Of a stretch of DNA of 62,152 nucleotides, positions 1-62,152 are shown piece by piece. Origin of the DNA: a virus (lineage: Duplodnaviria > Caudoviricetes). How positions within the stretch are numbered: position 1 is the first letter of the stretch; every line of letters begins with the position of its first letter. Made by a program: the position numbers and the translations under genes. Under the pieces are notes generated by a model. The model worked only from the letters and a program-made list of their open reading frames with translations. It was not told the DNA's origin and did not search any database. The stretch covers positions 1-62,152 of IMG/VR virus record IMGVR_UViG_3300035523_000151; one strand, 5' to 3'.

Positions 1-1743
1 CTACTGGGCGTTGCGGGCTCCTCTCCCTGTGGCCGGGGCAAGGAGCCCCTTTTCGCGCAGCCGGTTGGCCATCCGTTTCAGCCCCATGTACGTTCGGCCC
101 AGCCGCCGGGCGATCTCCTGTTTGTCGGCCCAGGTGTAGGTCCGCTGGATGAACCGGATCTGTTTGTCGGTGAACATCGTGCCCTGGTAGTCGAGCTGGT
201 GGTACTCGGCACCGAAATACCAGCGCTCACCCAGCAGGCGGCCGGGCAACCGGACTCGATCCCCGAGCATGTCGAGGTGGACCGCCTGCCAGGTCACCGC
301 GATCCGCACTTCAAGTGCGGCGAGGACTGCCCGTTTTTCGCCGGTAGTGGTCGCCGTCTGAATGCTGCGCACGATTGTCCGGATATCACCGGCAGTCAGT
401 CGCTGGGGTACGGAGCGTTCCAGACCTGCCAGCCCCGTCTGAATCTCCGCTAGCTGCTCCGCATAGTCCCGGTTCTGCAGCCGGAACTGCTCTCGGGTGA
501 TCTCCCCGTCGTGCAGCAGCGTAAACAGTTGCCGGGTCAGGCTCTCGAGTTTTTGCCGGCGCTGCTCCAGTTCAGCCCGCTGGTGGGCGCCGTCGTTCCG
601 GGTCGGACGTTGTTCGACTGCCCTGATCAGGTCGTCCTGGCCATTGTGGCTCAAGGCGACGAGCACAGTCCAGACGGCCTCCTCCAGTTCGCCGGCGTGC
701 AGGGCCGGCATCGTGCAGCCATCCCGCAAAGTCTTCGGGTCTGCACACCAGTAATACCGGTCACTGCCGCGCCGCCCGTCGATCCAGCGCGTGGAGTGCT
801 GCGTCCACATCGGCCGGTTGCAGCAAGTGCATAGCACGTGGCCCCGGAGGAGGTGAGCGTCAACCCGGTCCAAGGCGGCGGACTTCCGGCCCTGGATGAC
901 CGTCTGTACCTGCGTCCACAGTTCGACCGGCACGATTGGCGCCCACTGACCGTCGTATACTTCTCCGTCGAAAGTGATCTGCCCGACGTAGGCCGAGTTG
1001 GTCAAGATCTTCCGGATGGTCGTTAAGGTCCATTCCTTGGCTGGATTGGCGCTGGGAATGCGCCGCTCCGTCAGGTAATCATGCACGGCCGCTATCGACC
1101 TGGTTGCTGCATAGGTCTCGTACATGGCCAGGAGGTGGCGGTGCGTCTCCGGGTCGGGCTCTAGCATGCCCTTGGCGTAGATCGTCCCGTATGGTGGCTT
1201 GCCTGGCGGGCGTTTGCCGCTTTTCGCCTTCGTGAGCCAGGTCTCCCAGATCTGCTCCGACAGCTCCTCGCTCTGATACTGGGCGAAGCTCGCCATGATG
1301 TTGCGGATTAGCCGGCCGGCCGGGGTGGATGTGTCGACCTGCTCCGTGACCGAGACAATGCCGCCGCCGCCGGCGGTCTCGACCAGGTCACAGATCTCCA
1401 GGAATTCACGTGCCCGGCGGGATAGCCGGTTGAACTTGAATACCACGACCTTGTTAATCTCGCCGCGCTTGACGGCATCCAACAGTCGCATCAGGCCCTT
1501 GCGCTTGGAGTAGTGCTGTCGGTAACCGCTTTCGTCCAGGTCGCTCTCCGTTATGACGACGTCCCAGCCCTGGGAGGCGCAATAGGACCGGGCGCGGTCC
1601 TCCTGCGTCTCCGGGCTGACAATCTCATCAGCCATGGCCCGGCCGCCGCTTGTGTGCTTTCGCTTATCCAGGCTGACCCGGACGTAGAGCCCCGCCCGGC
1701 CGTCCTGCTCCTCGGTTTGCCGGCGTTGCTGCCGCTTACCCAT
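1..1743 (-). CDS. Large serine recombinase (phage integrase) with a C-terminal HTH-like extension
   Basis: N-terminal resolvase motif YVRVS (catalytic Ser), DESG, VVVFKFNRLSR, recombinase domain (PYG..., ILTNSAYVG), Zn ribbon CTCC...YYWC...C, and a coiled coil. Confidence 0.95.
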   Translation of the reverse strand: MGKRQQRRQTEEQDGRAGLYVRVSLDKRKHTSGGRAMADEIVSPETQEDRARSYCASQGWDVVITESDLDESGYRQHYSKRKGLMRLLDAVKRGEINKVVVFKFNRLSRRAREFLEICDLVETAGGGGIVSVTEQVDTSTPAGRLIRNIMASFAQYQSEELSEQIWETWLTKAKSGKRPPGKPPYGTIYAKGMLEPDPETHRHLLAMYETYAATRSIAAVHDYLTERRIPSANPAKEWTLTTIRKILTNSAYVGQITFDGEVYDGQWAPIVPVELWTQVQTVIQGRKSAALDRVDAHLLRGHVLCTCCNRPMWTQHSTRWIDGRRGSDRYYWCADPKTLRDGCTMPALHAGELEEAVWTVLVALSHNGQDDLIRAVEQRPTRNDGAHQRAELEQRRQKLESLTRQLFTLLHDGEITREQFRLQNRDYAEQLAEIQTGLAGLERSVPQRLTAGDIRTIVRSIQTATTTGEKRAVLAALEVRIAVTWQAVHLDMLGDRVRLPGRLLGERWYFGAEYHQLDYQGTMFTDKQIRFIQRTYTWADKQEIARRLGRTYMGLKRMANRLREKGLLAPATGRGARNAQ

Positions 1744-1818
1744 GGCGCTCCCCCTGTGGTTTGGATTGTCAAAGACTAGTATACCATGGCGGCAACAGGG
1801 TAACGAATCGGAAAAGCG

Positions 1819-1846
1819 AAACCCCGCCGGGTGAGGGCGGGGTTTT
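1819..1846. terminator. Intrinsic terminator between the XRE gene and the integrase
   Basis: AAACCCCGCC-gggtgag-GGCGGGGTTT hairpin with A/T tails on both sides. Confidence 0.7.
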
Positions 1847-2072
1847 ATTCTCGATCTGGCACGTCCAGCAGCTCCGTAATCGCCACGCCGAGCACCCGGG
1901 CGTAGCTCACCAGTTCAGCGACTGACACATCCCGAATGCCGTTTTCAATCTCCGCCTGGCGCGGCTGGGTCAGCGTGCCATGCCCTCGCACTTGCATGCG
2001 GGCGACCAGTTGCTCCTGCGTCAGGTCCAGGAGCTTGCGGTAATCACGGATACGGGTTCCCAGGTTGGACAT
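1845..2072 (-). CDS. XRE-family HTH regulator (75 aa)
   Basis: LGTRIRDYRKLLDLTQEQL...IENGIRDVSVAELVSYARVLGV; ATG at 2072 preceded by GGAGG. Confidence 0.85.
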   Translation of the reverse strand: MSNLGTRIRDYRKLLDLTQEQLVARMQVRGHGTLTQPRQAEIENGIRDVSVAELVSYARVLGVAITELLDVPDRE

Positions 2073-2129
2073 GGCCGGCGCCTCCCGAGTCAGAACTCGG
2101 GTCCATGTTACCAACCCAGGAGGATATGG

Positions 2130-2158
2130 ATATACGATTATCGTATATTAGCTGTCAA
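2130..2158 (-). promoter_or_regulatory. Leftward promoter of the XRE gene with a perfect palindromic operator
   Basis: TTGACA on the minus strand (2158-2153); perfect 9-1-9 palindrome ATATACGAT-T-ATCGTATAT at 2130-2148 covering the spacer and -10. Confidence 0.65.
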
Positions 2159-2170
2159 TTTGCGGCGGCC

Positions 2171-2190
2171 TTGTCGAAAACGGTCGACAA
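2171..2190. promoter_or_regulatory. Inverted pair of Spo0A-box-like sites
   Basis: TTGTCGA-aaacgg-TCGACAA; TGTCGAA at 2172-2178 matches the 0A consensus TGNCGAA. Confidence 0.45.
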
Positions 2191-2217
2191 ACAGCAGACG
2201 ATAATTTCAAGCTATGG

Positions 2218-2245
2218 GCAGGAAATGTTTAGGCAGTCGCGGAAT
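2218..2245 (+). promoter_or_regulatory. Sigma-H-type promoter upstream of TPR cassette 1
   Basis: GCAGGAAAT-N12-GCGGAAT fits the B. subtilis sigmaH consensus RNAGGAWWW-N11/12-RNNGAAT. Confidence 0.55.
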
Positions 2246-2320
2246 CTGGATAATAGTCAAACTGCGCGATGATACGGGAAACGCAAACGGCCGCCAGGGG
2301 GAGGGCGGTCAAAGTTATTA

Positions 2321-2349
2321 TTGACGGTCTATCGACAGTCCGATATGCT
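2321..2349 (+). promoter_or_regulatory. SigmaA-type promoter of TPR cassette 1 with operator TATC-N8-GATA
   Basis: TTGACG-N17-TATGCT; operator TATCGACAGTCCGATA at 2330-2345. Confidence 0.7.
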
Positions 2350-2391
2350 AACGGTGAACGATATCCGGTTATCAATAGGGGAGTAGCGCAC

Positions 2392-3249
2392 ATGTCCAGT
2401 CTAGCGGAATTGTTGTGCTCTCAGGACTATCAGCAGCGAGTCGACACATGCCTGGAGGTCTTGGACGGTCGCCGTTCGGATCTCTCGCTTCGCGATTTGT
2501 CTGCGGAGGAATCTGCGCACATCCGTTATTTTCTGGCACATGCCTACCGGCAGTTGAATCGGCCGGCAGAGGCGTTGATGGTTTGCAATGAGGCTCTCCC
2601 CGACACCGTGTCTGTTCGGTGGCGCTCCATGATGCTGGAGTGTCGCGCCATGAGTCTGTATGATCTGGGGCGCCTGGACGAGATCCCCGGAGTGGTTGCC
2701 GAAGCCGAGCGGCTGGATTTGCCGGTGACGGTGAAAGGGCACCTGCTGGGGCTCCAAGGGTGCCTGTTGAGCCGCCAATTAGATCCAGCCGCCTTTTCCA
2801 CTTTTCAGGCAGCGGAAGATTTGTTCACGGATGCCAATCACGCCTATGGCGCCTCATGGGTGCAACGATCGGCGGCGGCCCTGGCCATCAAATTGAGCGG
2901 CCTGGACCGGGCTGATGAACTATTGTGCCGGGTGACGTTCCCGATGGTACTGCCAGAGGTCAGGCTGTTGCAAGCTCAGGTTCTGTATCTGCGTGGCCTC
3001 AAGTCAGAAAGCGCCGACCTGGTCAATCAGGTTATTTCCGGTTGCTGGGGCGAGCCAGCCGTCATTGATCGTGCCCGAGCGCACTACTTGCAGGCTGTGC
3101 GATTGGCCGATAATGGTCTGCTGGTTCAGGCCAGCGAGCAGGTCTATCAGGCGTTTGAGGAGCTCCGACTGCAACAGCGTTATGAGATTGACCTGACCGA
3201 CGCGTTAAATGCGCTGCGGTTCAAAATACGAAACTGGGGGGTTGCTTGA
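2392..3249 (+). CDS. TPR-repeat protein, putative RRNPP-like peptide receptor 1 (285 aa, no obvious HTH)
   Basis: All-helical TPR-like patterns (YFLAHAYRQLNRPAEAL, RAMSLYDLGRLDE, RARAHYLQA); RBS GGGGAG before ATG 2392; immediately followed by a small secreted-peptide gene. Confidence 0.7.
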   Translation: MSSLAELLCSQDYQQRVDTCLEVLDGRRSDLSLRDLSAEESAHIRYFLAHAYRQLNRPAEALMVCNEALPDTVSVRWRSMMLECRAMSLYDLGRLDEIPGVVAEAERLDLPVTVKGHLLGLQGCLLSRQLDPAAFSTFQAAEDLFTDANHAYGASWVQRSAAALAIKLSGLDRADELLCRVTFPMVLPEVRLLQAQVLYLRGLKSESADLVNQVISGCWGEPAVIDRARAHYLQAVRLADNGLLVQASEQVYQAFEELRLQQRYEIDLTDALNALRFKIRNWGVA

Positions 3250-3399
3250 ATGCGTTCGAAATGGTTTGTGATGGGAATCGCGGTATTGCTGGTGGCCTTG
3301 GCAATGTTCCTGCTTCCGGGCGTCACAGGTGCATGTACCGGTTCTAGCGGCGGCTCCGATCCCTGCCCGGACAGCGTTGTAATCTGGCCGCTCAAATAA
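3250..3399 (+). CDS. Small secreted propeptide 1 (49 aa): MRSKWFVMGIAVLLVALAMFLLPGVTGA-CTGSSGGSDPCPDSVVIWPLK
   Basis: Translated by hand; ATG directly after the TPR stop (TGA-ATG); basic n-region, hydrophobic h-region, TGA cleavage-like site; followed by a terminator. Confidence 0.75.
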   Translation: MRSKWFVMGIAVLLVALAMFLLPGVTGACTGSSGGSDPCPDSVVIWPLK

Positions 3400-3415
3400 G
3401 CAGTAGAGCGTATAG

Positions 3416-3443
3416 AAACCCCCGGTCAATCGACCGGGGGTTT
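3416..3443. terminator. Bidirectional terminator between peptide 1 and the repressor
   Basis: AAACCCCCGGTC-aatc-GACCGGGGGTTT perfect hairpin. Confidence 0.8.
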
Positions 3444-4094
3444 GCTATTGCTATTTCGTACGCCTAGCAGGACATCCATTTGCCGTTCCAAGAGTTCTGG
3501 CAGCAGTCGATTGTCAATTGCTCTGACGATGACCGCCAGGTAAGCGCCGGCCTCTGAATGTTCCAGTAGGCGTCTGAGATTTTCATCCGTGGGGCCTGGG
3601 TCGCCACGCAGCAGAAACTGCACTGGCACCTGGGCTCTTTCGTTCAGTTGGGTTAGTAGCCAAGGAGAGACATCGCTGCCGCTCAGTAGGGCGGTGATGT
3701 GTTCCTCGGTCGTTTGCAGTCGGGCGGCGATTGCCGACGCCGAGAACGCGGTAACCAACTGCTGCAAACACCAAACCGCCCGAGGGCGAGCCTCGAACTC
3801 CTGCAACTCCAGGATCTCGCCGGGCTTCAGTGTGCCAAAACGAGCACGCCAGAACCAATTCAAAGAGTCCGCCGGGCCAGCATCAGCGGGTGAATCATCG
3901 GCCGTCAAGGTGGCGAGGTCAACGCTTAATGCCCGGGCGATCTTGCTGAGAAGATCCAAACCGGGCTTGCTGACTCCGCCTTCGATTTCGCTTAGTCGCC
4001 CCTGCGAAATGCCTGCTGCTTTTGCCAAGGCGTTTTGGGATTTGAACCCCTTAACGACCCGCAAGGTGGCGATGCGTTGACCGATATTGCTCAT
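3426..4094 (-). CDS. Probable CI-like immunity repressor (N-terminal XRE HTH, second degenerate HTH, no S24 peptidase domain)
   Basis: IGQRIATLR...SQNALAKAAGISQGRLSEIEGG...LSKIARALSV; divergent from the early operon. Confidence 0.8.
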   Translation of the reverse strand: MSNIGQRIATLRVVKGFKSQNALAKAAGISQGRLSEIEGGVSKPGLDLLSKIARALSVDLATLTADDSPADAGPADSLNWFWRARFGTLKPGEILELQEFEARPRAVWCLQQLVTAFSASAIAARLQTTEEHITALLSGSDVSPWLLTQLNERAQVPVQFLLRGDPGPTDENLRRLLEHSEAGAYLAVIVRAIDNRLLPELLERQMDVLLGVRNSNSKPPVD

Positions 4095-4143
4095 CTGGAG
4101 GCCCCCAATCGAGTGCTGAGGTGAGTGTAGCACATTCCAGACT

Positions 4144-4159
4144 TATCGACAATCAGATA
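4144..4159. promoter_or_regulatory. Operator copy TATCGACAATCAGATA upstream of the repressor
   Basis: Matches the TATCGACAnTCnGATA copies at 2330 and 4232 (inverted). Confidence 0.65.
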
Positions 4160-4222
4160 GCCGCAGGAATCATTTGAGCTTGATCAATAACCACCAGGAA
4201 TCAAAAATCGGATAATAAACAG

Positions 4223-4251
4223 TTGAATTCCTATCCGAATGTCGATAAAAT
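4223..4251 (+). promoter_or_regulatory. Main early (PR-like) promoter with overlapping operator
   Basis: TTGAAT-N17-TAAAAT; operator TATCCGAATGTCGATA at 4232-4247. Confidence 0.7.
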
Positions 4252-4290
4252 GTGACTCAGAAACGGATAAGCCGGTCGGAGGTGACCCCG

Positions 4291-4482
4291 ATGCAGAATA
4301 ACCAGTTTCCGTTCCGACAGATCAACGATCTGCTGGCACAGGCCCATCAGGCCGCAGTCACCGTCGGCGATAAAGCTTTGGCTCTATCGATCCAGCGGGC
4401 ATGGGATAAGGCGGCCGATGCGGCTCGGGCGGAGGAGCAGCTGGCCGGGATCGCCCCAGATCAAGATGACCAGGCCGCCTAG
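4291..4482 (+). CDS. Hypothetical protein, first early gene
   Basis: GGAGGTG RBS before ATG; no HTH recognisable. Confidence 0.6.
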   Translation: MQNNQFPFRQINDLLAQAHQAAVTVGDKALALSIQRAWDKAADAARAEEQLAGIAPDQDDQAA

Positions 4483-4609
4483 GAGGTGCCTTGCGTGGAG
4501 CAAGATGATCGGCTTGCCTCTCGCATCGGAGCGGCAATTCTCGGGCGCACTGTCCCGCCTGACAGCGGACAGGCCCGTTCCGCATACGATGCCGCAGGAG
4601 GTGACCCTG

Positions 4610-4801
4610 GTGGGACAGACATACACGATGTTGGACCTGCGCCTCGGTCTCGTGCGGCATACGCCGGAGTGGCAGGCCGAGTTCAACCGGCGGGTTATCC
4701 CGATCCTGGTCCCGGTCGTGCGCCGGGAAATGGCCCGGGTGCTCGCTGAACGGTCCGCTCAGGCGGCTGCGGTAGCCCAACGTCCCGCAAGTGGTGAGTA
4801 A
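4610..4801 (+). CDS. Hypothetical protein
   Basis: AGGAGG RBS before GTG 4610 within ORF 4418-4801; start uncertain. Confidence 0.45.
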   Translation: MGQTYTMLDLRLGLVRHTPEWQAEFNRRVIPILVPVVRREMARVLAERSAQAAAVAQRPASGE

Positions 4802-4860
4802 CCACCCGGCCCCGCCGGGTGTGGACAGGCCCCAATCAAACCCTGAGGAGGTTTTGCACC

Positions 4861-5121
4861 ATGACCCAGAACCTCGTGATCCGGTTCCCGTTCCCGCTGC
4901 GGCGGGTGGACGAAGACGCCATCGACCAGCTCCAGCGTGAGTTCCAGGAGACGGCCGCCGCCGCCCGTATCGGCCCCGAGGGTGAGCCGCAGGTGCGGAC
5001 CTCCAGTGGGGAGGTCTACAACCTGACCGCCCTGCCGAAGTTCCAGGCCCGCCGCCTGGCCCGTACCATCACCCTGCAGCCTCTGCCGCCCGCCGGAGCC
5101 ATGGCGCTCCGGGCGGCGTAG
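4861..5121 (+). CDS. Hypothetical protein
   Basis: GAGGAGG RBS, ATG 4861. Confidence 0.6.
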   Translation: MTQNLVIRFPFPLRRVDEDAIDQLQREFQETAAAARIGPEGEPQVRTSSGEVYNLTALPKFQARRLARTITLQPLPPAGAMALRAA

Positions 5122-5124
5122 GGG

Positions 5125-5472
5125 GTGGGGAGGATGAACACCACCGCGAACCCCGCTCCGGTGAAACCGGCGTTCGGCCCGGCTCAGGCTCACGTTCTGG
5201 CCGCTGCGCTGGAGACGTTTGGCAAGATGCTGGATAGCGAAGTGATCCGAGCCGAGCTGTTCTATTACGGCAATTCTCGGGTGCACATGGGCAACGCCGG
5301 ATTCCGGCGGTTGTTCACCACGTACTGGCTGGAAGATCGCGGCCGTGGGTCGTATCCCTTCCAGGCATGTGCGCAGATTGGCCGCACCGTGTTCTACGCC
5401 CTGATCGAAGCCGACCAGGTACCTGAATGGCGGGCAGCAGCTTCGCCTGCACCCCAGGAGGCCACGGCATGA
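5125..5472 (+). CDS. Hypothetical protein
   Basis: Operon context; stop overlaps the next ATG. Confidence 0.55.
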   Translation: MGRMNTTANPAPVKPAFGPAQAHVLAAALETFGKMLDSEVIRAELFYYGNSRVHMGNAGFRRLFTTYWLEDRGRGSYPFQACAQIGRTVFYALIEADQVPEWRAAASPAPQEATA

Positions 5473-6515
5473 ACCTGATCTACATCACCGATACCCAGTG
5501 GCGGGGCACGTCGCCCCGCTCCCGACTGGACAACCTCCCGGCGACCCAGATCCTGAAGCTCCGCGAAACGCTGCGACTGGCCCGGGCGCACCGGGCCGCC
5601 GCCATCCTGCACGGCGGGGACCTGTTCGACCGGCCCGATACCGCCCCGGCCGTGGTGCTGGAGTACATGCAGGTTATCCGGGAAGAGGCGCCCTGCCCGA
5701 TCCTGGCCATCGCCGGGAACCATGACATCTTCGGCTACAACCCCAGTACGCTGCCGCAGACCATGCTGGGCTTGATGAACGGCGCCGGCCTGGTGCATGT
5801 GATTCAGCCCGGACACCCTCGGCTCCTGGAGCAAAACGGCCTGACCGTCCAGGTGACCGGCCAGCCGTTTCACGCCGAACTGGACCGCCGGGACCCGATG
5901 CTCGACTACATCGTCCACCCCGCCGACGACCCGTGCGACGCCCTGCACCGCCGGCAGTCCGGCACTGACTTCGCCATCCACCTGACCCACGGCATGCTCC
6001 TCGAAAAGCCCTTCCTGGATGGTGTCGCCCATACGCTGCTCTCCGATGTCTACAGCCCGGCCGTGACCCTGGCCGATGTGACATTCGGCGCTCACTATCA
6101 TCCGGGTTGGAGTCGGATTTACACCGACCGGCACGGCATGACCTGGTGCAACCCCGGCGCCCTCTCCCGGATGACCAACGACGTGAGCGACATGACCCGG
6201 CCGATTCAGGCCGTGCTGGTGACGCTCGAAAAGGGTCATACGCCCCGGCTGGAGTTCATCCCGCTGGAGTCTGCCCGGCCCGCCGACGAAGTCATCGACC
6301 GGACGATCCCGGCCGCCGAACTGGCCCGTGAGCAGGCCCAGCAGGATGTGCTGAACGGTCTCGGCGACACCAGCCGCCTGCAGGTGGTGGCCGTGGAGGC
6401 GATGCTGAACGAGATCGCCGGCAGCACCGGCGTCGCCCCGGAGGTTCGGGAAGAAGCGCTGAAACGCCTGGCCATCGCTCAGGCAGAGGCAGCGCGACGG
6501 GAGGCGGCAGCATGA
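5469..6515 (+). CDS. sbcD: SbcD/Mre11-like metallophosphoesterase nuclease
   Basis: TDTQ, GGDLFD, AGNHD, THG, GAHYH and NPGAL phosphoesterase motifs. Confidence 0.85.
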   Translation: MNLIYITDTQWRGTSPRSRLDNLPATQILKLRETLRLARAHRAAAILHGGDLFDRPDTAPAVVLEYMQVIREEAPCPILAIAGNHDIFGYNPSTLPQTMLGLMNGAGLVHVIQPGHPRLLEQNGLTVQVTGQPFHAELDRRDPMLDYIVHPADDPCDALHRRQSGTDFAIHLTHGMLLEKPFLDGVAHTLLSDVYSPAVTLADVTFGAHYHPGWSRIYTDRHGMTWCNPGALSRMTNDVSDMTRPIQAVLVTLEKGHTPRLEFIPLESARPADEVIDRTIPAAELAREQAQQDVLNGLGDTSRLQVVAVEAMLNEIAGSTGVAPEVREEALKRLAIAQAEAARREAAA

Positions 6516-7993
6516 AGCACATCGCCAAGTTGCGCCTGGAGAACTTCCAGAGCCACGTTGATTCGACGCTGGAGTTCAGCCCCGGCCTGAACATCCTGAC
6601 CGGCGAGAGCAACCACGGCAAATCGGCCGTGCTCCGGGCCCTGTACTGGCTCCTGTACAACCGGCCACAGGGCGTCGACCATGTCCGCTATGGCTGCCGG
6701 GAGTGCCGCGTGACGGTGACCATGAGCGACGGCGCTGAGATCGTCCGGGAACTGCGGCTGGCACCGAACGGCGCCGCCGCCCGGAACCGCTACACAGTCA
6801 CTCAGCCCGGCGGTGAACCGCAGGTATTCGAGGGGTTCGGCCAGCAGGGGATTCCGCAGCAGGTGACCCAGGCGCACGGCATGCCTATCGTGGCGCTGGA
6901 TGACGATCGGAAGCTGTCGCTCTCGTTCGGGTCGCAGCTCGAAGGCCCGTTTCTGCTCACCGAAACGGGCAGCATGCGAGCGGCGGCAATTGGCCGGTTG
7001 CTCGGGGCTCATGTGGTGGACGCCGCAATCCGAGACCTGCAGCAGGATCTGCAGCGAAACGGCGAGGCTGTCGCCACGCTGGAGGCCGACCTGACTGGCT
7101 ACGACGCCAAACTGGAGCCTTTCGCTGATCTGCCGCAGCAGGCGGCCCAACTGGAGGCGGCGGCGCAGATCATCGCAGCGATCCCGGCCCTGCAGCAGCG
7201 GGTCGACCAACTGCAGGGATTCCGGACCCGGCGAGATCAGATCGCCGCTGACGGAGCAGCGATCGCCGCCACCCTGACCGCACTGGCCGGCATCGATATG
7301 GCCGCCCTGCACCTGGCGCAAGCCAGGACGGCGCACGGTCGGGTGACGCTGCTCGGCACCTTCCGGGACCGCCGCCAGGTCATTCAGACCACGGCTGACC
7401 GCATCGCCGCCGTTCTGGCAGAGACGGCCGGCGTCGAAGCGGCGCAGGCGCACTTGACCGCCGCCCGAGTTGCCGAAGAACGGCGCAAGCAACTCGCCCC
7501 GTTGGTGTTCGAGACCGAACGCCTGCGACTGGCCAGGCTCAATATTGCGGACGCCCTGACTCAGACCGCCGGTGTGCCGGAGGCCGCCCAGGCCCTGACG
7601 GCCGCTCAGGCCGCCCACACCCGCATTCAGAACCTGGCCCCTCTCCGGGAGCGCCGGGACCGCATCCAGGCCGAGCGGGTCCGGATTGACCGGGCACTGG
7701 CCGAGACCGCCGGTGCCGAAGCCGCCGCAGTCACCCTCACGGCCGCCCGGCAGGTCCAGGACCGCATGAACCTCCTGGCCGGGCTCCGGGTGCGCCGGGA
7801 AACCCTCGCCGTGCAGCGCCAGCAAACCGAGGCGATCATCACACGGGCCAATGTCGACCTGGACACCCTGACCGCCGAATACGCTCAGACCCTGGTCGAA
7901 GCGAGAATCTGCCCGACCTGCGGGCAGTCAATTTCAGAAGCCGCGGCCGATGTCGCCGCCAATCGCAAAGGAGGACACGCCCATGCCGCTTGA
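6512..7993 (+). CDS. SbcC/Rad50-like ATPase, N-terminal half (Walker A, coiled coil, Zn hook)
   Basis: LENFQSH, GESNHGKS Walker A, Q-loop region, repeated coiled coil, C-terminal CPTCG. Confidence 0.85.
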   Translation: MKHIAKLRLENFQSHVDSTLEFSPGLNILTGESNHGKSAVLRALYWLLYNRPQGVDHVRYGCRECRVTVTMSDGAEIVRELRLAPNGAAARNRYTVTQPGGEPQVFEGFGQQGIPQQVTQAHGMPIVALDDDRKLSLSFGSQLEGPFLLTETGSMRAAAIGRLLGAHVVDAAIRDLQQDLQRNGEAVATLEADLTGYDAKLEPFADLPQQAAQLEAAAQIIAAIPALQQRVDQLQGFRTRRDQIAADGAAIAATLTALAGIDMAALHLAQARTAHGRVTLLGTFRDRRQVIQTTADRIAAVLAETAGVEAAQAHLTAARVAEERRKQLAPLVFETERLRLARLNIADALTQTAGVPEAAQALTAAQAAHTRIQNLAPLRERRDRIQAERVRIDRALAETAGAEAAAVTLTAARQVQDRMNLLAGLRVRRETLAVQRQQTEAIITRANVDLDTLTAEYAQTLVEARICPTCGQSISEAAADVAANRKGGHAHAA

Positions 7994-8240
7994 TGCAGCG
8001 ACCCGGATTGCCGAGTTGGAGAAAGCCATCGGTGCCAAACGCACGCTCCGTGATACGACACTCGGTCAGCAGACCGCGAACCAGACTGCCGCCGACCAAC
8101 TCGCCACAGACCTGACCGCCGCCGGCGTCACCGCCGAGACCCTGGACGAACAGTATCGGCAGGCCCAGGAAGACCGGGACAGTCAGATCATCGCCGGTGA
8201 GGCCGCCCTCAACCCGCCCGCCGTCCCTCAGGAGGCGTAA
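7983..8240 (+). CDS. Small coiled-coil protein between the SbcC halves
   Basis: AAGGAGG RBS; heptad-like sequence. Confidence 0.65.
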   Translation: MPLDAATRIAELEKAIGAKRTLRDTTLGQQTANQTAADQLATDLTAAGVTAETLDEQYRQAQEDRDSQIIAGEAALNPPAVPQEA

Positions 8241-8243
8241 GCG

Positions 8244-8903
8244 ATGCCCGCCACCTACCAGGGTCTCCTGACTGAACTGGGCCGGCAGCAGCGGTCCCTG
8301 GCCGCCCGACAGGGGCAGCGGGATCAGATCGCCGCCGACCGGACCGCCTGCGAAGCTCGTCTGACCGCCACGAAAGCGCAATCGCTGACGTACGACTTGG
8401 CCGCCACGGTGCTCCGCAAAACCGCCGATTACGCCCGGGCGCTCGCCAAAACGCAGTTGGAGAACCTCGTTTCCGCCTATCTGCAGGCCATCTACGGCCC
8501 GAGCTACTGGTTCGTCATCGACATGGTTGAACGAGCCGGCAGGGCCGAAGCAGAGTTCTTCGTCACATCGGGCTTCGGCCCGGACGGCGGCCTCCTCAAG
8601 ACCAGGATCGAAAGCAGCCGTGGCGGCGGCGTGGCGGACATCGTGTCCCTGGCACTCCGGGAAGCGATGTTGGAGACCTACCGCCCACAACTGGAGGGTG
8701 CTCTCGTCCTGGACGAGCCCCTCAAGATGCTGAGTGCGGAGTTCGTGCAGCCCGCTGTGCAGTTGTTAACGGCCATCGGCCAACGGTATGGCCGCCAGCA
8801 AATCATGGTCACGCACGACGGCTACCTCGCCCAGAGCGGAGCCGCCCACTTCCAGGTCACGCAGCCCGATGGCTGTACGAGTCTGGTGACCCGGATTGCC
8901 TGA
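8244..8903 (+). CDS. SbcC/Rad50-like ATPase, C-terminal half
   Basis: Signature-like SRGGG, Walker B LVLDEP, H-loop MVTH. Confidence 0.85.
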   Translation: MPATYQGLLTELGRQQRSLAARQGQRDQIAADRTACEARLTATKAQSLTYDLAATVLRKTADYARALAKTQLENLVSAYLQAIYGPSYWFVIDMVERAGRAEAEFFVTSGFGPDGGLLKTRIESSRGGGVADIVSLALREAMLETYRPQLEGALVLDEPLKMLSAEFVQPAVQLLTAIGQRYGRQQIMVTHDGYLAQSGAAHFQVTQPDGCTSLVTRIA

Positions 8904-9363
8904 CCTGGCATTCACCCCCACCCCCGAAGAAGCGGCCCGCGCCGCCAGTCTCGCCGCCGCCCTCGCTCGGTACCACAGCGACCCAACGCTCGGCCTGCCG
9001 GTGCTCGACCCCGCCGCAAACCGCTGGCATGACGCAATCTATGTCCCGCCCGCACTGATCAACGGATTCGCTCCGTGGCCGGAGGGCTACGTACCAGAGA
9101 CGACGAGCGGCCCGAAGGGCATGTCGATGGCGGAGTTTATCAACATCCACGGCCCGGTGAAAGCGCCACCGAGTCCGGGCAGCGCCGCCAAAGCGGCCCA
9201 ACTTCACGAAGAGGACAAACCGGCCATCACCGCCCGGGAGAAGAAGGCCGCCGAGAAGCGCCGCCTGGAGGCCGAACGGGCTGCCAGAAAGGCGGCTGAA
9301 GAGGCCGATAAACAGCGCCGCCAAGAGGCGCAAGGCAGCCTGCTCGGATTGATTGGAGGTTGA
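8896..9363 (+). CDS. Hypothetical protein
   Basis: Operon context; charged C-terminus. Confidence 0.5.
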   Translation: MPDLAFTPTPEEAARAASLAAALARYHSDPTLGLPVLDPAANRWHDAIYVPPALINGFAPWPEGYVPETTSGPKGMSMAEFINIHGPVKAPPSPGSAAKAAQLHEEDKPAITAREKKAAEKRRLEAERAARKAAEEADKQRRQEAQGSLLGLIGG

Positions 9364-9367
9364 ATAC

Positions 9368-9634
9368 ATGAGCCTGAATGCACTGTTAGGCATGATGGTG
9401 ATTGAAATCCGGGTTCTGGGCGCTCAGGGCTATGAAGAGTACGCCACGTTCGATCTCGCAAGGCCCCTGACCGACGCCATCGACGAAGCTAAGCAACTTG
9501 TGTCCGCCGGAAAGCACGGGACTTGCTACTCTGAGGCCAAGGTGGTGCTGGCGACCTACGCCGGCAAGAAGCCCCGGCGGCGGTGCCTACTGACGCTCGT
9601 GAAAGATACGGATGGGGTCACCGGTTACATGTGA
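9368..9634 (+). CDS. Hypothetical protein
   Basis: GGAGGT RBS, ATG 9368. Confidence 0.55.
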   Translation: MSLNALLGMMVIEIRVLGAQGYEEYATFDLARPLTDAIDEAKQLVSAGKHGTCYSEAKVVLATYAGKKPRRRCLLTLVKDTDGVTGYM

Positions 9635-9680
9635 TGAGTTTCCCGGCGCCCGGTGCGAGTCCGGCGCCCCATCGCAGCAT

Positions 9681-9792
9681 TCGCTGCCGGTGGTAACCGT
9701 CAGAGAGCCAGGAGAACCATTCGCCTATGCAATAGGGCGGGTGTAAGCGTACTGGACGGTATTGCATCTCTGGCGGCGACCAGCGGCAGCGA
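9681..9792 (+). ncRNA. Candidate structured RNA (long stem with potential pseudoknot)
   Basis: 9681-9689/9784-9792 and 9697-9706/9767-9776 pair; loop ATGCAATA (9727-34) is complementary to TATTGCAT (9760-67). Confidence 0.45.
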
Positions 9793-9820
9793 GGCCGCCA
9801 TGTCGACCCTCCTTCCCTTG

Positions 9821-9852
9821 GGCCGGGTACTCCGGTATCCGGCCACCTTTTT
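9821..9852 (+). terminator. Terminator-like hairpin directly before the tRNA
   Basis: GGCCGGGTAC-tccg-GTATCCGGCC followed by acc and TTTTT. Confidence 0.5.
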
Positions 9853-9929
9853 CGGGGTGTGGCTCAGTCTGGTAGAGCACTTGCTTTGGGAGCAAGATGT
9901 CGCTGGTTCAAATCCAGCCACCCCGACCA
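9853..9929 (+). tRNA. tRNA-Pro(TGG)
   Basis: Cloverleaf CGGGGTG/CACCCCG; anticodon arm CTTGC-tt-TGG-ga-GCAAG; T-loop GGTTCAAATCC; encoded CCA. Confidence 0.95.
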
Positions 9930-9968
9930 CGATTCAACAACAGCAGCTTTTTGAAAGGGGGCTTGAGG

Positions 9969-10283
9969 TTGGCCGAAAAGTGGCTTCACGTCACCATGAC
10001 GGACGGTTCCGTGTGGGCGGTGCCCGCCAAGATTGTGGCCGAAAATCGGGCGGCTTTCTACGCCGAACGCGACACCGGCAAGCGCTCGGGCGAAGAGTAC
10101 GACCAGGTGTACAAGGAGGAGGTCGAGTTCGCTCTTGACGACGAGTACGAAATCACCGATTGGGCCGCTGGGAACATGAACTGGTCAGACGTGGCCGACA
10201 AGGCGAAGAAGGTCCAAGACCCGCCTCCACCCGACTTCCAAGAAAGCTGGGTGAACGGCGCCAAAAGGGTCGTCACGGAGTAG
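9969..10283 (+). CDS. Hypothetical phage protein
   Basis: AAGGGGG RBS before TTG; protein-like composition (AEKWLHVTMTDGSVWAVP...). Confidence 0.7.
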   Translation: MAEKWLHVTMTDGSVWAVPAKIVAENRAAFYAERDTGKRSGEEYDQVYKEEVEFALDDEYEITDWAAGNMNWSDVADKAKKVQDPPPPDFQESWVNGAKRVVTE

Positions 10284-10309
10284 GTACCGCTGCGCAGGTC
10301 GTGCCTGCG

Positions 10310-10490
10310 CTGGTCTGGTGGGGGCCTGACCCACCACCAAGCCCAATCCGATAGGGCGATATAAAAAAGTCGGGGTCAACTGCGTGACGGACATCCGGCG
10401 TATGCCAGACCGCAGTAATGTTCGCCGGGCTCGGGGTCACCGTTAGCAACTGCAGGTGACTGGTCTGGTGGGGGCCTAACCCACCGCCAA
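10310..10490 (+). repeat. 31-nt direct repeat (10310-10340 and 10460-10490), hairpin with GGCCTRA loop
   Basis: CTGGTCTGGTGGGGGCCT(G/A)ACCCACC(A/G)CCAA; 29/31 identical; 150-nt period. Confidence 0.9.
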
Positions 10491-10823
10491 CACCCCATAG
10501 TTCGAGTCTGCGCCGGTCTGCGGCTCCCGACCGGCAACGCCCAGGGGCGAAGCTCCCAGCGGCGCAGGCTCCAGTGTAGACCATCAGGAGGTGAGGCTCC
10601 GGATGCCCTGCTACGATCCCTGGCCCTGGAATCATGCCTCCTGGTGGGGTGACCCGGCTCCCGCTGATCCGCCCGCCCGGCTGCTGGACGATAGCGGCGG
10701 CGGATTGGCAAACCGCCCGGTGCGGGGCACGCACCACGGCGCCCCTGCCCAGCAGCCCAGCGGCTATGGCTAGCGGAGCCCCGCCACCGGGGAACGCAGC
10801 CCCCACTTACCCCAGGAAAGGCG

Positions 10824-11015
10824 GTGAGGTCCACGCTCGGTATCGCAATCGTCGCACTGGCCCTCGCCGCCGTGGTCCTGCTGATGCTGGTCGCGGTAGG
10901 CGCTGCCGGTCTGACATGGGTGATTACTTACACCGGCAGGCCGTTGCTCTTACTTGGCGCTGCGACGTCAACCTCCTGCGCCGGTCATCCCGGCTACACC
11001 AGCGGCTTCGTCTGA
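10824..11015 (+). CDS. Possible small hydrophobic membrane peptide (63 aa)
   Basis: LGIAIVALALAAVVLLMLVAVGAAGL hydrophobic stretch; AGGAAAGG upstream; lies inside the structured region, so coding status is uncertain. Confidence 0.35.
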   Translation: MRSTLGIAIVALALAAVVLLMLVAVGAAGLTWVITYTGRPLLLLGAATSTSCAGHPGYTSGFV

Positions 11016-11178
11016 CGGAGCCCCACAAATGACTGTCCTGGCTAACGCCCCTCGCCCAACCACGGGCGGGGGGCGACACCACCAGACCTGTGGCGGCAGG
11101 GCTCCCACGGGAGCGAGGCCTTTTAGGCCGCCAGCGGCGCAAGCGGGGCACGATTCGGCTCCGAGAGGGGGTGAAACG

Positions 11179-11436
11179 ATGGTCATGACTCAACTGGCTC
11201 AGGTGACGATCGTGGTCAAGGGCAGGTCGGTTACGATTCATGCCGGCGACGTATTCGACGGAGGCGCTGGTAATCGCTTCGAAGTTGTGGATCTGGTGCA
11301 GCACGTCGACGAGCACGGGCAGGAGTGCGTTACCGTGATTCTTCGGCGAATCGGAACCGGCCATCTGCTGTCGGAGTCGCTGGAGCTGGTGACCGATCTG
11401 TTTGATGACGGTGATTACACGCTCCTTGACTTCTAA
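11179..11436 (+). CDS. Hypothetical protein
   Basis: GAGGGGGTG RBS, ATG 11179. Confidence 0.65.
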   Translation: MVMTQLAQVTIVVKGRSVTIHAGDVFDGGAGNRFEVVDLVQHVDEHGQECVTVILRRIGTGHLLSESLELVTDLFDDGDYTLLDF

Positions 11437-11497
11437 CCCATCGACCATGCCCCACGTGGAGGCGGGGCGCACAACAGCGAAAGCGGAGGGAACAAGT

Positions 11498-12100
11498 TTG
11501 ACAGTATTGGCTGGTACCCGCGGCGCTGCTCTCGCTATGGATCTTGGTCTGGATCAGCACATGGACCGACTCAAAGAGCAGTTGGCGATCCCGGTGGAAC
11601 TGCGCAAGCAGCGGATCGAACTGCAGCAGGCTCTGACGACCCTGGAGCAGAGCGAACTTCTGTCGGCTCGGGATGCGGAGGAAGGCGACAAGGCCGCCAT
11701 CTATCTGCCTATCCTGGAAGCCAAGGATGCGGCCGGTAAGACCCGTTACGGCAACGACGATGCCCGCGACGCGGCTTTGAAGGTGGCCCTGCGGGCAGAC
11801 GAGTTCTATCAAGGGTCTCTTACCCGCCGACGCAAGGCCGAGGCCCTGCAGGCGGAGCTGAAGACCAAGATTGCCGAAATCGACGAGCAGATCAAAACCC
11901 AGGCGGAGACGTGCTGGGGGCTGCGTAAGCTCATTGACGGTGGCGTGGCGGTCATCAACGCCGTCTGTACCCTGGACGCTCCCAAGCTGCCCACGCAGAT
12001 TCCGCTCGTCATCACCGGCGCCCTGCCGGCGTCCATCCCGCTCGTGGCTCCGGCGACGCTCCCTGTCATCCATCTGGTTCCGACGAAGGAGGCCGCATAG
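11498..12100 (+). CDS. Hypothetical coiled-coil protein
   Basis: GGAGGG RBS before TTG; helical composition. Confidence 0.6.
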   Translation: MTVLAGTRGAALAMDLGLDQHMDRLKEQLAIPVELRKQRIELQQALTTLEQSELLSARDAEEGDKAAIYLPILEAKDAAGKTRYGNDDARDAALKVALRADEFYQGSLTRRRKAEALQAELKTKIAEIDEQIKTQAETCWGLRKLIDGGVAVINAVCTLDAPKLPTQIPLVITGALPASIPLVAPATLPVIHLVPTKEAA

Positions 12101-12103
12101 CAC

Positions 12104-13021
12104 ATGACTGCTGCTGTTACTACGATTCCGAACCCCGATGATCAGCCCAAGTATTTGCTCTTGATTCCTGAACACCTTCGGCCTGCCCTGGTTAACCTGA
12201 GCCCGCGTGAGCAGATCGTTGCTGCCCGGATGGACAAGCAGCTTCTGGCGAAACTCACGCCCGACGAGGCCCGGGAAATGGTCGCCGAGATCGCCGGCAA
12301 TCTGGAGACGGATGAAAAAACGCCGTACATTCCCGAGGTCATCGAAATCATTCACGCGGGCCAGGTGTTTAAGACTGCTGATGGGCAGATTCTTGGCGGC
12401 ACTCTGGAGGGCATCGTCGTCCACCACCACCCGACTCGTGGTGTCTGGCAAGAGGGCGAGAAACTGCCGCTGTGTGCCAGCCTGGACGGCATCACCGGCC
12501 ACGCCCGGCCCGATGCCGGTCCGGACTTCCCGTGGGCCATCAACAAGGAAGGTAGCGGGCCCTGCACGGCCTGTCCGTGGGACGCCTGGGGTTCGGACCC
12601 GGATTCAACGGACCCGAACAGCAACGCCAAGCGGTGCCGGGAGAAGGAGCGCCTGTTCTTCCTGACAGATGACCGCTCCTTGCCGGCGCTGATCGGCATT
12701 CCCCCCAAGAGCCTGACTTTCTGGCGTGAATTTGTGAGCAACCTCCGTAACCGCAAACCCTTGATCACCACCCGGATGGTGCGGGTCAAGCTGACGCTGG
12801 AGAAGGCTGAAAAGCCCGGTCAGGTCTTCAGCCTGGTCAAGCCGTCGACGGTGGCAAAGCTGGATGACCAGACCTTCCTGGACGCCTCTCGGATGTCTAG
12901 GGCCATCGTAGAAGCCGCCAAGAAGATCGGTATCGAGGTGGGCGAGCACTACGACGAGCCGAACAGCGAGAACGGCGCCGCCGACAAGTCGGCCGACTAC
13001 AAGCCGAACGAGCATTTCTAA
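12104..13021 (+). CDS. Conserved phage protein with a Cys cluster, possible ssDNA-binding/recombination factor
   Basis: CASLDG...CTACPWDAWGS...KRC pattern; acidic tail ending in Phe, as in phage SSBs; function is inferred. Confidence 0.45.
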   Translation: MTAAVTTIPNPDDQPKYLLLIPEHLRPALVNLSPREQIVAARMDKQLLAKLTPDEAREMVAEIAGNLETDEKTPYIPEVIEIIHAGQVFKTADGQILGGTLEGIVVHHHPTRGVWQEGEKLPLCASLDGITGHARPDAGPDFPWAINKEGSGPCTACPWDAWGSDPDSTDPNSNAKRCREKERLFFLTDDRSLPALIGIPPKSLTFWREFVSNLRNRKPLITTRMVRVKLTLEKAEKPGQVFSLVKPSTVAKLDDQTFLDASRMSRAIVEAAKKIGIEVGEHYDEPNSENGAADKSADYKPNEHF

Positions 13022-13133
13022 AACCCAAAGCGCCCCCGCCCTGCGCTAACAGGGTAGAGGCGCCACAACCGGGGCCGGTGCGACCTGTGCAAGAGCGTAC
13101 ACCGGCCCCATTTGCTTCGATAAGGAGCACGGC

Positions 13134-13760
13134 ATGACCTACCTGAAGGCATTCATTTTCGTGGTCAGCCTCGCGGCTGCCACGAGTACCGCTTTCGGTC
13201 CCTCCGGACTGATAACCCGACCGGCCCCCACCACGGCGGCCCGGCCTGCCTCACCAGCGGGAATCGAACGGGCCGCCGCCGTCCGGCGGGAGATTGAGCA
13301 GCAGAACGCCGAGGTAACGGCCCGCCTGGAGGCCGCAGAGCGCCACCTGGCCGCCCTGCAGCGCATCGCCCCCATCGTACCGCCGAGGTACCGGGAGGCC
13401 GTCCTGGAGGCCGCAGCGCACAACGATCTGGATCCGCTGGACCTGGCCGCCGTGGGCTACGTGGAGTCCCGCTGGGACTGCACGGCGAAGGGCAGCGCCG
13501 GTGAGGTCGGATGCCTGCAACTGCTTCCATCCACAGCAGCGCAGGTCGCCCGGCACGTCGGACTGACGACGTACGACCTGGCCGACCCCAGCACCAACAT
13601 CGCCCTTGGGGCCGCGTACCTGCGGATGCAGGTCACCGCCGAGGGTGGTATCGACCGGGCGCTGGCCGCCTATAACGGCGGGCCGGCCGCGATGGAACGA
13701 AAACCGCTGTCCGCCAGGGCCTACCTGGGCCGGGTGCGGGCGGCGCAGGCGAAAGGGTGA
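13134..13760 (+). CDS. Lytic transglycosylase (SLT domain) with an N-terminal signal/anchor
   Basis: VESRW catalytic Glu, GEVGCLQLLPST, NIALGAAYL, ALAAYNGG. Confidence 0.85.
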   Translation: MTYLKAFIFVVSLAAATSTAFGPSGLITRPAPTTAARPASPAGIERAAAVRREIEQQNAEVTARLEAAERHLAALQRIAPIVPPRYREAVLEAAAHNDLDPLDLAAVGYVESRWDCTAKGSAGEVGCLQLLPSTAAQVARHVGLTTYDLADPSTNIALGAAYLRMQVTAEGGIDRALAAYNGGPAAMERKPLSARAYLGRVRAAQAKG

Positions 13761-14081
13761 TTGATGAGCGTGGAACCGGTCATTTGGACTGACGTCCGGG
13801 GCCGTCTGCTACATCCGGTCCTGGCACACAACACCCAATCCGGTACCCGGGAGGTGGAGGCCAGACTCTGGCACACACCCGACGACCCGGAGCAGGTCTA
13901 CAAGCTGACGTTCCGGCTGGTGGCAATCGGCGCTGATGTTGATATCTGGGTTCGGAAATATGCACAGGGCGACAAGACCATCAACTCCGCCCACGCGGCG
14001 TATTTCGACTGGCAACGCCGGGCGGAGCGGTGGCTGCAGGGCGAGTCACTGAGCGTAGTACGGCCCCGCATGAATCGGTGA
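13761..14081 (+). CDS. Hypothetical protein
   Basis: Operon context. Confidence 0.55.
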   Translation: MMSVEPVIWTDVRGRLLHPVLAHNTQSGTREVEARLWHTPDDPEQVYKLTFRLVAIGADVDIWVRKYAQGDKTINSAHAAYFDWQRRAERWLQGESLSVVRPRMNR

Positions 14082-14130
14082 CCAACGAACAAGGGGGCGC
14101 CGGACGCCGGCGCCCCGAGGGGGTGAGGGT

Positions 14131-14397
14131 ACGAGACTACGAGACAAGAAAACCGGCATCGAGTACGACGGTGACCGGTTCAACACCAGCGCTATCGACG
14201 AAATCATCGTCGGCAACGATGACGGTATGGATTCCGCTTACCAGCGGGACTTCGACGTCCTCCTGGAAGCCAAGCGGGAATGGAAGGATCTGAATCAGGC
14301 GTTCCACGATCGCGACGTCATCATCGACAACTACAACACCAGATTCTTTGAGCCCCAGACACCGGAAGACCGGGAACGGGGCCACACCCTGTACTGA
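14131..14397 (+). CDS. 88-aa hypothetical protein apparently starting at ACG
   Basis: Open frame (T/M)RLRDKKTGIEYDGDRF...HTLY; purine-rich RBS before ACG; TGATG overlap with the next gene; no canonical in-frame start upstream. Confidence 0.5.
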   Translation, partial: TRLRDKKTGIEYDGDRFNTSAIDEIIVGNDDGMDSAYQRDFDVLLEAKREWKDLNQAFHDRDVIIDNYNTRFFEPQTPEDRERGHTLY

Positions 14398-14624
14398 TGG
14401 GAACTTCTCTCCCCCTCGACTGCATCCCCCATCTTCGGGGCACCCCGCCCCCTACCAACTGCCCCCGGTGCGCGAATGCACCACCGTGGGCGAGAAGTAC
14501 GAAGGCGTGGGAAGCTGTTCCGCCCGGCTGGGCACAACGGCTCCGGGAGCGGGGGTTGCGGCCCTTGGCGCAGTGCTCCGGGTGTATGAGTGTCCTCGTT
14601 GAAGTGGAGGTGTTACCCGAATGA
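14397..14624 (+). CDS. Small Zn-finger-like protein
   Basis: CPRC...CSGC. Confidence 0.5.
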   Translation: MGTSLPLDCIPHLRGTPPPTNCPRCANAPPWARSTKAWEAVPPGWAQRLRERGLRPLAQCSGCMSVLVEVEVLPE

Positions 14625-15034
14625 AGGCTCAAGAGGCGATGCGGCTCAAGGCCCGGCTCCGGGAACGACTGACGGACCGGTCGCAGTATGACATTGTCCG
14701 GCCCTTGACTCTGGCGACGGTGATGGCACGGGTTGCAGAGTTGGCCGTCGCAGTGGTGGACGAGCTCGGAGCCGGGGCCGCTCTGGCGCAGCCCAAAGCG
14801 GCGGCGCCCCAGCCTGCGGCCCAAAGCCAGGCGGAAAACCCCAAGTTCGCAGCGGCCCGTGAGAAGCGCCAACGGCTCTTGAAGGCTCTGGAAAACGGCC
14901 CGCTCCATGCCGGTGAACTCGGCCGGAGGGCGATGCTCACAGCTGGAGAGTGCAGTTATCTGCTCAAGAGCACGCCGGGGATTGTGAACCTCGGCGGCGG
15001 CCGGTACGGCCTCCAGGAGGCGACGGCGTCATGA
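14621..15034 (+). CDS. Hypothetical protein with a possible C-terminal winged HTH
   Basis: RLLKALENGPLHAGELGRR...GGGRYGL. Confidence 0.55.
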   Translation: MKAQEAMRLKARLRERLTDRSQYDIVRPLTLATVMARVAELAVAVVDELGAGAALAQPKAAAPQPAAQSQAENPKFAAAREKRQRLLKALENGPLHAGELGRRAMLTAGECSYLLKSTPGIVNLGGGRYGLQEATAS

Positions 15035-15243
15035 ACAACCTGACCCGCCTTCTGGGCGCCACCGGTGCCGTGCAGGCTACCGCGCCCCGACGCCGGACCC
15101 TACAGCGGGTCTTGCTGTGGTGCATAGACAACCTGGAATTCATCTTGTTGGCAGCGCTGGCTGTGCTCGCAGCGTTGGCCTACCGGTGGGCGCAGCAGAG
15201 CATTCAGACCACAGACGCGATGCTGCGGGCGGCGGGACTATGA
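15031..15243 (+). CDS. Small membrane protein
   Basis: FILLAALAVLAALAY TM segment; ATGA overlaps. Confidence 0.55.
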   Translation: MNNLTRLLGATGAVQATAPRRRTLQRVLLWCIDNLEFILLAALAVLAALAYRWAQQSIQTTDAMLRAAGL

Positions 15244-15461
15244 GCGAGTTCTCGCCTGCGGTCATGGTTCGCCTGGAGAGAGGCGTTAACGCCTTCGAGC
15301 GAGCTGACGCCCTGACTCGGCGGATCGTCCTGGCCGAACTTCTGGGCACATCGGCCCTCGTGATCGAGAAGATTCGGCACGTCACTCCGGATGCGGCTAT
15401 GCACGAGGTTTTGCTGACCCTGGAAAACAAGCTGGCATCCGCACCGGCTAATCGTAATTGA
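15240..15461 (+). CDS. Hypothetical protein
   Basis: ATGA overlap with the previous gene. Confidence 0.5.
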   Translation: MSEFSPAVMVRLERGVNAFERADALTRRIVLAELLGTSALVIEKIRHVTPDAAMHEVLLTLENKLASAPANRN

Positions 15462-15549
15462 CGATTACACAACACCCCCGGCCCTGATCGGCCGGGAACG
15501 AGGTACATAAACCTAAAGCCCGATATTGCACGACGGGGAGGCGCCCCCT

Positions 15550-16569
15550 GTGAGTAGCTACGGCACATTTCCAAGCACGATTATCAGTGACCCTCGGTAT
15601 GCGCGCTGCGGCCCTATTTCGATGTTGCTGTATTTTCAGGGCCGCGCCCGGTGCGACCCTTATGGGCGGTTGCCGGGCGATCCTGAGATCCTGCACCACG
15701 AGGTCATGAGCACCTGGGCCTCCGAGCAGCAGTGGACGGACGACGATTTCCGCCAGGCACGGGACGCCCTGGTTCAGGCGCGTGTTATGCACCTCTATAC
15801 CGTGGCCGGGGTCGAATACCTGGAGTATGAGCACTACGACGACGACCAGGATCCGTCCCGCCTGAAGCGCCGGGCCGCAAAGTTCACCTACCCGGATCCG
15901 CCCGACCGTCCTGAACTGGCCGCTGCCCGCCGCCCGCACAACGTGGGTGAGTCCAAGAAGGGCAAAGCCCCGGCCCCCGGTGCCGTCCGGGAGCCCGGCC
16001 CCGCTGCAGTTCTGTCTGCAGGCGAGGAACCGAGTGCCGTCTCGGTTGCTGAGACGCCCGCTGTGACGCTGGAGGTGGCGCCAGAGGCAGACGATGCCGA
16101 GACCGCTCGGCGTGAAGCTGAGATCAGGGCTGAACGAGAGCGGTGCATCGCAGAAGCCGCTCAGGTACCGCCGGGATACAGTCAGTTACAGCAGTGTCAT
16201 GAGGCACATTTCGGCTCGCTATGTTTCGCCCCTGGCGATAAAGCGGCCCTTTTGGCTGTGATGGAGGACGCCGCAAAGGTCGGGGTGGAGTGGCAGACTC
16301 TGCGCACGGTGATGATGGAGCGCCAGGAAGATTACATCAAGCACCGGGCAACAAGTAAAGAGCCGCGAATCAAGCGGATTGGCTACTATCGGCAGGCATG
16401 GGACGAGCTTATTGAGAGGGCAAAGGCCGCACCAGGGAAAAAACTGTGGCAGATGCCTGCGCCCGACGACGACGATCCGCCTGATGAGTCGCCCGAAGAA
16501 ATCGAGTTGCGCCGTCGGATTGCTGACCAGAACGAACAACTGAGGCAATACAATGCCGCAAAAAAATGA
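15550..16569 (+). CDS. Putative replication initiator (replisome organiser)
   Basis: N-terminal ...LLYF...CDPYGRLPGDP...LVQARVMHLYTVAGVEYL wHTH-like pattern; Pro/Ala linker; directly upstream of DnaB. Confidence 0.65.
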   Translation: MSSYGTFPSTIISDPRYARCGPISMLLYFQGRARCDPYGRLPGDPEILHHEVMSTWASEQQWTDDDFRQARDALVQARVMHLYTVAGVEYLEYEHYDDDQDPSRLKRRAAKFTYPDPPDRPELAAARRPHNVGESKKGKAPAPGAVREPGPAAVLSAGEEPSAVSVAETPAVTLEVAPEADDAETARREAEIRAERERCIAEAAQVPPGYSQLQQCHEAHFGSLCFAPGDKAALLAVMEDAAKVGVEWQTLRTVMMERQEDYIKHRATSKEPRIKRIGYYRQAWDELIERAKAAPGKKLWQMPAPDDDDPPDESPEEIELRRRIADQNEQLRQYNAAKK

Positions 16570-18139
16570 TGCTTTCAGCGAACGTGTACCGCCGCAAGAT
16601 TTGGCGGCAGAGCAATCTGTCCTGGGTGCCTGCCTGATCGACAAGGATGCACTGCCCAAGGTCCGGCCCGTCCTGCGCCTTGATGACTTCTACGCTGCCC
16701 GGCACGGCGAAGTATGGGCAGCTATTTGCAAAGCGGCCGACGCTGGCCCTGTTGATTTGATCACGGTTCAACGCCACCTGCCTCGATTGGCCGGCAGCGA
16801 CGAATGGTTAACGCCACTAACTAACCTGGTCAACCTGGTGCCTTCCACCGTCAACGTCGAAAGCTACGCTGCCAGTGTGGCTAATACTGCGAAGTTGCGG
16901 CGCATCCAGACCCAGGCCCGGGCCGTGGTGGACGCCTGCTACGCAGCAGACGACCCGGCGCAGGTGCTGGGCGATCTGCAACAAGCCATCGACCAGGAAG
17001 CTCGAGGCGCCACGCGGATGCGGCTCAAGTCGATTGCCGGTGAGATTGGGCCTTACGCTAAACAACGATTCCAAAACCGGAAGTTGCCGAACTCCGATTG
17101 GATTCCTTCTAGGTTTGCAGAACTGCGTAGTAAGTGCCCATATCTCCGGCGTGAGTTCACGATTGTGGCAACGCCGTCTGGTGAAGGCAAGACAACCCTG
17201 GCGGTGGCCGAAGCTGACTTCTTGGCACAACTGGGTTATCAGGTTGCCTTTTTCGAACTTGAAATGGCGAAGGCGCAGGTGTTTGATAAACAGATTGCCT
17301 TGAACGCCCGGCTACCCCTTAAAGACATCCGCATGGGCCTACTGACTGACATGCAGTGGGTTGTCTATAACGAGATTGGTCAAAGGCTCAATGCCCTGAC
17401 CAACCTTCACTTAAACAGCGAGACCACTGAGACCATGAGTAACATTCGCTGGCAGTGTTTGCGGATGAAGGCCGAAGGCGGTCTGGACATGGTTGTGATC
17501 GATTTTATCGAGCGTGTAGCTGAGAACCGCGAAAAGGATGAGCGGTATGATCAACTTCTCGCTCGGCTCGCCGGCATCGCTCAGAGCATCGCCCGTGAAT
17601 GCGACTGTCACGTCATGGTTTTGGCGCAGGTTGATGTGAAAGTGATGGAGCGAGCAAATCCAGTTCCAGGCAAGGCTGATTTGGCCAACTCAAAGACAAA
17701 TTTGAGCGCCTGGCCCGATAACATCATCACCGGTTTGCAGCCGAGCCACGCTCGGGGTGACGGCAAAACAAAGCCCAAGATCTGGGGTATTGAGTGTGCT
17801 GATAAGCGCTGGCACAACGTTCTGCTGTTGAGTATTGCAAAGGGCCGATTCTCAGAGCCGAACGCGATGGTTCTGCTGTATGCCGAGATGTCCACTGGAT
17901 TTATCGGCAGTCTGCAACGTCCGTGGCCATGGCAAGCAAAGTGCCTTCTGCCGGGCGATAAGGGGAAGGACAAGAAGAACTGTCCGACGGAGCAGAAAGA
18001 TTGCCCGCAAGGCTCCACGTGCCCGGTGTTTCAAATGGGCAAATGGGACAAAGAGGCCGACGATCAGCACCTAGAACTCATGAAAGCGTTCCGGGAATTG
18101 GCGGTGCGGCCTCAGTCTCAGGCCGTCGATGGTTTCTAA
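16553..18139 (+). CDS. dnaB: Replicative DnaB-like helicase with a C-terminal Cys4 extension
   Basis: PPQDLAAEQSVLGACL and DFY N-domain; Walker A ATPSGEGKT; FFELEM; VVIDFI; VLAQ; IAKGR. Confidence 0.9.
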   Translation: MPQKNDAFSERVPPQDLAAEQSVLGACLIDKDALPKVRPVLRLDDFYAARHGEVWAAICKAADAGPVDLITVQRHLPRLAGSDEWLTPLTNLVNLVPSTVNVESYAASVANTAKLRRIQTQARAVVDACYAADDPAQVLGDLQQAIDQEARGATRMRLKSIAGEIGPYAKQRFQNRKLPNSDWIPSRFAELRSKCPYLRREFTIVATPSGEGKTTLAVAEADFLAQLGYQVAFFELEMAKAQVFDKQIALNARLPLKDIRMGLLTDMQWVVYNEIGQRLNALTNLHLNSETTETMSNIRWQCLRMKAEGGLDMVVIDFIERVAENREKDERYDQLLARLAGIAQSIARECDCHVMVLAQVDVKVMERANPVPGKADLANSKTNLSAWPDNIITGLQPSHARGDGKTKPKIWGIECADKRWHNVLLLSIAKGRFSEPNAMVLLYAEMSTGFIGSLQRPWPWQAKCLLPGDKGKDKKNCPTEQKDCPQGSTCPVFQMGKWDKEADDQHLELMKAFRELAVRPQSQAVDGF

Positions 18140-18155
18140 GGGAGGTGAATCGTCC

Positions 18156-18890
18156 GTGATCTACCACGCCGACCAGATCCAACTGTGGCCTCGGCTCCTA
18201 GAGGCCGCCAAAATCGACGCCGTACTGCTGGCCGCTCTGCAGGATCTGATGCAGCGGGGCGCCGGCCTGGCGCTGAACGAGTCCGGCGGGTTGCAGCTGA
18301 GCTACGGCACGATGCCGGAGGCCGACTACCTCGTCATCCGCAGCGAAAAACTTGCTCCGCGGGGCCCTAAAATGAGCACCGTCCTGAACACTGCCCGCAC
18401 CCGCCCGCATCCCTGGTCGCAGAGCGTCCGGGACGCCTACACCGGCCTCGACAAACGGACCGCCGAGGGCGATCGGGCACTGCAGGAAGCCATCACCCAC
18501 AAGGCCGCTGCCGACGTGCTCCTGCGCATGACCACCCGCCTGGTAGACCGCCACCTGCAGGCCATGAGCCTCGCCAGGGCGCTGCTGGATTCTGGGTATG
18601 GGGCGTACGAGGTCCACGCCAGCAAACATTTGGCCGCGTTTCAGGACCTGTCGAAGGCCCTGGAGCGGTCTGGGCGCCCCTTCGACGGCGCTGGGCGGTA
18701 CTGGCCGGTCCAGACCCCGGACGGCTGGCTCTGGGTGACGGACACGCCGGATGCGGTCCCGCAGCCCATCGACCTCGGCGGCGAGGTGGGGGTCCGGACG
18801 CCAACACCAGAGGAGCCGGCGGTCACGGATTGGGACCTGGGCCGGGCGCTGGCGGCGATCGAGAGGCTGAATCAACGGGAGGCGGGGTAA
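18156..18890 (+). CDS. Hypothetical protein
   Basis: GGGAGGTG RBS before GTG. Confidence 0.65.
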   Translation: MIYHADQIQLWPRLLEAAKIDAVLLAALQDLMQRGAGLALNESGGLQLSYGTMPEADYLVIRSEKLAPRGPKMSTVLNTARTRPHPWSQSVRDAYTGLDKRTAEGDRALQEAITHKAAADVLLRMTTRLVDRHLQAMSLARALLDSGYGAYEVHASKHLAAFQDLSKALERSGRPFDGAGRYWPVQTPDGWLWVTDTPDAVPQPIDLGGEVGVRTPTPEEPAVTDWDLGRALAAIERLNQREAG

Positions 18891-20390
18891 TTGGCAGCAC
18901 CGATGCACCACCAGGTAAGTCTTTTTGACGAGTCGGCGCCGCCCCGCCCCAAAGTGGTCAAGAAACCCGCCACCAAACCCCGCAAGCCGTCCCGCGGCGA
19001 GTTCGAACCCATCGCTCCGCCAAACCTCGCCCAGGAGTCCGCCCTGTGGCTCACCGGTCAACGATCCATCGAGGCCCAGCGTGGCAAACGGTACGTCCCT
19101 GCTTCGGTCAAACACCCCGGCAAGATGCAGCCCGACGTGTGCGGGGCCATCATCGATACCTACACCGAACCCGGTTGGCACATCGTTGATGCCATGGGCG
19201 GCATCGGTACCACCGGGGTTGAGGGCGCCGAGCGGGGCCGCCATGTGACCTGCGTAGAGCTGGTGCGGCACTGGGCGAACGTCGCCTATGCCAACAGCGT
19301 TCGGACGGCGTACCGGGGTGCACCGGGCACCATGCGGGTCATTCACGGTGACGCCCGGCGACTGCCGGAGTTGCTGGCAGGGCTGATGGATGCGGCTGTG
19401 TTTTCACCGCCGTACGGGGAGGCGCTGGAGCAGCGCACCGGGAGGATGGAGGGGCGAGCAGAGAGGTTGCGGCAAGCGATTCAGGACGGCGGCCAACTGC
19501 GTGGCAACTGGCACTTTGGCGCCGGACAGCGAGCGATGATGGCCCCTCAGTACGATGCCGCCGTGATGTCCCCGCCCTTCGGCCCGACGCAGACCGGTCG
19601 GGGTATGGCGCTCACCGGCATCAACGGCGACGGCCGCCCGCCGGTTGAACGGGGCATCGGCGCTACATATGACGTAGCCGTGTTCTCTCCGCCCTACGGC
19701 CCTGCGGATACCGCGGGCGAGGACCTGACCCGCCGGACGAGTGCAGCGGTGGTGGACGAGAAGGGCCTCGGGTACCGCTGGAAGGGGTTCGGGCAACGGC
19801 ATTACGCTTCCACCAACCATGACGGTCCACAAGTCGACGCCGTAATCACCAGCCCCGCTTACGGCGACATTCGCCAGGACGGCGGCGACCACCAATTCGG
19901 CGAAGGCTCCGCGATGACGAACTACACTGGCGAAGCCCGGGTCAAGAAGGGCGCCCGCGACCGCACCAACGTCGGCAACCTCAAGTACGGCAGCATGGAC
20001 AAGGCCCTGATCATCGCTGCCCGGCTCACGGCAGGGGAGGCCATCCCCGAAGCCGAGTGGCCGGACATGCAGTACCTGGAGACGATGGTCCTCATCTACC
20101 GGGGCTGCTGGCAGGTGGTGCGGCAGGGCGGTCTCTGCATCCTGGTGCTGAAAGATTACAGGAGAGACAAACGCCGGGTCAACCTGGTGGGCGACACCAT
20201 CCGGCTCATGGAGGCTGTTGGCTGGCTGCTGCACGATCGGGCGCTGGCGCTCACCAGCAAAATCGACAACGGCCAGGTCATCAGCAAGGTGTCCCCGTTC
20301 GTCCGACTCAACGCTCGCAAGCCCGAGAAGAACGGCGGCAAAGTCCTCCTGCCCTGTGGCGAAGACATCCTCGTGTTCCGGAAGGAGTGA
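18891..20390 (+). CDS. Amino-type (N4-C/N6-A) DNA methyltransferase with four repeated SPPY-like motifs
   Basis: HPGKM, VDAMGGIGTT (motif I), GDAR; DAAVFSPPY / DAAVMSPPF / DVAVFSPPY / DAVITSPAY; C-terminal EDILVFRK. Confidence 0.8.
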   Translation: MAAPMHHQVSLFDESAPPRPKVVKKPATKPRKPSRGEFEPIAPPNLAQESALWLTGQRSIEAQRGKRYVPASVKHPGKMQPDVCGAIIDTYTEPGWHIVDAMGGIGTTGVEGAERGRHVTCVELVRHWANVAYANSVRTAYRGAPGTMRVIHGDARRLPELLAGLMDAAVFSPPYGEALEQRTGRMEGRAERLRQAIQDGGQLRGNWHFGAGQRAMMAPQYDAAVMSPPFGPTQTGRGMALTGINGDGRPPVERGIGATYDVAVFSPPYGPADTAGEDLTRRTSAAVVDEKGLGYRWKGFGQRHYASTNHDGPQVDAVITSPAYGDIRQDGGDHQFGEGSAMTNYTGEARVKKGARDRTNVGNLKYGSMDKALIIAARLTAGEAIPEAEWPDMQYLETMVLIYRGCWQVVRQGGLCILVLKDYRRDKRRVNLVGDTIRLMEAVGWLLHDRALALTSKIDNGQVISKVSPFVRLNARKPEKNGGKVLLPCGEDILVFRKE

Positions 20391-20396
20391 AACCCC

Positions 20397-20864
20397 ATGC
20401 CCCACAGCCCGCGCCGCATTCCCGAGTCCCAGATCATCGCCCTGCTCCGCGAGGGCAAAAGCGCCGGCGACACCGCCGCCATCACCGGCGCCCCGCTGTC
20501 CCGGGTGACCCAACTCCAGGCATCGGCCAATCTGGTGTCGCCGGCGTTCGTCCCCCGGCGCGAACCGCCGGTACTCGACCGGCCCATCATCGGCCCGCCG
20601 ACGCACTGGCAGGGCGAGCAGACCGCCGCCGCTCCCAGCGGGCGCACCGCCGCCTACTGGGCCGCTCTGGCGACACCACCTGAGCCCCTGCCGCTGCCGA
20701 AGCCGGTGGCGGTCCCTGAACCGGTCTCTGCGCCCCGAATGGTCCGCATGGTGCCCGACGACCGGCGGGACGAGCACATCGATTTCAACCGCCTGATGGC
20801 CCAAACGGAAGCCGGAATCCACGCCGAAGGCCGCCGGGCGCGTGAGGGGAGGGGTGCGGCATGA
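20397..20864 (+). CDS. Hypothetical protein with an N-terminal HTH-like segment, Pro-rich
   Basis: QIIALLREGKSAGDTAAITGAPLSRV. Confidence 0.55.
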   Translation: MPHSPRRIPESQIIALLREGKSAGDTAAITGAPLSRVTQLQASANLVSPAFVPRREPPVLDRPIIGPPTHWQGEQTAAAPSGRTAAYWAALATPPEPLPLPKPVAVPEPVSAPRMVRMVPDDRRDEHIDFNRLMAQTEAGIHAEGRRAREGRGAA

Positions 20865-21283
20865 CCACCATCACCGAAGACCTTCGGCAGGTGCAGCGCC
20901 TGGTGTCCGAAGCCTACGAACTGATCCACCCGGTACAGGGTGCAATCATCGGCGAGGCGGTGGACCGGCTGGCACGGGCGCAAGGCGAACTGAGCCGGCT
21001 GGCACAGCAGACCGAGTCAGAAGTCGATGATAAAACCGGCACTCCCCGCTACTCCCCGATTCAGCGGCAGATGCTGCTGGAGGCTCTCGCCGACCTGGAA
21101 TGCCTGACCATGCCGCAACGGGCAGCCGTGGTGGGCGGCATGCTCGGCATGGTGGTCGGGGCCGCGATCGAGCACAAGCACATTCCGACGAGCGGGGCGC
21201 TCTTTTGGGCGCTGGACTTCATGCGGAAGCAGATTAAGGCGGCAAGAGCCAACCCGGATTTGAAAGCTGGTGTTCCTTCATGA
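20861..21283 (+). CDS. Hypothetical protein
   Basis: ATGA overlaps at both ends. Confidence 0.6.
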   Translation: MTTITEDLRQVQRLVSEAYELIHPVQGAIIGEAVDRLARAQGELSRLAQQTESEVDDKTGTPRYSPIQRQMLLEALADLECLTMPQRAAVVGGMLGMVVGAAIEHKHIPTSGALFWALDFMRKQIKAARANPDLKAGVPS

Positions 21284-21573
21284 CCGACCCCAAAACCCCG
21301 TCCGCAATTCCGCAGAACCTGACGTCCCGGCCCGGATTCAACATGGAAGCCCTGCAGCACGAGACCGAACTGCACCTCGCCCTGGCCGCCCGCCACCATG
21401 CACAGATGGTCGAGGCCAAGAACATCGGCCAGCCCTGGGAATTCCACGCTGCCCAGACCCAGATTCAGCAGGCCGCTGCCCTCCTTTGCCAGCAGCAGGA
21501 GCAGACGGCCGTCCTGGTGACGCTACTACTGCGGGGGGACGTGCCTGAGAAGCCGGCGGCGATGCCGTCGTGA
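21280..21573 (+). CDS. Hypothetical protein
   Basis: Translationally coupled overlaps. Confidence 0.55.
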   Translation: MTDPKTPSAIPQNLTSRPGFNMEALQHETELHLALAARHHAQMVEAKNIGQPWEFHAAQTQIQQAAALLCQQQEQTAVLVTLLLRGDVPEKPAAMPS

Positions 21574-22106
21574 CCAACCGCATCATGGGCATCGACGCCG
21601 GATTCAACGGCATGGGCGTGTTGGTGGTAGAGGGCCGCACGGTCCTGTTTGCCGGGTCCAGCTTGACCCAGGCGGCGGCCAAGAAGCGCAAGGTCCGGGT
21701 CGCCGACGATGACACCGCCCGCTGCCAGGACCACGCCCGTTACCTGCAGGGCGTGATTGCACAGTATGACCCTGTCGGCATCATTTGCGAGATGCCGAGC
21801 GGCGGCGCCCAGAGCAGTCGGGCCGCCCGAACGATGGGCATGGCCACCGCCATCGTGGCGGCCGTGGCAGAACTGGACAGCCTGCCCTTGGAGGTCACGA
21901 CGCCCATGGAGGGCAAAAAGGCCGCTACCCGGTGCCGGGACGCTACGAAGCAGCAAGTCGAGTTGGGTGTTCGTGACGCCTTCGACTGGGGTAGCTGGAT
22001 GCCGAAGATCGCCGCTGAACGGGAACATGTCTGCGACGCTGCAGCGGCCATCCTGGCGGCAGAGGGTGGCGTGCTGATCCGGACGCTTGGGCGCCTCGGC
22101 GCCTGA
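21570..22106 (+). CDS. ruvC: RuvC-like Holliday junction resolvase
   Basis: IMGIDAG, ICEMP, TPMEGKKA...ATKQQV, EHVCDAAA acidic catalytic set. Confidence 0.8.
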   Translation: MTNRIMGIDAGFNGMGVLVVEGRTVLFAGSSLTQAAAKKRKVRVADDDTARCQDHARYLQGVIAQYDPVGIICEMPSGGAQSSRAARTMGMATAIVAAVAELDSLPLEVTTPMEGKKAATRCRDATKQQVELGVRDAFDWGSWMPKIAAEREHVCDAAAAILAAEGGVLIRTLGRLGA

Positions 22107-22176
22107 CCTTAAGGAAGCGCGAATTTCAGTTACCAAAAATTGGTTCCACGTAGAACCCGAAAGGAGCCTGAACCCC

Positions 22177-23061
22177 ATGCCTGATCATGAAAACGATCGC
22201 CCCCGCCGCATCTGGGAAGACGGCATTGACATGGCTTACGCCTTGATCGAGCGCCACCCCGAGCTGCTCGCCGACTGCCCGTCTCCTTCTGACATCCTGT
22301 TCGTCCTGGACACCGTCAGCGAGCCGTCCACCAAGGGCCGCCCGACCCCCGCCAAGGTCAGCAAGATCAGCGGCAAGCTCACCGACTTCCTGGAAGCCGG
22401 CGAAAAGACCTGGATGATCGAGTGGTTCACACAGAACAACGGTTGGATGACCCGGAACCAGTGCTACATCCTGTTGCTGCAGCAATTACTCCTGTTCGAA
22501 GCCGTTGGCGACAGCGGCGACTGCCGCATCGGCGGCTGGGACATCCAGGAGTTGGAGGTCATCGCGGACCGGGTCGGGCTCAAATGGTCCAGCGACAAGC
22601 ACGGTGAACCCCCCGATATCATGGCTCCCGGTTTCGAGTGGGGGCGCGTGGGGCAAAGCCGGATCAAGTTTATTCAGGCCCGGACCGAAGAGCGGCGGCA
22701 GCGGGCGGCGGCTCTGGGCGGCGCTGCGAAGCCAAAGGCAGAGCAACTCACACTAGAGCAGGCGATCGACGTGCAGCGCGAACGAATCTCCCGAGCCCTC
22801 GACGAACTCTACGCCCCACCTCAGGCCGGCGGCATCTACCTGAAGCCCACCGAAAGGGCCACGCTGCACGTCGGTGGCGACGGCCCGCCGGCCCTAACCA
22901 TCGAGGGCCCTGACGGCAAGCGTGAAATCCCGGCTGTAACCGTTCCTGCCCAGCCCGACGACTGGCAGCCCACTACGCCTTACGTGAAGCCTGACAACGT
23001 CGTTCAGTTCCCCGGTAGCCGGCCCGAGACCGCGACCGGCACAAACGGCAACGCCGGATAA
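22177..23061 (+). CDS. Phage metallopeptidase-like fold protein, apparently lacking HExxH
   Basis: Overall pattern resembles putative phage metallopeptidases (HPEL...KVSK...W.IE...Q...LL, DIQE); the expected HELxH reads QQLLL. Confidence 0.45.
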   Translation: MPDHENDRPRRIWEDGIDMAYALIERHPELLADCPSPSDILFVLDTVSEPSTKGRPTPAKVSKISGKLTDFLEAGEKTWMIEWFTQNNGWMTRNQCYILLLQQLLLFEAVGDSGDCRIGGWDIQELEVIADRVGLKWSSDKHGEPPDIMAPGFEWGRVGQSRIKFIQARTEERRQRAAALGGAAKPKAEQLTLEQAIDVQRERISRALDELYAPPQAGGIYLKPTERATLHVGGDGPPALTIEGPDGKREIPAVTVPAQPDDWQPTTPYVKPDNVVQFPGSRPETATGTNGNAG

Positions 23062-23069
23062 GGAGGGCG

Positions 23070-23462
23070 ATGACCATGACCGAGGGTATCGACATGGCGC
23101 AGATCGAAGCCGCCCGAACCATCCTGGCGAATCAGGCGCAGGCGGCGGTCAAGACCGTCCATAAGCTGCGCATCGACCAGGCGCTCACCGCCTTGCGGCT
23201 CCTGGATACGTACCCTGGCCGGCCGCCGTTGCCGGATGCGGTCCTGACAGAGATGGTCCGGGACGGCGGCCGGGACACCTGGATTGCCGAACTGCTGGGC
23301 ATCGACCGCCTGACCGTCCGGCGGTACCGCAACATGCTGCAGTTGGAAGCCAGTGCGCCCCGCGGTGGCAGTAACCGGGTAAGCCGGGCTGCCCGGAGCG
23401 TCTGGCTGGACCGGTGGAAGCCCCGGTTAGAGCAGGGCGGTTATCTGAAAGCGACCGCGTAG
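23070..23462 (+). CDS. HTH-containing protein
   Basis: RDTWIAELLGIDRLTVRRYRNML. Confidence 0.6.
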   Translation: MTMTEGIDMAQIEAARTILANQAQAAVKTVHKLRIDQALTALRLLDTYPGRPPLPDAVLTEMVRDGGRDTWIAELLGIDRLTVRRYRNMLQLEASAPRGGSNRVSRAARSVWLDRWKPRLEQGGYLKATA

Positions 23463-23470
23463 GAAGGCGG

Positions 23471-24661
23471 GTGAATCAGGTGGGCGTTCAACCGTTTGGT
23501 CAGCGCGGCGAACCGTTCGGCCCGATGCGGGTACTGCGGTTCATCCAGGACTTCCAGGGCCGCACCGGTCAGTGGCCGACGCTGGCGGAGTTGATCGAAG
23601 TCACCGGCCGCGATCATGACGAGGTGTTTGGCCGGCTGAATAACCTCACCGGCCGGAAATGGCTGGTGAAGGTCGACGGCGGCCGGTTCTGCCCCACGGA
23701 GATCGCCCCGGAATTCAAGCCGTACACCTCGGAGCAGTGGACGCCGGAGCAGATTGCCGCCCGCCTGAAATCCCTCGAACGCCCGAAGTACAACCCTTGG
23801 ACTGCATCTGATCTGCCGCAGTCCGAACCCACCATCCCCTGCACCGCGGCCCCGGAAATCATCCACCCACCGGCGCCGCCGCCCACGGTCATCACGGTGG
23901 CGCCGGACCCCGCGCCCGTCAACCTGCCTGCCCAAGAGGAGGTGCATGAACCGATGCCTGTAGCGAAATATGTGTGGCCGTCCGATCCCGAGTTGGTCAA
24001 GATGGCCGATGAAATCCAGGCCCGTAACGGCAAACTCGGCGCTGAGATGGCCGCCCTGCTGAATGTCCCTGAGAAGCGCATTTCCGGCCGCCTGGCGACT
24101 GCCCGGCTGAACGTCCGGCAGGGCATCGCCCGGCCCGTCAAGGGCCACTCCGCTGCGATCGCCCAGGCCGCTTCCGGCTCCCAGGCCCTGCCGCCCGTGG
24201 TCATTCCGGCGCCCGCTCCGGCCCCTGCGGTGCAGCCCGATGCGAAAAAGCCTGCCTGGGATTGTGCGTTTTGCGGCGATACCGGGTACGCTGGCGCTCC
24301 CGAAGACGGCGTCTTCTGCCTGTGCGACGCCGGTAGCCGGGAAAACAGGCAGTATTACGCTGCCATGCACACCGAATCGCCGCAGTCCGCTTCGTCCGCG
24401 CCAATCGCCACGGCGCCCCAGCCCGCGCGCGTGGCCGAGCCCCTGCCCACGCAACCCACCGGGCAGGGCGATTGCACCCCCGTAACCTCGGACGGCTCAA
24501 ACGGCCCCGTAGCCCCAGTAACGGCCACTGTCGAATCCGGCGCCCTGGTGCTCCACCTGAAGGATTCCGTCGTGACGGTGCGGGTTGTCAACGGTGGAAC
24601 GCATGTGGAACTGAGCGCCGTGGTCCCCCTGGCGATGTTGCTGGAAGGGCGGGTGGCGTGA
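23471..24661 (+). CDS. Multidomain protein with an N-terminal LexA-like wHTH and a Zn-binding segment
   Basis: VLRFIQDFQGRTGQWPTLAEL...LNNLTGRKWL; CAFC...CLC. Confidence 0.55.
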   Translation: MNQVGVQPFGQRGEPFGPMRVLRFIQDFQGRTGQWPTLAELIEVTGRDHDEVFGRLNNLTGRKWLVKVDGGRFCPTEIAPEFKPYTSEQWTPEQIAARLKSLERPKYNPWTASDLPQSEPTIPCTAAPEIIHPPAPPPTVITVAPDPAPVNLPAQEEVHEPMPVAKYVWPSDPELVKMADEIQARNGKLGAEMAALLNVPEKRISGRLATARLNVRQGIARPVKGHSAAIAQAASGSQALPPVVIPAPAPAPAVQPDAKKPAWDCAFCGDTGYAGAPEDGVFCLCDAGSRENRQYYAAMHTESPQSASSAPIATAPQPARVAEPLPTQPTGQGDCTPVTSDGSNGPVAPVTATVESGALVLHLKDSVVTVRVVNGGTHVELSAVVPLAMLLEGRVA

Positions 24662-24831
24662 TGCTCCACTGTGTTTACTGCAACGCCGACGTGCCTGACA
24701 CGGGCACCGTCGCCCTGGTCTGCGATGACTGCACAACCCGCATCCAGGTGGCGAACCTCAAACACGCCATCCGCATCTGCCCGCCGGGCTATCAGGTCGT
24801 GCCGGTCCCGGCGAACCAGGAACAGAACTAA
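24661..24831 (+). CDS. Small Zn-finger protein
   Basis: MLHCVYC...CDDC; TGATG overlap. Confidence 0.55.
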   Translation: MLHCVYCNADVPDTGTVALVCDDCTTRIQVANLKHAIRICPPGYQVVPVPANQEQN

Positions 24832-24854
24832 CCACCCCAAGGAGGCCCGCCGCC

Positions 24855-25361
24855 ATGGCTCTCGCCCTGCCCTGGACATTCTGCCCGCTGGAGGTGCCAG
24901 TGATGGACATCCGGACCTGCAGTCGCCACAAGATTTCCATGGTGGAGGTGCCCGGTACCGCCGGTTACTGCTACCGGTGCCCGGTGCCGGGCTGCGACCA
25001 GAGCATCGACCTGCCGCCCTCGGGCGGCGGTGGGCAGCCCCCGCGGCAAGCGTGCGTGAAGCCAGAGCCGATGCCAGAGGACAACGAACTGATTGAGCGG
25101 GCATTCGGCTATCAAGCCGGGCACGTGGTCGATGAAGCGCGGTGGAAGCAGCACGTCGCCCGGGTGCAGGAGCAACTGAACGCCATGCCCGGCATCCCAC
25201 GGGTGCCGCAGTCCAACAGCCGGATTGACTACAGCCTGATGAATGGCCCGCCTGCTCCGGGGGGCGGGTCGAAGTCCGGGCGGCGGCGGAAGAAGAACCC
25301 CAAGGGCGGGAAGAAATTCATCGGTTCGGGGTACGACGAGGGGGGGACGAACAGCAAATGA
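24855..25361 (+). CDS. Hypothetical protein with a Cys/His cluster
   Basis: AAGGAGG upstream; CSRH...CPVPGC. Confidence 0.55.
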   Translation: MALALPWTFCPLEVPVMDIRTCSRHKISMVEVPGTAGYCYRCPVPGCDQSIDLPPSGGGGQPPRQACVKPEPMPEDNELIERAFGYQAGHVVDEARWKQHVARVQEQLNAMPGIPRVPQSNSRIDYSLMNGPPAPGGGSKSGRRRKKNPKGGKKFIGSGYDEGGTNSK

Positions 25362-25555
25362 GACTGTTAGGAATCGTTCGGGCGTACGTGAGCAGCAGCA
25401 AGCGGCATGCCTTTGAAGACTGCAAATACGCGCCTGCCAGTTGCATGCGGATTGAAGTGAGTGCCGGTGTGATCGACTGCAAGCCGTGCCGGAAACGGTT
25501 GGAACAGGGTGAGCAGCCCACCGAAGGGCATGTGACGGTGGAGGAATCGGCTTGA
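25358..25555 (+). CDS. Small Cys-rich protein
   Basis: H...C...CKPC; overlaps neighbours. Confidence 0.5.
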   Translation: MRLLGIVRAYVSSSKRHAFEDCKYAPASCMRIEVSAGVIDCKPCRKRLEQGEQPTEGHVTVEESA

Positions 25556-25941
25556 CCCCCTGGCAGTGGCCCCTGAAGCGGGTACCAAAGACCCGCGGCT
25601 GCCGGTACCGCATCTGGCTCGCCACGATGCCCCTGCAGCCCCTGCCTGGTGGCCGCCCGGTTGAGATGCGACTGCACCTGAAGCAGTGGGACGGCACGGC
25701 CGCCGAGCCGTACTCCTGGTGTCTCCAGGAAACCAAGTACGCCGCGAAGAACGGCGGCGACGCCATGGACCCCTACAAGCCGTTCCAACTGACTCAGTAC
25801 TCACAGCGGGATTGGCCGGTCTACCTGGCGTCCCGGTCGGCAGAGATTCAAGCGGTGCTGGCGGAGGCCCTGCCACGGCTCATGGCGGCGGCCCCGCCGG
25901 TGCAGGTGATGTTGGCAGTTGAACCAGAGGAGGCGGCATGA
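25552..25941 (+). CDS. Hypothetical protein
   Basis: GGAGG RBS before TTG. Confidence 0.55.
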   Translation: MTPWQWPLKRVPKTRGCRYRIWLATMPLQPLPGGRPVEMRLHLKQWDGTAAEPYSWCLQETKYAAKNGGDAMDPYKPFQLTQYSQRDWPVYLASRSAEIQAVLAEALPRLMAAAPPVQVMLAVEPEEAA

Positions 25942-26495
25942 CAGCTATGTTCAAACGAATCCTGCCCGTGGGCACTCGCTCCCTGCTGTGGGGCGTGCAT
26001 CAATTCATCTGGCACCCCCTGACGGTCTACCGGGCCTGGGTTTCGCTCTACGGACGTCCGACGTGGCGTGAGGTCATCTGCATCATCATCCACGACTGGG
26101 GCTACTGGGGCTGTCCGAACATGGACGGTCCCGAAGGCGAGGAGCACCCCCGGCTGGGAGCCAGGGTTGCCACGTGGCTGTTCGGCCCGGCATACGGCGA
26201 TCTGACCCTTCTGCACAGCAGGCATTTAGCCAAGAAGGACGGCCGGGAACCCAGCCGGCTATGCTGGGCTGACAAGCTCTCACACCTCTACGAACCGCCC
26301 TGGTGGTACCTACTGCGGGCCAGACTCAGCGGTGAACTGCGGGAGTATCGGCAACTGGCGGCTGATGGTGGGTTCATCTCCTTGGCAACATCCGACGCCG
26401 AGTGGTTCGCCTGGATTCAGGATCGATTCCGCAAACTGGCGACGGAACAGCGCGGTGATGCAGTGCCGTACATGCTCAATGGACAGAGGCTCTAA
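25938..26495 (+). CDS. HD-superfamily-like phage protein
   Basis: H...IIHDWGYWG...EEH...LLHSR...CWADK. Confidence 0.55.
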   Translation: MTAMFKRILPVGTRSLLWGVHQFIWHPLTVYRAWVSLYGRPTWREVICIIIHDWGYWGCPNMDGPEGEEHPRLGARVATWLFGPAYGDLTLLHSRHLAKKDGREPSRLCWADKLSHLYEPPWWYLLRARLSGELREYRQLAADGGFISLATSDAEWFAWIQDRFRKLATEQRGDAVPYMLNGQRL

Positions 26496-26500
26496 AGCCC

Positions 26501-26827
26501 ATGCCACGGCCCACCTGGTTCTTCGAGGAAGACTCAATCCGCTGCCCCTGCTGCGGCAAGGACTTCACCGTGCAGGGCTGGGAGTCCGCCCTGATCATCG
26601 CCGTGCAGGACTGCGTGCCCTACAAGGTTCTCCGTGGCGGTGCTCCCCCGCCCGCGGTCCTGTGCGTGAACGAGCACGGCCACGAGGTGCGCACCGGCTA
26701 CGCCGTGACGTACCGGTGCCACGGCGGGCTGATCGATGTGGGCGTGCTGGCACGGCCCAGGGATTGGCGGCATGGGTGGTGGTGGCCGCTGGGGCGGGTT
26801 TGGTGGGAGATGAAGGAGGGGGCGTAG
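26501..26827 (+). CDS. Hypothetical Cys-containing protein
   Basis: CPCC...C; operon context. Confidence 0.5.
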   Translation: MPRPTWFFEEDSIRCPCCGKDFTVQGWESALIIAVQDCVPYKVLRGGAPPPAVLCVNEHGHEVRTGYAVTYRCHGGLIDVGVLARPRDWRHGWWWPLGRVWWEMKEGA

Positions 26828-26830
26828 AAC

Positions 26831-27283
26831 GTGGCCGAACAACTGCAATTCGATCTGGGGCCGGTGGATGTGCACCGGCCCGACACGTCCCGGGAGGAAC
26901 GCAAGCTGCGAAAGATCAAGGTCAAGCCTGGCTTCGTTCAGCGCAGTGCTCACCGGGCCACGGCTGCCGATCAGCGAGACGCCATGATCAGACAGCAGGC
27001 CAAGCAGCTCGAAGCCGAGGAACTGCTGCAGCCGGATCCGCTGGAGGTCAGGCGGCCGGTGAAGGGCGACGTGGTTGAGATACTGTATGCTCGTAGCTGG
27101 CCTGCGCTGGGCTGGGCAAAGGGCACAGTGCTGTATGAACCGTATGAGCACTTTATGTCGGTGCAGATGCACTTCAACGGTCGCCATATCTGGTCGCCCT
27201 ACATCTCTCGGCGCGAGCGGTCTTACGATGTCCTCACCGAAAAAGGCCCGATCTGGCGATGGCCCCCGAAGGAGGCGGCATAA
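26831..27283 (+). CDS. Hypothetical protein
   Basis: GGAGGGGG RBS before GTG. Confidence 0.55.
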   Translation: MAEQLQFDLGPVDVHRPDTSREERKLRKIKVKPGFVQRSAHRATAADQRDAMIRQQAKQLEAEELLQPDPLEVRRPVKGDVVEILYARSWPALGWAKGTVLYEPYEHFMSVQMHFNGRHIWSPYISRRERSYDVLTEKGPIWRWPPKEAA

Positions 27284-28021
27284 TTGACCGACCGTGACAT
27301 CATCTGCAGCCTCGCCCCGTTGGCGCAGCAAGGTGACCCGGATGCCACCGACCGGCTCTGCCGCGAAGCATACACAGTGGTGCGGAAAATGATCCGCCGC
27401 CGGGGTCTGTTCCTGGCCGGCGCCGAGGAGGCTGACATGGTACAGGAGGCCATGCGCGGCGTACTGGATGCCCTGAAGGGCTGGGACGGGCGCAGTCCGT
27501 TCTTCGCCTTCATGACCATGTGCGTTGAACGCCAGCTAATCGAGGCCATCAAGCTGTACGGCCGCTTCAAGCACCGGCCCTTGAACTACGGCGCCAGTCT
27601 GGACATCCCGGCCCACTTCGACCGGGGCGGCATCGTCGAGCCGCGTATCGCCTGGTGGGATCTGCCCGACCCCAGTGGTCTGGGCGACGATCCGGCGGCG
27701 CTGGTAGGCGAGGGTGCCGAAGAACTGATCGAAGCCCTGGCCGAGCCTCTGACGCCGCTGGAGGGCACGTATTTTCGCCGGTGCATCCTGGCCGGCCGGA
27801 GCTATCAGACGGTTGCCACGGCCCTGGGGCGCAGCTACCGGAGCGCCGACAACGGCCTGCAGCGGTGCCGCCGCAAGTTGCTGCGACGGGCGGCAGTGCT
27901 GGCCGATGATCCAGAGTGGCCGGATGATACCCGGTATCTGCTGCGGGAGGCGGTGCAACTCGCAGAGGTGAACCGGAGCCGTATGGGGCCGAAGATCGGG
28001 CGGCGCGGGATGGCAGTCTAA
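27284..28021 (+). CDS. sigH: Sigma-70 family sigma factor, SigH-like
   Basis: LFLAGAEEADMVQEAMRGV, FFAFMTMCVERQLIEAIK...KHRPLNYGASLD, LTPLE, GRSYQTVATALGRSYRSADNGLQRCRRKL closely parallel SigH motifs (KHIPLN..SLD; SYQEI...KSIDNALQRVKRKL). Confidence 0.8.
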   Translation: MTDRDIICSLAPLAQQGDPDATDRLCREAYTVVRKMIRRRGLFLAGAEEADMVQEAMRGVLDALKGWDGRSPFFAFMTMCVERQLIEAIKLYGRFKHRPLNYGASLDIPAHFDRGGIVEPRIAWWDLPDPSGLGDDPAALVGEGAEELIEALAEPLTPLEGTYFRRCILAGRSYQTVATALGRSYRSADNGLQRCRRKLLRRAAVLADDPEWPDDTRYLLREAVQLAEVNRSRMGPKIGRRGMAV

Positions 28022-28040
28022 CAGCGAGGAGCGTGAAAGC

Positions 28041-29879
28041 ATGCATCGGGCACAGCAGCAGCGATTGCAGTGGCGCCCCGGCCAGGTGGAGGTCGAAATG
28101 CATCCGGCCGGCAGCGGCCTGAAACATCAGATAACCATCGCCGATCTGAGAGAGTTAGTCGTCGACAATTTCGCCGGCGGCGGTGGGGCCAGCACCGGGA
28201 TAGCACTGGCCATCGACCGCAGCGTCGACATCGCCATCAATCACGACCCGGCCGCGATTGCTATGCACCAGGCAAACCACCCAGACACCCTGCACCTGTG
28301 CGAGTCTGTCTGGGAGGTCAATCCCCGCAAAGTGACGCAAGGGCAACCTGTGGGCCTTGCGTGGTTCTCACCGGATTGCACTCATTTCAGCAAGGCGAAG
28401 GGCGGCAAGCCGGTCTCCAAGAAGATCAGGGGTCTTGCCTGGGTCGCTGTCCGCTGGGTGGCTCAGGTCCGCCCAAGGGTCATCATGATCGAGAACGTGG
28501 AGGAGTTCGTCACCTGGGGACCGCTGATCGCAGCACGTGATACGGAAACCGGAAGGCTACTCAAAAAGGTGTATGGGGAAGACGGCGAGAGCTGTGATAT
28601 AGTCGTTGCCGCTCCCGGTGAAGAGGTGCCTTTAGAACTTCGGGTTATGCACCCCGACCCGAAGCGCAAGGGCCAGACCTTCCGGGCATTCGTAAACAAG
28701 CTCCGGAAGTTCGGCTACCAGGTGGATTGGAAAGAGCTGCGGGCGTGTGATTACGGGGCGCCGACCATCCGCAAACGCTTTTTCCTCGTCGCCCGGTGCG
28801 ACGGCTGGCCGATCGTGTGGCCCGAGCCGACTCACGGCGACCCTAAGAGCAAGGCGGTGCAATCCGGAAAGCTCCAACCGTGGCGGACTGCCGCCGAAAT
28901 CATCGATTGGTCGATTCCATGCCCGTCGATCTTTGAGCGCAAGCGCCCGCTGAAGGAGGCAACGTTAAGGCGGATCGCCCGGGGCATTATGAAGTTCGTC
29001 ATAAACAACGCCACTCCATTCATCATCCCCGTCACGCACCACGGCTCTGATCGGGTAGCATCAATCGACGCACCATTCCCAACGATTACGGCGGCGCACC
29101 GCGGCGAGCACGCACTCATTACACCCGTTATCGACCGGCAGTTCACCCGCTCCACCGCCAACGCCGCAGACGAACCTTTGGGGACCATCACCGCCGGCGG
29201 CAGCGGAAAGGCCAACCTGGTTACAGCGTTTTTGACTCAGTATCATACCGAAGCTACCAACTCGGCAGTACGTGGCCAGACCGTGGACAAGCCGCTGCTG
29301 ACTCAGGACGCGTCGAATCGCTACGGCCTGGTAGCTGCATCTCTGGTCAAGCACTACGGCGGTGGCTATACAGGCGCCGGCAATGACCCGGGCGAGCCGT
29401 TATCCACGGTCACTGCAGTCGACCACAACGCCCTTGTCACCAGCCACATGATCAAGATGTACGGTACAAACGTGGGTCAAAGGACGGACGAGCCCCTGCA
29501 CACGATTACAGCCGGCGGCTTCCACCTGGGCGAGGTCAGGGCTTTCCTCCTGAAATATTACAGCACCAACGTTGGTCAGGAACTTGACGAACCTCTACAG
29601 ACTGTCACCACCAAACACCGCTTCGGACTCGTGACCGTCCATGGCGAGGATTACCAAATCATAGACATCGGCATGCGAATGCTCGAACCCCGCGAACTGT
29701 TCAAAGCAAACGGGTTTCCCGACGACTACATCATCGACGTGGAGATTAACGGCAAGAAGTGCTCGAAAGCATCCCAGGTTGCCCGGTGCGGCAACGCTGT
29801 GCCGCCGCATTTCGTCAAGGCGTTGGTAGAGGCGAACCTGCCGGAGATGTGTGGGCAGATTAGTGCGGCAGCGGTGTAA
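28041..29879 (+). CDS. C5-cytosine DNA methyltransferase
   Basis: DNFAGGGG, FSPDC (catalytic PC variant), IENV, YGAPTIRKR, RML.PREL, CGNAV. Confidence 0.92.
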   Translation: MHRAQQQRLQWRPGQVEVEMHPAGSGLKHQITIADLRELVVDNFAGGGGASTGIALAIDRSVDIAINHDPAAIAMHQANHPDTLHLCESVWEVNPRKVTQGQPVGLAWFSPDCTHFSKAKGGKPVSKKIRGLAWVAVRWVAQVRPRVIMIENVEEFVTWGPLIAARDTETGRLLKKVYGEDGESCDIVVAAPGEEVPLELRVMHPDPKRKGQTFRAFVNKLRKFGYQVDWKELRACDYGAPTIRKRFFLVARCDGWPIVWPEPTHGDPKSKAVQSGKLQPWRTAAEIIDWSIPCPSIFERKRPLKEATLRRIARGIMKFVINNATPFIIPVTHHGSDRVASIDAPFPTITAAHRGEHALITPVIDRQFTRSTANAADEPLGTITAGGSGKANLVTAFLTQYHTEATNSAVRGQTVDKPLLTQDASNRYGLVAASLVKHYGGGYTGAGNDPGEPLSTVTAVDHNALVTSHMIKMYGTNVGQRTDEPLHTITAGGFHLGEVRAFLLKYYSTNVGQELDEPLQTVTTKHRFGLVTVHGEDYQIIDIGMRMLEPRELFKANGFPDDYIIDVEINGKKCSKASQVARCGNAVPPHFVKALVEANLPEMCGQISAAAV

Positions 29880-29909
29880 GGTGACCCCCAACGCAAAACC
29901 CCAGGCCCG

Positions 29910-30341
29910 CTACTGCGGTACCTGGGGTTCGTCGCGTCTGCGCCTCGCCCTTACCTGAATCGACATGGCCCGCCGCCGCCACAGCGGTTCCTCAACCGGG
30001 ATGCCTGCCCGGCCGAATGCCTCTGCTTGGAGATCATCGGCCTTTGGGAACTCCGGGAAGTCCGCCGGCGTGTACCGCCCCGGATACAGCGTGGTCAGCA
30101 GGACGTACGGCGACCGGCGATACGCCCGGAGCAGGGCGCCCAGGCGGTAGGCGTCGAACCAGCGACGGCGGCAGGTGGCCGGGGAGGTTTGTGCCGTAAT
30201 GCCTTGCTCGGTCCAGATGGCTTCCAGGATGGCCCGGTCGCTGTCCGCTGCGCCCCAGAACCCGTTTGGCAGTTTCGGCCGGGCTCCGGTGTGGGTCTCG
30301 CGGAACGCGGTCACCGGATCGTCAATCTGCATCGCCATCAC
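29910..30341 (-). CDS. Hypothetical protein
   Basis: PNGFWG...WFDAYRLGALL...SPYVLLTTLYPGRY, a pattern seen in Firmicutes phage proteins; coupled to the upstream HTH gene. Confidence 0.55.
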   Translation of the reverse strand: MMAMQIDDPVTAFRETHTGARPKLPNGFWGAADSDRAILEAIWTEQGITAQTSPATCRRRWFDAYRLGALLRAYRRSPYVLLTTLYPGRYTPADFPEFPKADDLQAEAFGRAGIPVEEPLWRRRAMSIQVRARRRRDEPQVPQ

Positions 30342-30531
30342 CTGCCTGCTCCGGTTGAATCGGTTTAAACAGCCCCTCCAGCTCTTCGAGCTTGTACCGC
30401 TTATCGTCGGTCCCGTCCAGAGCGTAAGCGGTGATCTTCCCCGACCTGATGAGCCGGTAGAACGTGGACCGGGACACCTGCAGAAATTCCATCGCCTGAG
30501 ACGCAGTCAGCCATGATTGCGGCATGGGCAT
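30322..30531 (-). CDS. Excisionase-like HTH (MerR/HTH_17) protein
   Basis: WLTASQAMEFLQVSRSTFYRLIRSGKITAY; AGGAGG RBS. Confidence 0.8.
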   Translation of the reverse strand: MPMPQSWLTASQAMEFLQVSRSTFYRLIRSGKITAYALDGTDDKRYKLEELEGLFKPIQPEQAGDGDAD

Positions 30532-30595
30532 CCCCTCCTGTCGCTCTCATCATAGCAGGTTCACACTGTGCCGTAAAGTATTTTTGCGTGTCCTA

Positions 30596-30624
30596 TTGAC
30601 TCATCTGGAACAGTAAGATACAAT
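30596..30624 (+). promoter_or_regulatory. Strong sigmaA promoter for the accessory small-gene cluster
   Basis: TTGACT-N17-TACAAT. Confidence 0.75.
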
Positions 30625-30734
30625 AAGGCACAGAAGGACTCAAAGAGGTGCTGGCGATGAAGAAGCTGACGAAGGAGCAGATCATGGAGATCAAATCGAT
30701 CCAAGAGGTTTGATCAGAAAAGGAGTGGGCGGAA

Positions 30735-31232
30735 ATGACGAAGGCTGCAGAGATTACGGTGACTCTGCCCGATGGCTTCACCCTGCATGATGGTGTCGGC
30801 GAAAAGGACGGCCTGCCCGAGATCCACATTCACCATGGCGGCCAGTTCATCGCCCGCATGTTTTGGTTCAACGGCGGCCCGCTCGGATTTGCCTACGACG
30901 GCAAGCGGATTCTTGGCGGCGCTCACCGGCACGCTTGGCAGGAGACCGTAGACGACCTTATCCAGGCCTACCAGCCGTCGAAAACCGCCAAGCGTTTGCT
31001 CGATCGCCTCAACACCGCTTCTGAATCGTACTTCGCCACGCTGGAGCTTCCCGAATTCAAGCACCACTGGCGTAATACCGGCAGCGCCCGCATCGGCTCG
31101 GCCGACTACATCACCATCGAACTTCTCAACGGCACAATCCTCTCCTGGTGTGGGCGGGCTCCCTGGATTCACGAAACCTACGAAGCGCACAACGCCAAGG
31201 TCGAAGCTGCCATGAAGGCTGCGAAGGCCTGA
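30735..31232 (+). CDS. Hypothetical protein
   Basis: AAGGAG RBS. Confidence 0.65.
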   Translation: MTKAAEITVTLPDGFTLHDGVGEKDGLPEIHIHHGGQFIARMFWFNGGPLGFAYDGKRILGGAHRHAWQETVDDLIQAYQPSKTAKRLLDRLNTASESYFATLELPEFKHHWRNTGSARIGSADYITIELLNGTILSWCGRAPWIHETYEAHNAKVEAAMKAAKA

Positions 31233-31326
31233 CCCGGCCCTGCTAACGCCGGCACCTGCCAACGGGGAGGGCGGTCCCCTCCTCGGTGGTGGTCGGAGAT
31301 GGAGCAAGGAAAGGGGCTACACGCAA

Positions 31327-31530
31327 ATGGCACAAGGCAACCGCAGATTCAAGAGCGCCAAGGTCTACGGCAGCAGGTATGTCGTCATCGGCCAGATGGT
31401 CTACGACTGCACAGCCAGGTGGACCGGGCGAGTTCTGGAAATCGTGCAATTTCACGGCAGCCCGACCGTTTCGCTGAAGCTCGAAGGCCACAGCGGGTAC
31501 GTCCCCGCCCCCGACTGCGAAGTCATCTGA
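31327..31530 (+). CDS. Small hypothetical protein (SH3-like composition)
   Basis: AAGGGG RBS; beta-rich sequence. Confidence 0.5.
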   Translation: MAQGNRRFKSAKVYGSRYVVIGQMVYDCTARWTGRVLEIVQFHGSPTVSLKLEGHSGYVPAPDCEVI

Positions 31531-31568
31531 CTACCAGCCTTGCACCAGCACGAAGGAGGATGTGGAGA

Positions 31569-31787
31569 ATGACGGAGTTCACAGCGAAGGACCGGGCCTT
31601 CTGCGCGGCTCATGGTTCCGGGTTGCTTCTAGCTTCGGTGTGGCACCGCAATCAGATGATTGCGGGTCGGGTGGTGGATGCTACCGATGCCGAAGTCGCC
31701 ATCCGGTGGCCGGGCGGCGAACAGGTACTTAGCCGGTCCGACTTCGACCGGGAGACGGCGAAGGGCTACCTGGAACTGTTGGATTGA
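31569..31787 (+). CDS. Small hypothetical protein
   Basis: AAGGAGG RBS. Confidence 0.55.
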   Translation: MTEFTAKDRAFCAAHGSGLLLASVWHRNQMIAGRVVDATDAEVAIRWPGGEQVLSRSDFDRETAKGYLELLD

Positions 31788-31842
31788 TGGCTCGCCGACT
31801 TCGGGCCGAAACCGATGATCCGGCGGCACCGCCGGGGAGGTC

Positions 31843-31870
31843 GCAGGAAGTCACAAACACCGTATAGAAT
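31843..31870 (+). promoter_or_regulatory. Sigma-H-type promoter
   Basis: GCAGGAAGT-N12-ATAGAAT in an intergenic region. Confidence 0.55.
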
Positions 31871-31913
31871 CGTGTGACAACGAAGTTATCGAAAGCGAAG
31901 GGAGACGAGGCGA

Positions 31914-32102
31914 ATGTTGGAGATGCGTATTGCTCATCACGGGGTTTACTGTGGGTGGAGTTGGCGGATCATGGTCGACGGCGACTCCTGGACGCTGTTC
32001 ATCCACGGTGACGTGCAGAAGGAAATGAAGGTCGTTCCCGCCGGGACCGACAGACCATGGGTTGAGGCGTACATGGCCGAACAGGGTTACGGGCAGCGAT
32101 AA
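31914..32102 (+). CDS. Small hypothetical protein
   Basis: RBS-like GAGG upstream. Confidence 0.55.
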   Translation: MLEMRIAHHGVYCGWSWRIMVDGDSWTLFIHGDVQKEMKVVPAGTDRPWVEAYMAEQGYGQR

Positions 32103-32138
32103 CGCAGGCCGGAATTCGAACCCGAGGAGGGGTTTCAC

Positions 32139-32357
32139 GTGATGAAGAAGCAGGCTGAGGCCCTGATGCGCATCATCAACAAGGACATTCCCGGCGTGGA
32201 AACCACGGGCATGTCCAACGTAGAGGAGCGAGCAGCGAACGGCAGGCTCGTCTACAACTACGGCGTGAACTGTCAGGACACCGTGACCGGCGGGCAGTTC
32301 ACCGTCTGGACGCTGGATGACTGGCAGCGCCGGCAGAACCGGCCGCCGGTTGGATAG
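32139..32357 (+). CDS. Small hypothetical protein
   Basis: GAGGAGGGG RBS. Confidence 0.6.
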   Translation: MMKKQAEALMRIINKDIPGVETTGMSNVEERAANGRLVYNYGVNCQDTVTGGQFTVWTLDDWQRRQNRPPVG

Positions 32358-32372
32358 GAAGGAGGGGCCGTT

Positions 32373-32621
32373 ATGCCCGAAATCTTGGCCTTGAACGACG
32401 TGGTCCACCAACTCAAGGACGGCCGGTGGGTAGTAGCGAGGTGGGACGAAAAGGCGAATCAGTGGCAAGCGCCGATGACCGCCCAAGAGGCGAAGGCTAC
32501 CAACTGCAGCGCCTACTTTGCCAAGGGGCCAAATGGATTGGAAAGGCTCGGCTGCACATCCTACGCCCAACGCTCCGGGGCCGTGCGGCGAGCGAAGCAG
32601 ACATACTACGGCATCCAGTAG
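32373..32621 (+). CDS. Small hypothetical protein
   Basis: AAGGAGGGG RBS. Confidence 0.6.
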   Translation: MPEILALNDVVHQLKDGRWVVARWDEKANQWQAPMTAQEAKATNCSAYFAKGPNGLERLGCTSYAQRSGAVRRAKQTYYGIQ

Positions 32622-32626
32622 CCCAC

Positions 32627-32655
32627 TCCCCCGACCCTCCGGCCGGGGGATTTTT
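32627..32655 (+). terminator. Intrinsic terminator
   Basis: TCCCCCG...CGGGGGA followed by TTTTT. Confidence 0.7.
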
Positions 32656-32690
32656 CACGCCCTAAACACGCTCACAACTCTCCGCGCCCG

Positions 32691-32745
32691 TGTCGAACGG
32701 TGTCATGCATGCGGCATGGACAAATGCCATAAATTCCCTGATAAT
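32691..32745 (+). promoter_or_regulatory. Promoter of TPR cassette 2 with an upstream Spo0A-box-like site
   Basis: TGTCGAA at 32691-32697; TGGACA-N17-GATAAT at 32717-32745. Confidence 0.5.
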
Positions 32746-32776
32746 GGGGTTCGTCGGGAGCGAATATGATGGGGGG

Positions 32777-33649
32777 ATGACGGTGGAGGAAATGTTGGGC
32801 TACCTGGAGACCTGCCAGTACCCACAGGCCTGGGCGCAGTTCGTCCGGCTGCGCACCGCGGGGCCGGTGACGGCGAGTCTGCTGCTGCGGGGCAGTCATG
32901 CGGCATTCGGGCTGCGGGACCTGGCCGAGGCCCGCGAACTGGCGGAGGCGGCACTGGCGAAGTATCCGCACAGCGGTGAGCCGACCCGGCGGCTGGGGCA
33001 GATCCGTTTTCACCTGGCCATGGTGCGCCGGGAACTGGGCGATGCGGCCGGGGCGCTGACGCAATTCGACACGTACCTGACCGAACTGCCCACGCTCTAC
33101 CCGGACCTGGCCGGGACGGAGGGGAAGGCGCACTTCTACCGGGCGCTCTGCCTGCGCCAGCAGGAAGCCCTGGAGGCCGCTGCGGGGGCCTACGAGGAGG
33201 CCCTGCGGCTGATGCCCCCCGCTGATCCGCTGGCCGTCAAGGCCCGCCAGAACGCGGCGTGGGTGCTGTGCCTGCTGAACCGGGGCGAGGCGGCCCAGGA
33301 GCACCTGGCCGCGGCTCGCCCGCTCGCAGGCGACTCCATCGACCGGGCACACCAGACGCTGGGTGAGGCGTTCCTGGCACTCGTCACCGGAGACTCTGCG
33401 CAGGCGGCGGCGCTCTGCGAGCAGCTTTTCCGGACCTCGCACCAGGGGGAAATCACTGACACCGAGGTGCTGTCGCAGGCGGCGTGGCTGGCAGGTCGGG
33501 CCGCCATGGCGCAGCAGCGGTGGGAGGCGGCGGCGGGCCTCGCCGGTGTGGCCGTGACGTTCGCGGCCGATGCGCGGGACGCCCGGCTGATCAACGATGC
33601 TGCGGCGCTGCGGGCGCAGGTGCAGCTGCATCGGAGCGGGGTGCAATAG
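32777..33649 (+). CDS. TPR-repeat protein, putative RRNPP-like peptide receptor 2 (~290 aa, no obvious HTH)
   Basis: Clear TPRs (IRFHLAMVRRELGDAAGALTQF, AHFYRALCLRQQEALEAAAGAYEEAL, ARQNAAWVLCLLNRGEAAQEHL); start uncertain within 32777-32795. Confidence 0.75.
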   Translation: MTVEEMLGYLETCQYPQAWAQFVRLRTAGPVTASLLLRGSHAAFGLRDLAEARELAEAALAKYPHSGEPTRRLGQIRFHLAMVRRELGDAAGALTQFDTYLTELPTLYPDLAGTEGKAHFYRALCLRQQEALEAAAGAYEEALRLMPPADPLAVKARQNAAWVLCLLNRGEAAQEHLAAARPLAGDSIDRAHQTLGEAFLALVTGDSAQAAALCEQLFRTSHQGEITDTEVLSQAAWLAGRAAMAQQRWEAAAGLAGVAVTFAADARDARLINDAAALRAQVQLHRSGVQ

Positions 33650-33707
33650 CACCCCCGGCTCCGCGGGTCCGGTTTCGCCGGGAGATTAAATCGGGGGAGG
33701 GTTTACA

Positions 33708-33875
33708 TTGAAGAAGAAGCTTGCGGCTTTGGTCCTGGCCGTGGTTCTGGCGTTGGGCGTGGCTGGTGTGGCGTCGGCCGAACACGGCAACATCGGCGGC
33801 GTTGGTGTTGGTGGCGTCGTGACCACGCTGGAGCAGGGAACCGGCGGGCCGATTGGCGGCGTCGGGACCCGGTAG
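33708..33875 (+). CDS. Small secreted propeptide 2 (55 aa): MKKKLAALVLAVVLALGVAGVASA-EHGNIGGVGVGGVVTTLEQGTGGPIGGVGTR
   Basis: Translated by hand; GGGGAGGG RBS before TTG; textbook Sec signal peptide with ASA cleavage; internally repeated IGGVG. Confidence 0.85.
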   Translation: MKKKLAALVLAVVLALGVAGVASAEHGNIGGVGVGGVVTTLEQGTGGPIGGVGTR

Positions 33876-33902
33876 CACCGGGTCTGTGCGGCGAAGGGAG
33901 GG

Positions 33903-34463
33903 GTGAGGGTGGAATACGTTGTCACCGGCGAGGATGCGCTGCGGGGCCTGGTGCGCGCCGCCAGACGCGGCCAAGGCCTGCGACTTCACGACGTTGCAGA
34001 TAGCGCCGGCGTTTGTATCGGTCACCTGGCCAACTTCGAGAGAGGGGATCGCTCGATGTCGCCGCCGCTGCTATTGAGGACGCTCGCGGCGCTGAACCTG
34101 CAGGTGATTGTGCGTTCTCCCTACCCTCCCGACGCCGCCTGCCCGCATCCTCACTTAAATGTTGATACGAGTGAGGCGACGGCGGAATACCGCATTACCG
34201 ACGTGGGCCAACTGCGCGCCCTGATGCGTGCCGCCCGGCACGGTCAGAGACTGCGACTTCGGGATGTCGCACTGCACGCTCATGGCTGCGACACTCACAT
34301 CAATTCTTGGGAGATGAGCGGCGGCGGAATGTCCCTGCCCGTGCTCTTAACGACGTTGCAGTCGCTCGGGTTGCCGCTGGTGGTACGCTCGGGTTATCCG
34401 CCCGCACCCTACATGCCGTTCAGCCAGAAATACCCGCGGCGAACAGGTTCTGCTTCTGCCTGA
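33903..34463 (+). CDS. Tandem XRE/HipB-like HTH protein
   Basis: Two homologous repeats LR.L.RAAR.GQ.LRL.DVA....MS.P.LL.TL..L.L...VRS.YPP. Confidence 0.75.
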   Translation: MRVEYVVTGEDALRGLVRAARRGQGLRLHDVADSAGVCIGHLANFERGDRSMSPPLLLRTLAALNLQVIVRSPYPPDAACPHPHLNVDTSEATAEYRITDVGQLRALMRAARHGQRLRLRDVALHAHGCDTHINSWEMSGGGMSLPVLLTTLQSLGLPLVVRSGYPPAPYMPFSQKYPRRTGSASA

Positions 34464-34511
34464 TCGAACCTCTCCGTCACCACCCCCGTATTACAGCGGG
34501 GGTGGTTTCGC

Positions 34512-34631
34512 GTGGGCGGGTGGCGATATGACCGACGGCACCGATCATGGCAGGCATACGAGCGGGCGCTGCTGTGGGTGGTGCCGATCGTGGCGGCCGG
34601 GCTCCTGGCACAGTGGCTGATGGGCCGGTAA
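34512..34631 (+). CDS. Small membrane peptide (39 aa)
   Basis: MGGWRYDRRHRSWQAYERALLWVVPIVAAGLLAQWLMGR, translated by hand; GGGGTGG RBS; ends before the terminator. Confidence 0.4.
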   Translation: MGGWRYDRRHRSWQAYERALLWVVPIVAAGLLAQWLMGR

Positions 34632-34635
34632 CAAC

Positions 34636-34686
34636 GCAAAAAGCCCCCGGCGTTCCCTGTGGGGGGAGGCCGGGGGCTTTTGCTTT
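34636..34686. terminator. Bidirectional terminator at the convergence of the + and - arms
   Basis: AAAAGCCCCCGGC...GCCGGGGGCTTTT. Confidence 0.8.
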
Positions 34687-34698
34687 GGGACCGCGTAA

Positions 34699-34992
34699 TT
34701 AGGGGGCCGGGGTCGTCGGTGGCTTCTGCGCGCCATCCTTGACCGTGCTCTTGACCATCATGGCCGCCACCCAGAGACCCAGCCAGGCCACCAGGAGGGC
34801 ATACAGGGGTGGTTTGGGCTGCTGGGCGATGTACCAGAGGACCGCCACCAGCAAGGCCAGGAAACCGGGCGCCAGGAACCGGGAGGCGGGGGTCTTGAGC
34901 AGATGCACCATGGCGGCCCGCTCCACCAGCAGGAAAATCACCAGGGCGATGCCCATGCCGAACGCCTGAAGGCCTTCAAGACCAGTGCTCAC
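34699..34992 (-). CDS. Holin-like protein (3 TM)
   Basis: AAAGGAG RBS before GTG 34992; three hydrophobic segments; adjacent to the endolysin. Confidence 0.65.
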   Translation of the reverse strand: MSTGLEGLQAFGMGIALVIFLLVERAAMVHLLKTPASRFLAPGFLALLVAVLWYIAQQPKPPLYALLVAWLGLWVAAMMVKSTVKDGAQKPPTTPAP

Positions 34993-34996
34993 GGAA

Positions 34997-35674
34997 TCAA
35001 CTCCTTTCGATCGAATCCGCCTTCGGCGGCGCCAGCCGCAACGCCACGGCCGCCAGCTCCCACCAGAGCACCGGCTGCATCGGATGCCGCCGCTGCTGAA
35101 GCAGGCCGGCCTGCAGCATCTGATCCATGAGCACGTCCTGCCAGGGCGCCGGCGTGGGCAACCGCCCGATGCCGAACAGCGCCGTGGCCACGTCGCTCTT
35201 GAACTGGTCCCAGGTCCGGCCATACTGCGCCAAGAACGCAATCGGGTCCTGGTGGTCGGTGTCCTGCGGGTAGAGCCGGCTGATGTCGGCGTGTGAGAAC
35301 AGGCGATCGATGCCCCAGCCGTAGCGGTGCAGGATGTCGGCCGCTAACCAGACGGCCCGATTCCAGACCTGCAGGAACTGCGCCGTGGCGTTCGGCCCGG
35401 CCGCCGGTTCGCACATCTCGAAACTGATGCTGTCGGCGTTGGCGGTGGGGCCGTTGGCGGGGCCTACAAACCCCTCGGGCACCAGCTGGCTGATGGAGTC
35501 CCAATCCAGGTAGTAATGCGCCCAGCCATGTTGCCGGGCGCTGTCCAGCCAGCGGAAATGACCCTCGTCGGTGGCGCCGGGGTTGGCCGTGCTATGCGCC
35601 ACCAGACGCGTGGCCGTTAGAGGGGTGCGCTCCTGCAGATCTTCCTGGAGAAACCGCTGCAACACTTGATACAC
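34997..35674 (-). CDS. Endolysin, N-acetylmuramoyl-L-alanine amidase (Amidase_2)
   Basis: VAHSTANPG, WAHYYLD, SISFEMCE, FSH...DHQDP. Confidence 0.88.
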   Translation of the reverse strand: MYQVLQRFLQEDLQERTPLTATRLVAHSTANPGATDEGHFRWLDSARQHGWAHYYLDWDSISQLVPEGFVGPANGPTANADSISFEMCEPAAGPNATAQFLQVWNRAVWLAADILHRYGWGIDRLFSHADISRLYPQDTDHQDPIAFLAQYGRTWDQFKSDVATALFGIGRLPTPAPWQDVLMDQMLQAGLLQQRRHPMQPVLWWELAAVALRLAPPKADSIERS

Positions 35675-35709
35675 GGTGATTACCTCCTTGGGCACGAAAA
35701 TGGCCCGGC

Positions 35710-36063
35710 CTATGCCGAGCGTTCGAGGTGTTTCAGGATCTCTTTGGTCCGGTAGTCGATGCCCTGGATTACCTCAGCCAGCTTCAGCTGCTGGACACGG
35801 ATGTCGTCCACCGCCTTACCCTGCTCCTTGAGGAATCCGTCGATCACCGCCGTGAGCCGCTCGATTGCCCGAGTGTTGTCGACCACCACCGCCACCATGG
35901 CGTCCCGGTCAGGCGGCGCCGCACTCTCTGCCTTCTTGCTCAGTGCCTTGATGGCGCTTTGAGCCAGTGTCACCAGGGAGAGCATGACGGCCACCAGGGC
36001 AATCCACATGGAATATTCGTTCGCCGGTGCCGTGCCTTCTGCCAGGAACATCGTCCAGTTCAT
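35710..36063 (-). CDS. Single-TM coiled-coil lysis-associated protein
   Basis: AAGGAGG RBS; WIALVAVMLSLVTLA TM followed by a coiled coil. Confidence 0.6.
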   Translation of the reverse strand: MNWTMFLAEGTAPANEYSMWIALVAVMLSLVTLAQSAIKALSKKAESAAPPDRDAMVAVVVDNTRAIERLTAVIDGFLKEQGKAVDDIRVQQLKLAEVIQGIDYRTKEILKHLERSA

Positions 36064-36227
36064 CGGTATCGCCTCCTTCGCCGCAGTGCCCCCTGCTGCG
36101 CTGGGACATGGAGTAGGGCGCCCTTGGCGCGCCCTACTGGGAATCATCCAACCAAAACTCCGTCTGATCGCCAGCCCGCGGGTAGACCCGTTTGAAGAGC
36201 CACTTGAACATGTCCCAGTTTTGAGCC

Positions 36228-37025
36228 CTAAGGAATCGATACTGTAGCGACATACTGCAATAGAGCACCGCTGGGATGAAACCATTCGCGGCGGACTCTG
36301 TCTTCTTCGAATTTCCGATGCAAGGCTTGCTCCAGGCCCCTATTTCCGCGCATCTGCCCAAGGAGACGAAGGGGTACAGGGGATCCGGTCGACAGAGCGG
36401 CCAATCGCTCATCAGGGCGATCGGAGAAGCCGATTTTGATCGGCCCCCCATCTCCCCACTGGATAAAATAGATCCAGCCGCCTCTTGAACAGTCCCGCGT
36501 CTTGCGCTTCTTTTTTCCGGCCGTCGAAGAACCCGAGAACGCAGTGGGCCACCGGTAGCCGCAATCGCGTTCCTCAGCATGATCGTGTTCGAACGATGCA
36601 CGCAGACCGGCCGCCGCAAATCCCTGCATCAATTCAGCAAGGCGCCGAGCAACTCGCTGTAATTTGATGGTTAGCAACCCCGCGCCATCTGCGTCAGACA
36701 GCAACCCATACAGCAGGGCGGGGATTTCACAAGGAAGGCCCTTTCTTATTTCTCCAGCGCTGCCCGTAAACTGGATCGGTTCCGCCAGCGTGGTTACAAG
36801 GAAATCCGGGATTTCTCGGCTAATGTATCGCCTGATACAAGCCGTCAATTCGGATTGACTGGAGAAGCCAACCAATCCCAGAAGAACGTCATAATCAAAG
36901 ACGCGTAGCGGATCGTCATCTGGATCTTCTGGTGATTCCTCCTCCAACACCGCGCACGGAACCGAAACGCCACCGATCTCCAAGGAACCCATGTGAGACG
37001 CCTTCATAACCCGCTGTTCGGTCAT
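36228..37025 (-). CDS. P63C-like N-terminus fused to a T5orf172/GIY-YIG domain (antirepressor-like)
   Basis: ASHMGSLEIGGVSVPCAVLE; WIYFIQ...IKIGFS...RL..LSTGSP...LEQALHRKF...REWF. Confidence 0.7.
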   Translation of the reverse strand: MTEQRVMKASHMGSLEIGGVSVPCAVLEEESPEDPDDDPLRVFDYDVLLGLVGFSSQSELTACIRRYISREIPDFLVTTLAEPIQFTGSAGEIRKGLPCEIPALLYGLLSDADGAGLLTIKLQRVARRLAELMQGFAAAGLRASFEHDHAEERDCGYRWPTAFSGSSTAGKKKRKTRDCSRGGWIYFIQWGDGGPIKIGFSDRPDERLAALSTGSPVPLRLLGQMRGNRGLEQALHRKFEEDRVRREWFHPSGALLQYVATVSIP

Positions 37026-37226
37026 GGTGCAACCTCCTGGCGTTTTTCCAACCTCGGCATGCCATCAAAAATCACCAGCGGGCCGCCGGGAGGTTGGCGA
37101 CGGCGGCCGGGGTGTGCACTCCCCTGCTGGCGAAAAAGGGGCGCAAAGAGGGGCACCCCCTGGTGAGGTGCCCGTTGAAAAGTTCGCACCTTTCGCTCAT
37201 ACTGGTGGGCGAAAGGGGGTATATCA

Positions 37227-37766
37227 GTGGAGCTTTTTCGAGTGGATACCCCGAACCTGCACCCTGGACATCAAGTCCCGGTGTTTAGCTATAAAAAACG
37301 CTACTCAGGATACCTTAAGGCTCTGCAGCAAGCACTTCTGATTGGGCCTGAAGCGGTGTGGACTCTCTACGTTTCTGATTGCGCAATGGTCCGCAGTTTG
37401 CTAATCGAGGCTATCGTCGAGCACACTCGCCTGACCGTCGCCTCATCTGTTCCTTCCCGCCTGGATTGCCGATTTTGCTTCGCTGATATCGAAAACGCTA
37501 TTCGCTTCCTAACCGGGCAGCGGGAACAGTGGTCCATCTATCGTTGCGAGCCGGGAATCTCTAGTGAGATTGTTGGGGTCTTCGACATGGGATTGCTACA
37601 GATACCCAATGGCCGCTCATTTGAAGAAAGCCTTGACTTGGCGTCCATTTGGGCAAAGAACTATTGGGAATCCCGAAACTGGCCTCCTGATAAGCGATCA
37701 AAACCTGAAGTCATGGTTTGCGGAGAACTTGCGATATGCGAACCGGTCTGGGAACATGGAGGGTAA
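37227..37766 (+). CDS. Moron gene, DUF2441-like/ADP-ribosyltransferase-fold candidate
   Basis: LFRVD...PSRLDCRFCF...IYR...FDM...AKNYW...PEVMV; AT-richer and opposite in orientation to the late operon. Confidence 0.5.
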   Translation: MELFRVDTPNLHPGHQVPVFSYKKRYSGYLKALQQALLIGPEAVWTLYVSDCAMVRSLLIEAIVEHTRLTVASSVPSRLDCRFCFADIENAIRFLTGQREQWSIYRCEPGISSEIVGVFDMGLLQIPNGRSFEESLDLASIWAKNYWESRNWPPDKRSKPEVMVCGELAICEPVWEHGG

Positions 37767-37772
37767 TGCCTT

Positions 37773-38303
37773 ATGCGCGGAAAGGTTAAGACTTGGTTGG
37801 GCCTGACGTTAGGTGCGGTTATGCTCGTCATCATAGCGTCTCCGGGGAACGCCGAAGCCCCGGCCATTCAGTTGGTAGTCGACGGCCGGCCGCTCACCAT
37901 GGACGTGCAGCCGCAGGTCATCGACGGTCGGGTGATGATTCCGGCTCGGGCACTGGCCGAGGCGCTGGGGGCGACGGTGGAATGGGACGGGGCAGGGCGG
38001 CGGGTGGTCGTGAAGAGTAAGGAGGCGGCAAAACCGTTAGTGCAATCCGTCGTCTCTGAGACGAGCGAATGGGTTCGCTTAAAAGACGTCGCCGCTCAAT
38101 ATCCATTGGAAGTCTCTATCCCTGACGGCACAAACGGGATTGTGCACATCGCCGGTAACGGACACCTGGTAAAGCTTCCGACCAAGGGCGCCATAGAATT
38201 CAGCGGAACATCGGAAACCGGTGTCGCCGTCCGAGGAAAATTGACTGACGGAATGCTGTTTGTAAATCTACCCGATCTTCGGAGTGCCGGCTTGATTCCC
38301 TGA
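37773..38303 (+). CDS. Secreted copper-amine-oxidase N-terminal domain protein
   Basis: Signal peptide; IQLVVDGR...PQVIDGRVMIPARALAEALGATVEWD. Confidence 0.85.
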   Translation: MRGKVKTWLGLTLGAVMLVIIASPGNAEAPAIQLVVDGRPLTMDVQPQVIDGRVMIPARALAEALGATVEWDGAGRRVVVKSKEAAKPLVQSVVSETSEWVRLKDVAAQYPLEVSIPDGTNGIVHIAGNGHLVKLPTKGAIEFSGTSETGVAVRGKLTDGMLFVNLPDLRSAGLIP

Positions 38304-38519
38304 TTCCGGGTTAGCTCCAAGCGCGCCGTCGACCGCTTCGAGTTCATTCACAAGCGCCTGCTCTACACCTTGCAGGCGCTTTTGCTGTGCCCGCACGTCC
38401 TCCAGGCGCATCAGGATCTGCTCCCGATGCTTCGGCAAGTCGGCTTCAAGGATCGTCACCGTTTCCGTTCTGGTCAGCGTAACCGTTTTCCCAATCCGAT
38501 CAATCTTTGCCTCTCTCAT
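38268..38519 (-). CDS. Small coiled-coil protein after the tail spike
   Basis: Position and heptad pattern. Confidence 0.5.
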   Translation of the reverse strand: MREAKIDRIGKTVTLTRTETVTILEADLPKHREQILMRLEDVRAQQKRLQGVEQALVNELEAVDGALGANPESGNQAGTPKIG

Positions 38520-38522
38520 TAA

Positions 38523-41099
38523 CTACACCCCCATGAAAATTTGAACGAACACCGAAGCGTCTACTCTCCCAAGGCCGAATGAACCCAAAGAAACGGTATT
38601 CCATTGCCCGGCTTGCAGATATGGCGCAATGTCGATACTGGCTTGGTCTGTTACCCACGGTCCACCCAACGCAGAAGTCCGATCTACACCGTTGATCTGT
38701 ACGGAAATTGATCCCGGAGTTGGACCCACATAAATTCCATAGACGACGCTATGAACGTGAGACGGAACCACAACGGTGTGGCTGTGCGGCGTAATCGTCA
38801 CATCATGGGTGTGTCCCAAGATCGTAACGCTGTGAGCATGGTCTCCAATCGTGACGCTGTGCCGGTGATTGGCTTCCAGGACGTGAGAGTGGCTGCCGTC
38901 GATACTCAGGCTGTGGAAATGATCACTCGCCTGTAACCAGCCCTGGTACCCCGTCACAGAGCTACCGTTACTCGACACAGCCAGCCAAATCCCCGGAGTG
39001 ATGCCGTGATTGTGCGAACCCGCACTGCCAGTCGCTCCACCGTGATTGTGACTGCCTGCATCAGTGACAGCGTCAGGTACCCAGGCTGTATAATCCCACA
39101 GGCTTGCCGTCAGCGAGGTTACTGTACTGCCACCTCCTGAGGTGCTGGTGGCCGTTGTTCCGCCGCCTGACGTACTGGTAGCAGTGGTGCCGCCACCACT
39201 GCTACTCGTAGCGGTCGCGCCGCCGCCACTGGCCGCCCCGGTTTCATACGCCCGGAATGCCAACGGGCGGAATCGAAGCAGGCCGCGCTTGATAACCCGG
39301 GTCTCTGCCGGCAGGTAAACGTTCAGTATCATCGGGTACCCAACATCGATGTTATCGGCGCGTCCCTCCTGCCAACTCTGCAAAATGCCCTGATCATCTA
39401 GGAGGATCGTGCCGGATGCGCTGAAGATCCGGATGCCATAGTGTTCCAGGCTGGACACCAACCAGCGCCCAACGTGGACCCGCTCCTGCAGGGCAGCATC
39501 GAACACGTGCAGCCCGTCGCCCTTGACTTGCGTGTACCCGTCATCCGAACTCAGGGCGTAGAGGTCAGACACGATCACGGTATTCGCTAGCACACCCTGC
39601 CCGGTCATGGCCGTAACGAAGGTCGCTCCGCCGTCCGTGCTGATGCCGACCCCGCCGGGCGTGATCCGGACCCGCTTGCCGGTCTCTACGCCGGCGCCGT
39701 TGACTTCGATCGCCTGGAGGGTGTCGTCGCTCCACATCAGCTTGCCGCTGGCGGAGTTGATCGTCGTCGCGAACGTGTTCACGAACCCGCGCAGGAGGTT
39801 GCCGGTGCCGGGGTTCGGGCGCAGGGACTGTTTCACGAAGTTGGCGGCCTGGACCGTCCCGGCGATCATCGCGGCCAGGGTCTGCGTTGGCTGCCCGACC
39901 TCCAGCGTCGCCTGCCAGGGCTGGAACACGTCGTAGGTGTAGCGGACGATGCGCAGATCGACGCCGCGCTGCGAGGCGACCCAGACCTTACCGCCCGTGG
40001 TTGCCAGCACATTGAGATCGCCCAGCCAGATTGTGCCGTTGCCATCGAGGTCGCAATCCGGGTCCCACGTCGGCTGGCCTGGCGAACTCCCCCACGCAGC
40101 CGAAATGTCATCAGCGGTAATCAGCCGGCGCACCACCTCCGGATCGATCACCCGCACGATGTCCCCCAGGGCGAACGTCTCATGGGCGTACTCGGGGAGG
40201 GCCGACAGATCCGCCATGCTCACGCGGTACGACACCCGCGGCTCTGACAGACGAGCGATGACGGCCTGTGCTTTGGCGAGCAACTGCGCCGGATCGTCGA
40301 TCTCCTGGTTCTCGTAGATTCCCTCATAGACCGCCGCGCTGTAATGATGGTCTTCGATATAGATGGAGCCGCCGTTGACACTGGCGATGGAGAGCGCATC
40401 CTGCCCGAACGGGTAAAGCCGCGTGACCAGGTCGCTGTCCATCTCGCGGGTAACCCCTTTGAGGTTCTTGGCGTACTCGATACGCACCCCGGTCCCCGGT
40501 TGCCACGCGGTTTCGCTGCGGAGGGAAACCGTCTTGGCGACCGAGTCCCAGACCAGGTACCCGCCCCACCGTTCCTGCGCCTTCTGGATGTTCTCCAGGA
40601 GCGTTATCCGCAGCGTCTCCAGGTCGAACGTGCCGGTCACGTCCACCGTGCCCACAGTCCACCCAGAACCGCTCAGGAGCCTGTACAGGGCGCTGCCCCC
40701 GCTGCCGGGGCTATACCCACCCTGCCCCAGATCGGACGCCAGGATGCTCACCGTGCCCCACACCGGGGCCGGTTCAGCGTCGTTCGCTACCGTGGGGTAG
40801 GTCTGGGGCGGGCGGGACTCAGGCGCTGTGATCTGCAGCCACGTTTTGCGCTTATCGCGGCTGCGTTCCTCGGTTGCCGGTCCCAGGATGGTGAATTCCC
40901 GGCCGCCCGCCAGGATATGGCGTTCGGGGATCAGTTCTGACGCCTTGGCGGCCGTGGTTGGCAGCTTGATGACGATCTGGCACTGGCCGTTCAGTTCTGC
41001 GCTGATCTCGGCAGTGACGCCGTCCGCCTCGGGCGCGAGGAACGCCACGGCGGCGCCTGCGGCGTCGGTCACGGTGATGTACTCGGGGATGCTGGGCAC
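38523..41099 (-). CDS. Tail spike/Tal (prophage tail endopeptidase-like) with a dockerin-like insert and a His-rich tip
   Basis: YAKNLKGVTREMDSDLVTRLYPFG, LSEPRVSY.V...DLS.L, LGDIVRVID; repeated HxH motifs near the C-terminus. Confidence 0.8.
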   Translation of the reverse strand: MPSIPEYITVTDAAGAAVAFLAPEADGVTAEISAELNGQCQIVIKLPTTAAKASELIPERHILAGGREFTILGPATEERSRDKRKTWLQITAPESRPPQTYPTVANDAEPAPVWGTVSILASDLGQGGYSPGSGGSALYRLLSGSGWTVGTVDVTGTFDLETLRITLLENIQKAQERWGGYLVWDSVAKTVSLRSETAWQPGTGVRIEYAKNLKGVTREMDSDLVTRLYPFGQDALSIASVNGGSIYIEDHHYSAAVYEGIYENQEIDDPAQLLAKAQAVIARLSEPRVSYRVSMADLSALPEYAHETFALGDIVRVIDPEVVRRLITADDISAAWGSSPGQPTWDPDCDLDGNGTIWLGDLNVLATTGGKVWVASQRGVDLRIVRYTYDVFQPWQATLEVGQPTQTLAAMIAGTVQAANFVKQSLRPNPGTGNLLRGFVNTFATTINSASGKLMWSDDTLQAIEVNGAGVETGKRVRITPGGVGISTDGGATFVTAMTGQGVLANTVIVSDLYALSSDDGYTQVKGDGLHVFDAALQERVHVGRWLVSSLEHYGIRIFSASGTILLDDQGILQSWQEGRADNIDVGYPMILNVYLPAETRVIKRGLLRFRPLAFRAYETGAASGGGATATSSSGGGTTATSTSGGGTTATSTSGGGSTVTSLTASLWDYTAWVPDAVTDAGSHNHGGATGSAGSHNHGITPGIWLAVSSNGSSVTGYQGWLQASDHFHSLSIDGSHSHVLEANHRHSVTIGDHAHSVTILGHTHDVTITPHSHTVVVPSHVHSVVYGIYVGPTPGSISVQINGVDRTSALGGPWVTDQASIDIAPYLQAGQWNTVSLGSFGLGRVDASVFVQIFMGV

Positions 41100-41126
41100 G
41101 ACGGATCACCTCCCGGGCATGAGGAA

Positions 41127-41150
41127 AGGCGCCCCGGCGTGGGGCGCCTG
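41127..41150 (-). terminator. Terminator-like hairpin
   Basis: AGGCGCCCC-ggcgt-GGGGCGCCT with a T-rich tail on the minus strand. Confidence 0.45.
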
Positions 41151-41173
41151 TGTTTCATGTTCTCCTGCGAAGC

Positions 41174-41467
41174 CTACACCTGTGGTACCGGCTCGACCGG
41201 CGGTGGCGGTGTGTATGCCTGCCCTGGATCTGCTGCCATCTGCGCCTCAAACAGGTAGGCGCTGGTCAGCAACGGCAGTAGGGCGTCGATGTGTGTCTTC
41301 ATCTCGGGGTAGCGGGCCAGGTCGAACTGCCACGCTTGCGACCGGGGAATAACCTCTACGCCGTCAGGACGGGCCAACTCCACGATAAAATCGGCGTAAA
41401 TGGTGTTGCCATGGATTCGAAATTCGTTTGGGACGATGTTTGTGATGTTAAGCGTCAGTACCGGCAT
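41174..41467 (-). CDS. Hypothetical tail-region protein
   Basis: GGAGG RBS; operon context. Confidence 0.6.
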   Translation of the reverse strand: MPVLTLNITNIVPNEFRIHGNTIYADFIVELARPDGVEVIPRSQAWQFDLARYPEMKTHIDALLPLLTSAYLFEAQMAADPGQAYTPPPPVEPVPQV

Positions 41468-41729
41468 CGGTCTTCGCCTCCTCCTTGGGCAGTGCGTCGA
41501 TCATGGCCTGCATCCGCCTGGCTGCGGTGTAGGCGTTGACACTCTTGGCCTCCAGTTCCTTGACCGCGGCCTCCAACTGGGCCTTGGCACCAGGCGCCTT
41601 GCCAGGGTCCTGCACCTTGGCCGCTTCTGCCTCCAGAAAGGCGTCGTAGCCCGCCTGCTTGAACTGGTCTCGCTTCTGTTCCAGCATCTGGCGCTGGACG
41701 GTCAACTCGGGTTCAAACGTTGTACTCAT
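41448..41729 (-). CDS. Coiled-coil protein, possible fibre chaperone
   Basis: AAGGAGG RBS; follows the fibre gene. Confidence 0.6.
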   Translation of the reverse strand: MSTTFEPELTVQRQMLEQKRDQFKQAGYDAFLEAEAAKVQDPGKAPGAKAQLEAAVKELEAKSVNAYTAARRMQAMIDALPKEEAKTDAGTDA

Positions 41730-41739
41730 GGTGTCCTCC

Positions 41740-42885
41740 TTATGCGGCGGTCGCCAGGTTGTATGTGGTTCCGTTGATGGTGAGCGTGATCTTACCGTTC
41801 AACGTCGGAGCGCCAGTGGTGTAGACACCCTCAGATGTGCGGATGTTGGTGCGGAGGGTAGCATTGCCGATTAGGACGTTATCGGCTCCGTCCATCGCCG
41901 CAAGGGTGTACGGGGTCGTGCCCGCAGCGTTGTACGACTGGAACGCCACCAGGTTCTTCACGATAACGAAGCCAGTCGCTCCGATACGAGCCAACACCCC
42001 ACCACCGTTGTCTTGCCACTGGTGCAGGTCACCGGTTTGTCCCGATGCACCCTTGACGATAGCGGCAACGGTACCTGCGGCTTGCGGTTGGACGAAAATC
42101 TGACCGACTGACGAGAGGTAAGCAATGTTATTTGTGTCGGCGGCGTCTCGCACACGAATGCTTGCGGCAAAAGTGTCAAGGGTGCCCGCCCCACTGATGC
42201 GAACAAGCTTTGCCCCAAAGTTATCCTGCCACTGTTGGACATCCCCACCAGCGCCGGGCGTGGCGCCAAGTTTGGCTATCAAGACGGGGGCAGTGGCGTT
42301 GGCGGCGGTCTGCTCGAATCGTCCAGCCGTCCGGCTCGCAGTGCTCGTCATTACCCACGCTTGACCGGAAGCTGAATTCACAGCCGTTCCCACACCAAGC
42401 AGGCCATCCAGTTGAGTGTTGTTGACGTTGTGGAGGTGTGTGTTCGGGCCCGCCGTCCCGATGCCCAACCTCGTCGCCACCGACACATAGCCGTTGGCGT
42501 TGACTATGCGGAGGGCTTCGATAGGAACTTCACTTCCTGCGACTCCGGTAGCGGAGTTGAAGGTGATGTCGTCGTTGGCGTCCAGATTGACATTTAGGCG
42601 ACGTGCCCCACTGCGGAAGAGGGCTACTAGGCGAGCGGCGCTTGCGCCGTTGAACGAGGCCCTGAGCATGTCCGCAGAGGCACCGTTTGCATATATCGGC
42701 CCGCTGAACGTGTGGATACCGGTACCGGAGACCGTGAGGGTGCCACCAACTGTTAAACTACTGTTGACGTAAACCGGTCCCGTTGCCGGTGTTAATGATA
42801 TGACACCTGCGCTGGAGACGATTACTGACCCGCCACCCCTCTGGATGCGGTCAGTCGATGCCGAAACAACCAAAGATGGGATCAT
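41740..42885 (-). CDS. Tail fibre/receptor-binding protein
   Basis: Gly/Thr/Ser-rich beta repeats, RLGIGT..P..HLH, repeated QWQDN.G. Confidence 0.65.
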   Translation of the reverse strand: MIPSLVVSASTDRIQRGGGSVIVSSAGVISLTPATGPVYVNSSLTVGGTLTVSGTGIHTFSGPIYANGASADMLRASFNGASAARLVALFRSGARRLNVNLDANDDITFNSATGVAGSEVPIEALRIVNANGYVSVATRLGIGTAGPNTHLHNVNNTQLDGLLGVGTAVNSASGQAWVMTSTASRTAGRFEQTAANATAPVLIAKLGATPGAGGDVQQWQDNFGAKLVRISGAGTLDTFAASIRVRDAADTNNIAYLSSVGQIFVQPQAAGTVAAIVKGASGQTGDLHQWQDNGGGVLARIGATGFVIVKNLVAFQSYNAAGTTPYTLAAMDGADNVLIGNATLRTNIRTSEGVYTTGAPTLNGKITLTINGTTYNLATAA

Positions 42886-42897
42886 GCCGGCACCTCC

Positions 42898-43335
42898 TTA
42901 TACCGCCAACCAGTTGTAGGTAGCGTTGGTAGCGGCACTGTTCGACCGCACGAAAACGAGAGACGTGTTGGACACCGGGATGGTGACACTCTGACCGGGG
43001 ACGAGTTGTAGCGGAACGACGGTCGTACTGTTGCCCACCATCAGGTCTACCGTGGAGTCGGGGTCATTCTGCACGACCACGGCGCTACAGGCTTGGGCAG
43101 CTAGAGCGGCGGCGTTGGCACCCGACAGGGGCGCTGTGCCGGTCCCGGCGTATAACGCATTACCGCCCGAAGCGCTCATAGGCAGCGGATTCGCCGCCCC
43201 AGTGGGTACCCAGATGCTGCCGTTTTTGTGGAACAGGGCCGAGTCGTGCATCCAGGTCGTATTATCGGCGTCATACCGCGCCGAGGTTTTGACCAAATTC
43301 AGGTCTCGGTTCAGGGCAGCCGCAAAGTCAGCCAT
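42898..43335 (-). CDS. Tail-associated structural protein
   Basis: AGGGAGG RBS; beta-rich sequence. Confidence 0.6.
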   Translation of the reverse strand: MADFAAALNRDLNLVKTSARYDADNTTWMHDSALFHKNGSIWVPTGAANPLPMSASGGNALYAGTGTAPLSGANAAALAAQACSAVVVQNDPDSTVDLMVGNSTTVVPLQLVPGQSVTIPVSNTSLVFVRSNSAATNATYNWLAV

Positions 43336-43348
43336 AGCCTGTCCCTCC

Positions 43349-44995
43349 CTAAATCCACCGGTCACGCCAGGTGACGGTCGTCACCCCAGCGGCGGCAGCG
43401 GTGATTGTGTTGTCGCCGGGCTGGAGCGTCGGGAACGTACCGGAAAACCCGCTCAGGGCGTTGACGCCGTTAAATGTGACGGTCATCCGCGCGCCGTCCA
43501 CCACCAGGGAATCACCAGCACCCACGGTACCGGTCCAGGTAAACGCAGCGCCTGCCACGGTGACGGCGGGGTTCGTAATCGGCCCCCGAATGGCTACAGT
43601 GACGGGCGTTTCAACGTTGCCCTCGCACGTGGCGGTACCCGAACCGGTCAGGCTCTGGAGCACTGACCCCAGATACATGGGCTGTGAAGCCTTGAGCGGA
43701 ATCGTAAACTCCAGGTAGTCGGCGTACTCCTCGGGCTGGACGTTGCCCGCCACCCGCACCTGCAGGTAGCGGTCAGGGTCGTCCTCCCACGCGATATTCC
43801 AGACGCCCAGGGCGGGCCGGAGCCAACCGGCAACATACCGCTTCAGGGCCGTTTTCTGGGCCGCTGTCAGACCGCCCGCAGACGCTACCCGCAATTCCAG
43901 ACCACGGGCGCCAACATCGGCGCCGAAATCCACGGAGCCGGAACGGGCAGGGATGTCCTCGGTCTGCTCGCGCACACTCGGCAGAATGTCCTCGCGGCCA
44001 CCCTGGAGCAGGATCACTCCCAGCGGGTCCACGCGGCCGTCCGAACGGACATAAACGTGGATGGCCAGCAGGTTCAGGACCGCATCGACGCCGGTCCCAG
44101 TGTCGGCGATGGTTGCCAAAGCGGCGCCTACGCTCGCGGCGTCGGTTCCTGCGCCAGTCTCGGTAAGTGTGGAGAGCGTAGCCAGGACGGATGCGGCATC
44201 GACTCCTGCGCCCGTATCCGCCAGGAGCATAGTGACGAGGGCAGAGACGCCGTCAGCACCCAGCCCGGTGTCCGCCAAGGCCGCGATTGTCGCTCGGACG
44301 GAGGCGGCGTCGGCGCCGGCGCCGGTGTCTGCGATGGTGGATGGAGTCGCAACGATCGCAGCGACGTCCGCGCCGAGTCCGGTGTCAAGGGATGGGTCGT
44401 AGACAGCGCCGGAGCCTACGGCGGCCTGGGCGGTTTGAGCGCCTTCAGGAACTCCAACACCTACCGCACACGAGACTGCATCCACACCGGAGCCGGTGTC
44501 AGACGCACTCACCGACCACGGAGATTCGGACATGGTCACTTCTAACCACACCTGTGATACACGCTGTCCCGCCAGACCAGAGTCAACCCCGAACGACAGG
44601 GCGTTGATGTCCGCGAGGGCCCACGGCGGCGAACCCAGGGATGGACGGGCGGCCCAGGTGTAGGACACAAGTACATAACTGGTACCGCTAATGTTCGAGA
44701 GGCTGCCACTCGCACCGTAACCCGGCCCAGCAACGCGTACCCACGCAGACTGTGCCGCCCCTGCCCCTGCTGGTTTATACATCGCCTTGACAGTCACGGA
44801 TACCGGCGTGCCCGTACTCAGGGGCAGCGTAGTAAACAACGCCGCATCAGTACCGGCAGCCTCGATATAGGTAGCGTCGTCGTCCGACACATCGTCGTCG
44901 ACTTTGTCCCACAGCGTGGATGGGCTGACGGGATACGGAGCCCAGCTGCCCGCTGCGACGTCGCCGGTCGGGCGAAGGATCAGTGTGGTAGGCAT
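43349..44995 (-). CDS. Distal tail (Dit) protein with an N-terminal domain and DTGxGxD repeats
   Basis: C-terminal Dit pattern (DIPARSGSVDFG, DDPDRYLQVR, FTIPLKASQP, GNVETPV, FPTLQPGDNTI, WRDRWI). Confidence 0.75.
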   Translation of the reverse strand: MPTTLILRPTGDVAAGSWAPYPVSPSTLWDKVDDDVSDDDATYIEAAGTDAALFTTLPLSTGTPVSVTVKAMYKPAGAGAAQSAWVRVAGPGYGASGSLSNISGTSYVLVSYTWAARPSLGSPPWALADINALSFGVDSGLAGQRVSQVWLEVTMSESPWSVSASDTGSGVDAVSCAVGVGVPEGAQTAQAAVGSGAVYDPSLDTGLGADVAAIVATPSTIADTGAGADAASVRATIAALADTGLGADGVSALVTMLLADTGAGVDAASVLATLSTLTETGAGTDAASVGAALATIADTGTGVDAVLNLLAIHVYVRSDGRVDPLGVILLQGGREDILPSVREQTEDIPARSGSVDFGADVGARGLELRVASAGGLTAAQKTALKRYVAGWLRPALGVWNIAWEDDPDRYLQVRVAGNVQPEEYADYLEFTIPLKASQPMYLGSVLQSLTGSGTATCEGNVETPVTVAIRGPITNPAVTVAGAAFTWTGTVGAGDSLVVDGARMTVTFNGVNALSGFSGTFPTLQPGDNTITAAAAGVTTVTWRDRWI

Positions 44996-45007
44996 CAGAT
45001 CGCCGCC

Positions 45008-45550
45008 TTAGCTAATGGCGCCAGTCATAGTCAGGACCCAGGTGTCGCCGGAGGCTTTGGCACCGTGGTCCTCCACCTTGCGGTTCAACGTCTTACCGGC
45101 CGCAGCGCCGTTGTCGGCCACGAACTCTTTCCAACCGTGGTTGCCGACCGCTGGGCCGGCTGTCGCTTTGAACGTCACTGTCTGACCGGACACCTGCGGA
45201 TAGGTAGCATCCATGACCAGATAAGTCTTGTTCACCGCCGCCTGGAGATCGGTCTGCGTCGCAACTGCGACGGCGGTGCTGTCACCGACCCCCAACCGAG
45301 CGTTGGCGTTGTTGAAGGCCGTCGTGCCGCCAGCACCGACGAGCAGATTGAGCAACTCGGTGATGCCTTCGTTGAGGAGCAGGTTGCCCGCCACCGCTTC
45401 CACGGCAAACAGGTTCTCAGGCCGGGCCTCGCCGTGGTACTTGTGGATGGTCCACTCGGGCTTCCACCGACCCTTGTCGCTCATCGTGAGACCCAGGAGC
45501 GCCGCCTTGGCCGCGTGGAGCGCATCGACGAGCCGCTTGATCAGGTCCAT
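45008..45550 (-). CDS. Conserved tail/baseplate protein
   Basis: NLLLNEG...LGVGDST...TDLQ...LNRKV; follows the tape measure. Confidence 0.6.
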   Translation of the reverse strand: MDLIKRLVDALHAAKAALLGLTMSDKGRWKPEWTIHKYHGEARPENLFAVEAVAGNLLLNEGITELLNLLVGAGGTTAFNNANARLGVGDSTAVAVATQTDLQAAVNKTYLVMDATYPQVSGQTVTFKATAGPAVGNHGWKEFVADNGAAAGKTLNRKVEDHGAKASGDTWVLTMTGAIS

Positions 45551-45554
45551 GTCA

Positions 45555-48500
45555 TCAACCTCCTGTCGGTGTGGGAACCAGTTTGGTTATCTGCCGGGCG
45601 ACGCCGCGCCCGAGCATGTCCACGTCAACCGGATCGTCCAAATAGGCGTTCTCGGCGCCGTAGACCCGTACATCGCCCGCGGGTCGGGACTGAATTGCAG
45701 CGATCATGCGCTCGGCCATGGACTCAATCGCTGCCGGCAGGCCGGCTATGGAGGGAGCGAAATTGCGGAACGCCTCGGCGGCGTAGGCGGGTAATACGGT
45801 CTCGCCCTGGTGGAGTTGCGCCAGCAGGCCATCCGTGTTGATCTCCCAGGCGCCCTTGGCGAAGCCGGGGATATCCCGGCCCAGGAAATTCTCGATGTTC
45901 TTCTTGGCGTCGTCGTAGGTCATGCCGTAGAACTGCGAAAGCAGCCGCGCGGCCTGTTCGTACTGGCCGCTGGCAGCCATCGCTTTAGCCTGATCCATGG
46001 CGCTCAGGCCGGGGACAGGGGACCCGCCGGGGGTCGTAGAGGGCAGGGCGGCGGTAACGGCTTGCTGGGCGGCCTGCATCGCCGCCTGGGCGGCGGTGGT
46101 GACGGTGTTGATCGTTGCCAGGACGGCGGTAAAGTCGCCGGTTTTCAGCCCGGCGATCAGTTGGCCGATCATGCCTTCGCCGGTACTGAACCACTGCGGA
46201 TCGGTGGCGGCGAGGGTGGCGATGGTGTCCAGGATGCCGCTTTCGGTGATGCGCTTGACCTCTTTGTAATGTGCTTCCAGGTCCCGGCGCTGCGCCTTGG
46301 CTGCGTCCTGGGCCTTGTCCCGCTCGTCCTTGGCGCCCTGCTCGGCGGTATCGATCTTCTCCTGGATACCGCGCTTCTGGTCATCCAGCTTCCAATCGTC
46401 CTGTTGCTGTTGCCAGCGCAGGTTCTTTTCGGCGATTTGAGCGTCGATGCGCTCCAGGGCCGCCTTGTGATCCGCGCCTAATCGGAGCGCTTCTTTGTTG
46501 CGCTCCTTCTGAAGCTCCTTGAGTTCACGATTGTGCTCGGCCTCGGCGCGAGTCCGGTCGGTGGTGCGGTTCTGATCTTCAAGGTCCTTCAGTTGCTTCT
46601 TTAACGGATCGATGGTGCTTTTCAGACGTTTGTCGATGCCGTCGAGCTTGCCATCCAGATCGGCGCTAACCTTATCCATGGCGTCACTGTAGGCCGTCTG
46701 GATCTTGTCGGCTTCCTTCTGGATTTTCTGCCCGTAGACACCGATGATCTGCTCCTGCAGAGCGCTGGCCTGTTCGGTGCTCAGAGTCATCTCCTTGAGC
46801 ATCTGCCGGAGCAAGGCGATTTGCTGATCAACGGAGAGCTTCTTCATGGCCACTTCATGGCGCATGGCAGCCGTCGCCGACTGATAGGCCTGATCAGCAA
46901 TCTTGGTCTGTGCCTCGCGCAGGGTCTGTTGGGCCTTCCCCGCCGTCGCCTCAGCATCGGCGATGGACTGTTCATCCCGCCACCAGGCGGCGGAGTTCTG
47001 GTAGATGGAGGCGGTCAGCCGCTCCGTCTCCGTGCGGAGGGCGGCACTGGCGTCGGCGTAGTCGTTCGCTTTGACGGTGCCGGCGTCGAACTGCGCATCC
47101 AAGGCCGCCTGCTTCGCCGCCAGGGTCGTCAGCATCGCCCGGTTGGCGTCGTTGCTCTGGTGCAGAGCGGTCTGCTGGGCGTAGAGCTGAGTCAGGATCT
47201 GCGTCCGGGCGTTCTCGGCCCCGGCAAGGGCCTCCACACCAGCCCGGCCGTCACTCAACATGGCCAGATAGTAGGTTTGCTTGGCGTTCAGGGTGTCCAG
47301 TTCGCCACCGACACCGGAGAGGGCGCTTTTGAACGGGTCCAGGGCGGTCATAGTCTCCTGGAGCCCGGCCTTGAAGGTGGAAATCCAGGTCGGCGGCTTG
47401 TCGCCCGTACCGAGGCCGGAGGCATCCAGACCGCCGCTGCTGCCGGCGATTGCCTGCGCACGCTGATAGCGCCGCTGCGCCGCCATCTCGTCCAGGGCTG
47501 TCATCTCATGAGGGCCGTTTACCACCGCATTCGTCCGAGTCAGCAGCGCCTCGGCCTCAGCAATTTCCTGTTGCGAAGCCGCCAACTTCTTGATGAGCTG
47601 CAGGAGTTCTCCGCCCTGAGTGGCGCGAACCTCATTTCTGTCCTGCGGCGGAGTGACGAACTTGCCGCCAGGAGAGACAAACGGCAATTTACCGGCATCG
47701 ATCTGGCCCTGCTGTTCGGCTACCTGCCGCTGCAGGTCTGCGGCCTCTGCCCGCAGCTTGGGCAGCCGGGCGGCGGAGGCCGAAGCGGCGGCCTTGGTCA
47801 GCGTCTGCGACTGTTGGAGCATCCGGTCCAGTGCGATGTTGGTGCCCTGCAGGGCGGCCCCGAGGTTGGTCACCTCACCGGTCATCTGATTGATCCCCAG
47901 AGCCGCCTCAGGAGCGATCTTCGCGATTTCGCCGGCGACCTGCTTAAGGCGGGTCTGTTCATCGGCGGTCGGCGTTGTCTTGGCCGCCAGGGTCTCCAGC
48001 TCACGGCGCAGTTCCCGGAGCCGGTCAGCCTGGGATTTCAGTTGCTCAGCGTGATCGGCGCCGGCGAGGGTGGCCTGCTCCTGGCCGGCATGATAAGTCC
48101 GCCACGCCAGATAGCCAATCCCCAGGGCGGTCGCGACGAGGCCAACAATACCCGCGACGCCACCAAACGCAGCCGTAGCCCCGGTGGCTGCGGCAGTGGT
48201 TGCGGTGGCAGCTCCGGATACTCCCTTGAGAAACGTCACAACGCTGCCAAGACCCGACAGAGTCTGAACCGCACGCGCTACCGCTACCAGGGCAGTTACA
48301 AGTCCGGCGCCGCCCAGAATCAGTTCGATGACCGTCCGCGTGCCCTTGTCCAGGTGCAGGAATCCATTCACCAGCTTATCCAGGAACCCAATCACGCTCA
48401 CGATAGCCGGCTGCAAATCACTGCCGATGGCGATCGCGGCCCGCTGCGTGTTGCCCGACAAACGGCGCATGGCGCCGTCCAGGGTTTCGGACATGGCGTC

Positions 48501-49688
48501 GGCCATACGCTTCGCAGAACCGTCCGCGTTATCAAACTGCCCGGCCAACTCGGCCAGGTGCCCGGAGCCCATCTGCATAGAGGAGGCCATGGCCCGAATG
48601 CCATCGCTGCCCATAATGGTCGTCAGGGCCATCGTCCGAGCCTGCTGGTTGTAGGGCGCCAGTGCCCGTTCAAATTCGGCGACGATCTCGGACCACTGCT
48701 TCATGTTGCCGCTGGCGTCGAAAATCTTGATGCCGAGCTTGTCTATCAGGCCGGCGGCCTCGGTGCTCGGGGCGCTCAGGTGCAGCATCGCGGCCCGGAC
48801 GCTTGTGGCGGCGTCCTGGGCGTGGGCACCGGCATTGCGCAGCGCCGCAACGGCCGCCAGGGTCTGACCCAACCCCTGGCCGGCCATCCCCGCCACCGGG
48901 CCGATGGAGGCCAGAGCGTAGACCAGATCACGACCGCCCAGCGTCGTCCGGTTCATCGCCTCTGCGAACGCATCGGTGATTTTGTCGGCCTGGCTGAACG
49001 GAATCTGGAACGAGGAAGCGGCGGCGATCACGGCCTGCGCAGCGTCGGCCTGGTCGATCATGGCTGCCGTCGCAAACCGGAGCACCTCCGGCGACGCAGC
49101 CAGAACATCGTTCGCGGCCAGACCAGCGCTGCCCAGGTCCCGATACACCTGGGCCAGTTCCTGCGGGCCGTACATGCCCCTAGTGGCGGCCATAGCGGCC
49201 CGATCCAGGGCACCGGTATAGTCCTCAGAGATCAGGCTGGCCTGGGTTATGCTGGCGCCATACTCGCGGGTCTGGGCAACGATGCCCCGCACCGCTATCT
49301 GGAAGCCTCTCAGAAACCCGAGCGCCCCCAGCGTCTGGTAGAACTCCTGGAGGGCGTCGCCGGCGCCTTTGGCCTCGTCCTTTTGCTCCTTGAAGCCCTT
49401 CCCGGCCTGGCCAGCAGCCTGCCCGGCTTTTTGAGCTTCGGCCGCTGCCCGCTTATTGGCCTCGGCGACCTGATTCAGCGGCAAGAAGAGGCCGTTAGCC
49501 GACTGCTTATACCCATCGGTTTGCTTCATGGCGGTGCCAAACGCCTGATTCAGCCGATTAGAAGCGGCGGCCGTCTGGTCGGCGGCCTGCTGCACGCGCC
49601 CCAGGCTCTGAGCGGTGGACTGGAGGCCCTGTTGGGCCTGGTTGTACGCCCTGGTGATGATACTGAGTTCCTGCGCCATGCCGCCCAT
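45555..49688 (-). CDS. Tape measure protein (TP901 family)
   Basis: ~1380 aa, Ala-rich helical; TP901 core (LGSAG, LRFATA, D.FAEAMN.T, GIKIFDASGNMK); GFAKG...LHQGETVLP tail. Confidence 0.93.
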   Translation of the reverse strand: MGGMAQELSIITRAYNQAQQGLQSTAQSLGRVQQAADQTAAASNRLNQAFGTAMKQTDGYKQSANGLFLPLNQVAEANKRAAAEAQKAGQAAGQAGKGFKEQKDEAKGAGDALQEFYQTLGALGFLRGFQIAVRGIVAQTREYGASITQASLISEDYTGALDRAAMAATRGMYGPQELAQVYRDLGSAGLAANDVLAASPEVLRFATAAMIDQADAAQAVIAAASSFQIPFSQADKITDAFAEAMNRTTLGGRDLVYALASIGPVAGMAGQGLGQTLAAVAALRNAGAHAQDAATSVRAAMLHLSAPSTEAAGLIDKLGIKIFDASGNMKQWSEIVAEFERALAPYNQQARTMALTTIMGSDGIRAMASSMQMGSGHLAELAGQFDNADGSAKRMADAMSETLDGAMRRLSGNTQRAAIAIGSDLQPAIVSVIGFLDKLVNGFLHLDKGTRTVIELILGGAGLVTALVAVARAVQTLSGLGSVVTFLKGVSGAATATTAAATGATAAFGGVAGIVGLVATALGIGYLAWRTYHAGQEQATLAGADHAEQLKSQADRLRELRRELETLAAKTTPTADEQTRLKQVAGEIAKIAPEAALGINQMTGEVTNLGAALQGTNIALDRMLQQSQTLTKAAASASAARLPKLRAEAADLQRQVAEQQGQIDAGKLPFVSPGGKFVTPPQDRNEVRATQGGELLQLIKKLAASQQEIAEAEALLTRTNAVVNGPHEMTALDEMAAQRRYQRAQAIAGSSGGLDASGLGTGDKPPTWISTFKAGLQETMTALDPFKSALSGVGGELDTLNAKQTYYLAMLSDGRAGVEALAGAENARTQILTQLYAQQTALHQSNDANRAMLTTLAAKQAALDAQFDAGTVKANDYADASAALRTETERLTASIYQNSAAWWRDEQSIADAEATAGKAQQTLREAQTKIADQAYQSATAAMRHEVAMKKLSVDQQIALLRQMLKEMTLSTEQASALQEQIIGVYGQKIQKEADKIQTAYSDAMDKVSADLDGKLDGIDKRLKSTIDPLKKQLKDLEDQNRTTDRTRAEAEHNRELKELQKERNKEALRLGADHKAALERIDAQIAEKNLRWQQQQDDWKLDDQKRGIQEKIDTAEQGAKDERDKAQDAAKAQRRDLEAHYKEVKRITESGILDTIATLAATDPQWFSTGEGMIGQLIAGLKTGDFTAVLATINTVTTAAQAAMQAAQQAVTAALPSTTPGGSPVPGLSAMDQAKAMAASGQYEQAARLLSQFYGMTYDDAKKNIENFLGRDIPGFAKGAWEINTDGLLAQLHQGETVLPAYAAEAFRNFAPSIAGLPAAIESMAERMIAAIQSRPAGDVRVYGAENAYLDDPVDVDMLGRGVARQITKLVPTPTGG

Positions 49689-49703
49689 CGTGCCGGTCAC
49701 CTC

Positions 49704-50012
49704 CTACCGTCGCAGCACCCACCCGGACCCGGCGCGCGTCTTGTGCGGCTCCTGCCGCTCCTGCTCCTGCAGCCAGTCCGCCCAGCGCCGCCAGGTGCGG
49801 TAGGTGCGGTACACCTCTGCACCAGGCAGAGCGATGTTCTTATAGCCGGCCATCTGCCAGACGCTGCGCAACTCCAGCCAGAGCGACCAGAGCCGGCGTT
49901 GATCCGCGGTCCAGTCAGCCGGCGCACCGGCAAACGGAAGCCCGCCCTCTGCTGGCAGAGAGCGGGCAATCGACAGCCACTCCTGGGACCGGGTCAGGAT
50001 CGGGAGAAAAAA
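49704..50012 (-). CDS. Tail assembly chaperone GT extension reached by -1 frameshift
   Basis: Slippery T-TTT-TTC at 50012-50006; -1 frame open for ~100 codons (FLPILTRSQEWLSIAR...WVLRR*) ending at the tape-measure RBS. Confidence 0.8.
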   Translation of the reverse strand, partial: FFLPILTRSQEWLSIARSLPAEGGLPFAGAPADWTADQRRLWSLWLELRSVWQMAGYKNIALPGAEVYRTYRTWRRWADWLQEQERQEPHKTRAGSGWVLRR

Positions 50013-50686
50013 TCGGACACCTGCCCCTCGCGGAACTGGTACCAGGCCGTCAGCAGGTCCACCAACGGTTCAACCACGGACAACTCTTCGATGGTGGCGA
50101 GGTAGGACTTGCCGTCCTCACCGATTGCGCCCATGAGGATCTCAGCGACCTGCTGATCACGGCGAGCAGCGAACTCGGCCGTCTGCTGGCGCAGGTGCTG
50201 CTCCAACTGCTCAATCTGGTGAATCTGGTTCAGTTCCTCGCGCTCCTCGTCGGTGAGGGCGGCGTAGAGCAGTTCAATCACGCGCTTGCCGCGAGCTTCG
50301 ATTGCTGCCATGCGCTCCGCCTGCACCTCCAGCGGCAACTCGGCCACTTCGGCGGGCGTGAGCTGATCGTACGGGCCGATCAGATCTTCGGTGAGGGCGG
50401 ACATCTGCTTGGCGTAGAGAGCACCCTTGCGCTTCAGGACAGCTACGGACAGACCGGAGGCCTCCACGGCCTTGCGCAGGTTCTGCTGCAGCAGGTGCTC
50501 CGAAGGCAGTCCTTCGGCCATATAGCCCATGAGCGCCCTGGAGTAGGCCCGGCTGGACTGGCCGCGCTCGCCCAGGGTCAAGGGACGGAAAAACAGCCCC
50601 GGCAGGGCTGGAATGGTCACGGGAATGGGATTGGCTGCGGCGGTTTGGAAGCGCCGTTCAACTTGGTGCTGAGTCAACTCGGTCAT
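49994..50686 (-). CDS. Tail assembly chaperone (G)
   Basis: Between the major tail and tape measure genes; ends at the slippery site. Confidence 0.75.
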   Translation of the reverse strand: MTELTQHQVERRFQTAAANPIPVTIPALPGLFFRPLTLGERGQSSRAYSRALMGYMAEGLPSEHLLQQNLRKAVEASGLSVAVLKRKGALYAKQMSALTEDLIGPYDQLTPAEVAELPLEVQAERMAAIEARGKRVIELLYAALTDEEREELNQIHQIEQLEQHLRQQTAEFAARRDQQVAEILMGAIGEDGKSYLATIEELSVVEPLVDLLTAWYQFREGQVSDFFSRS

Positions 50687-50821
50687 GGTGGCGAATTCCC
50701 CTTTCGTTCGCTATCCCCAAATGGATTGGCGGGCCCGGCGGTGGGGGCCGCCTGTCCCTGCCCGGAGCCCCGGCCGGAGCCCCGGCAGGTCAGGCCCGCC
50801 AAGAGTGTTCAGTCAGTTGGC

Positions 50822-51523
50822 CTACGCCACCGCGTAGACAACCAGCACCTTCTCCGTGGCGGTAGCGCCGCTCAGGAGAGTGATGGCGGACGTGGTCTCT
50901 GTGTAGTCGGTGGTCTTGGCGAGCGGAGTGACCGTCTTCGTGCCGCTGGTCTGACGCAGAACGGCAAGAGCGATCATGCTGTCGTTGGGATCCTGGTAGG
51001 CCGCATTGGCGAGGGTCAGAACCGTCACAGGAATCGCGTTGCCCGCAAACACCTGAATGACAATCTTTTTGCCCTTGAACTCCTTGGCCCACCGCCCCTG
51101 GAAGTTGTAGCTCTTGGCGTCGGGGCTGACGGCATGCCCTTTGTTCTCCACCTTGGTGAAGGACACGAAACGTCCCGTCAGTGGAGTCGTGCCATCTTCG
51201 TCGTAGGAGTTGGCGACGAGATAAAGCGGGAAGTTCCGCTTGGGATCGTCCACGACATGCGTGGCAACGGGGTCACCGTTCCACAGGGCCTTGAGGGCGT
51301 TGTAGCCTTCGATGCCCTCAATGGTCACGCTGCCGGCCTCGCCCATGTACGTACTGGTAACGGCCACCGGGCCGGTGTTCCCAAAGTTCTGGGCACCGCG
51401 GCGGGTCACCGTGGTTTCCGAGTTGGTGCTGAACGCGGTGACACCAGGGATTTTTTCCTGGTAGGCATAGGGGCCGAAAGCGGCATGAAAGTCAGCACGG
51501 GCAACTTCTTCGATGTAACCCAT
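50822..51523 (-). CDS. Major tail protein
   Basis: Position; Thr/Gly-rich; strong codon bias; followed by hairpins. Confidence 0.7.
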   Translation of the reverse strand: MGYIEEVARADFHAAFGPYAYQEKIPGVTAFSTNSETTVTRRGAQNFGNTGPVAVTSTYMGEAGSVTIEGIEGYNALKALWNGDPVATHVVDDPKRNFPLYLVANSYDEDGTTPLTGRFVSFTKVENKGHAVSPDAKSYNFQGRWAKEFKGKKIVIQVFAGNAIPVTVLTLANAAYQDPNDSMIALAVLRQTSGTKTVTPLAKTTDYTETTSAITLLSGATATEKVLVVYAVA

Positions 51524-51690
51524 TAGCTGTCAATCTCCTTCCGACCGGTCTTGACCGGCTTAGGTTCAACCGGAGCCGAGGCCTCAGGCTGGAGCGTTAC
51601 GGTTGCCCCACACTGGGAGCAGATTGCCTCAACCGGCTTGGACAGGGGCTTGTCAGGCACAAACTCAAACCCGCACGCACACTTGGTCAT
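51523..51690 (-). CDS. Small Zn-ribbon protein (55 aa)
   Basis: MTKCACGFEF...CSQCG, translated by hand; overlaps both neighbours. Confidence 0.55.
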   Translation of the reverse strand: MTKCACGFEFVPDKPLSKPVEAICSQCGATVTLQPEASAPVEPKPVKTGRKEIDS

Positions 51691-52163
51691 AAAACTGGCA
51701 CCTCCGCAGCAACCTCCCAGGTGAGGAATGCCGATTTGAACCGAGGCTGACCCTCGGCTTCCAACAGGGTCGTATCGAATTGTCCGAACGAAACGAACCC
51801 GGCATCAACCGGATTCGGATTGGCGGTATCGGGATCCAGAAGCCATTTGCGCCGAACAAAACGTTTGCCACTTACGGCTGACGAAATGAGCCCGGCGTAG
51901 TACACGGCCTGGTTGAACGTCGCCGACTCAGTCCGCACCTCGCACTCGACCACAAGGGTCTCCCGGCGGGCTCCGGCCGGCGACTGCGGCGTCTGGTTGC
52001 CCAGGTGGCGTGTCGGCTGCCCCTTATCGCCCAGCACGCGGACCACCAGGCCTGGATATGGGCCGACACCGGGCTGCAGGCTCTGGTAGTCGTCAAACGC
52101 GATGAGGAGCCCCAGGCCGAGGCCATCGAACACCTTATTGAGCGAAACCCGCGTGTTAAGCAC
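51687..52163 (-). CDS. Putative tail terminator
   Basis: Position in the head-tail module. Confidence 0.55.
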   Translation of the reverse strand: MLNTRVSLNKVFDGLGLGLLIAFDDYQSLQPGVGPYPGLVVRVLGDKGQPTRHLGNQTPQSPAGARRETLVVECEVRTESATFNQAVYYAGLISSAVSGKRFVRRKWLLDPDTANPNPVDAGFVSFGQFDTTLLEAEGQPRFKSAFLTWEVAAEVPVL

Positions 52164-52824
52164 CCGGCGCGGTCATCTCCTTTCCCTGCAGGGCCAACGT
52201 CACAGCCCTCTGGCAGGCCTCGTAGAAGTACTGCCTGATGTCCGGAACGTTGCGTCGGAAAAATCCTCTGCCCTTCACATGGGTCCGGATGCCGGCACGG
52301 CGATTGATCGCCACGTTGGCCCCGGCCGTACGGTACGTTCGGACCACCTTGCGCATGGGATCCCGCAGGTCCCGCTTGTAGTAGGTCTGCGTAACGTCCC
52401 GAGCTCCAGGAACAGCACGCCCTCCGGGTCCCCGCTTCAGAATGCCGGTGGCGAACAGGAAGCGGAGTTGCTTCGGCGTCAGGTGTTTCGGCCCGGTAGC
52501 CGTAAACCCAAATTCCTGGTAAACGGCATACTCCACGATGGTGCCGATCACGCCCGTCAGGCCGGATATCCTGGTCAGGCTCTTGCGCCGGCCTTCGCCT
52601 GCGCCAGGGCCAATACCGGTATCCAGAATTTGACCGCCGATTGACGCCTTGAGCAGGCCGGTGTTGACCGGTGTGTCCAGGGCGATACGCGTGATGCCGA
52701 ACAGGACCGTTTCGGCCACTGCGGCCCGGAGGTTATGGTTCAGCAGATCCTGCAGGCCGATGATCCGGCCCTGAAGCTCCTTAAAACCGTTGAATTCAAT
52801 TTCGAACAGAGCGCCGGGTTGCAC
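52156..52824 (-). CDS. HK97 gp10-like neck protein
   Basis: TPVNTGLLKASI...VEYAVYQEFG. Confidence 0.75.
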   Translation of the reverse strand: MQPGALFEIEFNGFKELQGRIIGLQDLLNHNLRAAVAETVLFGITRIALDTPVNTGLLKASIGGQILDTGIGPGAGEGRRKSLTRISGLTGVIGTIVEYAVYQEFGFTATGPKHLTPKQLRFLFATGILKRGPGGRAVPGARDVTQTYYKRDLRDPMRKVVRTYRTAGANVAINRRAGIRTHVKGRGFFRRNVPDIRQYFYEACQRAVTLALQGKEMTAPGA

Positions 52825-52840
52825 CGGTCATCACCGCCGA

Positions 52841-53212
52841 TCAGGCCCGCTTACACCGGAGCCACCAGGTCAGAGTCGCGCCACCCAGCGCGGCCGAATA
52901 AATCTCTGTCACCTGCCAGGTCACACCCTGGTACACAATTTGGTCTCGGGCGTCAACCGCATCCCGGCGGACTCCGAACGTGAAGTCGCCGATCTGGAAC
53001 ACACCGCCGGCGGCTTGGACCTCCTCGGCGGTGAACTCGTGGACGATAGCCGTGGTAGCCTGGTTGATGTAGGTGACCGTGGCCGGGATGCTCAGAACCG
53101 GATTTCCGCCGGCGGCGCCGGCATAGACCCGGTAGGTGATTGGCCGTTCAACATCCGGAGCGATCAGGGCCAGCATTCGGGCCATGAAGGCATTGTCGGC
53201 GTCGGTTAACAT
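52841..53212 (-). CDS. Putative head closure protein
   Basis: Position; DQIVYQGVTWQV. Confidence 0.55.
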   Translation of the reverse strand: MLTDADNAFMARMLALIAPDVERPITYRVYAGAAGGNPVLSIPATVTYINQATTAIVHEFTAEEVQAAGGVFQIGDFTFGVRRDAVDARDQIVYQGVTWQVTEIYSAALGGATLTWWLRCKRA

Positions 53213-53403
53213 TTGATCACCTTCGGATATGGCACCAACCCGCGGTTGATCTCGTAGGCGTACTGGATTGCAGAAACCTCGTGTATTTCCAACTCTCTTC
53301 CAATTCTGCCCTCAAGCAAGCGAGTTAGCTCGGCCGTGGTGTATGGCTTTTCATTCATGAAGTAGCACGCCAGCGCCACGATGATGTCTGCCCGGTATCC
53401 CAC
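53206..53403 (-). CDS. Small hypothetical protein
   Basis: GGAGG RBS; AT-richer insert in the head module. Confidence 0.4.
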   Translation of the reverse strand: MGYRADIIVALACYFMNEKPYTTAELTRLLEGRIGRELEIHEVSAIQYAYEINRGLVPYPKVIKC

Positions 53404-53416
53404 AAAACTCGCCTCC

Positions 53417-54310
53417 TTACGCCGCCTTAACCCTGGGCAACGACACCAATCCGCCCGTGATCCACCGCAGCAGGATCGGCACCCGGCGACACCGGCACCC
53501 GGGGTGAGTGGAGATCACCGGCAGCGGCCCTTCGCCGCGGCGGTAGACCCCCGAGTACCCAGGTACCGCACCGGATGCACCGCCCGCGGCGATGCCGAGG
53601 CATTCTTCCTCGACCCGTTCATCCTGAGCAGTGAGCCACAAATCAAAGATCTGCTCCGTGATGATCCGCTGAGCCTGAGTCACCATATCATCGTAGCCGG
53701 CGTCGGCGGCTTTGATGGTCTCGGTCCGGGCAATCAGCGTGGCCCGTGCGTTCAGGGTCTTGAATGGGCGCTTGAGGCCCTCCTGGGTCAGTCCGGTGCC
53801 GGCGATCCGCTTCGCCATCTGCGGGATGGACTCACCCCGAACGGCGCTGATCACCAGTTGATTCCGAATCCGCTCCAGGACGTCCGAGGTAACCTTGCCG
53901 GCCAGCTGGGGCAGATTGCCGAACAAACCGGACACCATGCCGTGATTGATCAGGCCGAAATTCCCTTCCAACCCGATCAGCGCCGGCGCCAGGGTCCGGT
54001 CGGCAGTCAGGGCGCCCACGGTCAGGCGCTGGCCGACCTCCCAGCCCTGGGTGATGAACCCGAGGCGCAGGTCGGCGGACTCGCGCGTGAAGGGCTGCAG
54101 CACCTGGTCAATCCCTTGCAAGACCCGCTCCACGTGCTGCAGTTCCATCTGGGTCATCTGGCCATACTGCTCGATCAGCTGCTGCAGCGTCTCGACCCGA
54201 GCCCGCTCGTACAGATCCGCGAGAGTAATAGCGGCTTCCCGTTCGAGCTTGTTACGGGCCCTCATGAACGCGTTAATGCGGCGGAGCAGATCCTCCTCGA
54301 GCGCACTCAT
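53417..54310 (-). CDS. Minor head protein (Mu gpF/SPP1 gp7-like)
   Basis: RATLIARTE, WLTAQDERV...C, HPGCRC. Confidence 0.85.
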   Translation of the reverse strand: MSALEEDLLRRINAFMRARNKLEREAAITLADLYERARVETLQQLIEQYGQMTQMELQHVERVLQGIDQVLQPFTRESADLRLGFITQGWEVGQRLTVGALTADRTLAPALIGLEGNFGLINHGMVSGLFGNLPQLAGKVTSDVLERIRNQLVISAVRGESIPQMAKRIAGTGLTQEGLKRPFKTLNARATLIARTETIKAADAGYDDMVTQAQRIITEQIFDLWLTAQDERVEEECLGIAAGGASGAVPGYSGVYRRGEGPLPVISTHPGCRCRRVPILLRWITGGLVSLPRVKAA

Positions 54311-55005
54311 CAGGTCACCCCGCGATTCAGCCGAACCAGGAACTCGGCGTGGCACGCATCGGCCAGTTTCTGCAGGGCGTCCGGATCCAACATCTTGACC
54401 ATTTGCATATTGCCGATGGCTCTGACCTCAAACTGCGTCGGTCGAATTCCGCGCTCCAGCACCACGGAACGGTACACCTGATAGACCGCTTCGAGCACGA
54501 CGAGCCGCCAATCCGGCTGCGGTACCGTCGTTTGGCCGTTGGTGTCGCTGATGGCATGGAGCCGGTAGCATTTGGCCTCCAGGCTACCGGCTGTGGTTGG
54601 AGCCGGATCGATCACCAGCGTCGGGGGATACCCTGGATACACCGTATACGTGGGTAGGGGCGGCTGCGGCATGATCGGACGGGTGACCTTAGGAGCCGGA
54701 GCACTGCCCCAAAGGCTGCTGCGCAGCCCATAGCCGCGCCCGTCGTAGACATTAATCGGGGTAAACTGCGCCTGCGTGAGGATAGCCCACGTCACGGGCT
54801 CCATGCGAACGAAGTCTGCCGGCAGGTTCACGGTGTTCTGGCCGGCCGTCCAGGTGATCGTCAAAGGGGCCAACCGCGGGCGGAGTTCGGAATACGCCTG
54901 CACCGCATCATCCAGGCCCTGCGCCAGGTCATCGGCAGAACACTCCGCCTGGACGGTCCGCAGCTTCTTCTGCAGTTGGCTGATCAGGTCTGATCTCGCG
55001 CCCAC
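54310..55005 (-). CDS. Putative head-tail adaptor
   Basis: Position after the capsid genes. Confidence 0.55.
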   Translation of the reverse strand: MGARSDLISQLQKKLRTVQAECSADDLAQGLDDAVQAYSELRPRLAPLTITWTAGQNTVNLPADFVRMEPVTWAILTQAQFTPINVYDGRGYGLRSSLWGSAPAPKVTRPIMPQPPLPTYTVYPGYPPTLVIDPAPTTAGSLEAKCYRLHAISDTNGQTTVPQPDWRLVVLEAVYQVYRSVVLERGIRPTQFEVRAIGNMQMVKMLDPDALQKLADACHAEFLVRLNRGVT

Positions 55006-55023
55006 AGTTGTTCCCTCCTCGTG

Positions 55024-55392
55024 TTACGCCGACTCGCCGCCGAGGTTGGGATGATCGCCGGCCGGCGCCAGGGTCCGGCTGGCATCGATAAGGTCCAAGA
55101 CCTCCTCCTTGGGCGTGTTGGTGGCGAACTGGAGGCCCTGAATCCGGGCCCAGGCCTTCAGGTCAACTGCCTTCATCGCCTCCAGAGCGGACCGATCCGG
55201 CCAGTCCTTTGGGTCCAACTTGGCAGAGACAGAGGCGCCCTGGGCGGGCGCCTCCTGCTGCTTCGCGGGCTCGGTCGGGAGATAGTCGCCGTTGGCGTCC
55301 ACCTCGCGGCCGGGATAGAACTCGCCCGAGTGGATGATGGAGTTGCCGAAACCCTTGTGGACGATGACCTTACCCGTTTCATTCCACGGCAT
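55024..55392 (-). CDS. Rho-N/HeH-like small protein after the capsid gene
   Basis: LEAMKAVDLKAWARIQGL...KEEVLDLI. Confidence 0.6.
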   Translation of the reverse strand: MPWNETGKVIVHKGFGNSIIHSGEFYPGREVDANGDYLPTEPAKQQEAPAQGASVSAKLDPKDWPDRSALEAMKAVDLKAWARIQGLQFATNTPKEEVLDLIDASRTLAPAGDHPNLGGESA

Positions 55393-55406
55393 CAGTCATC
55401 GCCTCC

Positions 55407-58361
55407 TTAGGCCTTCAGCTTGATGGTCCGGTAGTACGGGTTCAGGGTGGTGCCGGCCTGGTTGCGCACCTCAGGGGTGACCATGGCGTCCCAGCCCTCC
55501 ACGTACCACTGCTGGCCGGGCAAGATCTTGCCGGCGGCATCGTAGGACGGGAACGGGCCCTGAGGGGCCAGGGGGTCACGAACGGCGAACTTCGTCGCGT
55601 TGACCCGGCCCAGGAGAATGCGGCCGTCGCCGGCGTCCCACTGGGTATTATGCTTGGCGTAGTCGACGCCGTTCCGGCTGGCCACGAAGTTGCCGGTGTT
55701 GGGATTCAACACAACACCCTTGGGGCTGTTGAGCTGGTAGAACACGTCAGCCTGGATGGCATACTCCATCGCCGTCAGGCTGCCCAGGGCGATGTTCGGC
55801 TCCCGATAGCGCGGGTGCTTGGCCATCAGCGCGGCCTGCATGCCAATCAGGCGGAGCAGGGAGCTGTAGTGCTTGGCTTCCTCGCCCGTGGTGGTCGGAG
55901 TCAGCGTCCACGTCGTGAAGTTCGTGGCGTAGCTGTAGTCGATCACGCAGTCAGCAGTGCCGGGCGTGATGGTGAAACCGTCGCTGACGTGCAGGTAGCC
56001 ATTCTCGTAATCGACCGCGAACCCGGTGGCGTTGGCGCCGGCAGCGTCGACGATGGAAACGGTGCCGTCATCGTTCTTGCGCAGGTCGCAGTGCGCAACG
56101 GCGGCGCCGTTGATGGTGACGGTGAACGGGTTTTCCGCGACGGTCGTGGCCTGCCCGTTGCCGGCGTAGCTGGTGTACGTGCGGGGCCGAACCGCCGGAC
56201 GGTCGGTGTTGGTAGCCGTAAGAGCACCGGTGGCACCACCCCGGCGGAGCGTGACCTTGTACTTCACGTTGGTGGCATCGGTGACAGTGGCGAGTTCACC
56301 CGCGGCCACGGTTTCATCCGCAACGGCAACGGCGCCATAGGCATCAGACGCCCGCAGCATCTCGTTACCGGCATCCCGGTTGATGACCCGGCGCACCTCG
56401 GCCATGATGTGGTACAGCGCCCGGGCGCTCGCGTTGTACTTGAGCGGGCCGGAAGACATGCCGCGCTGGGTATCGTTGGAGATTTCGGTCATGATCCGCC
56501 GCGGGGAAGCAGTGAACGGAATCCAGACGGTCTTGACCTTGCCGCTGGCCATGGGCTGCATCTCGCCCGTCCGGTGAGTCACAGAGCCGGAGGACTCGTA
56601 GTACTCGACCGGCACCGTGTAGGTGTCGCCCTCGAAAACGTCGGTGCCCACGAACTGGAGCATATCAGCGTCACCGAAGGCTTGCTCCAGCAGAGCCCGC
56701 TGGACGATGATCTGGTTCCAGAGATCGGCAGTGGTGATGCTGTCCTGAATCGACTCCCAGGCGTTCGCCGCATCCAGCAGCGCTTTGGCGTTGGCGATGT
56801 CGAACTTGCGGAGGAGCTTGTCAACGAAGGGCTTATTCGTCTTCCGCAGCTCCGCGTCCGGCCGGGTGCCGAACATGGTGAGCTGGTGATCATCGAAGGC
56901 GGCCCGCAGGTTATCGACGATCGGCTGCCACGGCCGCGCCTGGCCGGTCACGTCCACGGTATGGAGCGTGGCGCCGTTGGCACCACCGCGATACCCGAGA
57001 CTGGTCAGGATGCCGCCGGTCAGGAAACTGTCGGCGATGGCAAGGCGATCCCGCAGCTGAGCCTCAGCGGTCGCCTTGTCGGCGCAGTCGGTCAGGGCCG
57101 TGGCGACGTTGTCCAGCAGCGCGGACGGGTACCGGCCGGCGGTGCGCAGGGCAGCGATCTGCTCCTTGACGAAGGTAGCGGCCTCGGACCGCGCCCGGGT
57201 CCGGGCTTCCTCGGCCTGCCGGGCAGATTCCGCCTGCCGGTTCAGGGCATCGGTAACGGCCTGGTTAACCACGTCGGCCGGGATGGTGGCGGCTGCCGGA
57301 GCAGACGCCTGCAACGGCATGGCCAGGGCATCCGTCATGGCGGTACGGATCTCGGCGTCCAGGGTGGAGTCGGTCAGGGCGACAGCGAGTTCACGCCGGC
57401 CGTCTGAAGTGGCGGCCATGGCCTTGACCATACCAAGCGTCCATTTCACGGTGGAGCCCTCCTTCTGGGGGTTCTGAATCGCAGCCGGGGCCGGGGCCTT
57501 GCCATGCACAGAATCGGTAATGGCCTGCATCTGGACGGAGTCCAGCACGGCCACCGGCACGGCATCGGGGATCGCCGGGTTCGGAACCCGGTCCCAGGTC
57601 TCCAGGTCCATCAACAGGGGTACCTTGACCTGGCGGCCGTCCGTCAGCGGCACCAGCCGGATGTCGCCGCCATACGCCCGGGTAGAGAAAAACACCGGGC
57701 GGCCGGCCCGCAGGTCGTCAGCCAACCGGCGGCCGGGCTCAGTGTTCTCAATCACTCTGGCGTCGACCAGGACATCGCCGCCCGCCATGAACGCCCGCTC
57801 AGGCTCCAGGATGGCGCGGGCCGGAGTCTGGCGAAACCGCTTGCGCCGAGGATTGGCCGGGTCGGTCTGATCCATCGGCGGGTGCAGTTCCTCGCCGGAC
57901 ACCCGGTGACCGGACCGGAGGAGAGTGGCAAGCCGGTTGACGGCGTCGGTCAGGATCTCGGGCAGGAATACCCGCTCGTTCAACGAGATAACACCGGCCT
58001 CAGTGCCCTTGAACCGGAACCGCAGGGGCTTGCCGGGGGCGGCGTCCAGGAGCGCCACCACGGCGGTGGAGCCGCGCACAACGCTGTCAGACATACCCTC
58101 GGCCATCATGCCGGCGGTCTGCGACATCATGCCGTTGTCGTAGGGCATGAAATCGTAGGTGCTGATGTTCAGATGACCGGCCCTGGTTTGCAAGGCCGCC
58201 ATAAGCGCCGAACGCTCAACATCCGACAGCGGCGCTTCGGTGATCCGGAGATAACACGTGCGGAGTTCGTCAGCGCTGGCGCATTTGCCGATGGCCTCAA
58301 CGGTCAGCGGCATCGGTTCCGACGCTTCGTCAAGGATCGGGAACCATTCGGTATCACGCAT
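55407..58361 (-). CDS. Fused prohead protease-scaffold-major capsid protein (984 aa)
   Basis: Protease motifs NERVF, GEELHP, FSTRAYG, LETWDRVPNPA; helical scaffold; C-terminal capsid-like domain; no separate MCP gene present. Confidence 0.75.
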   Translation of the reverse strand: MRDTEWFPILDEASEPMPLTVEAIGKCASADELRTCYLRITEAPLSDVERSALMAALQTRAGHLNISTYDFMPYDNGMMSQTAGMMAEGMSDSVVRGSTAVVALLDAAPGKPLRFRFKGTEAGVISLNERVFLPEILTDAVNRLATLLRSGHRVSGEELHPPMDQTDPANPRRKRFRQTPARAILEPERAFMAGGDVLVDARVIENTEPGRRLADDLRAGRPVFFSTRAYGGDIRLVPLTDGRQVKVPLLMDLETWDRVPNPAIPDAVPVAVLDSVQMQAITDSVHGKAPAPAAIQNPQKEGSTVKWTLGMVKAMAATSDGRRELAVALTDSTLDAEIRTAMTDALAMPLQASAPAAATIPADVVNQAVTDALNRQAESARQAEEARTRARSEAATFVKEQIAALRTAGRYPSALLDNVATALTDCADKATAEAQLRDRLAIADSFLTGGILTSLGYRGGANGATLHTVDVTGQARPWQPIVDNLRAAFDDHQLTMFGTRPDAELRKTNKPFVDKLLRKFDIANAKALLDAANAWESIQDSITTADLWNQIIVQRALLEQAFGDADMLQFVGTDVFEGDTYTVPVEYYESSGSVTHRTGEMQPMASGKVKTVWIPFTASPRRIMTEISNDTQRGMSSGPLKYNASARALYHIMAEVRRVINRDAGNEMLRASDAYGAVAVADETVAAGELATVTDATNVKYKVTLRRGGATGALTATNTDRPAVRPRTYTSYAGNGQATTVAENPFTVTINGAAVAHCDLRKNDDGTVSIVDAAGANATGFAVDYENGYLHVSDGFTITPGTADCVIDYSYATNFTTWTLTPTTTGEEAKHYSSLLRLIGMQAALMAKHPRYREPNIALGSLTAMEYAIQADVFYQLNSPKGVVLNPNTGNFVASRNGVDYAKHNTQWDAGDGRILLGRVNATKFAVRDPLAPQGPFPSYDAAGKILPGQQWYVEGWDAMVTPEVRNQAGTTLNPYYRTIKLKA

Positions 58362-58433
58362 ATCGGCGTTCGCCTCCTCTCGAAATGCCGGGTCGGATGG
58401 GCGAGTCCGGCGATCTCGCCCGGGGCACGGCGC

Positions 58434-59984
58434 TCATTCGACCACCTCCCCGGTATCCAGGCCGCCGCCAGGGGCAGCCTTCATTCCGCCGCCTCCGGGT
58501 TTGTCCTGCCCAGCCCCGGTCTGCCCGGCAGCGAAGGTTCGGTCGGCGGCAGCCGATGCGTCTTCACGTGCTTTGCGCTCTTCCTTGAGGAGCAGAAGCT
58601 CTGCCTCGGCGCTCTCCAGACCGAGCGTGTTGGCGACCATCTCCAGGGCCGTTCGATGGCTGATCAGGCCGGACACCCGCAGCTTGTCGATCGACTCGGT
58701 AAAGGCGATCTGGGCTTTCGTGAGCTTCAGCGGCCAAGCCGGCTGATAGGTGACCAACGCCGGATTGATGCCGGCCAGAGCGAGGGCGAAGTCACAGACT
58801 GCCTTGAGCCCACTGTACAGCCCGCCGTCGCCGTGCCAGAGCAAGTGCCGCACACCCTTGAGGAACTCCTGGTATTCGTCCTGCTGGACTTCCAGGATGT
58901 CCCGGTTGATGTCCTCACCCCAGCCCATCAGCGACTTGGGCTTACCCAAACGGCCCATGTAGGCGTTCTGGAGATGCTTGACGTCATCGATGTGGCCGAG
59001 GTTCACGTCGCCGCCTTCGACGGTGGTAATCTTGATCTTGCCACTGGTGACGTAGTCGGTAACGGTCTGACCGGTGGACGGATCCGGGCAGTTTTTTACC
59101 CGGTAATCCTCGTCCTCGCCGGTCCCCAGCGTATACTGATCGTTACCGATCTGGTGATGTCGAGGCAGTGTCGCCCGCGACCGCCGGCGCACCACCATGT
59201 CATTTTCGGACATCTGCAGGAACCGCCCGAGGCCACGGGACTGCAGGTACTGGCTGCGGCCATGGGTAGCGCCCCGAGTCGGACGATAGTCCCAGCGAAT
59301 CCAGTTGACTTGCCACAGCGCAAACCAGGCTTCTTCGGTGCGCAGCTGCAGGTCGATTTGACGGAACGCCCGCATGGGATCAGGAAACTGCCCGCGGCTG
59401 TCAACGTTCGGGTCCATGGTCAGCGTGGGCAGCGGCTGGAGGCGGTAGATCCGCCCATCCAGGAGCACAGGCGACAGGTACAGCTCGCCATCCTCCAGGA
59501 GGCCGGACACCATCCCCGGCCCGGTGCCATTAATATCGGTGTCGCCGAAAAGGGCGTCGATCACATCCTGCGCCTGAGCGACCAGGGACTCCGACGTACC
59601 CTCGGCGGCCTTGACCTGCACCCGGAGGCCGGCAGAGCCGAACACGTCGCGGCCGATGTCCTGGTTCGACGTGGCAATACGGCCGTCACTGTCTACGAGG
59701 TGGCGAACGTCGTCGCCGATGGCCTCCCGGTCGTAGCGCAACTGCACCAAGTTGACCTCATGGTAAGCCGCCGATTCAACCGCACTGCCGGTGGCGGTGC
59801 CGTTCGTACTGATCGCACCGGGCGGCGCTGGCGGTTCGGCCGTATTCTTGCCGGCCTGGCCGCCCGGGTCGGAACGGCGCTGAGGGCTGAACCAGCCCTG
59901 AAACGTCGTCAGGATCCGCTGAATCAGCCCCTGCGGCGGCAGGGGCGGAGGCGGGGGCATCTGCAGCGGGAGCGTCATGTGCAA
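58434..59984 (-). CDS. Portal protein
   Basis: Between TerL and capsid; GLLEDGELYL, HGRSQY, VVRRRSRA, DDVKHLQ, GLISHRTALE. Confidence 0.75.
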   Translation of the reverse strand: MHMTLPLQMPPPPPLPPQGLIQRILTTFQGWFSPQRRSDPGGQAGKNTAEPPAPPGAISTNGTATGSAVESAAYHEVNLVQLRYDREAIGDDVRHLVDSDGRIATSNQDIGRDVFGSAGLRVQVKAAEGTSESLVAQAQDVIDALFGDTDINGTGPGMVSGLLEDGELYLSPVLLDGRIYRLQPLPTLTMDPNVDSRGQFPDPMRAFRQIDLQLRTEEAWFALWQVNWIRWDYRPTRGATHGRSQYLQSRGLGRFLQMSENDMVVRRRSRATLPRHHQIGNDQYTLGTGEDEDYRVKNCPDPSTGQTVTDYVTSGKIKITTVEGGDVNLGHIDDVKHLQNAYMGRLGKPKSLMGWGEDINRDILEVQQDEYQEFLKGVRHLLWHGDGGLYSGLKAVCDFALALAGINPALVTYQPAWPLKLTKAQIAFTESIDKLRVSGLISHRTALEMVANTLGLESAEAELLLLKEERKAREDASAAADRTFAAGQTGAGQDKPGGGGMKAAPGGGLDTGEVVE

Positions 59985-60004
59985 TCACCGTCCTGTTCAA
60001 GGCG

Positions 60005-61624
60005 TCAAGAAGGCCGGCGCCTCAGCGCCGGCGGGAGAATGGAGCGAGCGAGGGACGCAGGCACAGCCGGGGAGCGGCCTGCCAGCTGATCCATGGTGGC
60101 CGTGGTGGCAGCAGGGATCGGGCCGATACTTCCCTGGCTCATCTTGTTCAGGGCCTGGGTCGCAGCGTCGGCCTGATCGTCGTTCGCGCCGTTAGGAAAC
60201 CCGGCGCACTCCTCGATGAACCCCTCCACCCAGATAAACAAGGCCGGATGGGGTAGGTAAACGTTGCCGGACTCGATCTCCGGAGAGGCCGCCTGTGTCC
60301 GAGGAATTTTGCCGCCGTCCGGCTGAATCGGAATGAGCCCGGCAACCTTGTGCCGTAACATGGAGATCACGGCCGAACCGTTTGCCTTATCCTCAATCCA
60401 CTTTGCCCGGGCCTCTGGCCAAGACACCGACATCCGTTCGACAGCGGCGATCGTCTCAGGAAAGCTGTAGCGTCCACGCGCTTGATGCAGTAAAAACTTG
60501 TCAGCCGCCTTACGGCCCCAGACCTGACCGACAACAAAGTCCGGGGGTTTGGACCCCCGGGCGGACTCCTCATCCTTGAAGTTCATGTCCCAGGACTGCG
60601 CCATCTCGTCGAACCGCTCCGGTAGCTCTACAGCTTCGACCATGCGGATCTCACCGTCTGGCATCACCACCGGCACGGGTGGCAGTTCCACACCTCTAGG
60701 GCGCCAGTATCGCCACATGTGCCGCTTCAGGATGCTGCCGCCGGGCGGGCTGGGCCGTTGCTGATACTGACCAGCGTAACCCTGAGCGCCCAGGGCAGTC
60801 TGAGCGTCAGCCAGTTCCTTCGGCCCTTCCCGCTCGGGCCACAAGATATCGCCGGGCTCTCGAATGATCTCCCGGCCGCTGATCGGCATTACGACAATCG
60901 TCCGCTTCTCCGCTTCAGCTGGCAGGCATAAGTGCTCCCAGCCGGCTTCTTTGGCCAGGAGGTGACCTGTCGTATCGGACTCGTGTAGCCGCTGCATGAC
61001 CAGAACGATCGCGCCGCGCCTCTTATCGTCCAGGCGAGTATAGAACGTCCCATCGAACCAGGTATTGGCGCCCTCGCGCTGGAGATCCGAAACCGCCGCT
61101 TTGGGGTTCAGCGGATCATCGGCGACGAGGATGTCGCCGCCCTTGCCGGTGGCGGTACCGCCGACCGAGGTGGCGATCATGTGACCCCGATGGTCGTTCA
61201 TGTACTCGGTCTTGAGGTTGGCGTCACCCCGCAGCTGGTAGCGATCGCCCCAGCGCTGCCGGTACCAGGCCGACTGGATGATCGTGCGGCGGTCTACGCT
61301 GTGCTTCGTCGACAGGCTCTGCGAGTACGAGGCAAACAGCCAGCGCAGTTCCGGCCGCTTGATCCAACTCCATGTCGGCCAGTCCACGGAGGCCATGATG
61401 GATTTCATGTTCCGTGGGGGCAGGTTGATAATCAGACGCCGGATCTGGCTCATAGTCACGGCCTCGAGGTACTCGCTGATGGCATCGATGTGCCAGTTAT
61501 GTAGGTACTCGGTGCCAGGCTCGATCACCGGCCAGGCCGGCCGAATATAATCCGCCAGATGACGGCCGGCCTTCTCGGTTTGGATCTCGTCGAGCGTAGG
61601 GAGCCGCCGCTGCGGATTCGGCAT
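60005..61624 (-). CDS. terL: Terminase large subunit
   Basis: LIINLPPRNMKS, LVADDP, VMQRLHESD, GQYQQRP, QSWD, IEDKANG, FPNGANDDQADA. Confidence 0.95.
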   Translation of the reverse strand: MPNPQRRLPTLDEIQTEKAGRHLADYIRPAWPVIEPGTEYLHNWHIDAISEYLEAVTMSQIRRLIINLPPRNMKSIMASVDWPTWSWIKRPELRWLFASYSQSLSTKHSVDRRTIIQSAWYRQRWGDRYQLRGDANLKTEYMNDHRGHMIATSVGGTATGKGGDILVADDPLNPKAAVSDLQREGANTWFDGTFYTRLDDKRRGAIVLVMQRLHESDTTGHLLAKEAGWEHLCLPAEAEKRTIVVMPISGREIIREPGDILWPEREGPKELADAQTALGAQGYAGQYQQRPSPPGGSILKRHMWRYWRPRGVELPPVPVVMPDGEIRMVEAVELPERFDEMAQSWDMNFKDEESARGSKPPDFVVGQVWGRKAADKFLLHQARGRYSFPETIAAVERMSVSWPEARAKWIEDKANGSAVISMLRHKVAGLIPIQPDGGKIPRTQAASPEIESGNVYLPHPALFIWVEGFIEECAGFPNGANDDQADAATQALNKMSQGSIGPIPAATTATMDQLAGRSPAVPASLARSILPPALRRRPS

Positions 61625-61636
61625 CCGAGCCGCCCC

Positions 61637-62152
61637 CTACTCTGGTTTAGGCTCGTCGACCACCGGCCGGCTGGCCAGGGTGAGCAGCCCTTCCAGTTGG
61701 GCCAGTTCCTCGTCCGACAGAGCCTTGAGGTCGACCGTTGCCGCCACGGGTATCGGCCCGCCGCCGGGGCCGGAATGCTCCGCGCTCACCCGCTCCCGGA
61801 ACTTCTCAGGTCGGGCGCCCTTGAGGAGGAAGATCAGCAGGGTGTCGCTGAACCGGCGGACGGCGCCGACCTTCTTGCCGCCCTGGTAGACCGGCTCATT
61901 CACACCGGCCATCGCCCGCCGGCGAGCCTCGGCCTCCATGTCATCAGCGGCCTGCTCCTCGGCATCCGCCCATGCAGCAGCGAACTCGGGCTCCTCTGCC
62001 TTCCAGCGATATGCGGTGTCCCGACTGATTCCGGCCCCGGCAGCGGCGGCTGTGACGGTGCCCAACTCGGCCAGGAGACGCAGGAACCGCTGCCGCCTCG
62101 TCTCTGGTTTGCCTTTTTTAGCTGTCCGCTTTGTCGGGCGCTTCCCTGCCAC
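61637..62152 (-). CDS. terS: Terminase small subunit
   Basis: FLRLLAELGTVTAAAAGAGISRDTAYRW...EAEARRRA...SDTLLIFLLKGARPEKFRE. Confidence 0.85.
   Translation of the reverse strand: MAGKRPTKRTAKKGKPETRRQRFLRLLAELGTVTAAAAGAGISRDTAYRWKAEEPEFAAAWADAEEQAADDMEAEARRRAMAGVNEPVYQGGKKVGAVRRFSDTLLIFLLKGARPEKFRERVSAEHSGPGGGPIPVAATVDLKALSDEELAQLEGLLTLASRPVVDEPKPE

What the first reader, a model, noticed from the sequence alone, without database searches (positions are those of the whole stretch)
2321..3443. HTH-less TPR receptor plus secreted Cys2 propeptide embedded in the immunity region (candidate new arbitrium-like switch)
Seen: a 285-aa TPR-like gene is followed with no gap by an unannotated 49-aa ORF. 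That ORF has a Sec-type signal and the predicted mature part CTGSSGGSDPCPDSVVIWPLK, and a terminator follows. The pair sits between an XRE gene and the CI-like repressor. Known: RRNPP systems (Rap-Phr, AimR-AimP, NprR-NprX) have this receptor-then-propeptide layout; AimR carries an HTH and Rap carries a 3-helix bundle. Inference: this receptor has no recognisable HTH, the repressor has no S24 self-cleavage domain, and no ImmA-like protease gene is adjacent. The TPR protein may therefore act as a peptide-controlled antirepressor by direct protein contact. The two Cys residues suggest a possibly disulfide-cyclised signal, unlike linear AimP/Phr peptides.
Basis: partly seen in the sequence, partly recalled or inferred. 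Interest (0 to 1): 0.85.

Follow-up and report, generated by a model that had tools for sequence, protein, structure and literature searches.

The report
Candidate peptide-sensing module in prophage switch
A soil prophage carries, inside its lysis-lysogeny control region, a repeat-protein gene coupled to a tiny gene for an exported peptide; this looks like a new version of the peptide "talk" systems some phages use to choose between killing and dormancy, but no experiment has tested it.

Summary
A 285-aa all-helical TPR protein (2392-3249) is followed with no gap (TGA then ATG) by a 49-aa ORF with a signal-peptide-like N-terminus. A strong hairpin comes next. The pair lies between a 75-aa XRE gene and an HTH_3 repressor that has no S24 domain.

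- **Family:** the TPR protein belongs to a small, unnamed family (26 hits in 1.84 billion cluster representatives).
- **Second locus:** only one relative could be seen in its DNA context (L003). It has the same four-gene layout, with a 43-aa signal-peptide-like ORF overlapping the TPR stop codon. That peptide has no cysteine, so neither the lipoprotein reading nor the disulfide idea is conserved.
- **Wiring:** the TPR promoter carries, in its spacer, the same 16-bp operator found twice in the repressor/early-gene intergenic region. The pair is therefore probably tied to the immunity switch and silent in established lysogens.
- **Fold:** generic TPR, with no specific sequence link to Rap, NprR, PlcR or AimR.

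Best reading (about 0.5): an RRNPP-like receptor and propeptide pair acting through protein contacts, closest in logic to Rap-Phr/Rco of pLS20. Peptide binding and the receptor's target are inferred, not shown. It is a new variant of a known kind. A second, unrelated TPR plus signal-peptide ORF pair lies at 32.7-34.5 kb.

The parts
1845..2072 (-). 75-aa XRE-family HTH protein, transcribed divergently from the TPR operon. It is the most conserved part of the module.
   Evidence: Pfam HTH_3 E 8.3e-08. It is 62% identical over 71 aa to the XRE at the same position in L003. A hairpin at 1819-1845 follows it.
2132..2146 (.). Palindrome ATACGATTATCGTAT, the candidate XRE operator, 60 bp upstream of the XRE start codon. 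It lies between a minus-strand TTGACA (2158-2153) and TATATC (both read by eye).
   Evidence: It is the only match to ATACGA-N3-TCGTAT (up to 1 mismatch) in the window; 2 of 100 shuffles gave any match. The same motif occurs once in L003, 57 bp upstream of its XRE start; 0 of 200 shuffles matched. The two align.
2321..2349 (+). Promoter-like site of the TPR-propeptide operon (TTGACG, 17 nt, TATGCT).
   Evidence: L003 has TTGACC-17-TATATT (10 of 12, with TG) just upstream of its TPR gene.
2330..2345 (+). Third copy of the 16-bp immunity operator (TATCGACAGTCCGATA), lying in the spacer of the TPR promoter.
   Evidence: The pattern TATCGACANTCNGATA (up to 2 mismatches allowed) has exactly 3 matches in 62 kb, all with 0 mismatches. 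Expected by chance 0.07; 0 of 100 shuffles gave 3. The pattern was derived from these three sites.
2392..3249 (+). 285-aa cytoplasmic TPR-like protein without an HTH, the candidate peptide receptor.
3250..3399 (+). 49-aa ORF, translationally coupled to the TPR gene (TGA then ATG). It has a signal-peptide-like N-terminus and a 21-aa hydrophilic tail. Candidate propeptide.
   Evidence: GC is highest at the third codon position in this frame (0.54/0.52/0.64). The counterpart in L003 is at 3383-3514.
3416..3443 (.). Perfect 12-bp-stem hairpin between the convergent propeptide and repressor genes. Candidate bidirectional terminator; it overlaps the repressor stop codon.
   Evidence: An equivalent hairpin in L003 at 3518-3547 was called terminator-like on both strands.
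3426..4094 (-). 222-aa CI-position repressor: an HTH_3 domain (about residues 1-65) plus a C-terminal domain of about 150 aa with no known family.
   Evidence: It is 30% identical over 174 aa to the L003 counterpart, including the motif SL(N/S)WFWRA. The closest solved HTH is SinR (E 2.3e-4). The C-terminal domain has no relatives by word search.
4144..4159 (+). Operator copy (TATCGACAATCAGATA) in the repressor/early-gene intergenic region. It overlaps a candidate repressor promoter, read by eye.
4223..4251 (+). Promoter-like site for the early rightward genes (TTGAAT-17-TAAAAT). Operator copy 4232-4247 sits in its spacer, with the same geometry as the TPR promoter: the operator starts 9 nt after the first base of the -35 and overlaps the first 2 nt of the -10.
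   Evidence: positions read.

Best explanation
The pair is an RRNPP-like cell-to-cell signalling module built into the phage's lysis-lysogeny switch.

**Shown**
- The TPR gene and the small ORF form one operon, with a promoter-like site, coupled translation and a strong hairpin that looks like a terminator.
- The small ORF keeps a signal-peptide-like N-terminus and a short, fast-diverging hydrophilic tail in both loci seen.
- The operon lies between a conserved XRE, which has its own conserved palindrome, and a CI-position repressor.
- The TPR promoter carries the same 16-bp operator, in the same spacer position, as the early rightward promoter.

**Inferred**
1. The repressor (or its Cro-like antagonist) binds all three operators. 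The operon would then fire with the early genes on infection or induction and be shut off in an established lysogen.
2. The propeptide is exported by Sec and trimmed outside the cell. A short piece, probably from the C-terminal tail, is re-imported.
3. That piece binds the concave face of the TPR protein.
4. The TPR protein has no DNA-binding domain, so it acts by protein contact. My preferred guess is that free TPR antagonises the non-cleavable repressor or the XRE, and that the peptide switches it off. High peptide, meaning many infections, would then favour lysogeny.

My odds:

| Step | Odds |
|---|---|
| Real, co-translated gene pair | about 0.9 |
| Peptide exported | about 0.75 |
| Peptide sensed by the TPR protein | about 0.5 |
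| Output through the repressor or XRE | about 0.3 |
For: **Family**
- 26 of 1.84 billion cluster representatives match at E <= 0.001, and most are 248-291 aa.
- 23 of them were aligned; identity to the window protein is 23-39%.

**Fold**
- The family profile hits consensus TPR proteins at E 5.7e-39.
- Foldseek's top hits are all TPR solenoids. They include Rap of phage phi3T (8rst, rank 10, TMq 0.50), Rap of pLS20 with Phr* (6t46, rank 19) and NprR (5dbk, rank 30).

**Conserved module in L003**
- The order is XRE, TPR, then a 43-aa ORF (MKRWLIALALAVVVAMTLAGSALADGGGTLPSPNVATNSTTGN) whose ATG overlaps the TPR stop as ATGA.
- An AAGGAGGTGA Shine-Dalgarno sequence lies inside the TPR 3' end. A hairpin and a convergent repressor follow.
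- This holds even though L003 has a tyrosine integrase and the window a serine integrase.

**Signal-peptide likeness** (my own heuristic)
- 4 of 396 small ORFs pass in the window and 1 of 33 in L003. In both loci the ORF right after the TPR gene is among them.

**Divergence pattern**
- XRE 62%, repressor 30%, TPR about 23%, peptide tails not alignable.
- Fast divergence of receptor and peptide fits a specificity pair.

**Link to the switch**
- The 16-bp operator has 3 matches in 62 kb: two in the repressor/early intergenic region and one in the TPR promoter spacer. Chance expectation is 0.07.
- The geometry matches that of the early promoter.

**No alternative induction route seen**
- No S24 or M78 protease in the window.

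**Family C-termini**
- 14 of 23 members have [EG]V in their last 10 residues, in a tail modelled at pLDDT below 50.
- In the two loci seen, these codons hold the Shine-Dalgarno sequence of the small ORF. This hints, by inference only, that the coupled ORF is widespread in the family.

**RRNPP signature in print**
- Small propeptide, Sec export, receptor of 250-500 aa, TPRs, direct neighbours (PMC10075063, passages).
Against: - **Context:** only 1 related locus could be seen in DNA. The contexts of the other 21 aligned homologues are unknown.
- **Fold:** the match is generic. LGN/Pins, kinesin light chain and SNAP score as well as or better than Rap and NprR. No Foldseek hit reached E <= 0.001.
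- **Sequence:** none of the best 60 of 77 PDB profile matches is a Rap, NprR, PlcR, AimR, PrgX or Rgg entry by name.
- **Model quality:** the structure model is single-sequence, and four of five models scored 46-59.
- **Export:**
  - No SignalP or LipoP was run.
  - The hydrophobic stretch of the window peptide is 21 residues long and could be a membrane anchor.
  - VTGAC could be a lipobox.
- **Binding:** nothing shows peptide binding, re-import or a target protein.
- **Operator:** the motif was derived from the very three sites it matches. Who binds it is inferred. L003 ends inside its repressor gene, so operator sharing could not be checked there.
- **Host:** unknown. The source is a soil metagenome provirus, and whether the host has an oligopeptide permease is unknown.
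Confidence: 0.5

Rival explanations
1. The module is aimed at the host, like Rap-Phr of phage phi3T. The TPR protein binds a host regulator (for example one controlling sporulation, competence or another density-dependent pathway), and the peptide reports lysogen density. The phage switch itself is not the target.
For: - The receptor has no HTH, as in Rap.
- Rap of phi3T is among the structural hits.
- The same prophage carries a second, unrelated TPR plus signal-peptide ORF pair at 32.7-34.5 kb.
- Phages with several such systems, some proposed to manipulate the host, are in print (PMC10075063, passages).
Against: - The synteny with XRE and repressor is conserved across two phages with different integrases.
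- The immunity operator sits in the TPR promoter, which implies silence in lysogens. A host-manipulating prophage module would be expected to be expressed in lysogens.
Confidence: 0.15
2. The small ORF encodes a surface lipopeptide or membrane peptide that protects the lysogen, for example by superinfection exclusion. This would resemble the lipoprotein and membrane-protein genes found between integrase and repressor in some Gram-positive phages (Ltp, Sie2009; recalled, not checked here). The TPR protein would be a cytoplasmic helper or an unrelated regulator.
For: - The window peptide has VTGAC followed by a short tail, which fits the old PROSITE lipobox rule (recalled).
- The pair lies between integrase and repressor.
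- Tail and endolysin relatives point to a host with a single membrane.
Against: - The L003 peptide has no cysteine at all, so lipidation is not conserved.
- The mature tails are only 19-21 aa, rich in G/S/T/P, and not alignable. That is little to build an exclusion protein from.
- The operator in the promoter spacer predicts repression in the lysogen, the state in which exclusion genes must be on.
- No PADLOC or PHROG family hit for either protein.
Confidence: 0.1
3. The TPR protein is a regulator or antirepressor on its own. The small ORF would be a translated but non-signalling leader-like membrane peptide, or have only a minor role.
For: - TPR proteins commonly act through protein contacts.
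- Nothing here shows peptide binding.
- Modules in which a transcription factor sits divergent from a small protein that inactivates cI, and so induces prophages, are in print for Vibrio phages (PMC10432266; only the abstract start in a search listing was seen).
Against: Two very divergent loci both keep the coupled start, the embedded Shine-Dalgarno sequence, the signal-peptide-like N-terminus and a terminator placed after the small ORF rather than before it.
Confidence: 0.15

Closest known systems
RappLS20 / Phr*pLS20 / RcopLS20 of Bacillus subtilis plasmid pLS20
   Same: - An HTH-less TPR protein acts as antirepressor of an XRE-type repressor by direct binding.
- A Sec-exported, re-imported peptide encoded next to it switches it off (PMC7641744, abstract).
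- The solved Rap-Phr* complex 6t46 is among the fold matches (rank 19, TMq 0.50).
- This is the mechanism I consider most likely here.
   Different: - It controls conjugation, not a phage switch.
- Rap proteins are about 360-365 residues in the listed chains, against 285 aa here.
- No sequence relation was detected.
- Here the receptor operon carries the repressor-type operator in its own promoter.
- Binding to the repressor is not shown.
Arbitrium (AimR-AimP-AimX) of SPbeta-like Bacillus phages
   Same: - A phage-encoded TPR receptor gene is followed by a small signal-peptide propeptide gene.
- It is proposed to bias lysis versus lysogeny.
- Expression with the early genes is inferred here, and recalled for arbitrium.
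   Different: - AimR binds DNA through an HTH and activates aimX (abstracts of PMC6458997 and PMC13220667 in the listing).
- Here there is no HTH.
- Nothing like aimX lies downstream: a terminator and the convergent repressor follow.
- No sequence relation was detected.
RRNPP candidate systems found by RRNPP_detector in Firmicutes and their phages
   Same: - The locus meets the published layout: small propeptide, receptor of 250-500 aa with TPRs, direct neighbours (PMC10075063, passages).
- The configuration 'QSS, divergently transcribed c1 repressor, operon' and phages with more than one system are described there.
   Different: - This receptor family has no named relatives.
- It is absent from 50,697 deposited phage records and 72,556 plasmids by tblastn.
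- Whether it is one of that paper's unnamed clusters could not be checked, because the supplements were closed.
- Single Pfam TPR models do not reach that tool's stated E < 1e-5 for this protein.
Rap-Phr of phage phi3T
   Same: A phage-borne, HTH-less TPR receptor with an adjacent exported Phr peptide. Structure 8rst is rank 10 in the fold search.
   Different: - It lies outside the immunity region, and it is proposed in print to act on host pathways (proposal: PMC10075063, passage; the location is recalled).
- It is longer (about 364 residues in the chain listed).
- No sequence relation was detected.

Membership tests
RRNPP signature (five criteria of Bernard et al. 2023, PMC10075063) | Propeptide is small (10-100 aa) | tested here: met
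   49 aa in the window and 43 aa in L003.
RRNPP signature (five criteria of Bernard et al. 2023, PMC10075063) | Propeptide is predicted by SignalP to be exported by Sec | tested here: inconclusive
   SignalP was not available. My own heuristic passes both peptides (4 of 396 and 1 of 33 small ORFs pass). The window peptide could instead be a lipoprotein or a membrane anchor.
RRNPP signature (five criteria of Bernard et al. 2023, PMC10075063) | Receptor is 250-500 aa | tested here: met
   285 aa. Family members are mostly 248-291 aa.
RRNPP signature (five criteria of Bernard et al. 2023, PMC10075063) | Receptor matches TPR HMMs (E < 1e-5, coverage > 65% in that tool) | tested here: inconclusive
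   Pfam TPR models reach at best E 7.6e-4, below their cut-offs. The family profile hits consensus TPR proteins at E 5.7e-39. The Gene3D, Superfamily and SMART models that tool also uses were not available.
RRNPP signature (five criteria of Bernard et al. 2023, PMC10075063) | Receptor and propeptide genes are direct neighbours | tested here: met
   TGA then ATG in the window; ATGA overlap in L003.
RRNPP(A) receptors as a family by descent (Rap, Rgg, NprR, PlcR, PrgX, AimR) | Detectable sequence or specific structural relation to a known subfamily | tested here: not met
RRNPP(A) receptors as a family by descent (Rap, Rgg, NprR, PlcR, PrgX, AimR) | The mature peptide is re-imported and binds the TPR groove, changing receptor activity | not testable with these tools
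   Needs binding assays or peptide docking. The mature tail (21 aa) is below the 30-residue size advised for the complex tool.
Arbitrium (AimR-AimP-AimX) | The receptor carries an N-terminal HTH and binds DNA | tested here: not met
   No HTH family at E <= 1 in the 285-aa protein. Only two short helices precede the repeats in the model.
Arbitrium (AimR-AimP-AimX) | An aimX-like effector lies downstream of the propeptide gene | tested here: not met
   The small ORF is followed by a hairpin and the convergent repressor gene.
Rap-Phr | An N-terminal three-helix bundle plus about seven TPRs, roughly 360-380 aa (sizes partly recalled) | tested here: inconclusive
   285 aa and 15 helices in a single-sequence model. 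Group-A family members have a conserved N-terminal segment of about 35 aa with two cysteines, whose fold I could not compare.
Peptide-gated antirepressor circuit (RappLS20/RcopLS20 type) | The TPR protein binds the XRE-type repressor and removes it from DNA | not testable with these tools
   No usable computational answer was obtained. It needs a pull-down, a two-hybrid assay, or EMSA with and without the TPR protein.
Ltp-type lipoprotein or Sie membrane-protein exclusion genes (features recalled) | A lipobox cysteine or membrane anchor is conserved, and the gene is expressed in the lysogen | tested here: not met
   There is no cysteine in the L003 peptide. An immunity operator lies in the promoter spacer. 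Expression itself was not measured.

The most novel reading that the evidence does not exclude
A family of short, HTH-less TPR receptors, unrelated by sequence to the known ones, each with its own Sec-exported propeptide, has been built into the immunity region of temperate phages of uncultured soil bacteria. The receptor acts as a peptide-gated antagonist of a CI-position repressor that cannot cleave itself. The receptor operon is itself under the repressor's operator, which would give a communication-controlled bistable switch that evolved independently of arbitrium. The same phage carries a second, unrelated TPR/peptide/HTH module, so it may 'speak' two peptide languages. In the window's branch of the family, two conserved N-terminal cysteines in the receptor go together with two cysteines in the peptide. 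Both are absent in L003. This leaves room for a thiol- or metal-mediated contact between receptor and peptide.
Probability: 0.25. Interest if true: 0.75.

Novelty: new variant of a known kind. Interest (0 to 1): 0.6.

Why it matters
Peptide communication that steers lysis versus lysogeny has been shown by experiment only for AimR-type, DNA-binding receptors of Bacillus phages. The reviews and surveys I read describe RRNPP receptors as a Bacillota trait (passages in PMC10075063 and PMC12700828).

If this module works as proposed, it would add three things:
- a receptor family with no sequence link to the known ones;
- a different output, protein contact instead of DNA binding;
- a simple, testable wiring, with the receptor operon under the immunity operator.

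It would come from a 63% GC soil phage that has no close relative among deposited phages. It would also supply new receptor and peptide pairs for synthetic signalling.

If it does not work this way, it remains a well-defined conserved four-gene immunity cassette of unknown logic.

Tried and rejected
**Searches for relatives in DNA context mostly failed**
- Single-protein scans of viral and genome contigs found none.
- Alignment-based scans found none in viral contigs, in genome contigs, or in the first metagenome scan.
- The second metagenome scan gave the single locus L003.
- A scan with the XRE alignment gave 26 viral loci. None of the 26 encodes a TPR family member by hmmsearch with the family profile at E <= 1. 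They are ordinary XRE genes and were dropped.
- A scan with the repressor alignment gave none.
- tblastn of the TPR protein against deposited phages and plasmids gave no match.
- The repressor matched 6 phage records, through its HTH only. The XRE matched none.
- Word-based protein searches found only the window's own proteins for the TPR protein, the peptide and the repressor C-terminal part.

**Complex prediction**
- TPR alignment plus repressor alignment gave 'no answer' (score 0.00, mark 0.32, controls not run). This is no evidence either way.

**Repressor structure**
- Mean pLDDT was 55, and the C-terminal domain was below 50. That is too poor for a fold search, so none was run.

**Sequencing runs**
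- One DNA holder was listed, a soil metagenome that may be the source. No RNA holder was listed.

**Host**
- Terminase, integrase and DnaB relatives are all below 40% identity and taxonomically mixed.
- The tail protein hits 238 records, led by phages of Microbacterium (166), Bacillus (28) and Paenibacillus (13), with no Gram-negative host among the genera and hosts listed.
- The amidase hits 29 records, 27 of them Bacillus phages.
- So the host probably has a single membrane, but the phylum is not settled.

**Ideas rejected**
- Chance ORF: rejected because of L003 and the coupling signals.
- Disulfide-cyclised signal as a family feature: rejected because L003 has no cysteine.
- XRE as a split-off HTH of the receptor: judged unlikely, because the XRE is divergently transcribed and has its own operator and terminator.
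- Relation between the two TPR proteins of the window: none found (hhalign probability 0.8%, BLASTP E 0.45).

**Papers and supplements**
- Supplements were closed. Whether this family is among the unnamed clusters of PMC10075063 could not be checked.
- My statement that no such HTH-less receptor in a phage immunity region is in print rests only on two searches and the passages read.
Full report
**What is there**

The window is an IMG/VR provirus record of 62,152 bases with 63% GC. It is siphovirus-like:
- a large serine recombinase at the left end;
- SPP1-type Dit, a Prophage_tail protein, a tape-measure protein and a terminase on the minus strand;
- DnaB, two DNA methylases and an SbcCD-like nuclease on the plus strand.

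The finding covers one transcription unit. Its parts, in order:
- a promoter-like site at 2321-2349;
- a 285-aa gene at 2392-3249;
- a 49-aa ORF at 3250-3399 whose ATG directly follows the TGA of the first gene;
- a perfect 12-bp-stem hairpin at 3416-3443 that folds strongly on both strands.

To the left, a 75-aa XRE gene (1845-2072) is transcribed divergently. To the right, a 222-aa HTH_3 repressor gene (3426-4094) runs convergently and is itself divergent from the early rightward genes.

**The large protein**

- Single Pfam TPR models hit only below their thresholds, and no HTH family appears at E <= 1.
- PHROGs, PADLOC and NCBIfam give nothing useful.
- An exhaustive HMMER search of 1.84 billion cluster representatives found 26 proteins at E <= 0.001, 17 at <= 1e-10 and 8 at <= 1e-30.
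- I aligned 23 sequences: the window protein plus 22 homologues. I left out the window's own shorter gene call, two long multi-repeat proteins and a 147-aa fragment. Identity to the window protein is 23-39%.
- A profile of this alignment matches designed consensus TPR proteins at E 5.7e-39, then PPR, SNAP and SRP72 proteins. None of the best 60 of 77 matches is a Rap, NprR, PlcR, AimR, PrgX or Rgg entry.
- A single-sequence AlphaFold2 model has 15 helices and mean pLDDT 78.4. The other four models scored 46-59, so confidence is fragile.
- Foldseek against the PDB gave no hit at E <= 0.001. The best hits are TPR solenoids of every kind: Pins/LGN, kinesin light chain and SNAP. Rap of phi3T, Rap of pLS20 and NprR sit among them at TM about 0.5.

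So it is a cytoplasmic TPR-type solenoid without a DNA-binding domain. It is RRNPP-like in shape and size, but descent from the known RRNPP receptors is not shown.

**The small ORF**

Its product is MRSKWFVMGIAVLLVALAMFLLPGVTGACTGSSGGSDPCPDSVVIWPLK. It has a basic N-terminus, a 21-residue hydrophobic stretch, a small-residue site, and then 21 hydrophilic residues.

No SignalP was available. By my own heuristic, 4 of 396 small ORFs in the window look like this. GC is highest at the third codon position in this frame, though the contrast is modest. The cysteine after VTGA also fits a lipobox (rule recalled), so the window alone cannot separate a free peptide from a lipopeptide.

**The second locus**

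All scans of viral, genome and metagenome contigs failed except one. That one returned a 4,099-base metagenome contig, L003, which encodes family member P0025. L003 has the same order of genes:
- an integrase, here a tyrosine recombinase;
- an XRE gene on the opposite strand;
- a promoter-like site (TTGACC-17-TATATT);
- the TPR gene;
- a 43-aa ORF (MKRWLIALALAVVVAMTLAGSALADGGGTLPSPNVATNSTTGN) whose ATG overlaps the TPR stop as ATGA, preceded by AAGGAGGTGA inside the TPR coding sequence;
- a strong hairpin;
- a convergent repressor gene, cut by the contig end.

Identities between the two loci:

| Component | Identity |
|---|---|
| XRE | 62% |
| Repressor (including the C-terminal domain) | 30% |
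| TPR protein | about 23% |
| Peptide tails | not alignable |

The L003 small ORF is the only one of 33 small ORFs in that contig that passes my signal-peptide heuristic. It has a classic Ala-X-Ala site and no cysteine.

Three things follow. The coupled, exported small ORF is a conserved part of the module. Lipidation and a disulfide are not conserved. Receptor and peptide diverge much faster than the XRE, as expected of a specificity pair. This rests on two loci only.

**Regulatory DNA**

Two motifs stand out.

1. *A palindrome, ATACGA-N3-TCGTAT.*
   - It occurs once in the window (2132-2146, 60 bp upstream of the XRE start) and once in L003 (57 bp upstream of its XRE start).
   - Chance matches appeared in 2 of 100 and 0 of 200 shuffles.
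   - It is the likely XRE operator. In the window it lies between a minus-strand TTGACA and TATATC, which I read by eye.
2. *A 16-bp motif, TATCGACANTCNGATA.*
   - It has exactly three matches in the 62-kb window, all perfect even though two mismatches were allowed.
   - Two are in the repressor/early intergenic region (4144-4159, 4232-4247) and one is in the spacer of the TPR promoter (2330-2345).
   - The expectation is 0.07, and 0 of 100 shuffles gave three.
   - At both the TPR promoter and the early rightward promoter-like site (4223-4251), the operator starts 9 nt after the first base of the -35 and overlaps the first two bases of the -10 (read).
   - The motif was derived from these sites. 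Even so, a third perfect copy of 14 fixed bases in 62 kb is very unlikely by chance.

My inference is that the same protein, most simply the repressor, shuts both promoters. The TPR-peptide operon would then be an early gene set that is silent in the established lysogen. This fits a decision-time signalling role. It argues against a lysogen-protecting exclusion function.

**How it probably works**

The pair meets the layout that defines RRNPP systems in print: a small Sec-exported propeptide next to a 250-500-aa TPR receptor (PMC10075063, passages). The receptor has no HTH, and the window has no S24 or ImmA-type protease. The repressor also carries an unknown C-terminal domain conserved in L003. 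I therefore favour an output by protein contact.

The best-studied analogue is RappLS20. It pulls the XRE-type repressor RcopLS20 off DNA and is switched off by the imported Phr* peptide (PMC7641744, abstract). Applied here:
- free TPR protein made early in infection would hold back the repressor (or the XRE) and favour lysis;
- accumulated peptide would inactivate the TPR protein, let the repressor win, and the repressor would then close the TPR promoter.

Only the gene arrangement, the coupling signals, the operators and the conservation are shown. Export, re-import, peptide binding and the target are inferred. One attempt to co-fold the TPR protein with the repressor gave no answer and counts for nothing.

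**Comparison and novelty**

- *Arbitrium:* this is not a member. There is no HTH, nothing like aimX, and no homology.
- *Rap family:* it cannot be filed here by descent.
- *Where it fits:* it works most like Rap-Phr systems of mobile elements. Its placement next to a cI-type repressor, and the presence of more than one system in a phage, both have precedents (PMC10075063, passages).
- *What is new:*
  - the receptor family, which is unnamed and absent from 50,697 phage and 72,556 plasmid records;
  - the conserved four-gene cassette with its own XRE and operator;
  - the immunity operator in the receptor promoter;
  - the setting in a 63% GC soil provirus.
- *Host:* the tail and endolysin relatives come from phages of Bacillota and Actinomycetota, and the host phylum is unresolved. 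The papers I read describe RRNPP receptors as a Bacillota trait. An Actinomycetota or other host would raise the interest.

**A second module**

At 32690-33649 (+) lies a 319-aa protein with a TPR_2 hit above the Pfam cut-off. It is followed by:
- a 55-aa ORF at 33708-33875 with a textbook signal peptide, preceded by GGGGGAGG;
- a 186-aa protein at 33903-34463 made of two HTH-like halves (HTH_31; the repeat was read by eye).

This TPR protein is unrelated to the first. No relatives were found in one viral scan or in the PDB. This phage may therefore carry two peptide-signalling candidates.

**Verdict**

The most likely function is an RRNPP-like receptor and propeptide pair wired into the immunity switch (confidence about 0.5). 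The antirepressor step is a reasoned guess (about 0.3). The finding is a new variant of a known kind, with interest 0.6.

Noticed in passing
window 32690-34463 (+): A second, unrelated TPR protein (319 aa, TPR_2 above the Pfam cut-off) is followed by a 55-aa ORF with a classic signal peptide (33708-33875, TTG start behind GGGGGAGG). A 186-aa protein with two HTH-like halves follows (33903-34463). The group lies at the end of the plus-strand genes, next to the lysis genes. It is possibly a second peptide-signalling module in the same prophage.
   Followed up: partly
window 2392-2500; alignment A1 columns 12-45: Most family members of the window's branch share an N-terminal motif, roughly LCxL....ER..C..LL, with two conserved cysteines. 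The window peptide has two cysteines. The L003 receptor lacks this N-terminal segment and its peptide has no cysteine. This is only two loci, so it is a lead rather than a correlation.
   Followed up: no
C-termini of P0001 and 22 homologues: 14 of 23 family members have [EG]V in their last 10 residues, in a tail modelled with pLDDT below 50. In the window and in L003 these codons hold the Shine-Dalgarno sequence of the coupled small ORF. The protein-level conservation may therefore reflect an RNA-level constraint.
   Followed up: partly
window 1845-4094 versus the rest: The TPR, peptide and repressor genes have lower third-position GC (0.62-0.66) than the integrase, nuclease, terminase and tape-measure genes (0.76-0.85). 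XRE (0.72) and DnaB (0.63) fall between or below. This suggests that the immunity cassette has a different history from much of the phage.
   Followed up: no
window 10824-11015 (+): A 63-aa ORF with a basic N-terminus and a long hydrophobic stretch. It is one of the 4 of 396 small ORFs that pass my signal-peptide heuristic, and is more likely a small membrane protein.
   Followed up: no
window 5427-7993 (+), 18891-20390 (+), 28041-29879 (+), 36228-37025 (-): The early region encodes an SbcD-like and SbcC-like nuclease pair, an N6/N4-type methylase (below the Pfam cut-off) and a C5 cytosine methylase. A T5orf172/MUG113-domain protein lies between the lysis and tail genes.
   Followed up: no
L003 about 1600-2077 (+): Between the tyrosine integrase and the XRE gene of L003 lies an ORF whose C-terminal part reads as two membrane helices followed by several CxxC pairs (zinc-ribbon-like). 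It has no counterpart in the window. Read by eye.
   Followed up: no
window 3426-4094 (-): The closest solved relative of the repressor's HTH is SinR of Bacillus subtilis (E 2.3e-4, HTH only). From recall, a small protein antagonist controls SinR by direct binding. The C-terminal domain of about 150 aa has no relatives by word search and was modelled poorly.
   Followed up: partly

Follow-up and report, generated by a model that had tools for sequence, protein, structure and literature searches.

Does one phage maintain two separate peptide-communication channels, and to whom would each of them be addressed? The question arises from a 62,152-nt stretch of viral DNA (the whole stretch analysed, hereafter the window), which carries two receptor-peptide cassettes, R1/P1 (cassette 1) and R2/P2 (cassette 2), about 30 kb apart (Table 1). 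Gene annotation of the whole window found one set of phage modules, therefore we read it as a single prophage, belonging to a high-GC, spore-forming bacterium, and the IMG/VR record is classed as provirus (CheckV completeness 79%). The plus-strand modules comprise the serine recombinase and the CI-like repressor (both genes themselves are on the minus strand, Table 1), SbcCD, DnaB and methylases, and the minus-strand modules comprise endolysin, tape measure, protease/capsid and TerL. The preliminary description of this DNA, one prophage with two real receptor-peptide cassettes whose peptides are dissimilar, and a non-Bacillus, high-GC Bacillota setting, was borne out in both respects, with the ORFs where it had placed them. 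Two peptide systems on one phage are already published for Bacillus phages and are not new per se. As the best explanation of the whole, we consider it fairly probable that both cassettes are members of one lineage-specific, previously undescribed family of RRNPP-like signalling pairs. In such a pair, the receptor would be a cytoplasmic, TPR-only protein of about 290 aa, and the gene directly downstream would encode a Sec-exported pre-peptide whose short secreted part would be the ligand; the prophage may signal to its kin through cassette 1 and also listen to its host through cassette 2.

Table 1. Features of the two cassettes and their surroundings (positions in the window)
Feature	Position	Strand	Basis or remark
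Large serine recombinase (integrase), prophage left end	1..1743	-	Pfam Resolvase, Recombinase, Zn_ribbon_recom; reaches window base 1
89-aa protein of HTH_3 (Xre/Cro) type, transcribed divergently from cassette 1	1845..2114	-	Pfam HTH_3, 31.8 bits
Palindrome TGTCGA-N6-TCGACA	2172..2189	.	Pattern search; 220 nt upstream of R1 start
Promoter-like TTGACG-17-TATGCT for the R1-P1 operon	2321..2349	+	9/12 matches
Putative operator TATCGACAGTCCGATA in R1 promoter spacer	2330..2345	+	Match to switch operator
R1, 285-aa cytoplasmic TPR-only receptor-like protein, without HTH	2392..3249	+	Shine-Dalgarno GGGGAG 8 nt upstream
P1, 49-aa pre-peptide	3250..3399	+	ATG abuts R1 TGA; Shine-Dalgarno GGGGGG 8 nt upstream
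Perfect 12-bp inverted repeat, 4-nt loop	3416..3443	.	Sequence; between convergent P1 and CI-like genes
CI-like repressor, N-terminal HTH_3 and C-terminal domain of ~150 aa	3426..4133	-	Pfam, PHROGs
Switch region between CI-like gene and early genes	4144..4247	.	Operators and promoter-like sites
Terminator-like hairpin, then T run	32635..32649	+	Sequence
Perfect 0A-box 7-mer TGTCGAA, extended TGTCGAACGG	32691..32697	+	86 nt upstream of R2 start
Promoter-like TGGACA-17-GATAAT for the R2-P2-HTH operon	32717..32745	+	10/12 matches
R2, 290-aa cytoplasmic TPR-only receptor-like protein	32777..33649	+	Pfam TPR_2, 29.8 bits (cut-off 27)
P2, 55-aa pre-peptide, TTG start	33708..33875	+	Sequence; GGGGGAGGG upstream
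186-aa protein with two HTH repeats	33903..34463	+	Pfam HTH_31 and HTH_3, weak; strong Shine-Dalgarno; 27 nt after P2
Endolysin (Amidase_2), opening the convergent late arm	34997..35695	-	Domain annotation

Cassette 1 is located between the integrase and the CI-like repressor. The N-terminus of P1 is signal-peptide-like, ending in VTGA, and the secreted part of 21 aa contains two Cys, one Trp and a C-terminal VVIWPLK. The inverted repeat downstream of P1 is, from its sequence, likely a bidirectional terminator, and the true start of the CI-like repressor likely lies at 4094. A 16-bp operator, TATCGACANTCNGATA, occurs in three exact copies, one at 2330 and two in the switch region (4144-4159, plus strand; 4232-4247, minus strand), where the operators overlap promoter-like sites (4146-4173 and 4223-4251); a weak copy lies at 4199-4214, and a weaker one near the R1 promoter at 2362-2377 (minus strand). 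With up to three mismatches, 8 matches were found compared to 1.64 expected, and none of 100 shuffles reached 8. Because the switch operator is present in the R1 promoter, the protein that sets the switch would also set the expression of R1/P1.

The same layout was found in a second prophage (G173:C49), whose gene order is likewise integrase, receptor, peptide and CI-like gene, and to whose integrase the one in the window is 50% identical. It has a distinct 14-nt site common to its receptor promoter and its switch, and carries an R2-type cassette at a distance of about 30 kb. In locus L022, a 44-aa signal-peptide ORF occupies the position equivalent to that of P1, and the CI-like counterpart is 41% identical (E = 2e-51). 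The secreted peptide parts of the two R1-type loci inspected gave no BLAST alignment with each other. The earlier proposal that one cassette sets lysis/lysogeny is plausible for cassette 1, given its position in the lysogeny module, the switch operator in its promoter and the synteny in the second prophage. R1 and P1 would be produced upon infection or induction, and P1 would be exported, trimmed and re-imported via an oligopeptide permease to bind R1 (for import capacity, 11-16 SBP_bac_5 genes were counted in each of four host genomes out of four). As R1 has no DNA-binding domain, it would act through protein binding, most likely on the CI-like repressor, in the way of the anti-repressor Rap of plasmid pLS20 (drawn on as a working analogy), and the choice between lysis and lysogeny would thereby depend on density, much as in arbitrium. 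Domain and profile searches found no recognisable output domain in R1 or R2, so the target of the receptor is a guess.

The G+C content of cassette 1 is low (0.57 vs ~0.64 for the rest; GC3 0.66), as might be expected if one or both cassettes were inert passengers, decaying or unexpressed in this prophage. However, the GC3 of the adjoining CI-like gene is equally low, therefore the low G+C characterises the lysogeny module as a whole; moreover, none of the four ORFs is disrupted, Shine-Dalgarno and promoter-like sites are in place, and R2 shows conservation at its predicted groove residues (see below). We regard inert cassettes as highly improbable.

The receptors had been described as having no evident identity, which holds for pairwise BLASTP (no similarity, E = 0.57) but not for profile comparison, where hhalign gave 71% (A2 vs 4 sequences) and 98.4% (E = 5e-15, 269 collinear columns; vs 46 sequences). 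R1 and R2 are, on these alignments, distant members of one superfamily, although part of the profile similarity could be repeat similarity, because profile searches of solved structures matched only generic TPR proteins (RapH, E = 0.19). In the structure models (pLDDT above 93 for both, 93.6 for R2) the TPR fold is a generic one: generic TPR proteins rank first in Foldseek, and LGN, Pins, APPBP2 and separase are within 1-2 Z units of RRNPP receptors in structure comparison. At E <= 1e-20 the family was found at 57 places in 14 of the 210 genomes of the class, and at E <= 1e-5 there are 1 to 15 copies per genome in all five genomes counted; as far as these searches indicate, the superfamily is restricted to Symbiobacteriaceae-like genomes, in which it has expanded. 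Forty further paralogue loci were fetched, of which 39 had a receptor ORF, and a small secreted ORF was present at 34 of these 39 (signal peptides called by eye and a simple pattern). In a quick tree the receptors group by peptide type, which points to co-diversification of receptors and peptides within the family.

TGTCGAA boxes had been reported upstream of both cassettes, at 2172 and 32691, and are indeed there. The first (2172-2178) is a perfect 0A-box 7-mer facing an imperfect one, and the palindrome formed by the two has one match in the window compared to 0.03 expected (a match also arose in 3 of 100 shuffles); comparable palindromes precede receptor genes in L022, L024, L037, L041 and L054. 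The second box ends 19 nt before the -35 of the R2 promoter-like site. Window-wide, the 8 copies of TGTCGAA vs 5.8 expected are not significant alone, and it is the family-wide enrichment upstream of receptors that backs the box: 13 of 48 family receptors have a forward TGTCGAA in the 250 nt preceding the gene, compared to 1.1 expected (binomial 4e-11) and to 2 of 167 other genes of the same loci (Fisher 6e-8), the 48 upstream regions being those of paralogues and thus not independent. As TGTCGAA is the published Spo0A 0A-box consensus (in the relevant parts of PMC2731898 and PMC3485338), a link to the host sporulation/stationary-phase regulator is reasonable, and Spo0A_C genes are present in 5/5 host genomes; the extended form of the box, TGTCGAACG, may be the site of another regulator. 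Host Spo0A~P would modulate both operons via these boxes.

In cassette 2, the longest ORF of R2 spans 32690-33649, and homologues favour the start given in Table 1. The R2 promoter-like site was found once vs 0.2 expected in shuffles, and the hairpin upstream of it, by its sequence, would insulate the cassette from the genes upstream. Since the endolysin gene opens the late arm, cassette 2 is placed where the early and late arms meet. The signal peptide of P2 is canonical, with ASA at its end, and the secreted part, 31 aa long and Gly-rich, opens with EHGNIGGVGV and has a second copy of IGGVG near its end. R2 is 42-53% identical to Symbiobacteriaceae proteins; four R2 homologues share one conserved housekeeping neighbourhood, and a small ORF lies downstream of R2 homologues in 5/5 genome loci. 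R2/P2 is thus the phage's copy of a core system of the host chromosome, in which the peptide core EHGNIGGVGV is kept, and relatives suggest a matching system in the actual host of this prophage.

When R2 was modelled in complex with residues 25-55 of P2, the score was 0.89 (best of three controls 0.02). Among solved complexes 58 of 80 attained the mark used, and among mismatched pairs 2 of 110 did so (rough counts, own alignments used); the runs agreed in at least 26% of contacts, with a partner pLDDT of at least 45. Part of this result may be likeness, because solved Rap-Phr and NprR-NprX complexes exist. The predicted contacts, in the R2 groove, are with P2 residues 25-34, the conserved core. 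At these R2 positions, which come from a model that itself used conservation, the host receptors L003, L004, L005a and L006, paired with an IGGVG or IGGIG core, are 80-92% identical to R2 (41-46% elsewhere), and L005b (IGGVG core) is 64% identical (27% elsewhere). Paralogues with other peptides, which were outside the alignment used for the complex model, are 16-48% identical there.

Two private, mutually orthogonal phage-phage channels with two density thresholds, one for lysis/lysogeny and one for accessory genes or sporulation, would agree with the different peptide cores (VVIWP vs IGGVG), with an identity of just 24% between R1 and R2 at the predicted groove positions, with separate operons and promoters, and with the retention of two cassettes in the related prophage. 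Nevertheless, the peptide core and predicted groove residues of cassette 2 match chromosomal host systems, which makes cross-talk with the host likelier than isolation, and the same host-type 0A box on both operons means at least one common input. We hold two private channels to be distinctly unlikely, and the reading of cassette 2 as a private phage channel was not upheld. Through cassette 2 the prophage would rather detect the density signal of the host itself, contribute to that signal, or both. The output of the cassette may be relayed by the dual-HTH protein, which is co-transcribed with R2/P2 and possibly partners R2; no counterpart of this gene was found in the host cassette neighbourhoods compared.

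The conserved ligand-like segment of the R2 family directly follows the signal-peptide cleavage site, so that binding of the unprocessed precursor is possible. This would suit pairs not involved in quorum sensing, with peptides acting extracellularly (bacteriocin-like, in cannibalism, or surface- or spore-related) and the TPR protein serving as cytoplasmic chaperone, export regulator or immunity factor, bound to the precursor until it is exported; the generic TPR fold without output domain and 0A-box control, which also suits stationary-phase secreted factors, are compatible with it. We consider this combination unlikely: the secreted parts are merely 9-31 aa and diversified like pherotypes, whole motifs are often duplicated, as described for Phr propeptides in part of PMC11343458, the receptors co-diversify with the peptides in up to 15 copies per genome, and cassette 1 sits within the lysogeny switch.

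Compared to known systems, the signalling-pair reading sets the family apart in several respects. The Rap-Phr systems of Bacillus phages phi3T and phi105 (8rtc, 8rsv, 8rte) have no detectable sequence relation to R1 and R2 and belong to another host lineage than the Symbiobacteriaceae-like one here; R1 and R2 are ~65-90 aa shorter than Rap, and structural alignment begins at Rap residue 47-49, leaving most of the Rap N-terminal helix bundle unmatched. Whereas the ligand of Phr and AimP is usually C-terminal, the ligand-like segment of the R2 family follows the signal peptide. R1 also differs from AimR of the arbitrium system (AimR-AimP-AimX of SPbeta-like and other Bacillus phages) in having no N-terminal HTH and no sequence relation, and no AimX-like gene is evident downstream of P1, where the terminator hairpin is followed by the convergent CI-like gene. 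"Multilingual" elements with at least two RRNPP systems were described in six Bacillus phage genomes and 76 Bacillus prophages, nearly all such elements being from Bacillus hosts (PMC10075063, main text), and phi3T is one example of a two-system phage (PMC8027211, in part). Here, in contrast, the host is Symbiobacteriaceae-like, both receptors lack a DNA-binding domain, and the family is not named in the main text of PMC10075063, which has 0 occurrences of "Symbiobacter". In phages phi29 and Nf, perfect TGTCGAA boxes beside phage promoters couple expression to the sporulation regulator (PMC2731898, in the part concerned), and perfect boxes, as putative Spo0A sites, adjoin promoter-like sites here as well. 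In these lytic phages, however, the boxes govern early/late promoters and replication, according to the same part of that paper, whereas in the window they precede receptor-peptide operons and, unlike the phi29/Nf arrangement, are common to the host paralogues.

The two receptors of this prophage probably belong to one undescribed, HTH-less and RRNPP-like family, one member of which lies in the lysogeny switch while the other looks like a system captured from the host. The window (provirus class, CheckV completeness 79%, G+C about 63%) reads as one temperate phage because it carries a single set of phage modules. The serine recombinase is followed by a lysogeny module with two HTH proteins, the long arm on the plus strand encodes SbcCD, a DnaB-type helicase and DNA methyltransferases, and the convergent arm on the minus strand runs in the order endolysin, tape measure, protease/capsid and large terminase. 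The two receptor-peptide cassettes of the preliminary description were both found as intact ORFs where it had placed them: cassette 1 consists of the receptor-like TPR protein R1 and the pre-peptide P1, cassette 2 of R2 and P2, each pair on one strand and separated by 0 nt (R1/P1) or 58 nt (R2/P2). Their peptides are indeed dissimilar, as it had claimed (secreted P1 has two Cys and the end VVIWPLK; secreted P2 starts with EHGNIGGVGV and repeats IGGVG).

Features of the two cassettes and of the surrounding phage modules (window positions)
Feature	Position	Strand	Remarks
Large serine recombinase	1-1743	-	left end of window
TATCGACANTCNGATA, exact copy	2330		in spacer of R1 promoter-like site TTGACG-17-TATGCT (2321-2349)
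TATCGACANTCNGATA, weaker copies	2362, 4199		
R1	2392-3249	+	285 aa; Shine-Dalgarno present
P1	3250-3399	+	49 aa; ATG abuts R1 stop codon, G-run upstream
TATCGACANTCNGATA, exact copies	4144, 4232		CI-like/early-gene intergenic region, overlapping two promoter-like sites
Large DNA methyltransferase gene 1	18891-20390	+	early arm; 56% identity to related-prophage gene
Large DNA methyltransferase gene 2	28041-29879	+	early arm
Terminator-like hairpin	32635-32649		upstream of cassette 2
Promoter-like site TGGACA-17-GATAAT	32717-32745		cassette 2
R2	start 32777	+	290 aa; start agrees with all homologues
P2	33708-33875	+	55 aa; TTG start, strong Shine-Dalgarno
Dual-HTH protein	33903-34463	+	186 aa; two HTH repeats, 27 nt past P2
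Endolysin	34997-35695	-	start of convergent late arm
T5orf172/MUG113-domain gene	36228-37025	-	in low-G+C stretch
Signal-peptide protein with Cu_amine_oxidN1 domain	37773-38303	+	in low-G+C stretch

The RRNPP signature comprises five points, namely a propeptide of 10-100 aa, Sec export, a receptor of 250-500 aa, TPRs, and adjacent genes, as outlined in PMC10075063. The lengths of both receptors and of both propeptides fall within these ranges (33-56 aa for propeptides across the family), and R2 scores 29.8 bits with Pfam TPR_2 (cut-off 27), R1 19.2 bits with a Pfam TPR model, which is below the cut-off. By eye and with a simple pattern, P1 and P2 each show basic residues at the N-terminus, a hydrophobic core and a site of the A-x-A type. 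Both pairs fit the signature, with a reservation on Sec export. When the receptors were checked against the RRNPP families, no membership by sequence in Rap, NprR, PlcR or AimR was seen: the receptor-family profiles A2, A5 and A7, searched against all solved chains, had only generic TPR proteins and no Rap, NprR, PlcR or AimR among their significant matches (RapH reached E 0.19 with A5), and the ESM Atlas returned generic TPR clusters only.

The predicted structures (pLDDT 93.6 for R2 and 94.8 for R1) are TPR superhelices of 15 helices each. Foldseek placed generic TPR proteins on top and Rap of phi3T, Rap of pLS20 and NprR lower. In structural comparisons R2 scored 23.1 Z units with LGN, 22.1 with Pins, 21.1 with Rap Phi105 (rmsd 3.8, 277 aligned), 20.8 with NprR and 20.1 with Rap pLS20; because unrelated TPR proteins lie within 1-2 Z units, such a fold would suit an RRNPP receptor without identifying it as one. 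No Pfam HTH family matched R1 or R2 at E<=1, and TPR-like helices begin at residue 3 in both. Both are shorter than Rap, and since their structural alignments begin only at Rap Phi105 residue 47 (R1) or 49 (R2), most of the N-terminal three-helix bundle, with which Rap exerts its output function, appears to be missing; the first helices of R1 and R2 could nevertheless form a reduced cap. AimR differs in having an N-terminal HTH DNA-binding domain, which R1 and R2 lack, and its place beside the lysogeny genes of temperate phages is like that of R1/P1 (in two prophages) but unlike that of R2/P2. The family would be a second HTH-less group of RRNPP-like receptors, beside Rap.

Homologues of R2 with 42-53% identity were identified in MAGs of Symbiobacteriaceae. 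A small signal-peptide ORF lies downstream of the homologue in five of the five loci found, and in all of them signal-peptide cleavage would leave the same peptide core at the front of the secreted part (for instance EHGNIGGIG, EHDNIGGVG or ERGDIGGVG). The R2-family profile (E<=1e-20) detected paralogues of about 300 aa at 57 places in 14 of the 210 genomes of the class, and at E<=1e-5 the number of copies per genome ranged from 1 to 15 in the five genomes searched. Forty paralogue places were fetched, one of which (L052) has no single receptor ORF at its centre; among the remaining 39, 34 have a small ORF of 33-56 aa at most 300 nt downstream, on the same strand, with a Shine-Dalgarno and a signal-peptide pattern. 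The secreted parts are short and diverse, and in several peptides an 8-mer at the start recurs at the very end (ENGTIWPF...ENSTIWPF, EGGSIVPW...EGGSIVPW); a like duplication has been described for phage Phr propeptides (PMC11343458). In five host loci (L009, L028, L029, L034 and L027) the presumed mature motif of the propeptide was seen both after the signal peptide and at the extreme C-terminus (SDHKPW...SDHKPW), which suggests that mature peptides of 6-8 residues may be released from both ends.

A word-indexed search made R1 look like an orphan. An exhaustive HMMER search with R1 yielded 26 proteins at E<=0.001, of which about 20 have lengths of 250-290 aa. Its profile (E<=1e-6) matched in 4 of the 210 class genomes, strongly only in one (E 7e-102), the genome of a related syntenic prophage (G173:C49), and in 401 phylum-sampled genomes there was one weak match. 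Two R1-type loci were inspected, the contigs of the R1 homologues P0006-P0015 being mostly Logan assemblies. No relatives were found among IMG/VR viral contigs with the R2 (A1) or R1 (A4) alignment, among JGI metagenome contigs with A4 and with the homologue P0007, or among GenBank phages by tblastn with R1 or R2; PHROGs gave no meaningful match for receptors or peptides (neither receptor fell below E 0.28).

The preliminary description had seen no evident identity between the two receptors. This stands for the pairwise comparison (BLASTP E 0.57) but not at the profile level. A profile of 18 R1-type proteins aligned to a set of 4 R2-type proteins with a probability of 71%; against 46 R2-family proteins it reached 98.4% (E 5e-15, 269 collinear columns, end to end). 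Since TPR repeats as such tend to match one another at the profile level, we regard R1 and R2 as probable rather than certain homologues. The best matches of the R1 profile in Symbiobacteriaceae genomes were cassette receptors in 7 of the 12 loci inspected and longer generic TPR proteins in the rest. In a quick tree search (64 rows, SH-aLRT support only) the R1 family formed its own clade (99), R2 was placed within a clade of 20 rows (97) beside the receptor of locus L004 (91), and peptide type grouped the receptors. A very divergent receptor on a long branch (L011:988-2009, G004:C90) grouped with the R1 clade and may be a link between the branches of R1 and R2. Its peptide is 40 aa long and recalls P1 in that the secreted part (GCWPPNGSGC...) contains two Cys and a Trp. 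The L007 locus is syntenic with the loci of Symbiobacteriaceae and its receptor grouped with theirs, and its bin label (Mycobacterium) looks wrong.

R1/P1 lie between the genes for the integrase and the 89-aa HTH_3 protein divergent from R1 (HTH-89) on one side and a convergent CI-like repressor gene (3426-4133) on the other, with a perfect 12-bp hairpin between P1 and the CI-like gene. The 16-bp site TATCGACANTCNGATA has exactly three exact copies in the 62 kb; allowing up to 3 mismatches there were 8 hits against 1.64 expected, a number reached in none of 100 shuffles. Judging from the distribution of this site, cassette 1 is wired into the switch through a putative common operator. In the G173:C49 prophage the order is serine recombinase, receptor, 44-aa signal-peptide ORF, CI-like repressor and early genes (identities to the window of 50% for the serine recombinase, 35% for the receptor and 41% for the CI-like repressor, E 2e-51), and several of the early genes are homologous to window genes. 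BLASTP gave no alignment between P1 and the peptide of this R1-type locus (L022), and another 14-nt site is common to the receptor promoter region and the switch region there. The wiring appears to be kept with a different operator sequence, as expected for different immunities. A look-up of sequencing runs for window 1800-4400 returned a single DNA run, which may be the source, and no RNA run.

The G173:C49 prophage also carries two cassettes, so that two cassettes per prophage look like a recurrent design. Its R2-type cassette is located about 30 kb from the R1-type one, with a peptide of another type (EHGGEIPPIQ...) and a receptor most closely related to a paralogue of that same genome, and the host seems to have supplied a new occupant for the second slot. 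Four R2 homologues (L003, L005, L006 and L007) share one conserved chromosomal neighbourhood, with a gene of the 2'-5' RNA ligase superfamily on one side and beta-eliminating lyase, thioredoxin, AspRS and HisRS on the other, and this common setting marks a core host locus. Cassette 2 is, by these sequence relationships, apparently host-derived; in the window it forms an insulated unit where the two arms meet, next to the genes for lysis. At L005 two IGGVG-type cassettes stand back to back within the conserved locus of one MAG (6631-7665, minus strand, and 7980-9086, plus strand), a local duplication in which the second receptor is only ~30% identical to R2 but has a peptide with almost the same core. 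The cassette closest to R2 is directly followed by a YfkB-like radical SAM gene (L004:9224-10351, plus strand), which was not seen beside the other cassettes.

A complex of R2 (alignment of 9) and P2 residues 25-55 (alignment of 7) was modelled with a score of 0.89, the best of three controls scoring 0.02; of solved complexes, 58 of 80 reach this mark, as do 2 of 110 mismatched pairs, counts that hold only roughly here because the alignments were our own. Agreement of contacts between the runs is at least 26%, partner pLDDT is at least 45, and part of the pass may be likeness, since solved Rap-Phr and NprR-NprX complexes exist. The modelled contacts of P2 are residues 25-34, exactly the conserved EHGNIGGVGV, and those of R2 line the concave face. 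Over the 25 positions of predicted contact, identity between R2 and the host receptors of L003, L004, L005 (first copy) and L006, whose peptides share the core, is 80-92% (41-46% elsewhere), and R2 is 64% identical to the second L005 receptor with the same core (27% elsewhere); for paralogues with other peptides, which were absent from the modelling alignment, contact identity is 16-48%. This is the pattern expected for co-evolution of cognate receptors and peptides, and it suggests that the phage R2/P2 and the host system could cross-react.

The TGTCGAA box reported upstream of each cassette is present at 2172 and 32691. Over the whole window the motif is not enriched (8 copies, 5.8 expected), and the comparison was extended to 48 receptor upstream regions, comprising the two receptors of the window, that of L022 and 45 family receptors of A7 (left out were L043, L059, L062, L063 and L064, in which the small ORF was not detected, L052, the fragment L012, and generic long TPR genes). 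In these regions the density of the hexamer and its complement is 3.0/kb, compared with 0.65/kb in all loci. A perfect gene-oriented 7-mer lies at most 250 nt upstream of 13 of the 48 receptors (1.1 expected, binomial 4e-11) and of 2 of 167 other genes of the same loci (Fisher 6e-8), probabilities that overstate independence because the regions are paralogues. The extended box TGTCGAACG(A/G) mostly precedes the start by 75-140 nt and a -35-like TTGAC by 20-45 nt, often with a second copy 10-12 nt away. The TGTCGAA box is at -86 for R2 and at -220 for R1, where it lies in a palindrome also close to the divergent HTH-89 gene. TGTCGAA as the phage's own operator for both cassettes was considered and rejected; the operator-like TATCGACANTCNGATA has no copy near cassette 2.

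TGTCGAA is the consensus of the 0A box of Spo0A, valid for both Bacillus and Clostridioides; dimers of Spo0A~P bind boxes in tandem with a spacing of 3 bp, and phages phi29 and Nf use such boxes (PMC2731898, PMC3485338). Genes with a Spo0A_C domain were found in five of five related genomes, and we infer that Spo0A would bind the candidate boxes upstream of R1 and R2. No Spo0A domain was found in the window, unlike in the related prophage, whose early genes include a stand-alone Spo0A C-terminal domain of 111 aa (L025:5505-5840, minus strand, corresponding to G173:C49:19505-19840; Pfam Spo0A_C 64.6 bits, cut-off 25). Because Spo0A that lacks its receiver needs no phosphorylation to bind 0A boxes (PMC3485338), that phage may itself activate or shut off promoters with such boxes, those of its two cassettes among them.

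Both pairs would work in a Rap-Phr-like manner, with export, trimming, Opp-dependent re-import and binding in the receptor groove; each of four host-relative genomes has 11-16 SBP_bac_5 genes, which shows import capacity only. R1 lacks a DNA-binding domain and appears to share the regulation of the switch. Its most likely role is therefore that of an anti-repressor, sensitive to the peptide and directed at a protein of the switch, by analogy with the Rap of pLS20, which has this role in conjugation (PMC7430634). Through R2/P2 the prophage may sense the signal of its host or add to it, a candidate output of R2 being the dual-HTH protein, whose gene is predicted to be co-transcribed, and Spo0A could add the nutritional and developmental state of the host as a common input. 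The earlier interpretation had assigned one channel to lysis/lysogeny and the other to accessory genes or host sporulation; cassette 1 in the lysogeny switch and the box are retained from it, but cassette 2 is better read as a captured host system and the receptors as related.

Combined into a single reading, which is tentative and rather unlikely to hold in all its parts at once, a Symbiobacteriaceae prophage lineage would have independently built an arbitrium-like lysis/lysogeny device from a TPR-only receptor, with R1 as a peptide-controlled anti-repressor whose expression is governed by the switch's own operator. The second slot would hold captured host quorum receptors, of a different pherotype in each of the two prophages, one prophage would integrate phage density, host density and the Spo0A state of the host, and the receptors would represent a second HTH-less RRNPP-like branch, beside Rap, that a phylum-level outlier of the Bacillota has expanded to as many as 15 copies in one genome.

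To our knowledge, phage peptide communication is known almost only from Bacillus and close relatives, and the phage receptors known to us are DNA-binding proteins (AimR) or members of the Rap family. The same signalling logic in a distant, high-G+C, spore-forming lineage, with a receptor family that lacks both a sequence relation to the known ones and an output domain, would widen the taxonomic and mechanistic range of phage/host peptide signalling. It offers test cases for how an HTH-less receptor controls a CI-type switch and for prophage eavesdropping on host quorum signals by receptor capture, together with about 45 catalogued receptor-peptide pairs whose visible co-variation can serve studies of specificity, and it points to Spo0A as a common input. 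Two peptide systems in one phage have already been published for phi3T (PMC8027211), and 'multilingual' elements for six Bacillus phages and 76 Bacillus prophages, nearly all hosts being Bacillus (PMC10075063). The string 'Symbiobacter' is absent from the main text of the latter, whose supplementary tables list all candidate systems and may bear on novelty; no paper that connects Symbiobacteri* with RRNPP was found.

Within the late arm, the G+C content dips to 0.57-0.60 at 36000-40000, and the two tabulated genes of this stretch look like inserted accessory genes. A Cu_amine_oxidN1-like ORF was also seen, by eye only, near the R2-type cassette of the related prophage (L024:210-1016).

Follow-up and report, generated by a model that had tools for sequence, protein, structure and literature searches.

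The provirus analysed here carries a three-gene cassette that is probably a module for peptide signalling of the Rap-Phr-like (RRNPP) type, its minimal receptor consisting of TPRs only. The cassette is presumably transcribed independently and would be an accessory unit in a temperate phage with a Symbiobacteriaceae-like host. Most likely, it serves communication between phage and host cells. RRNPP-type peptide quorum sensing, phage arbitrium and phage Rap-Phr included, is to our knowledge almost restricted to Bacilli, Lactobacillales and some Clostridia. The receptor-propeptide family described in the following is large and diversified, belongs to a distant high-GC branch of the Bacillota and is carried by phages, and it widens the known range of phage-host peptide communication. 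Throughout, the window denotes the whole stretch of DNA that was analysed, 62,152 nucleotides in length.

A TPR gene, a signal-peptide ORF and an HTH gene make up the unit, which is flanked by terminator-like hairpins; an ORF check of the window located all three where the original prediction had placed them. Upstream, a terminator-like hairpin followed by a T run (32627..32650, plus strand; arms 32627-32636 and 32641-32650) ends an early-gene unit. The candidate promoter of the cassette (32717..32745, plus strand) is sigma-70-like, agrees with the consensus at 10 of 12 positions with a 17-nt spacer, and is the sole such site in 32000-35000, against a shuffle mean of 0.5. At the other end, a perfect 10-bp hairpin right 3' of the HTH stop (34479..34506, plus strand) is a weak terminator candidate, and a strong two-way terminator hairpin (34639..34681, assigned to neither strand) separates the cassette from the converging lysis genes. 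The core of the latter, about 55 nt, recurs at three places in genome G001, each beside a TPR-propeptide cassette. The unit thus delimited closes the early region, adjoining the lysis genes and about 30 kb from the recombinase and the CI-like region. Rfam gave no match inside the cassette, and no convincing operator-like repeats for the HTH protein emerged near it. A sequencing-run search listed no RNA run and one DNA run, which may be that of the source sample.

According to passages of PMC10075063, the RRNPP signature includes a TPR receptor of 250-500 aa, an adjacent small propeptide gene with a Sec signal, and a mature peptide that is re-imported and binds the groove of the receptor TPRs. 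At the receptor gene the longest ORF spans 32690-33649 (319 aa, GTG start). Because homologues align from Met30 of this ORF and the promoter-like site lies inside it, the true gene is most likely 32777-33649 on the plus strand, encoding 290 aa, which agrees with the length of about 290 aa proposed before and lies within the size range of the signature. Pfam TPR_2 matches the protein at 29.8 bits (cut-off 27), and its AlphaFold2 model (mean pLDDT 96.4) is an all-TPR superhelix of 15 helices, with the TPR helices beginning at residue 3. Domain search and model revealed no HTH match, no signal peptide, no membrane segment and no Rap-type N-terminal bundle; the N-terminal effector module of RRNPPA receptors, be it an HTH or a three-helix bundle, is absent.

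The protein has no specific Pfam, NCBIfam or PHROG family. A profile search of the PDB returned generic TPR proteins only, and no RRNPP family, in the best 60 of 256 matches, and the ESM Atlas held only generic TPR clusters for it. Viral contigs contained no TPR relatives, neither with the single protein nor with the alignment A1 as query. The A2 profile matched at least 16 proteins in a word-indexed protein database, all named hypothetical or TPR, and none of them has an HTH among the matches listed. Structural comparison placed the receptor model close to RapI (Z 22.7, rmsd 3.5 Å; model residues 1-268 onto RapI chain residues 105-373), NprR (Z 22.0 and 21.2), the Rap of pLS20 (Z 21.4), RapH (Z 20.9) and AimR (Z 19.4), with alignments that cover the TPR domains of these proteins only. 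Eukaryotic LGN-type TPRs reach a Z of about 24, tied with or slightly above Rap and NprR, and the fold therefore does not discriminate.

The second gene (33708-33875, plus strand, 55 aa) starts with TTG, a few bases after a purine-rich run that resembles a Shine-Dalgarno sequence. The product combines a basic N-terminal end with a hydrophobic core and, following residue 24, an Ala-x-Ala type site. These are the three features of the simple and crude rule by which we judged signal peptides; under this rule it carries a Sec signal, and the signal-peptide ORF of the original prediction is present. Codons 1-24 (33708-33779) encode the predicted signal peptide and codons 25-55 (33780-33872) the pro-region. 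Within the latter, a first IGGVG-type unit (residues 25-33; 33780..33806, plus strand) begins at the predicted signal-peptidase site, and a second (residues 42-53; 33831..33866, plus strand) ends two residues short of the C-terminus. The units are also visible in the DNA as a direct repeat (33792-33805 and 33852-33865, 86% identical). Of the proposed duplication, the presence of both units and its recurrence in the family stand; the internal repeat of this glycine-rich peptide is by itself not significant (p = 0.08 against 200 shuffles). It becomes credible because the relatives at loci L003 and L014 duplicate the corresponding unit, with none of 200 shuffles as good.

Two other readings of the small ORF were rejected. 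A lipoprotein is ruled out by the lack of a cysteine at the cleavage site, and the matches to LPAM_1, Spy, ExtJ and WGxxGxxG are weak, below cut-offs and limited to the signal peptide. A RiPP precursor is ruled out likewise, the sole radical-SAM neighbour (at L003) being a YfkAB equivalog (517 bits). The position of the most conserved unit, which is N-terminal in the pro-region, speaks against the signalling reading, since Phr, AimP and PapR precursors usually have their active peptide at the C-terminal end.

The receptor is a member of a paralogous family in Symbiobacteriaceae genomes. Matches occur in 14 of the 15 genomes of this family searched, with up to 21 copies per genome, and 614 representatives were found at E<=1e-30 among 1.84 billion proteins. 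Our literature search found no description of the family, members of which may appear in the supplementary tables of PMC10075063. Of the 31 profile-matched places examined in four genomes, 30 have a same-strand signal-peptide ORF of 36-56 aa 3' of the TPR gene, L034 being the one place without a detectable peptide ORF. ORFs of this size likewise follow the TPR gene at five of five genome loci, and signal-peptide ORFs do so at five of five metagenome loci (one a duplicate of L005) as well as at L051 and L052. The same detector finds 49 signal-peptide-like small ORFs per 447,862 strand-bases, a background rate of at most 0.042 per 380 nt with true propeptide ORFs included, and chance is excluded as the source of the pairing. 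In the window the two genes are adjacent as in the RRNPP signature, 58 nt apart. The proposed receptor-propeptide pair is accordingly conserved, and a loss of the peptide ORF beside TPR homologues, which had been named as grounds for abandoning the idea, is confined to the single place mentioned.

Further properties of the family bear on the peptide itself. Ribosome-binding-site-like runs precede 31 of 35 family propeptide ORFs, and an Ala-x-Ala type site lies at the matching place in nearly all of them. Selection on the motif is indicated by 12 peptides of the IGGVG clade, whose 10 motif codons show 237 synonymous against 247 non-synonymous changes, compared with 288 and 861 in the 20 codons of the signal peptide. 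All IGGVG-type peptides fall within one receptor clade (support 97/96), and other peptide classes belong to other well-supported receptor clades. Seven of the 35 propeptides contain a significant internal duplicate (p<=0.01); in duplicated propeptides the first copy starts 0-2 residues past the cleavage site and the second ends 0-2 residues from the C-terminus. The family also shows the Rap-Phr trait of multiple diversified cassettes per genome with copies on mobile elements, which here comprise this provirus, a related element (L051), a copy after a serine recombinase (L027) and one beside lysis genes (L039). The cassette had been called unrelated to the first one proposed for this DNA, which is fair, as hhalign of the 326-aa protein of that first cassette against the family profile gave a probability of 13.8%.

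Taken as a signalling module, the cassette could work as follows. The 55-aa precursor would be exported by Sec and cleaved after residue 24. Repeat positions across the family suggest that the 31-aa pro-region is then trimmed extracellularly to one or two short IGGVG-type peptides; signal peptidase would generate the N-terminus of the first copy, and the second would occupy the C-terminal end. Uptake may occur through an oligopeptide permease, the corresponding binding proteins being abundant in related genomes (at least 16 SBP_bac_5 genes in each of four). The conserved pairing and the fold suggest that the peptide binds inside the TPR superhelix of 290 aa, in its groove, within the cytoplasm, and the agreement between peptide classes and receptor clades is indirect evidence for this. 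With neither a DNA-binding nor any other effector domain of its own, the receptor has to work through contact with a second protein, in the manner of Rap. The host family has a conserved chromosomal locus for an almost identical mature unit, which suggests that the phage module probably shares or taps the signal of its host.

For the phage, as for one related island, the likeliest partner would be the co-transcribed XRE-type HTH protein, here a putative single-chain pseudo-dimer. Its gene (33903..34463, plus strand, 186 aa) bears out in form the two-repeat XRE/HipB-like gene expected directly 3' of the propeptide gene: repeat 1 (33903-34130) and repeat 2 (about 34182-34412) are 51% identical over 73 aa (E 9e-21), and the protein scores below threshold against both Pfam HTH_31 (23.0 bits, cut-off 27) and NCBIfam Y4mF/HipB TIGR03070 (31.1 bits, cut-off 71.65). 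A Y4mF/HipB antitoxin is not indicated, as the score is below the cut-off and there is no partner toxin gene; the gene is flanked by that of the propeptide and by a terminator. Given the rest of the signalling reading, a three-part switch like Rco/Rap/Phr of pLS20, with the HTH protein as partner of the TPR receptor, is a tentative proposal that falls somewhat short of an even chance. Control of the HTH output by the TPR sensor, a central claim of the original prediction, is not established, for a homologue lies beside one other cassette only (L014). Synteny of the triplet, which the original prediction named as a check, largely did not hold: about 36 other cassettes have no such gene, and the tandem HTH is indeed largely unlinked in relatives.

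These same observations fit another account, to which we give a sizeable probability somewhat below one half, in which the receptor-propeptide pair is real and the tandem-HTH gene is an unrelated passenger, either a phage regulator or an orphan antitoxin-like repressor. The TPR receptor would then act on unlinked host proteins such as sigma/anti-sigma factors or sporulation regulators, as chromosomal Rap does. Most cassettes have no HTH neighbour, so the family cannot depend on one, and the neighbours of paralogues are diverse, with SipL and DivIVA nearby and ECF sigma factors both 3' of the L014 triplet and in divergent orientation to L017, L019 and L020. Relatives of the HTH protein are, moreover, very rare. 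Homologues occur in one of the 15 family genomes, plus one weak match; there are none in viral contigs or in the metagenome scan, and a word-indexed search of 5.8 billion proteins matched the protein only to itself.

Against a passenger stand the layout of the operon and two comparisons. Only 27 nt, with no terminator, separate the propeptide stop from the start of the HTH gene, which has its own ribosome-binding site. L014, the only other triplet found, has its genes in the same order; its TPR protein is 37% identical to that of the window, and its single-repeat HTH protein matches the two repeats at 43% (E 1e-13) and 37% (E 1e-11) identity. Both triplets adjoin phage lysis genes and share a terminator element, and may be one inherited arrangement and not two independent ones. 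In the database member P0107, the family TPR domain is fused to a C-terminal XRE HTH (HTH_31, E 1.4e-15). P0107 is a single unverified gene model and a cluster of one member; it is absent from the 15 family genomes, where its three matches cover the TPR part only at 33-38% identity, and has no match in a sample of 401 genomes of the phylum. The idea of an HTH output stays alive because L014 keeps the gene order and P0107 fuses TPR and HTH. Complex prediction for the TPR protein with the tandem HTH scored 0.00 against a mark of 0.32, which speaks neither for nor against binding, and a single-sequence fold of the HTH protein (mean pLDDT 37) was unusable.

The secreted peptide could instead be the effector itself, bacteriocin-like or surface-active, with the TPR protein as its chaperone, immunity factor or regulator. 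Conservation of the pair accords with this, re-entry of the peptide into the cell being unproven by the sequence data, and so do the glycine- or aromatic-rich precursors with their predicted secretion. We nevertheless regard it as improbable: the conserved units have just 6-10 residues and are often duplicated, the TPR protein is soluble, with neither signal peptide nor membrane segment, and linked genes include none for a transporter, a maturase or an immunity-like membrane protein, the YfkAB-type enzyme beside L003 not being a peptide maturase. Up to 21 diversified pairs per genome, too, suit signalling dialects better than toxins. Still less probable is that the small ORF product stays uncleaved as a membrane-anchored mini-protein that tethers or regulates the TPR protein like an anti-factor, without a diffusible signal. 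Cleavage is predicted by the simple rule only and several paralogues adjoin ECF sigma factor genes, but the conserved, selected part lies past the hydrophobic segment and hence outside, the TPR protein is cytoplasmic, the Ala-x-Ala type site keeps its place in nearly all members, and duplicated terminal units are, in passages of PMC9765709, typical of processed pheromone precursors. That ORF and repeats are chance features of GC-rich DNA, in which spurious ORFs are many and where the window's own repeat is not significant, is refuted by the synteny counts against background, the ribosome-binding-site-like runs and the synonymous excess in the motif, and retains a negligible probability.

The preferred reading, a peptide signalling module with a TPR-only receptor, can be carried further into a speculative picture that we consider rather unlikely as a whole. 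Symbiobacteriaceae would have a peptide "language", undescribed as far as our searches show, that rests on minimal receptors made of TPRs only and comprises dozens of dialects in each genome. The phage would have captured one dialect that matches the conserved host locus and could therefore listen to, or jam, host signalling. It would have wired this sensor to a tandem HTH on a separate single chain, so that the RRNPP regulator would be split by nature, with P0107 as its fused counterpart, possibly controlling the neighbouring lysis genes or lysogeny. Apart from this picture, a receptor pared to what is predicted to be the peptide-binding TPR domain offers a minimal sensor for studying how TPRs relay a signal without a built-in effector domain. 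The phage module also provides a testable case of a phage sharing the signal of its host, and the repeated units pin down candidate mature peptides precisely enough for synthesis and testing.

Compared with known systems, the HTH protein resembles Y4mF/HipB XRE antitoxins (TIGR03070) in that each repeat consists of an HTH followed by a short strand, and this family is its best NCBIfam similarity; it differs in its sub-threshold score, in the lack of an adjoining HipA-like or other toxin gene and in the tandem duplication within one chain. With arbitrium (AimR-AimP-AimX) the cassette shares a phage-encoded TPR receptor and a precursor predicted to be secreted, and the model of its receptor aligns to the AimR TPR domain. 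AimR, however, has an N-terminal HTH and lies in the lysogeny module, whereas the cassette receptor has no HTH and adjoins lysis genes.

In the Rap-Phr cassettes of Bacillus and of its phages, plasmids and ICEs, as here, the gene of a receptor without DNA-binding domain precedes that of a precursor of about 40-55 aa, which is exported by Sec or, in the present cassette, predicted to be. Both kinds of cassette also occur as numerous diversified paralogues within a genome, with copies on prophages, and some precursors contain duplicated pheromone units, which PMC9765709 and PMC11343458 describe. The modelled TPR superhelix superposes on RapI at an rmsd of 3.5 Å. Unlike Rap (about 375-390 aa), the cassette receptor (290 aa) has no N-terminal three-helix bundle, covers only Rap residues of about 100 to 370 and has no detectable sequence homology to it, and the best conserved unit of its peptide lies right after the signal-peptidase site and not only at the C-terminal end. 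The host family differs as well, being Symbiobacteriaceae, while Rap is reported from only three genera in passages of PMC9765709.

For pLS20, passages of PMC8014075 describe a peptide that switches off the action of a TPR protein on an XRE-type regulator (Rco/Rap/Phr). In pLS20, contact is thought to be made via the Rap N-terminal domain, which the cassette receptor does not have; Rco is a tetramer encoded convergently, whereas the HTH protein of the cassette is a tandem single chain encoded in the same operon. RapI-PhrI of ICEBs1, acting on ImmR, is a comparable case. The pLS20 switch has the design that the original prediction inferred, and the cassette would match it in combining, on a mobile element as in Rco/Rap/Phr*, a peptide-sensing TPR protein without DNA binding and a separate XRE-type HTH regulator.

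The cassette occupies the exact point at which the plus-strand early block and the minus-strand lysis and structural block of the provirus converge. The 62,152-bp record (about 64% G+C) begins with a serine recombinase gene (1-1740, minus strand), adjoined by an HTH gene and a CI-like repressor. It continues with a long plus-strand early block encoding a nuclease/ATPase, a DnaB-type helicase, methylases, a RuvC-like protein and a sigma-like protein, and carries lysis, tail, head and terminase genes on the minus strand from about 34.7 kb to its end. At the convergence point, a terminator-like hairpin (32627-32650) and the sole promoter-like site of the region (32717-32745) precede the TPR gene (32777-33649), which is followed after 58 nt by a 55-codon ORF (33708-33875) and after a further 27 nt by a 186-codon HTH gene (33903-34463), all on the plus strand. 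A short hairpin (34479-34506) and a strong two-way terminator (34639-34681) close the arrangement. Given this order of features, the cassette looks like an accessory unit with its own transcription, and we infer expression in the lysogen.

All three genes of the original prediction are real features. For the TPR gene, 32777 is the most likely start, giving 290 aa: alignments with homologues begin at this point, and the longer frame of 319 codons has the promoter-like site inside it. A ribosome-binding-site-like run accompanies the 55-aa ORF, whose product has a basic N-terminus and a hydrophobic core, with a predicted Ala-x-Ala type site after residue 24. Its two IGGVG-type units (residues 25-33 and 42-53) are present as described and can also be seen as a direct repeat in the DNA; taken alone, this internal repeat of a glycine-rich peptide reaches p = 0.08 in 200 shuffles. 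The tandem form of the HTH protein was likewise borne out, with two repeats that share 51% identity over 73 residues and each match both XRE/HTH_31 and the Y4mF/HipB model below threshold.

Several other features were observed in the window. The interval from the HTH stop to the strong terminator contains a putative 39-codon ORF with a hydrophobic segment (34512-34631), and the related mobile element L051 has a putative hydrophobic ORF of 26 codons at the equivalent place. The lysis side contains an Amidase_2 endolysin gene (34997-35695, minus), then a small multi-pass membrane protein, as well as a long ORF (34699-35241) whose start is probably an internal Met and a T5orf172/MUG113 gene (36228-37025). 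A phage-borne tRNA-Pro (anticodon TGG; 9853-9929) in the early region is the only Rfam or ARAGORN match in the window. The other putative sensor/peptide pair consists of a 326-aa helical protein (2269-3249) directly followed by a 49-aa ORF (3250-3399) whose N-terminus resembles a signal peptide or lipobox. It is flanked by two minus-strand genes, an HTH gene (1845-2114) and a CI-like repressor (3426-4133), a position where arbitrium-type systems sit. Compared with the TPR family profile, its 326-aa protein gave an hhalign probability of only 13.8%.

The pairing of TPR gene and peptide ORF is widely conserved among relatives. A word-indexed search returned only three non-self relatives of the TPR protein, 48-53% identical and one of them named as a Symbiobacteriaceae bacterium. 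A genome scan with their alignment yielded five loci, four labelled as Symbiobacteriaceae MAGs and one otherwise. In all five, a 40-53 aa signal-peptide ORF lies 3' of the TPR gene and an IGGVG-type unit directly follows the predicted cleavage site. A common core-chromosome neighbourhood, devoid of HTH genes, surrounds four of these loci, with a 2H-phosphoesterase-like and a THUMP-type gene on one side and threonine aldolase, thioredoxin, aspS and hisS on the other. One locus (L006, genome G004) is titled as a Mycobacterium MAG, yet its neighbourhood and TPR-propeptide pair match the Symbiobacteriaceae loci; the title probably reflects a mistake in binning or naming. G004 came up in the family search centred on the Symbiobacteriaceae genome G001.

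Extending this to a profile search of four genomes gave 31 places (15, 6, 9 and 1 per genome), and the predicted synteny of receptor and peptide held at 30 of them: a 36-56 aa signal-peptide ORF occurs on the same strand, in the interval from 62 nt ahead of the TPR stop to 187 nt beyond it, as judged by one crude signal-peptide detector. Only at L034 did this detector find no peptide ORF. Its background, 49 ORFs in the 447,862 strand-bases of all fetched DNA with the true ones included, amounts to at most 0.042 per 380 nt. Peptide ORFs were also found at five of five metagenome loci (L046 repeating L005), in L051, and in a single-contig genome of the family (L052), where an internal Met of a longer ORF opens the signal peptide, found by eye. 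Of 35 peptide ORFs, 31 have a ribosome-binding-site-like run in front of them. Profile matches at E<=1e-15 occur in 14 of 15 genomes of the family of G001, with up to 21 each, and a library of 1.84 billion proteins holds 614 representatives at E<=1e-30. Among the best 150 of these, about 120 are single-stretch proteins of roughly 210-440 aa and the rest long multi-repeat TPR proteins. Source names for family proteins are only 'hypothetical' or 'tetratricopeptide repeat protein'. L051 itself (G010:C39:8000-27900; TPR ~14241-15104 and peptide 14038-14157, both minus) is mobile-element-like, with methylase DNA 71% identical to window 28.1-29.8 kb and DUF3850, SLT and AlpA-like HTH_17 genes; its cassette has a different peptide class and is followed by a terminator, with no HTH.

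Several signs point to the peptides as the functional partners of the receptors. In a receptor tree of 25 rows (the truncated L026 omitted; L033-L038 and L042-L045 outside it), the mature parts form distinct classes, each in its own well-supported clade, and all IGGVG-type peptides (window, L002-L006, L014, L015b) fall in one clade with support 97/96. Across 12 genes of this clade, the ten codons of the motif show 237 synonymous and 247 non-synonymous changes and the twenty codons of the signal peptide 288 and 861, so the motif is more constrained at the amino-acid level than the signal peptide. Internal duplicates at p<=0.01 appear in 7 of 35 propeptides, which represent at least four of the classes. 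Copy 1 starts 0-2 residues past the predicted cleavage site and copy 2 stops 0-2 residues short of the C-terminus, which would bracket the mature unit at about 6-10 residues, signal peptidase presumably setting one end and the stop codon the other. The weaker repeat of the window is credible because L003 and L014 duplicate the same IGGVG-type unit. Rap, NprR, PlcR and AimR propeptides are known to carry duplicated pheromone units (PMC9765709, PMC11343458). The comparative evidence thus supports the receptor-propeptide reading well, and RRNPP-type signalling is its likely function.

An AlphaFold2 model of the receptor, based on an alignment of 25 family members (mean pLDDT 96.4, pTM 0.91), shows 15 helices that build a single TPR superhelix over residues 3-289. 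After Foldseek and VIA re-ranking, generic TPR superhelices rank first (LGN, Z about 24), closely followed by the TPR domain of RapI (Z 22.7, rmsd 3.5 A over 259 residues, chain residues 105-373) and then NprR, pLS20 Rap, RapH, phage Rap proteins and AimR. The modelled fold is compatible with an RRNPP-type peptide-binding domain; since generic superhelices rank above Rap, NprR and AimR, it does not prove kinship. Sequence searches with the receptor gave generic TPR matches only. In the model the receptor is clearly a TPR domain alone, lacking both the N-terminal HTH of most RRNPPA receptors and the three-helix bundle of Rap and NprR. PMC9765709 describes Rap proteins as the sole RRNPPA members without an HTH; the TPR-only family is one step beyond Rap in reduction.

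The link to the HTH gene, which the original prediction made the effector of a three-part split system, held in part: one further triplet keeps it, and most cassettes examined have no HTH gene. Searches of proteins, viral contigs and metagenomes left the tandem-HTH protein almost without relatives. When the flanks of 26 paralogous loci were scanned (52 flanking ORFs), one locus, L014, stood out, with a TPR gene, a propeptide with duplicated IGGVG-type unit and, after a 10-nt gap, a gene for an 89-aa HTH_31 protein sharing 43% and 37% identity with window repeats 2 and 1 (E 1e-13 and 1e-11). A three-repeat HTH profile found only this gene and one weak match (E 5e-5) in 15 genomes. The triplet order is retained down to 37% receptor identity. 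Cell-wall hydrolase genes adjoin both triplets, as does a terminator element (window 34626-34725) with a core of about 55 nt. This core occurs with 84-91% identity at only three places in G001 (L053, L054, L055), each no more than about 1.5 kb from a TPR-propeptide cassette (L014 and L028 loci), and was not found in G002, G003 or G010. It may mark a shared phage or moron boundary. Given the shared hydrolase neighbours and terminator element, both triplets may go back to a single phage-borne arrangement.

Gene fusion often marks interacting partners, and canonical RRNPP receptors carry their HTH at the N-terminus. The library protein P0107 (440 aa) has the reverse order, with the family TPR domain (residues 60-351; end-to-end profile match, E 2.3e-49) followed by an XRE-type HTH_31 (382-436; E 1.4e-15). 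P0107 is known from one gene model, and the similarity of its HTH to that of the window is only generic. A split system of TPR, peptide and HTH is plausible. Elsewhere, divergent ECF sigma factor genes occur at three orthologous cassettes (L017, L019, L020), and an ECF sigma/zf-HC2 anti-sigma pair lies 3' of the L014 triplet (L039 6898-8659); all of these are possible unlinked receptor targets. Convergent XRE genes were seen at L036 and L037, a serine recombinase upstream of L027, and a GntR/UTRA regulator 138 nt past the propeptide gene of the distant paralogue L029 on the same strand (2667-3485). Each HTH repeat of the window ends in a proline- and tyrosine-rich tail (34120-34142, 34400-34440). 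As the mature part of the L051 propeptide is proline- and aromatic-rich too, one idea is that these tails could mimic a peptide ligand of a TPR groove.

By analogy with Rap-Phr and from the conserved pairing, the 55-aa precursor would be exported by Sec, cleaved after residue 24 and trimmed outside the cell to one or two IGGVG-type peptides, which would enter through an oligopeptide permease and bind in the TPR groove. Each of four related genomes has at least 16 SBP_bac_5 genes. Because the receptor has no effector module, it would act through another protein, unlinked for the chromosomal paralogues; the best candidate partner of the phage copy is the co-transcribed tandem HTH, a step that we put forward tentatively, at somewhat below even chances. 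In pLS20, as described in PMC8014075, a DNA-binding-deficient Rap lifts the HTH repressor Rco off DNA and the Phr* peptide inactivates Rap. The proposed phage design would resemble this switch. Since related genomes encode an almost identical first unit at their conserved chromosomal locus, the phage cassette probably shares the signal of its host, listening to host density or interfering with it.

A full-text search found no literature joining RRNPP with Symbiobacterium, and no sequence link of the receptor to any described RRNPPA subfamily was found. The available portion of the PMC10075063 supplement lists one 'loose' Symbiobacterium thermophilum candidate (422 aa) at another locus, and a family member may already be listed elsewhere in that supplement. 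The window cassette has the operational RRNPP signature of that paper, a 250-500 aa TPR receptor with an adjacent small ORF and a Sec signal predicted by a crude rule. Lacking their N-terminal domain, the receptor falls outside Rap and NprR; by analogy, the cassette would work like Rap-Phr. New in this comparison are the TPR-only receptor architecture, the host lineage and the phage carriage with a linked tandem HTH, and the placement of the mature peptide unit is unusual.
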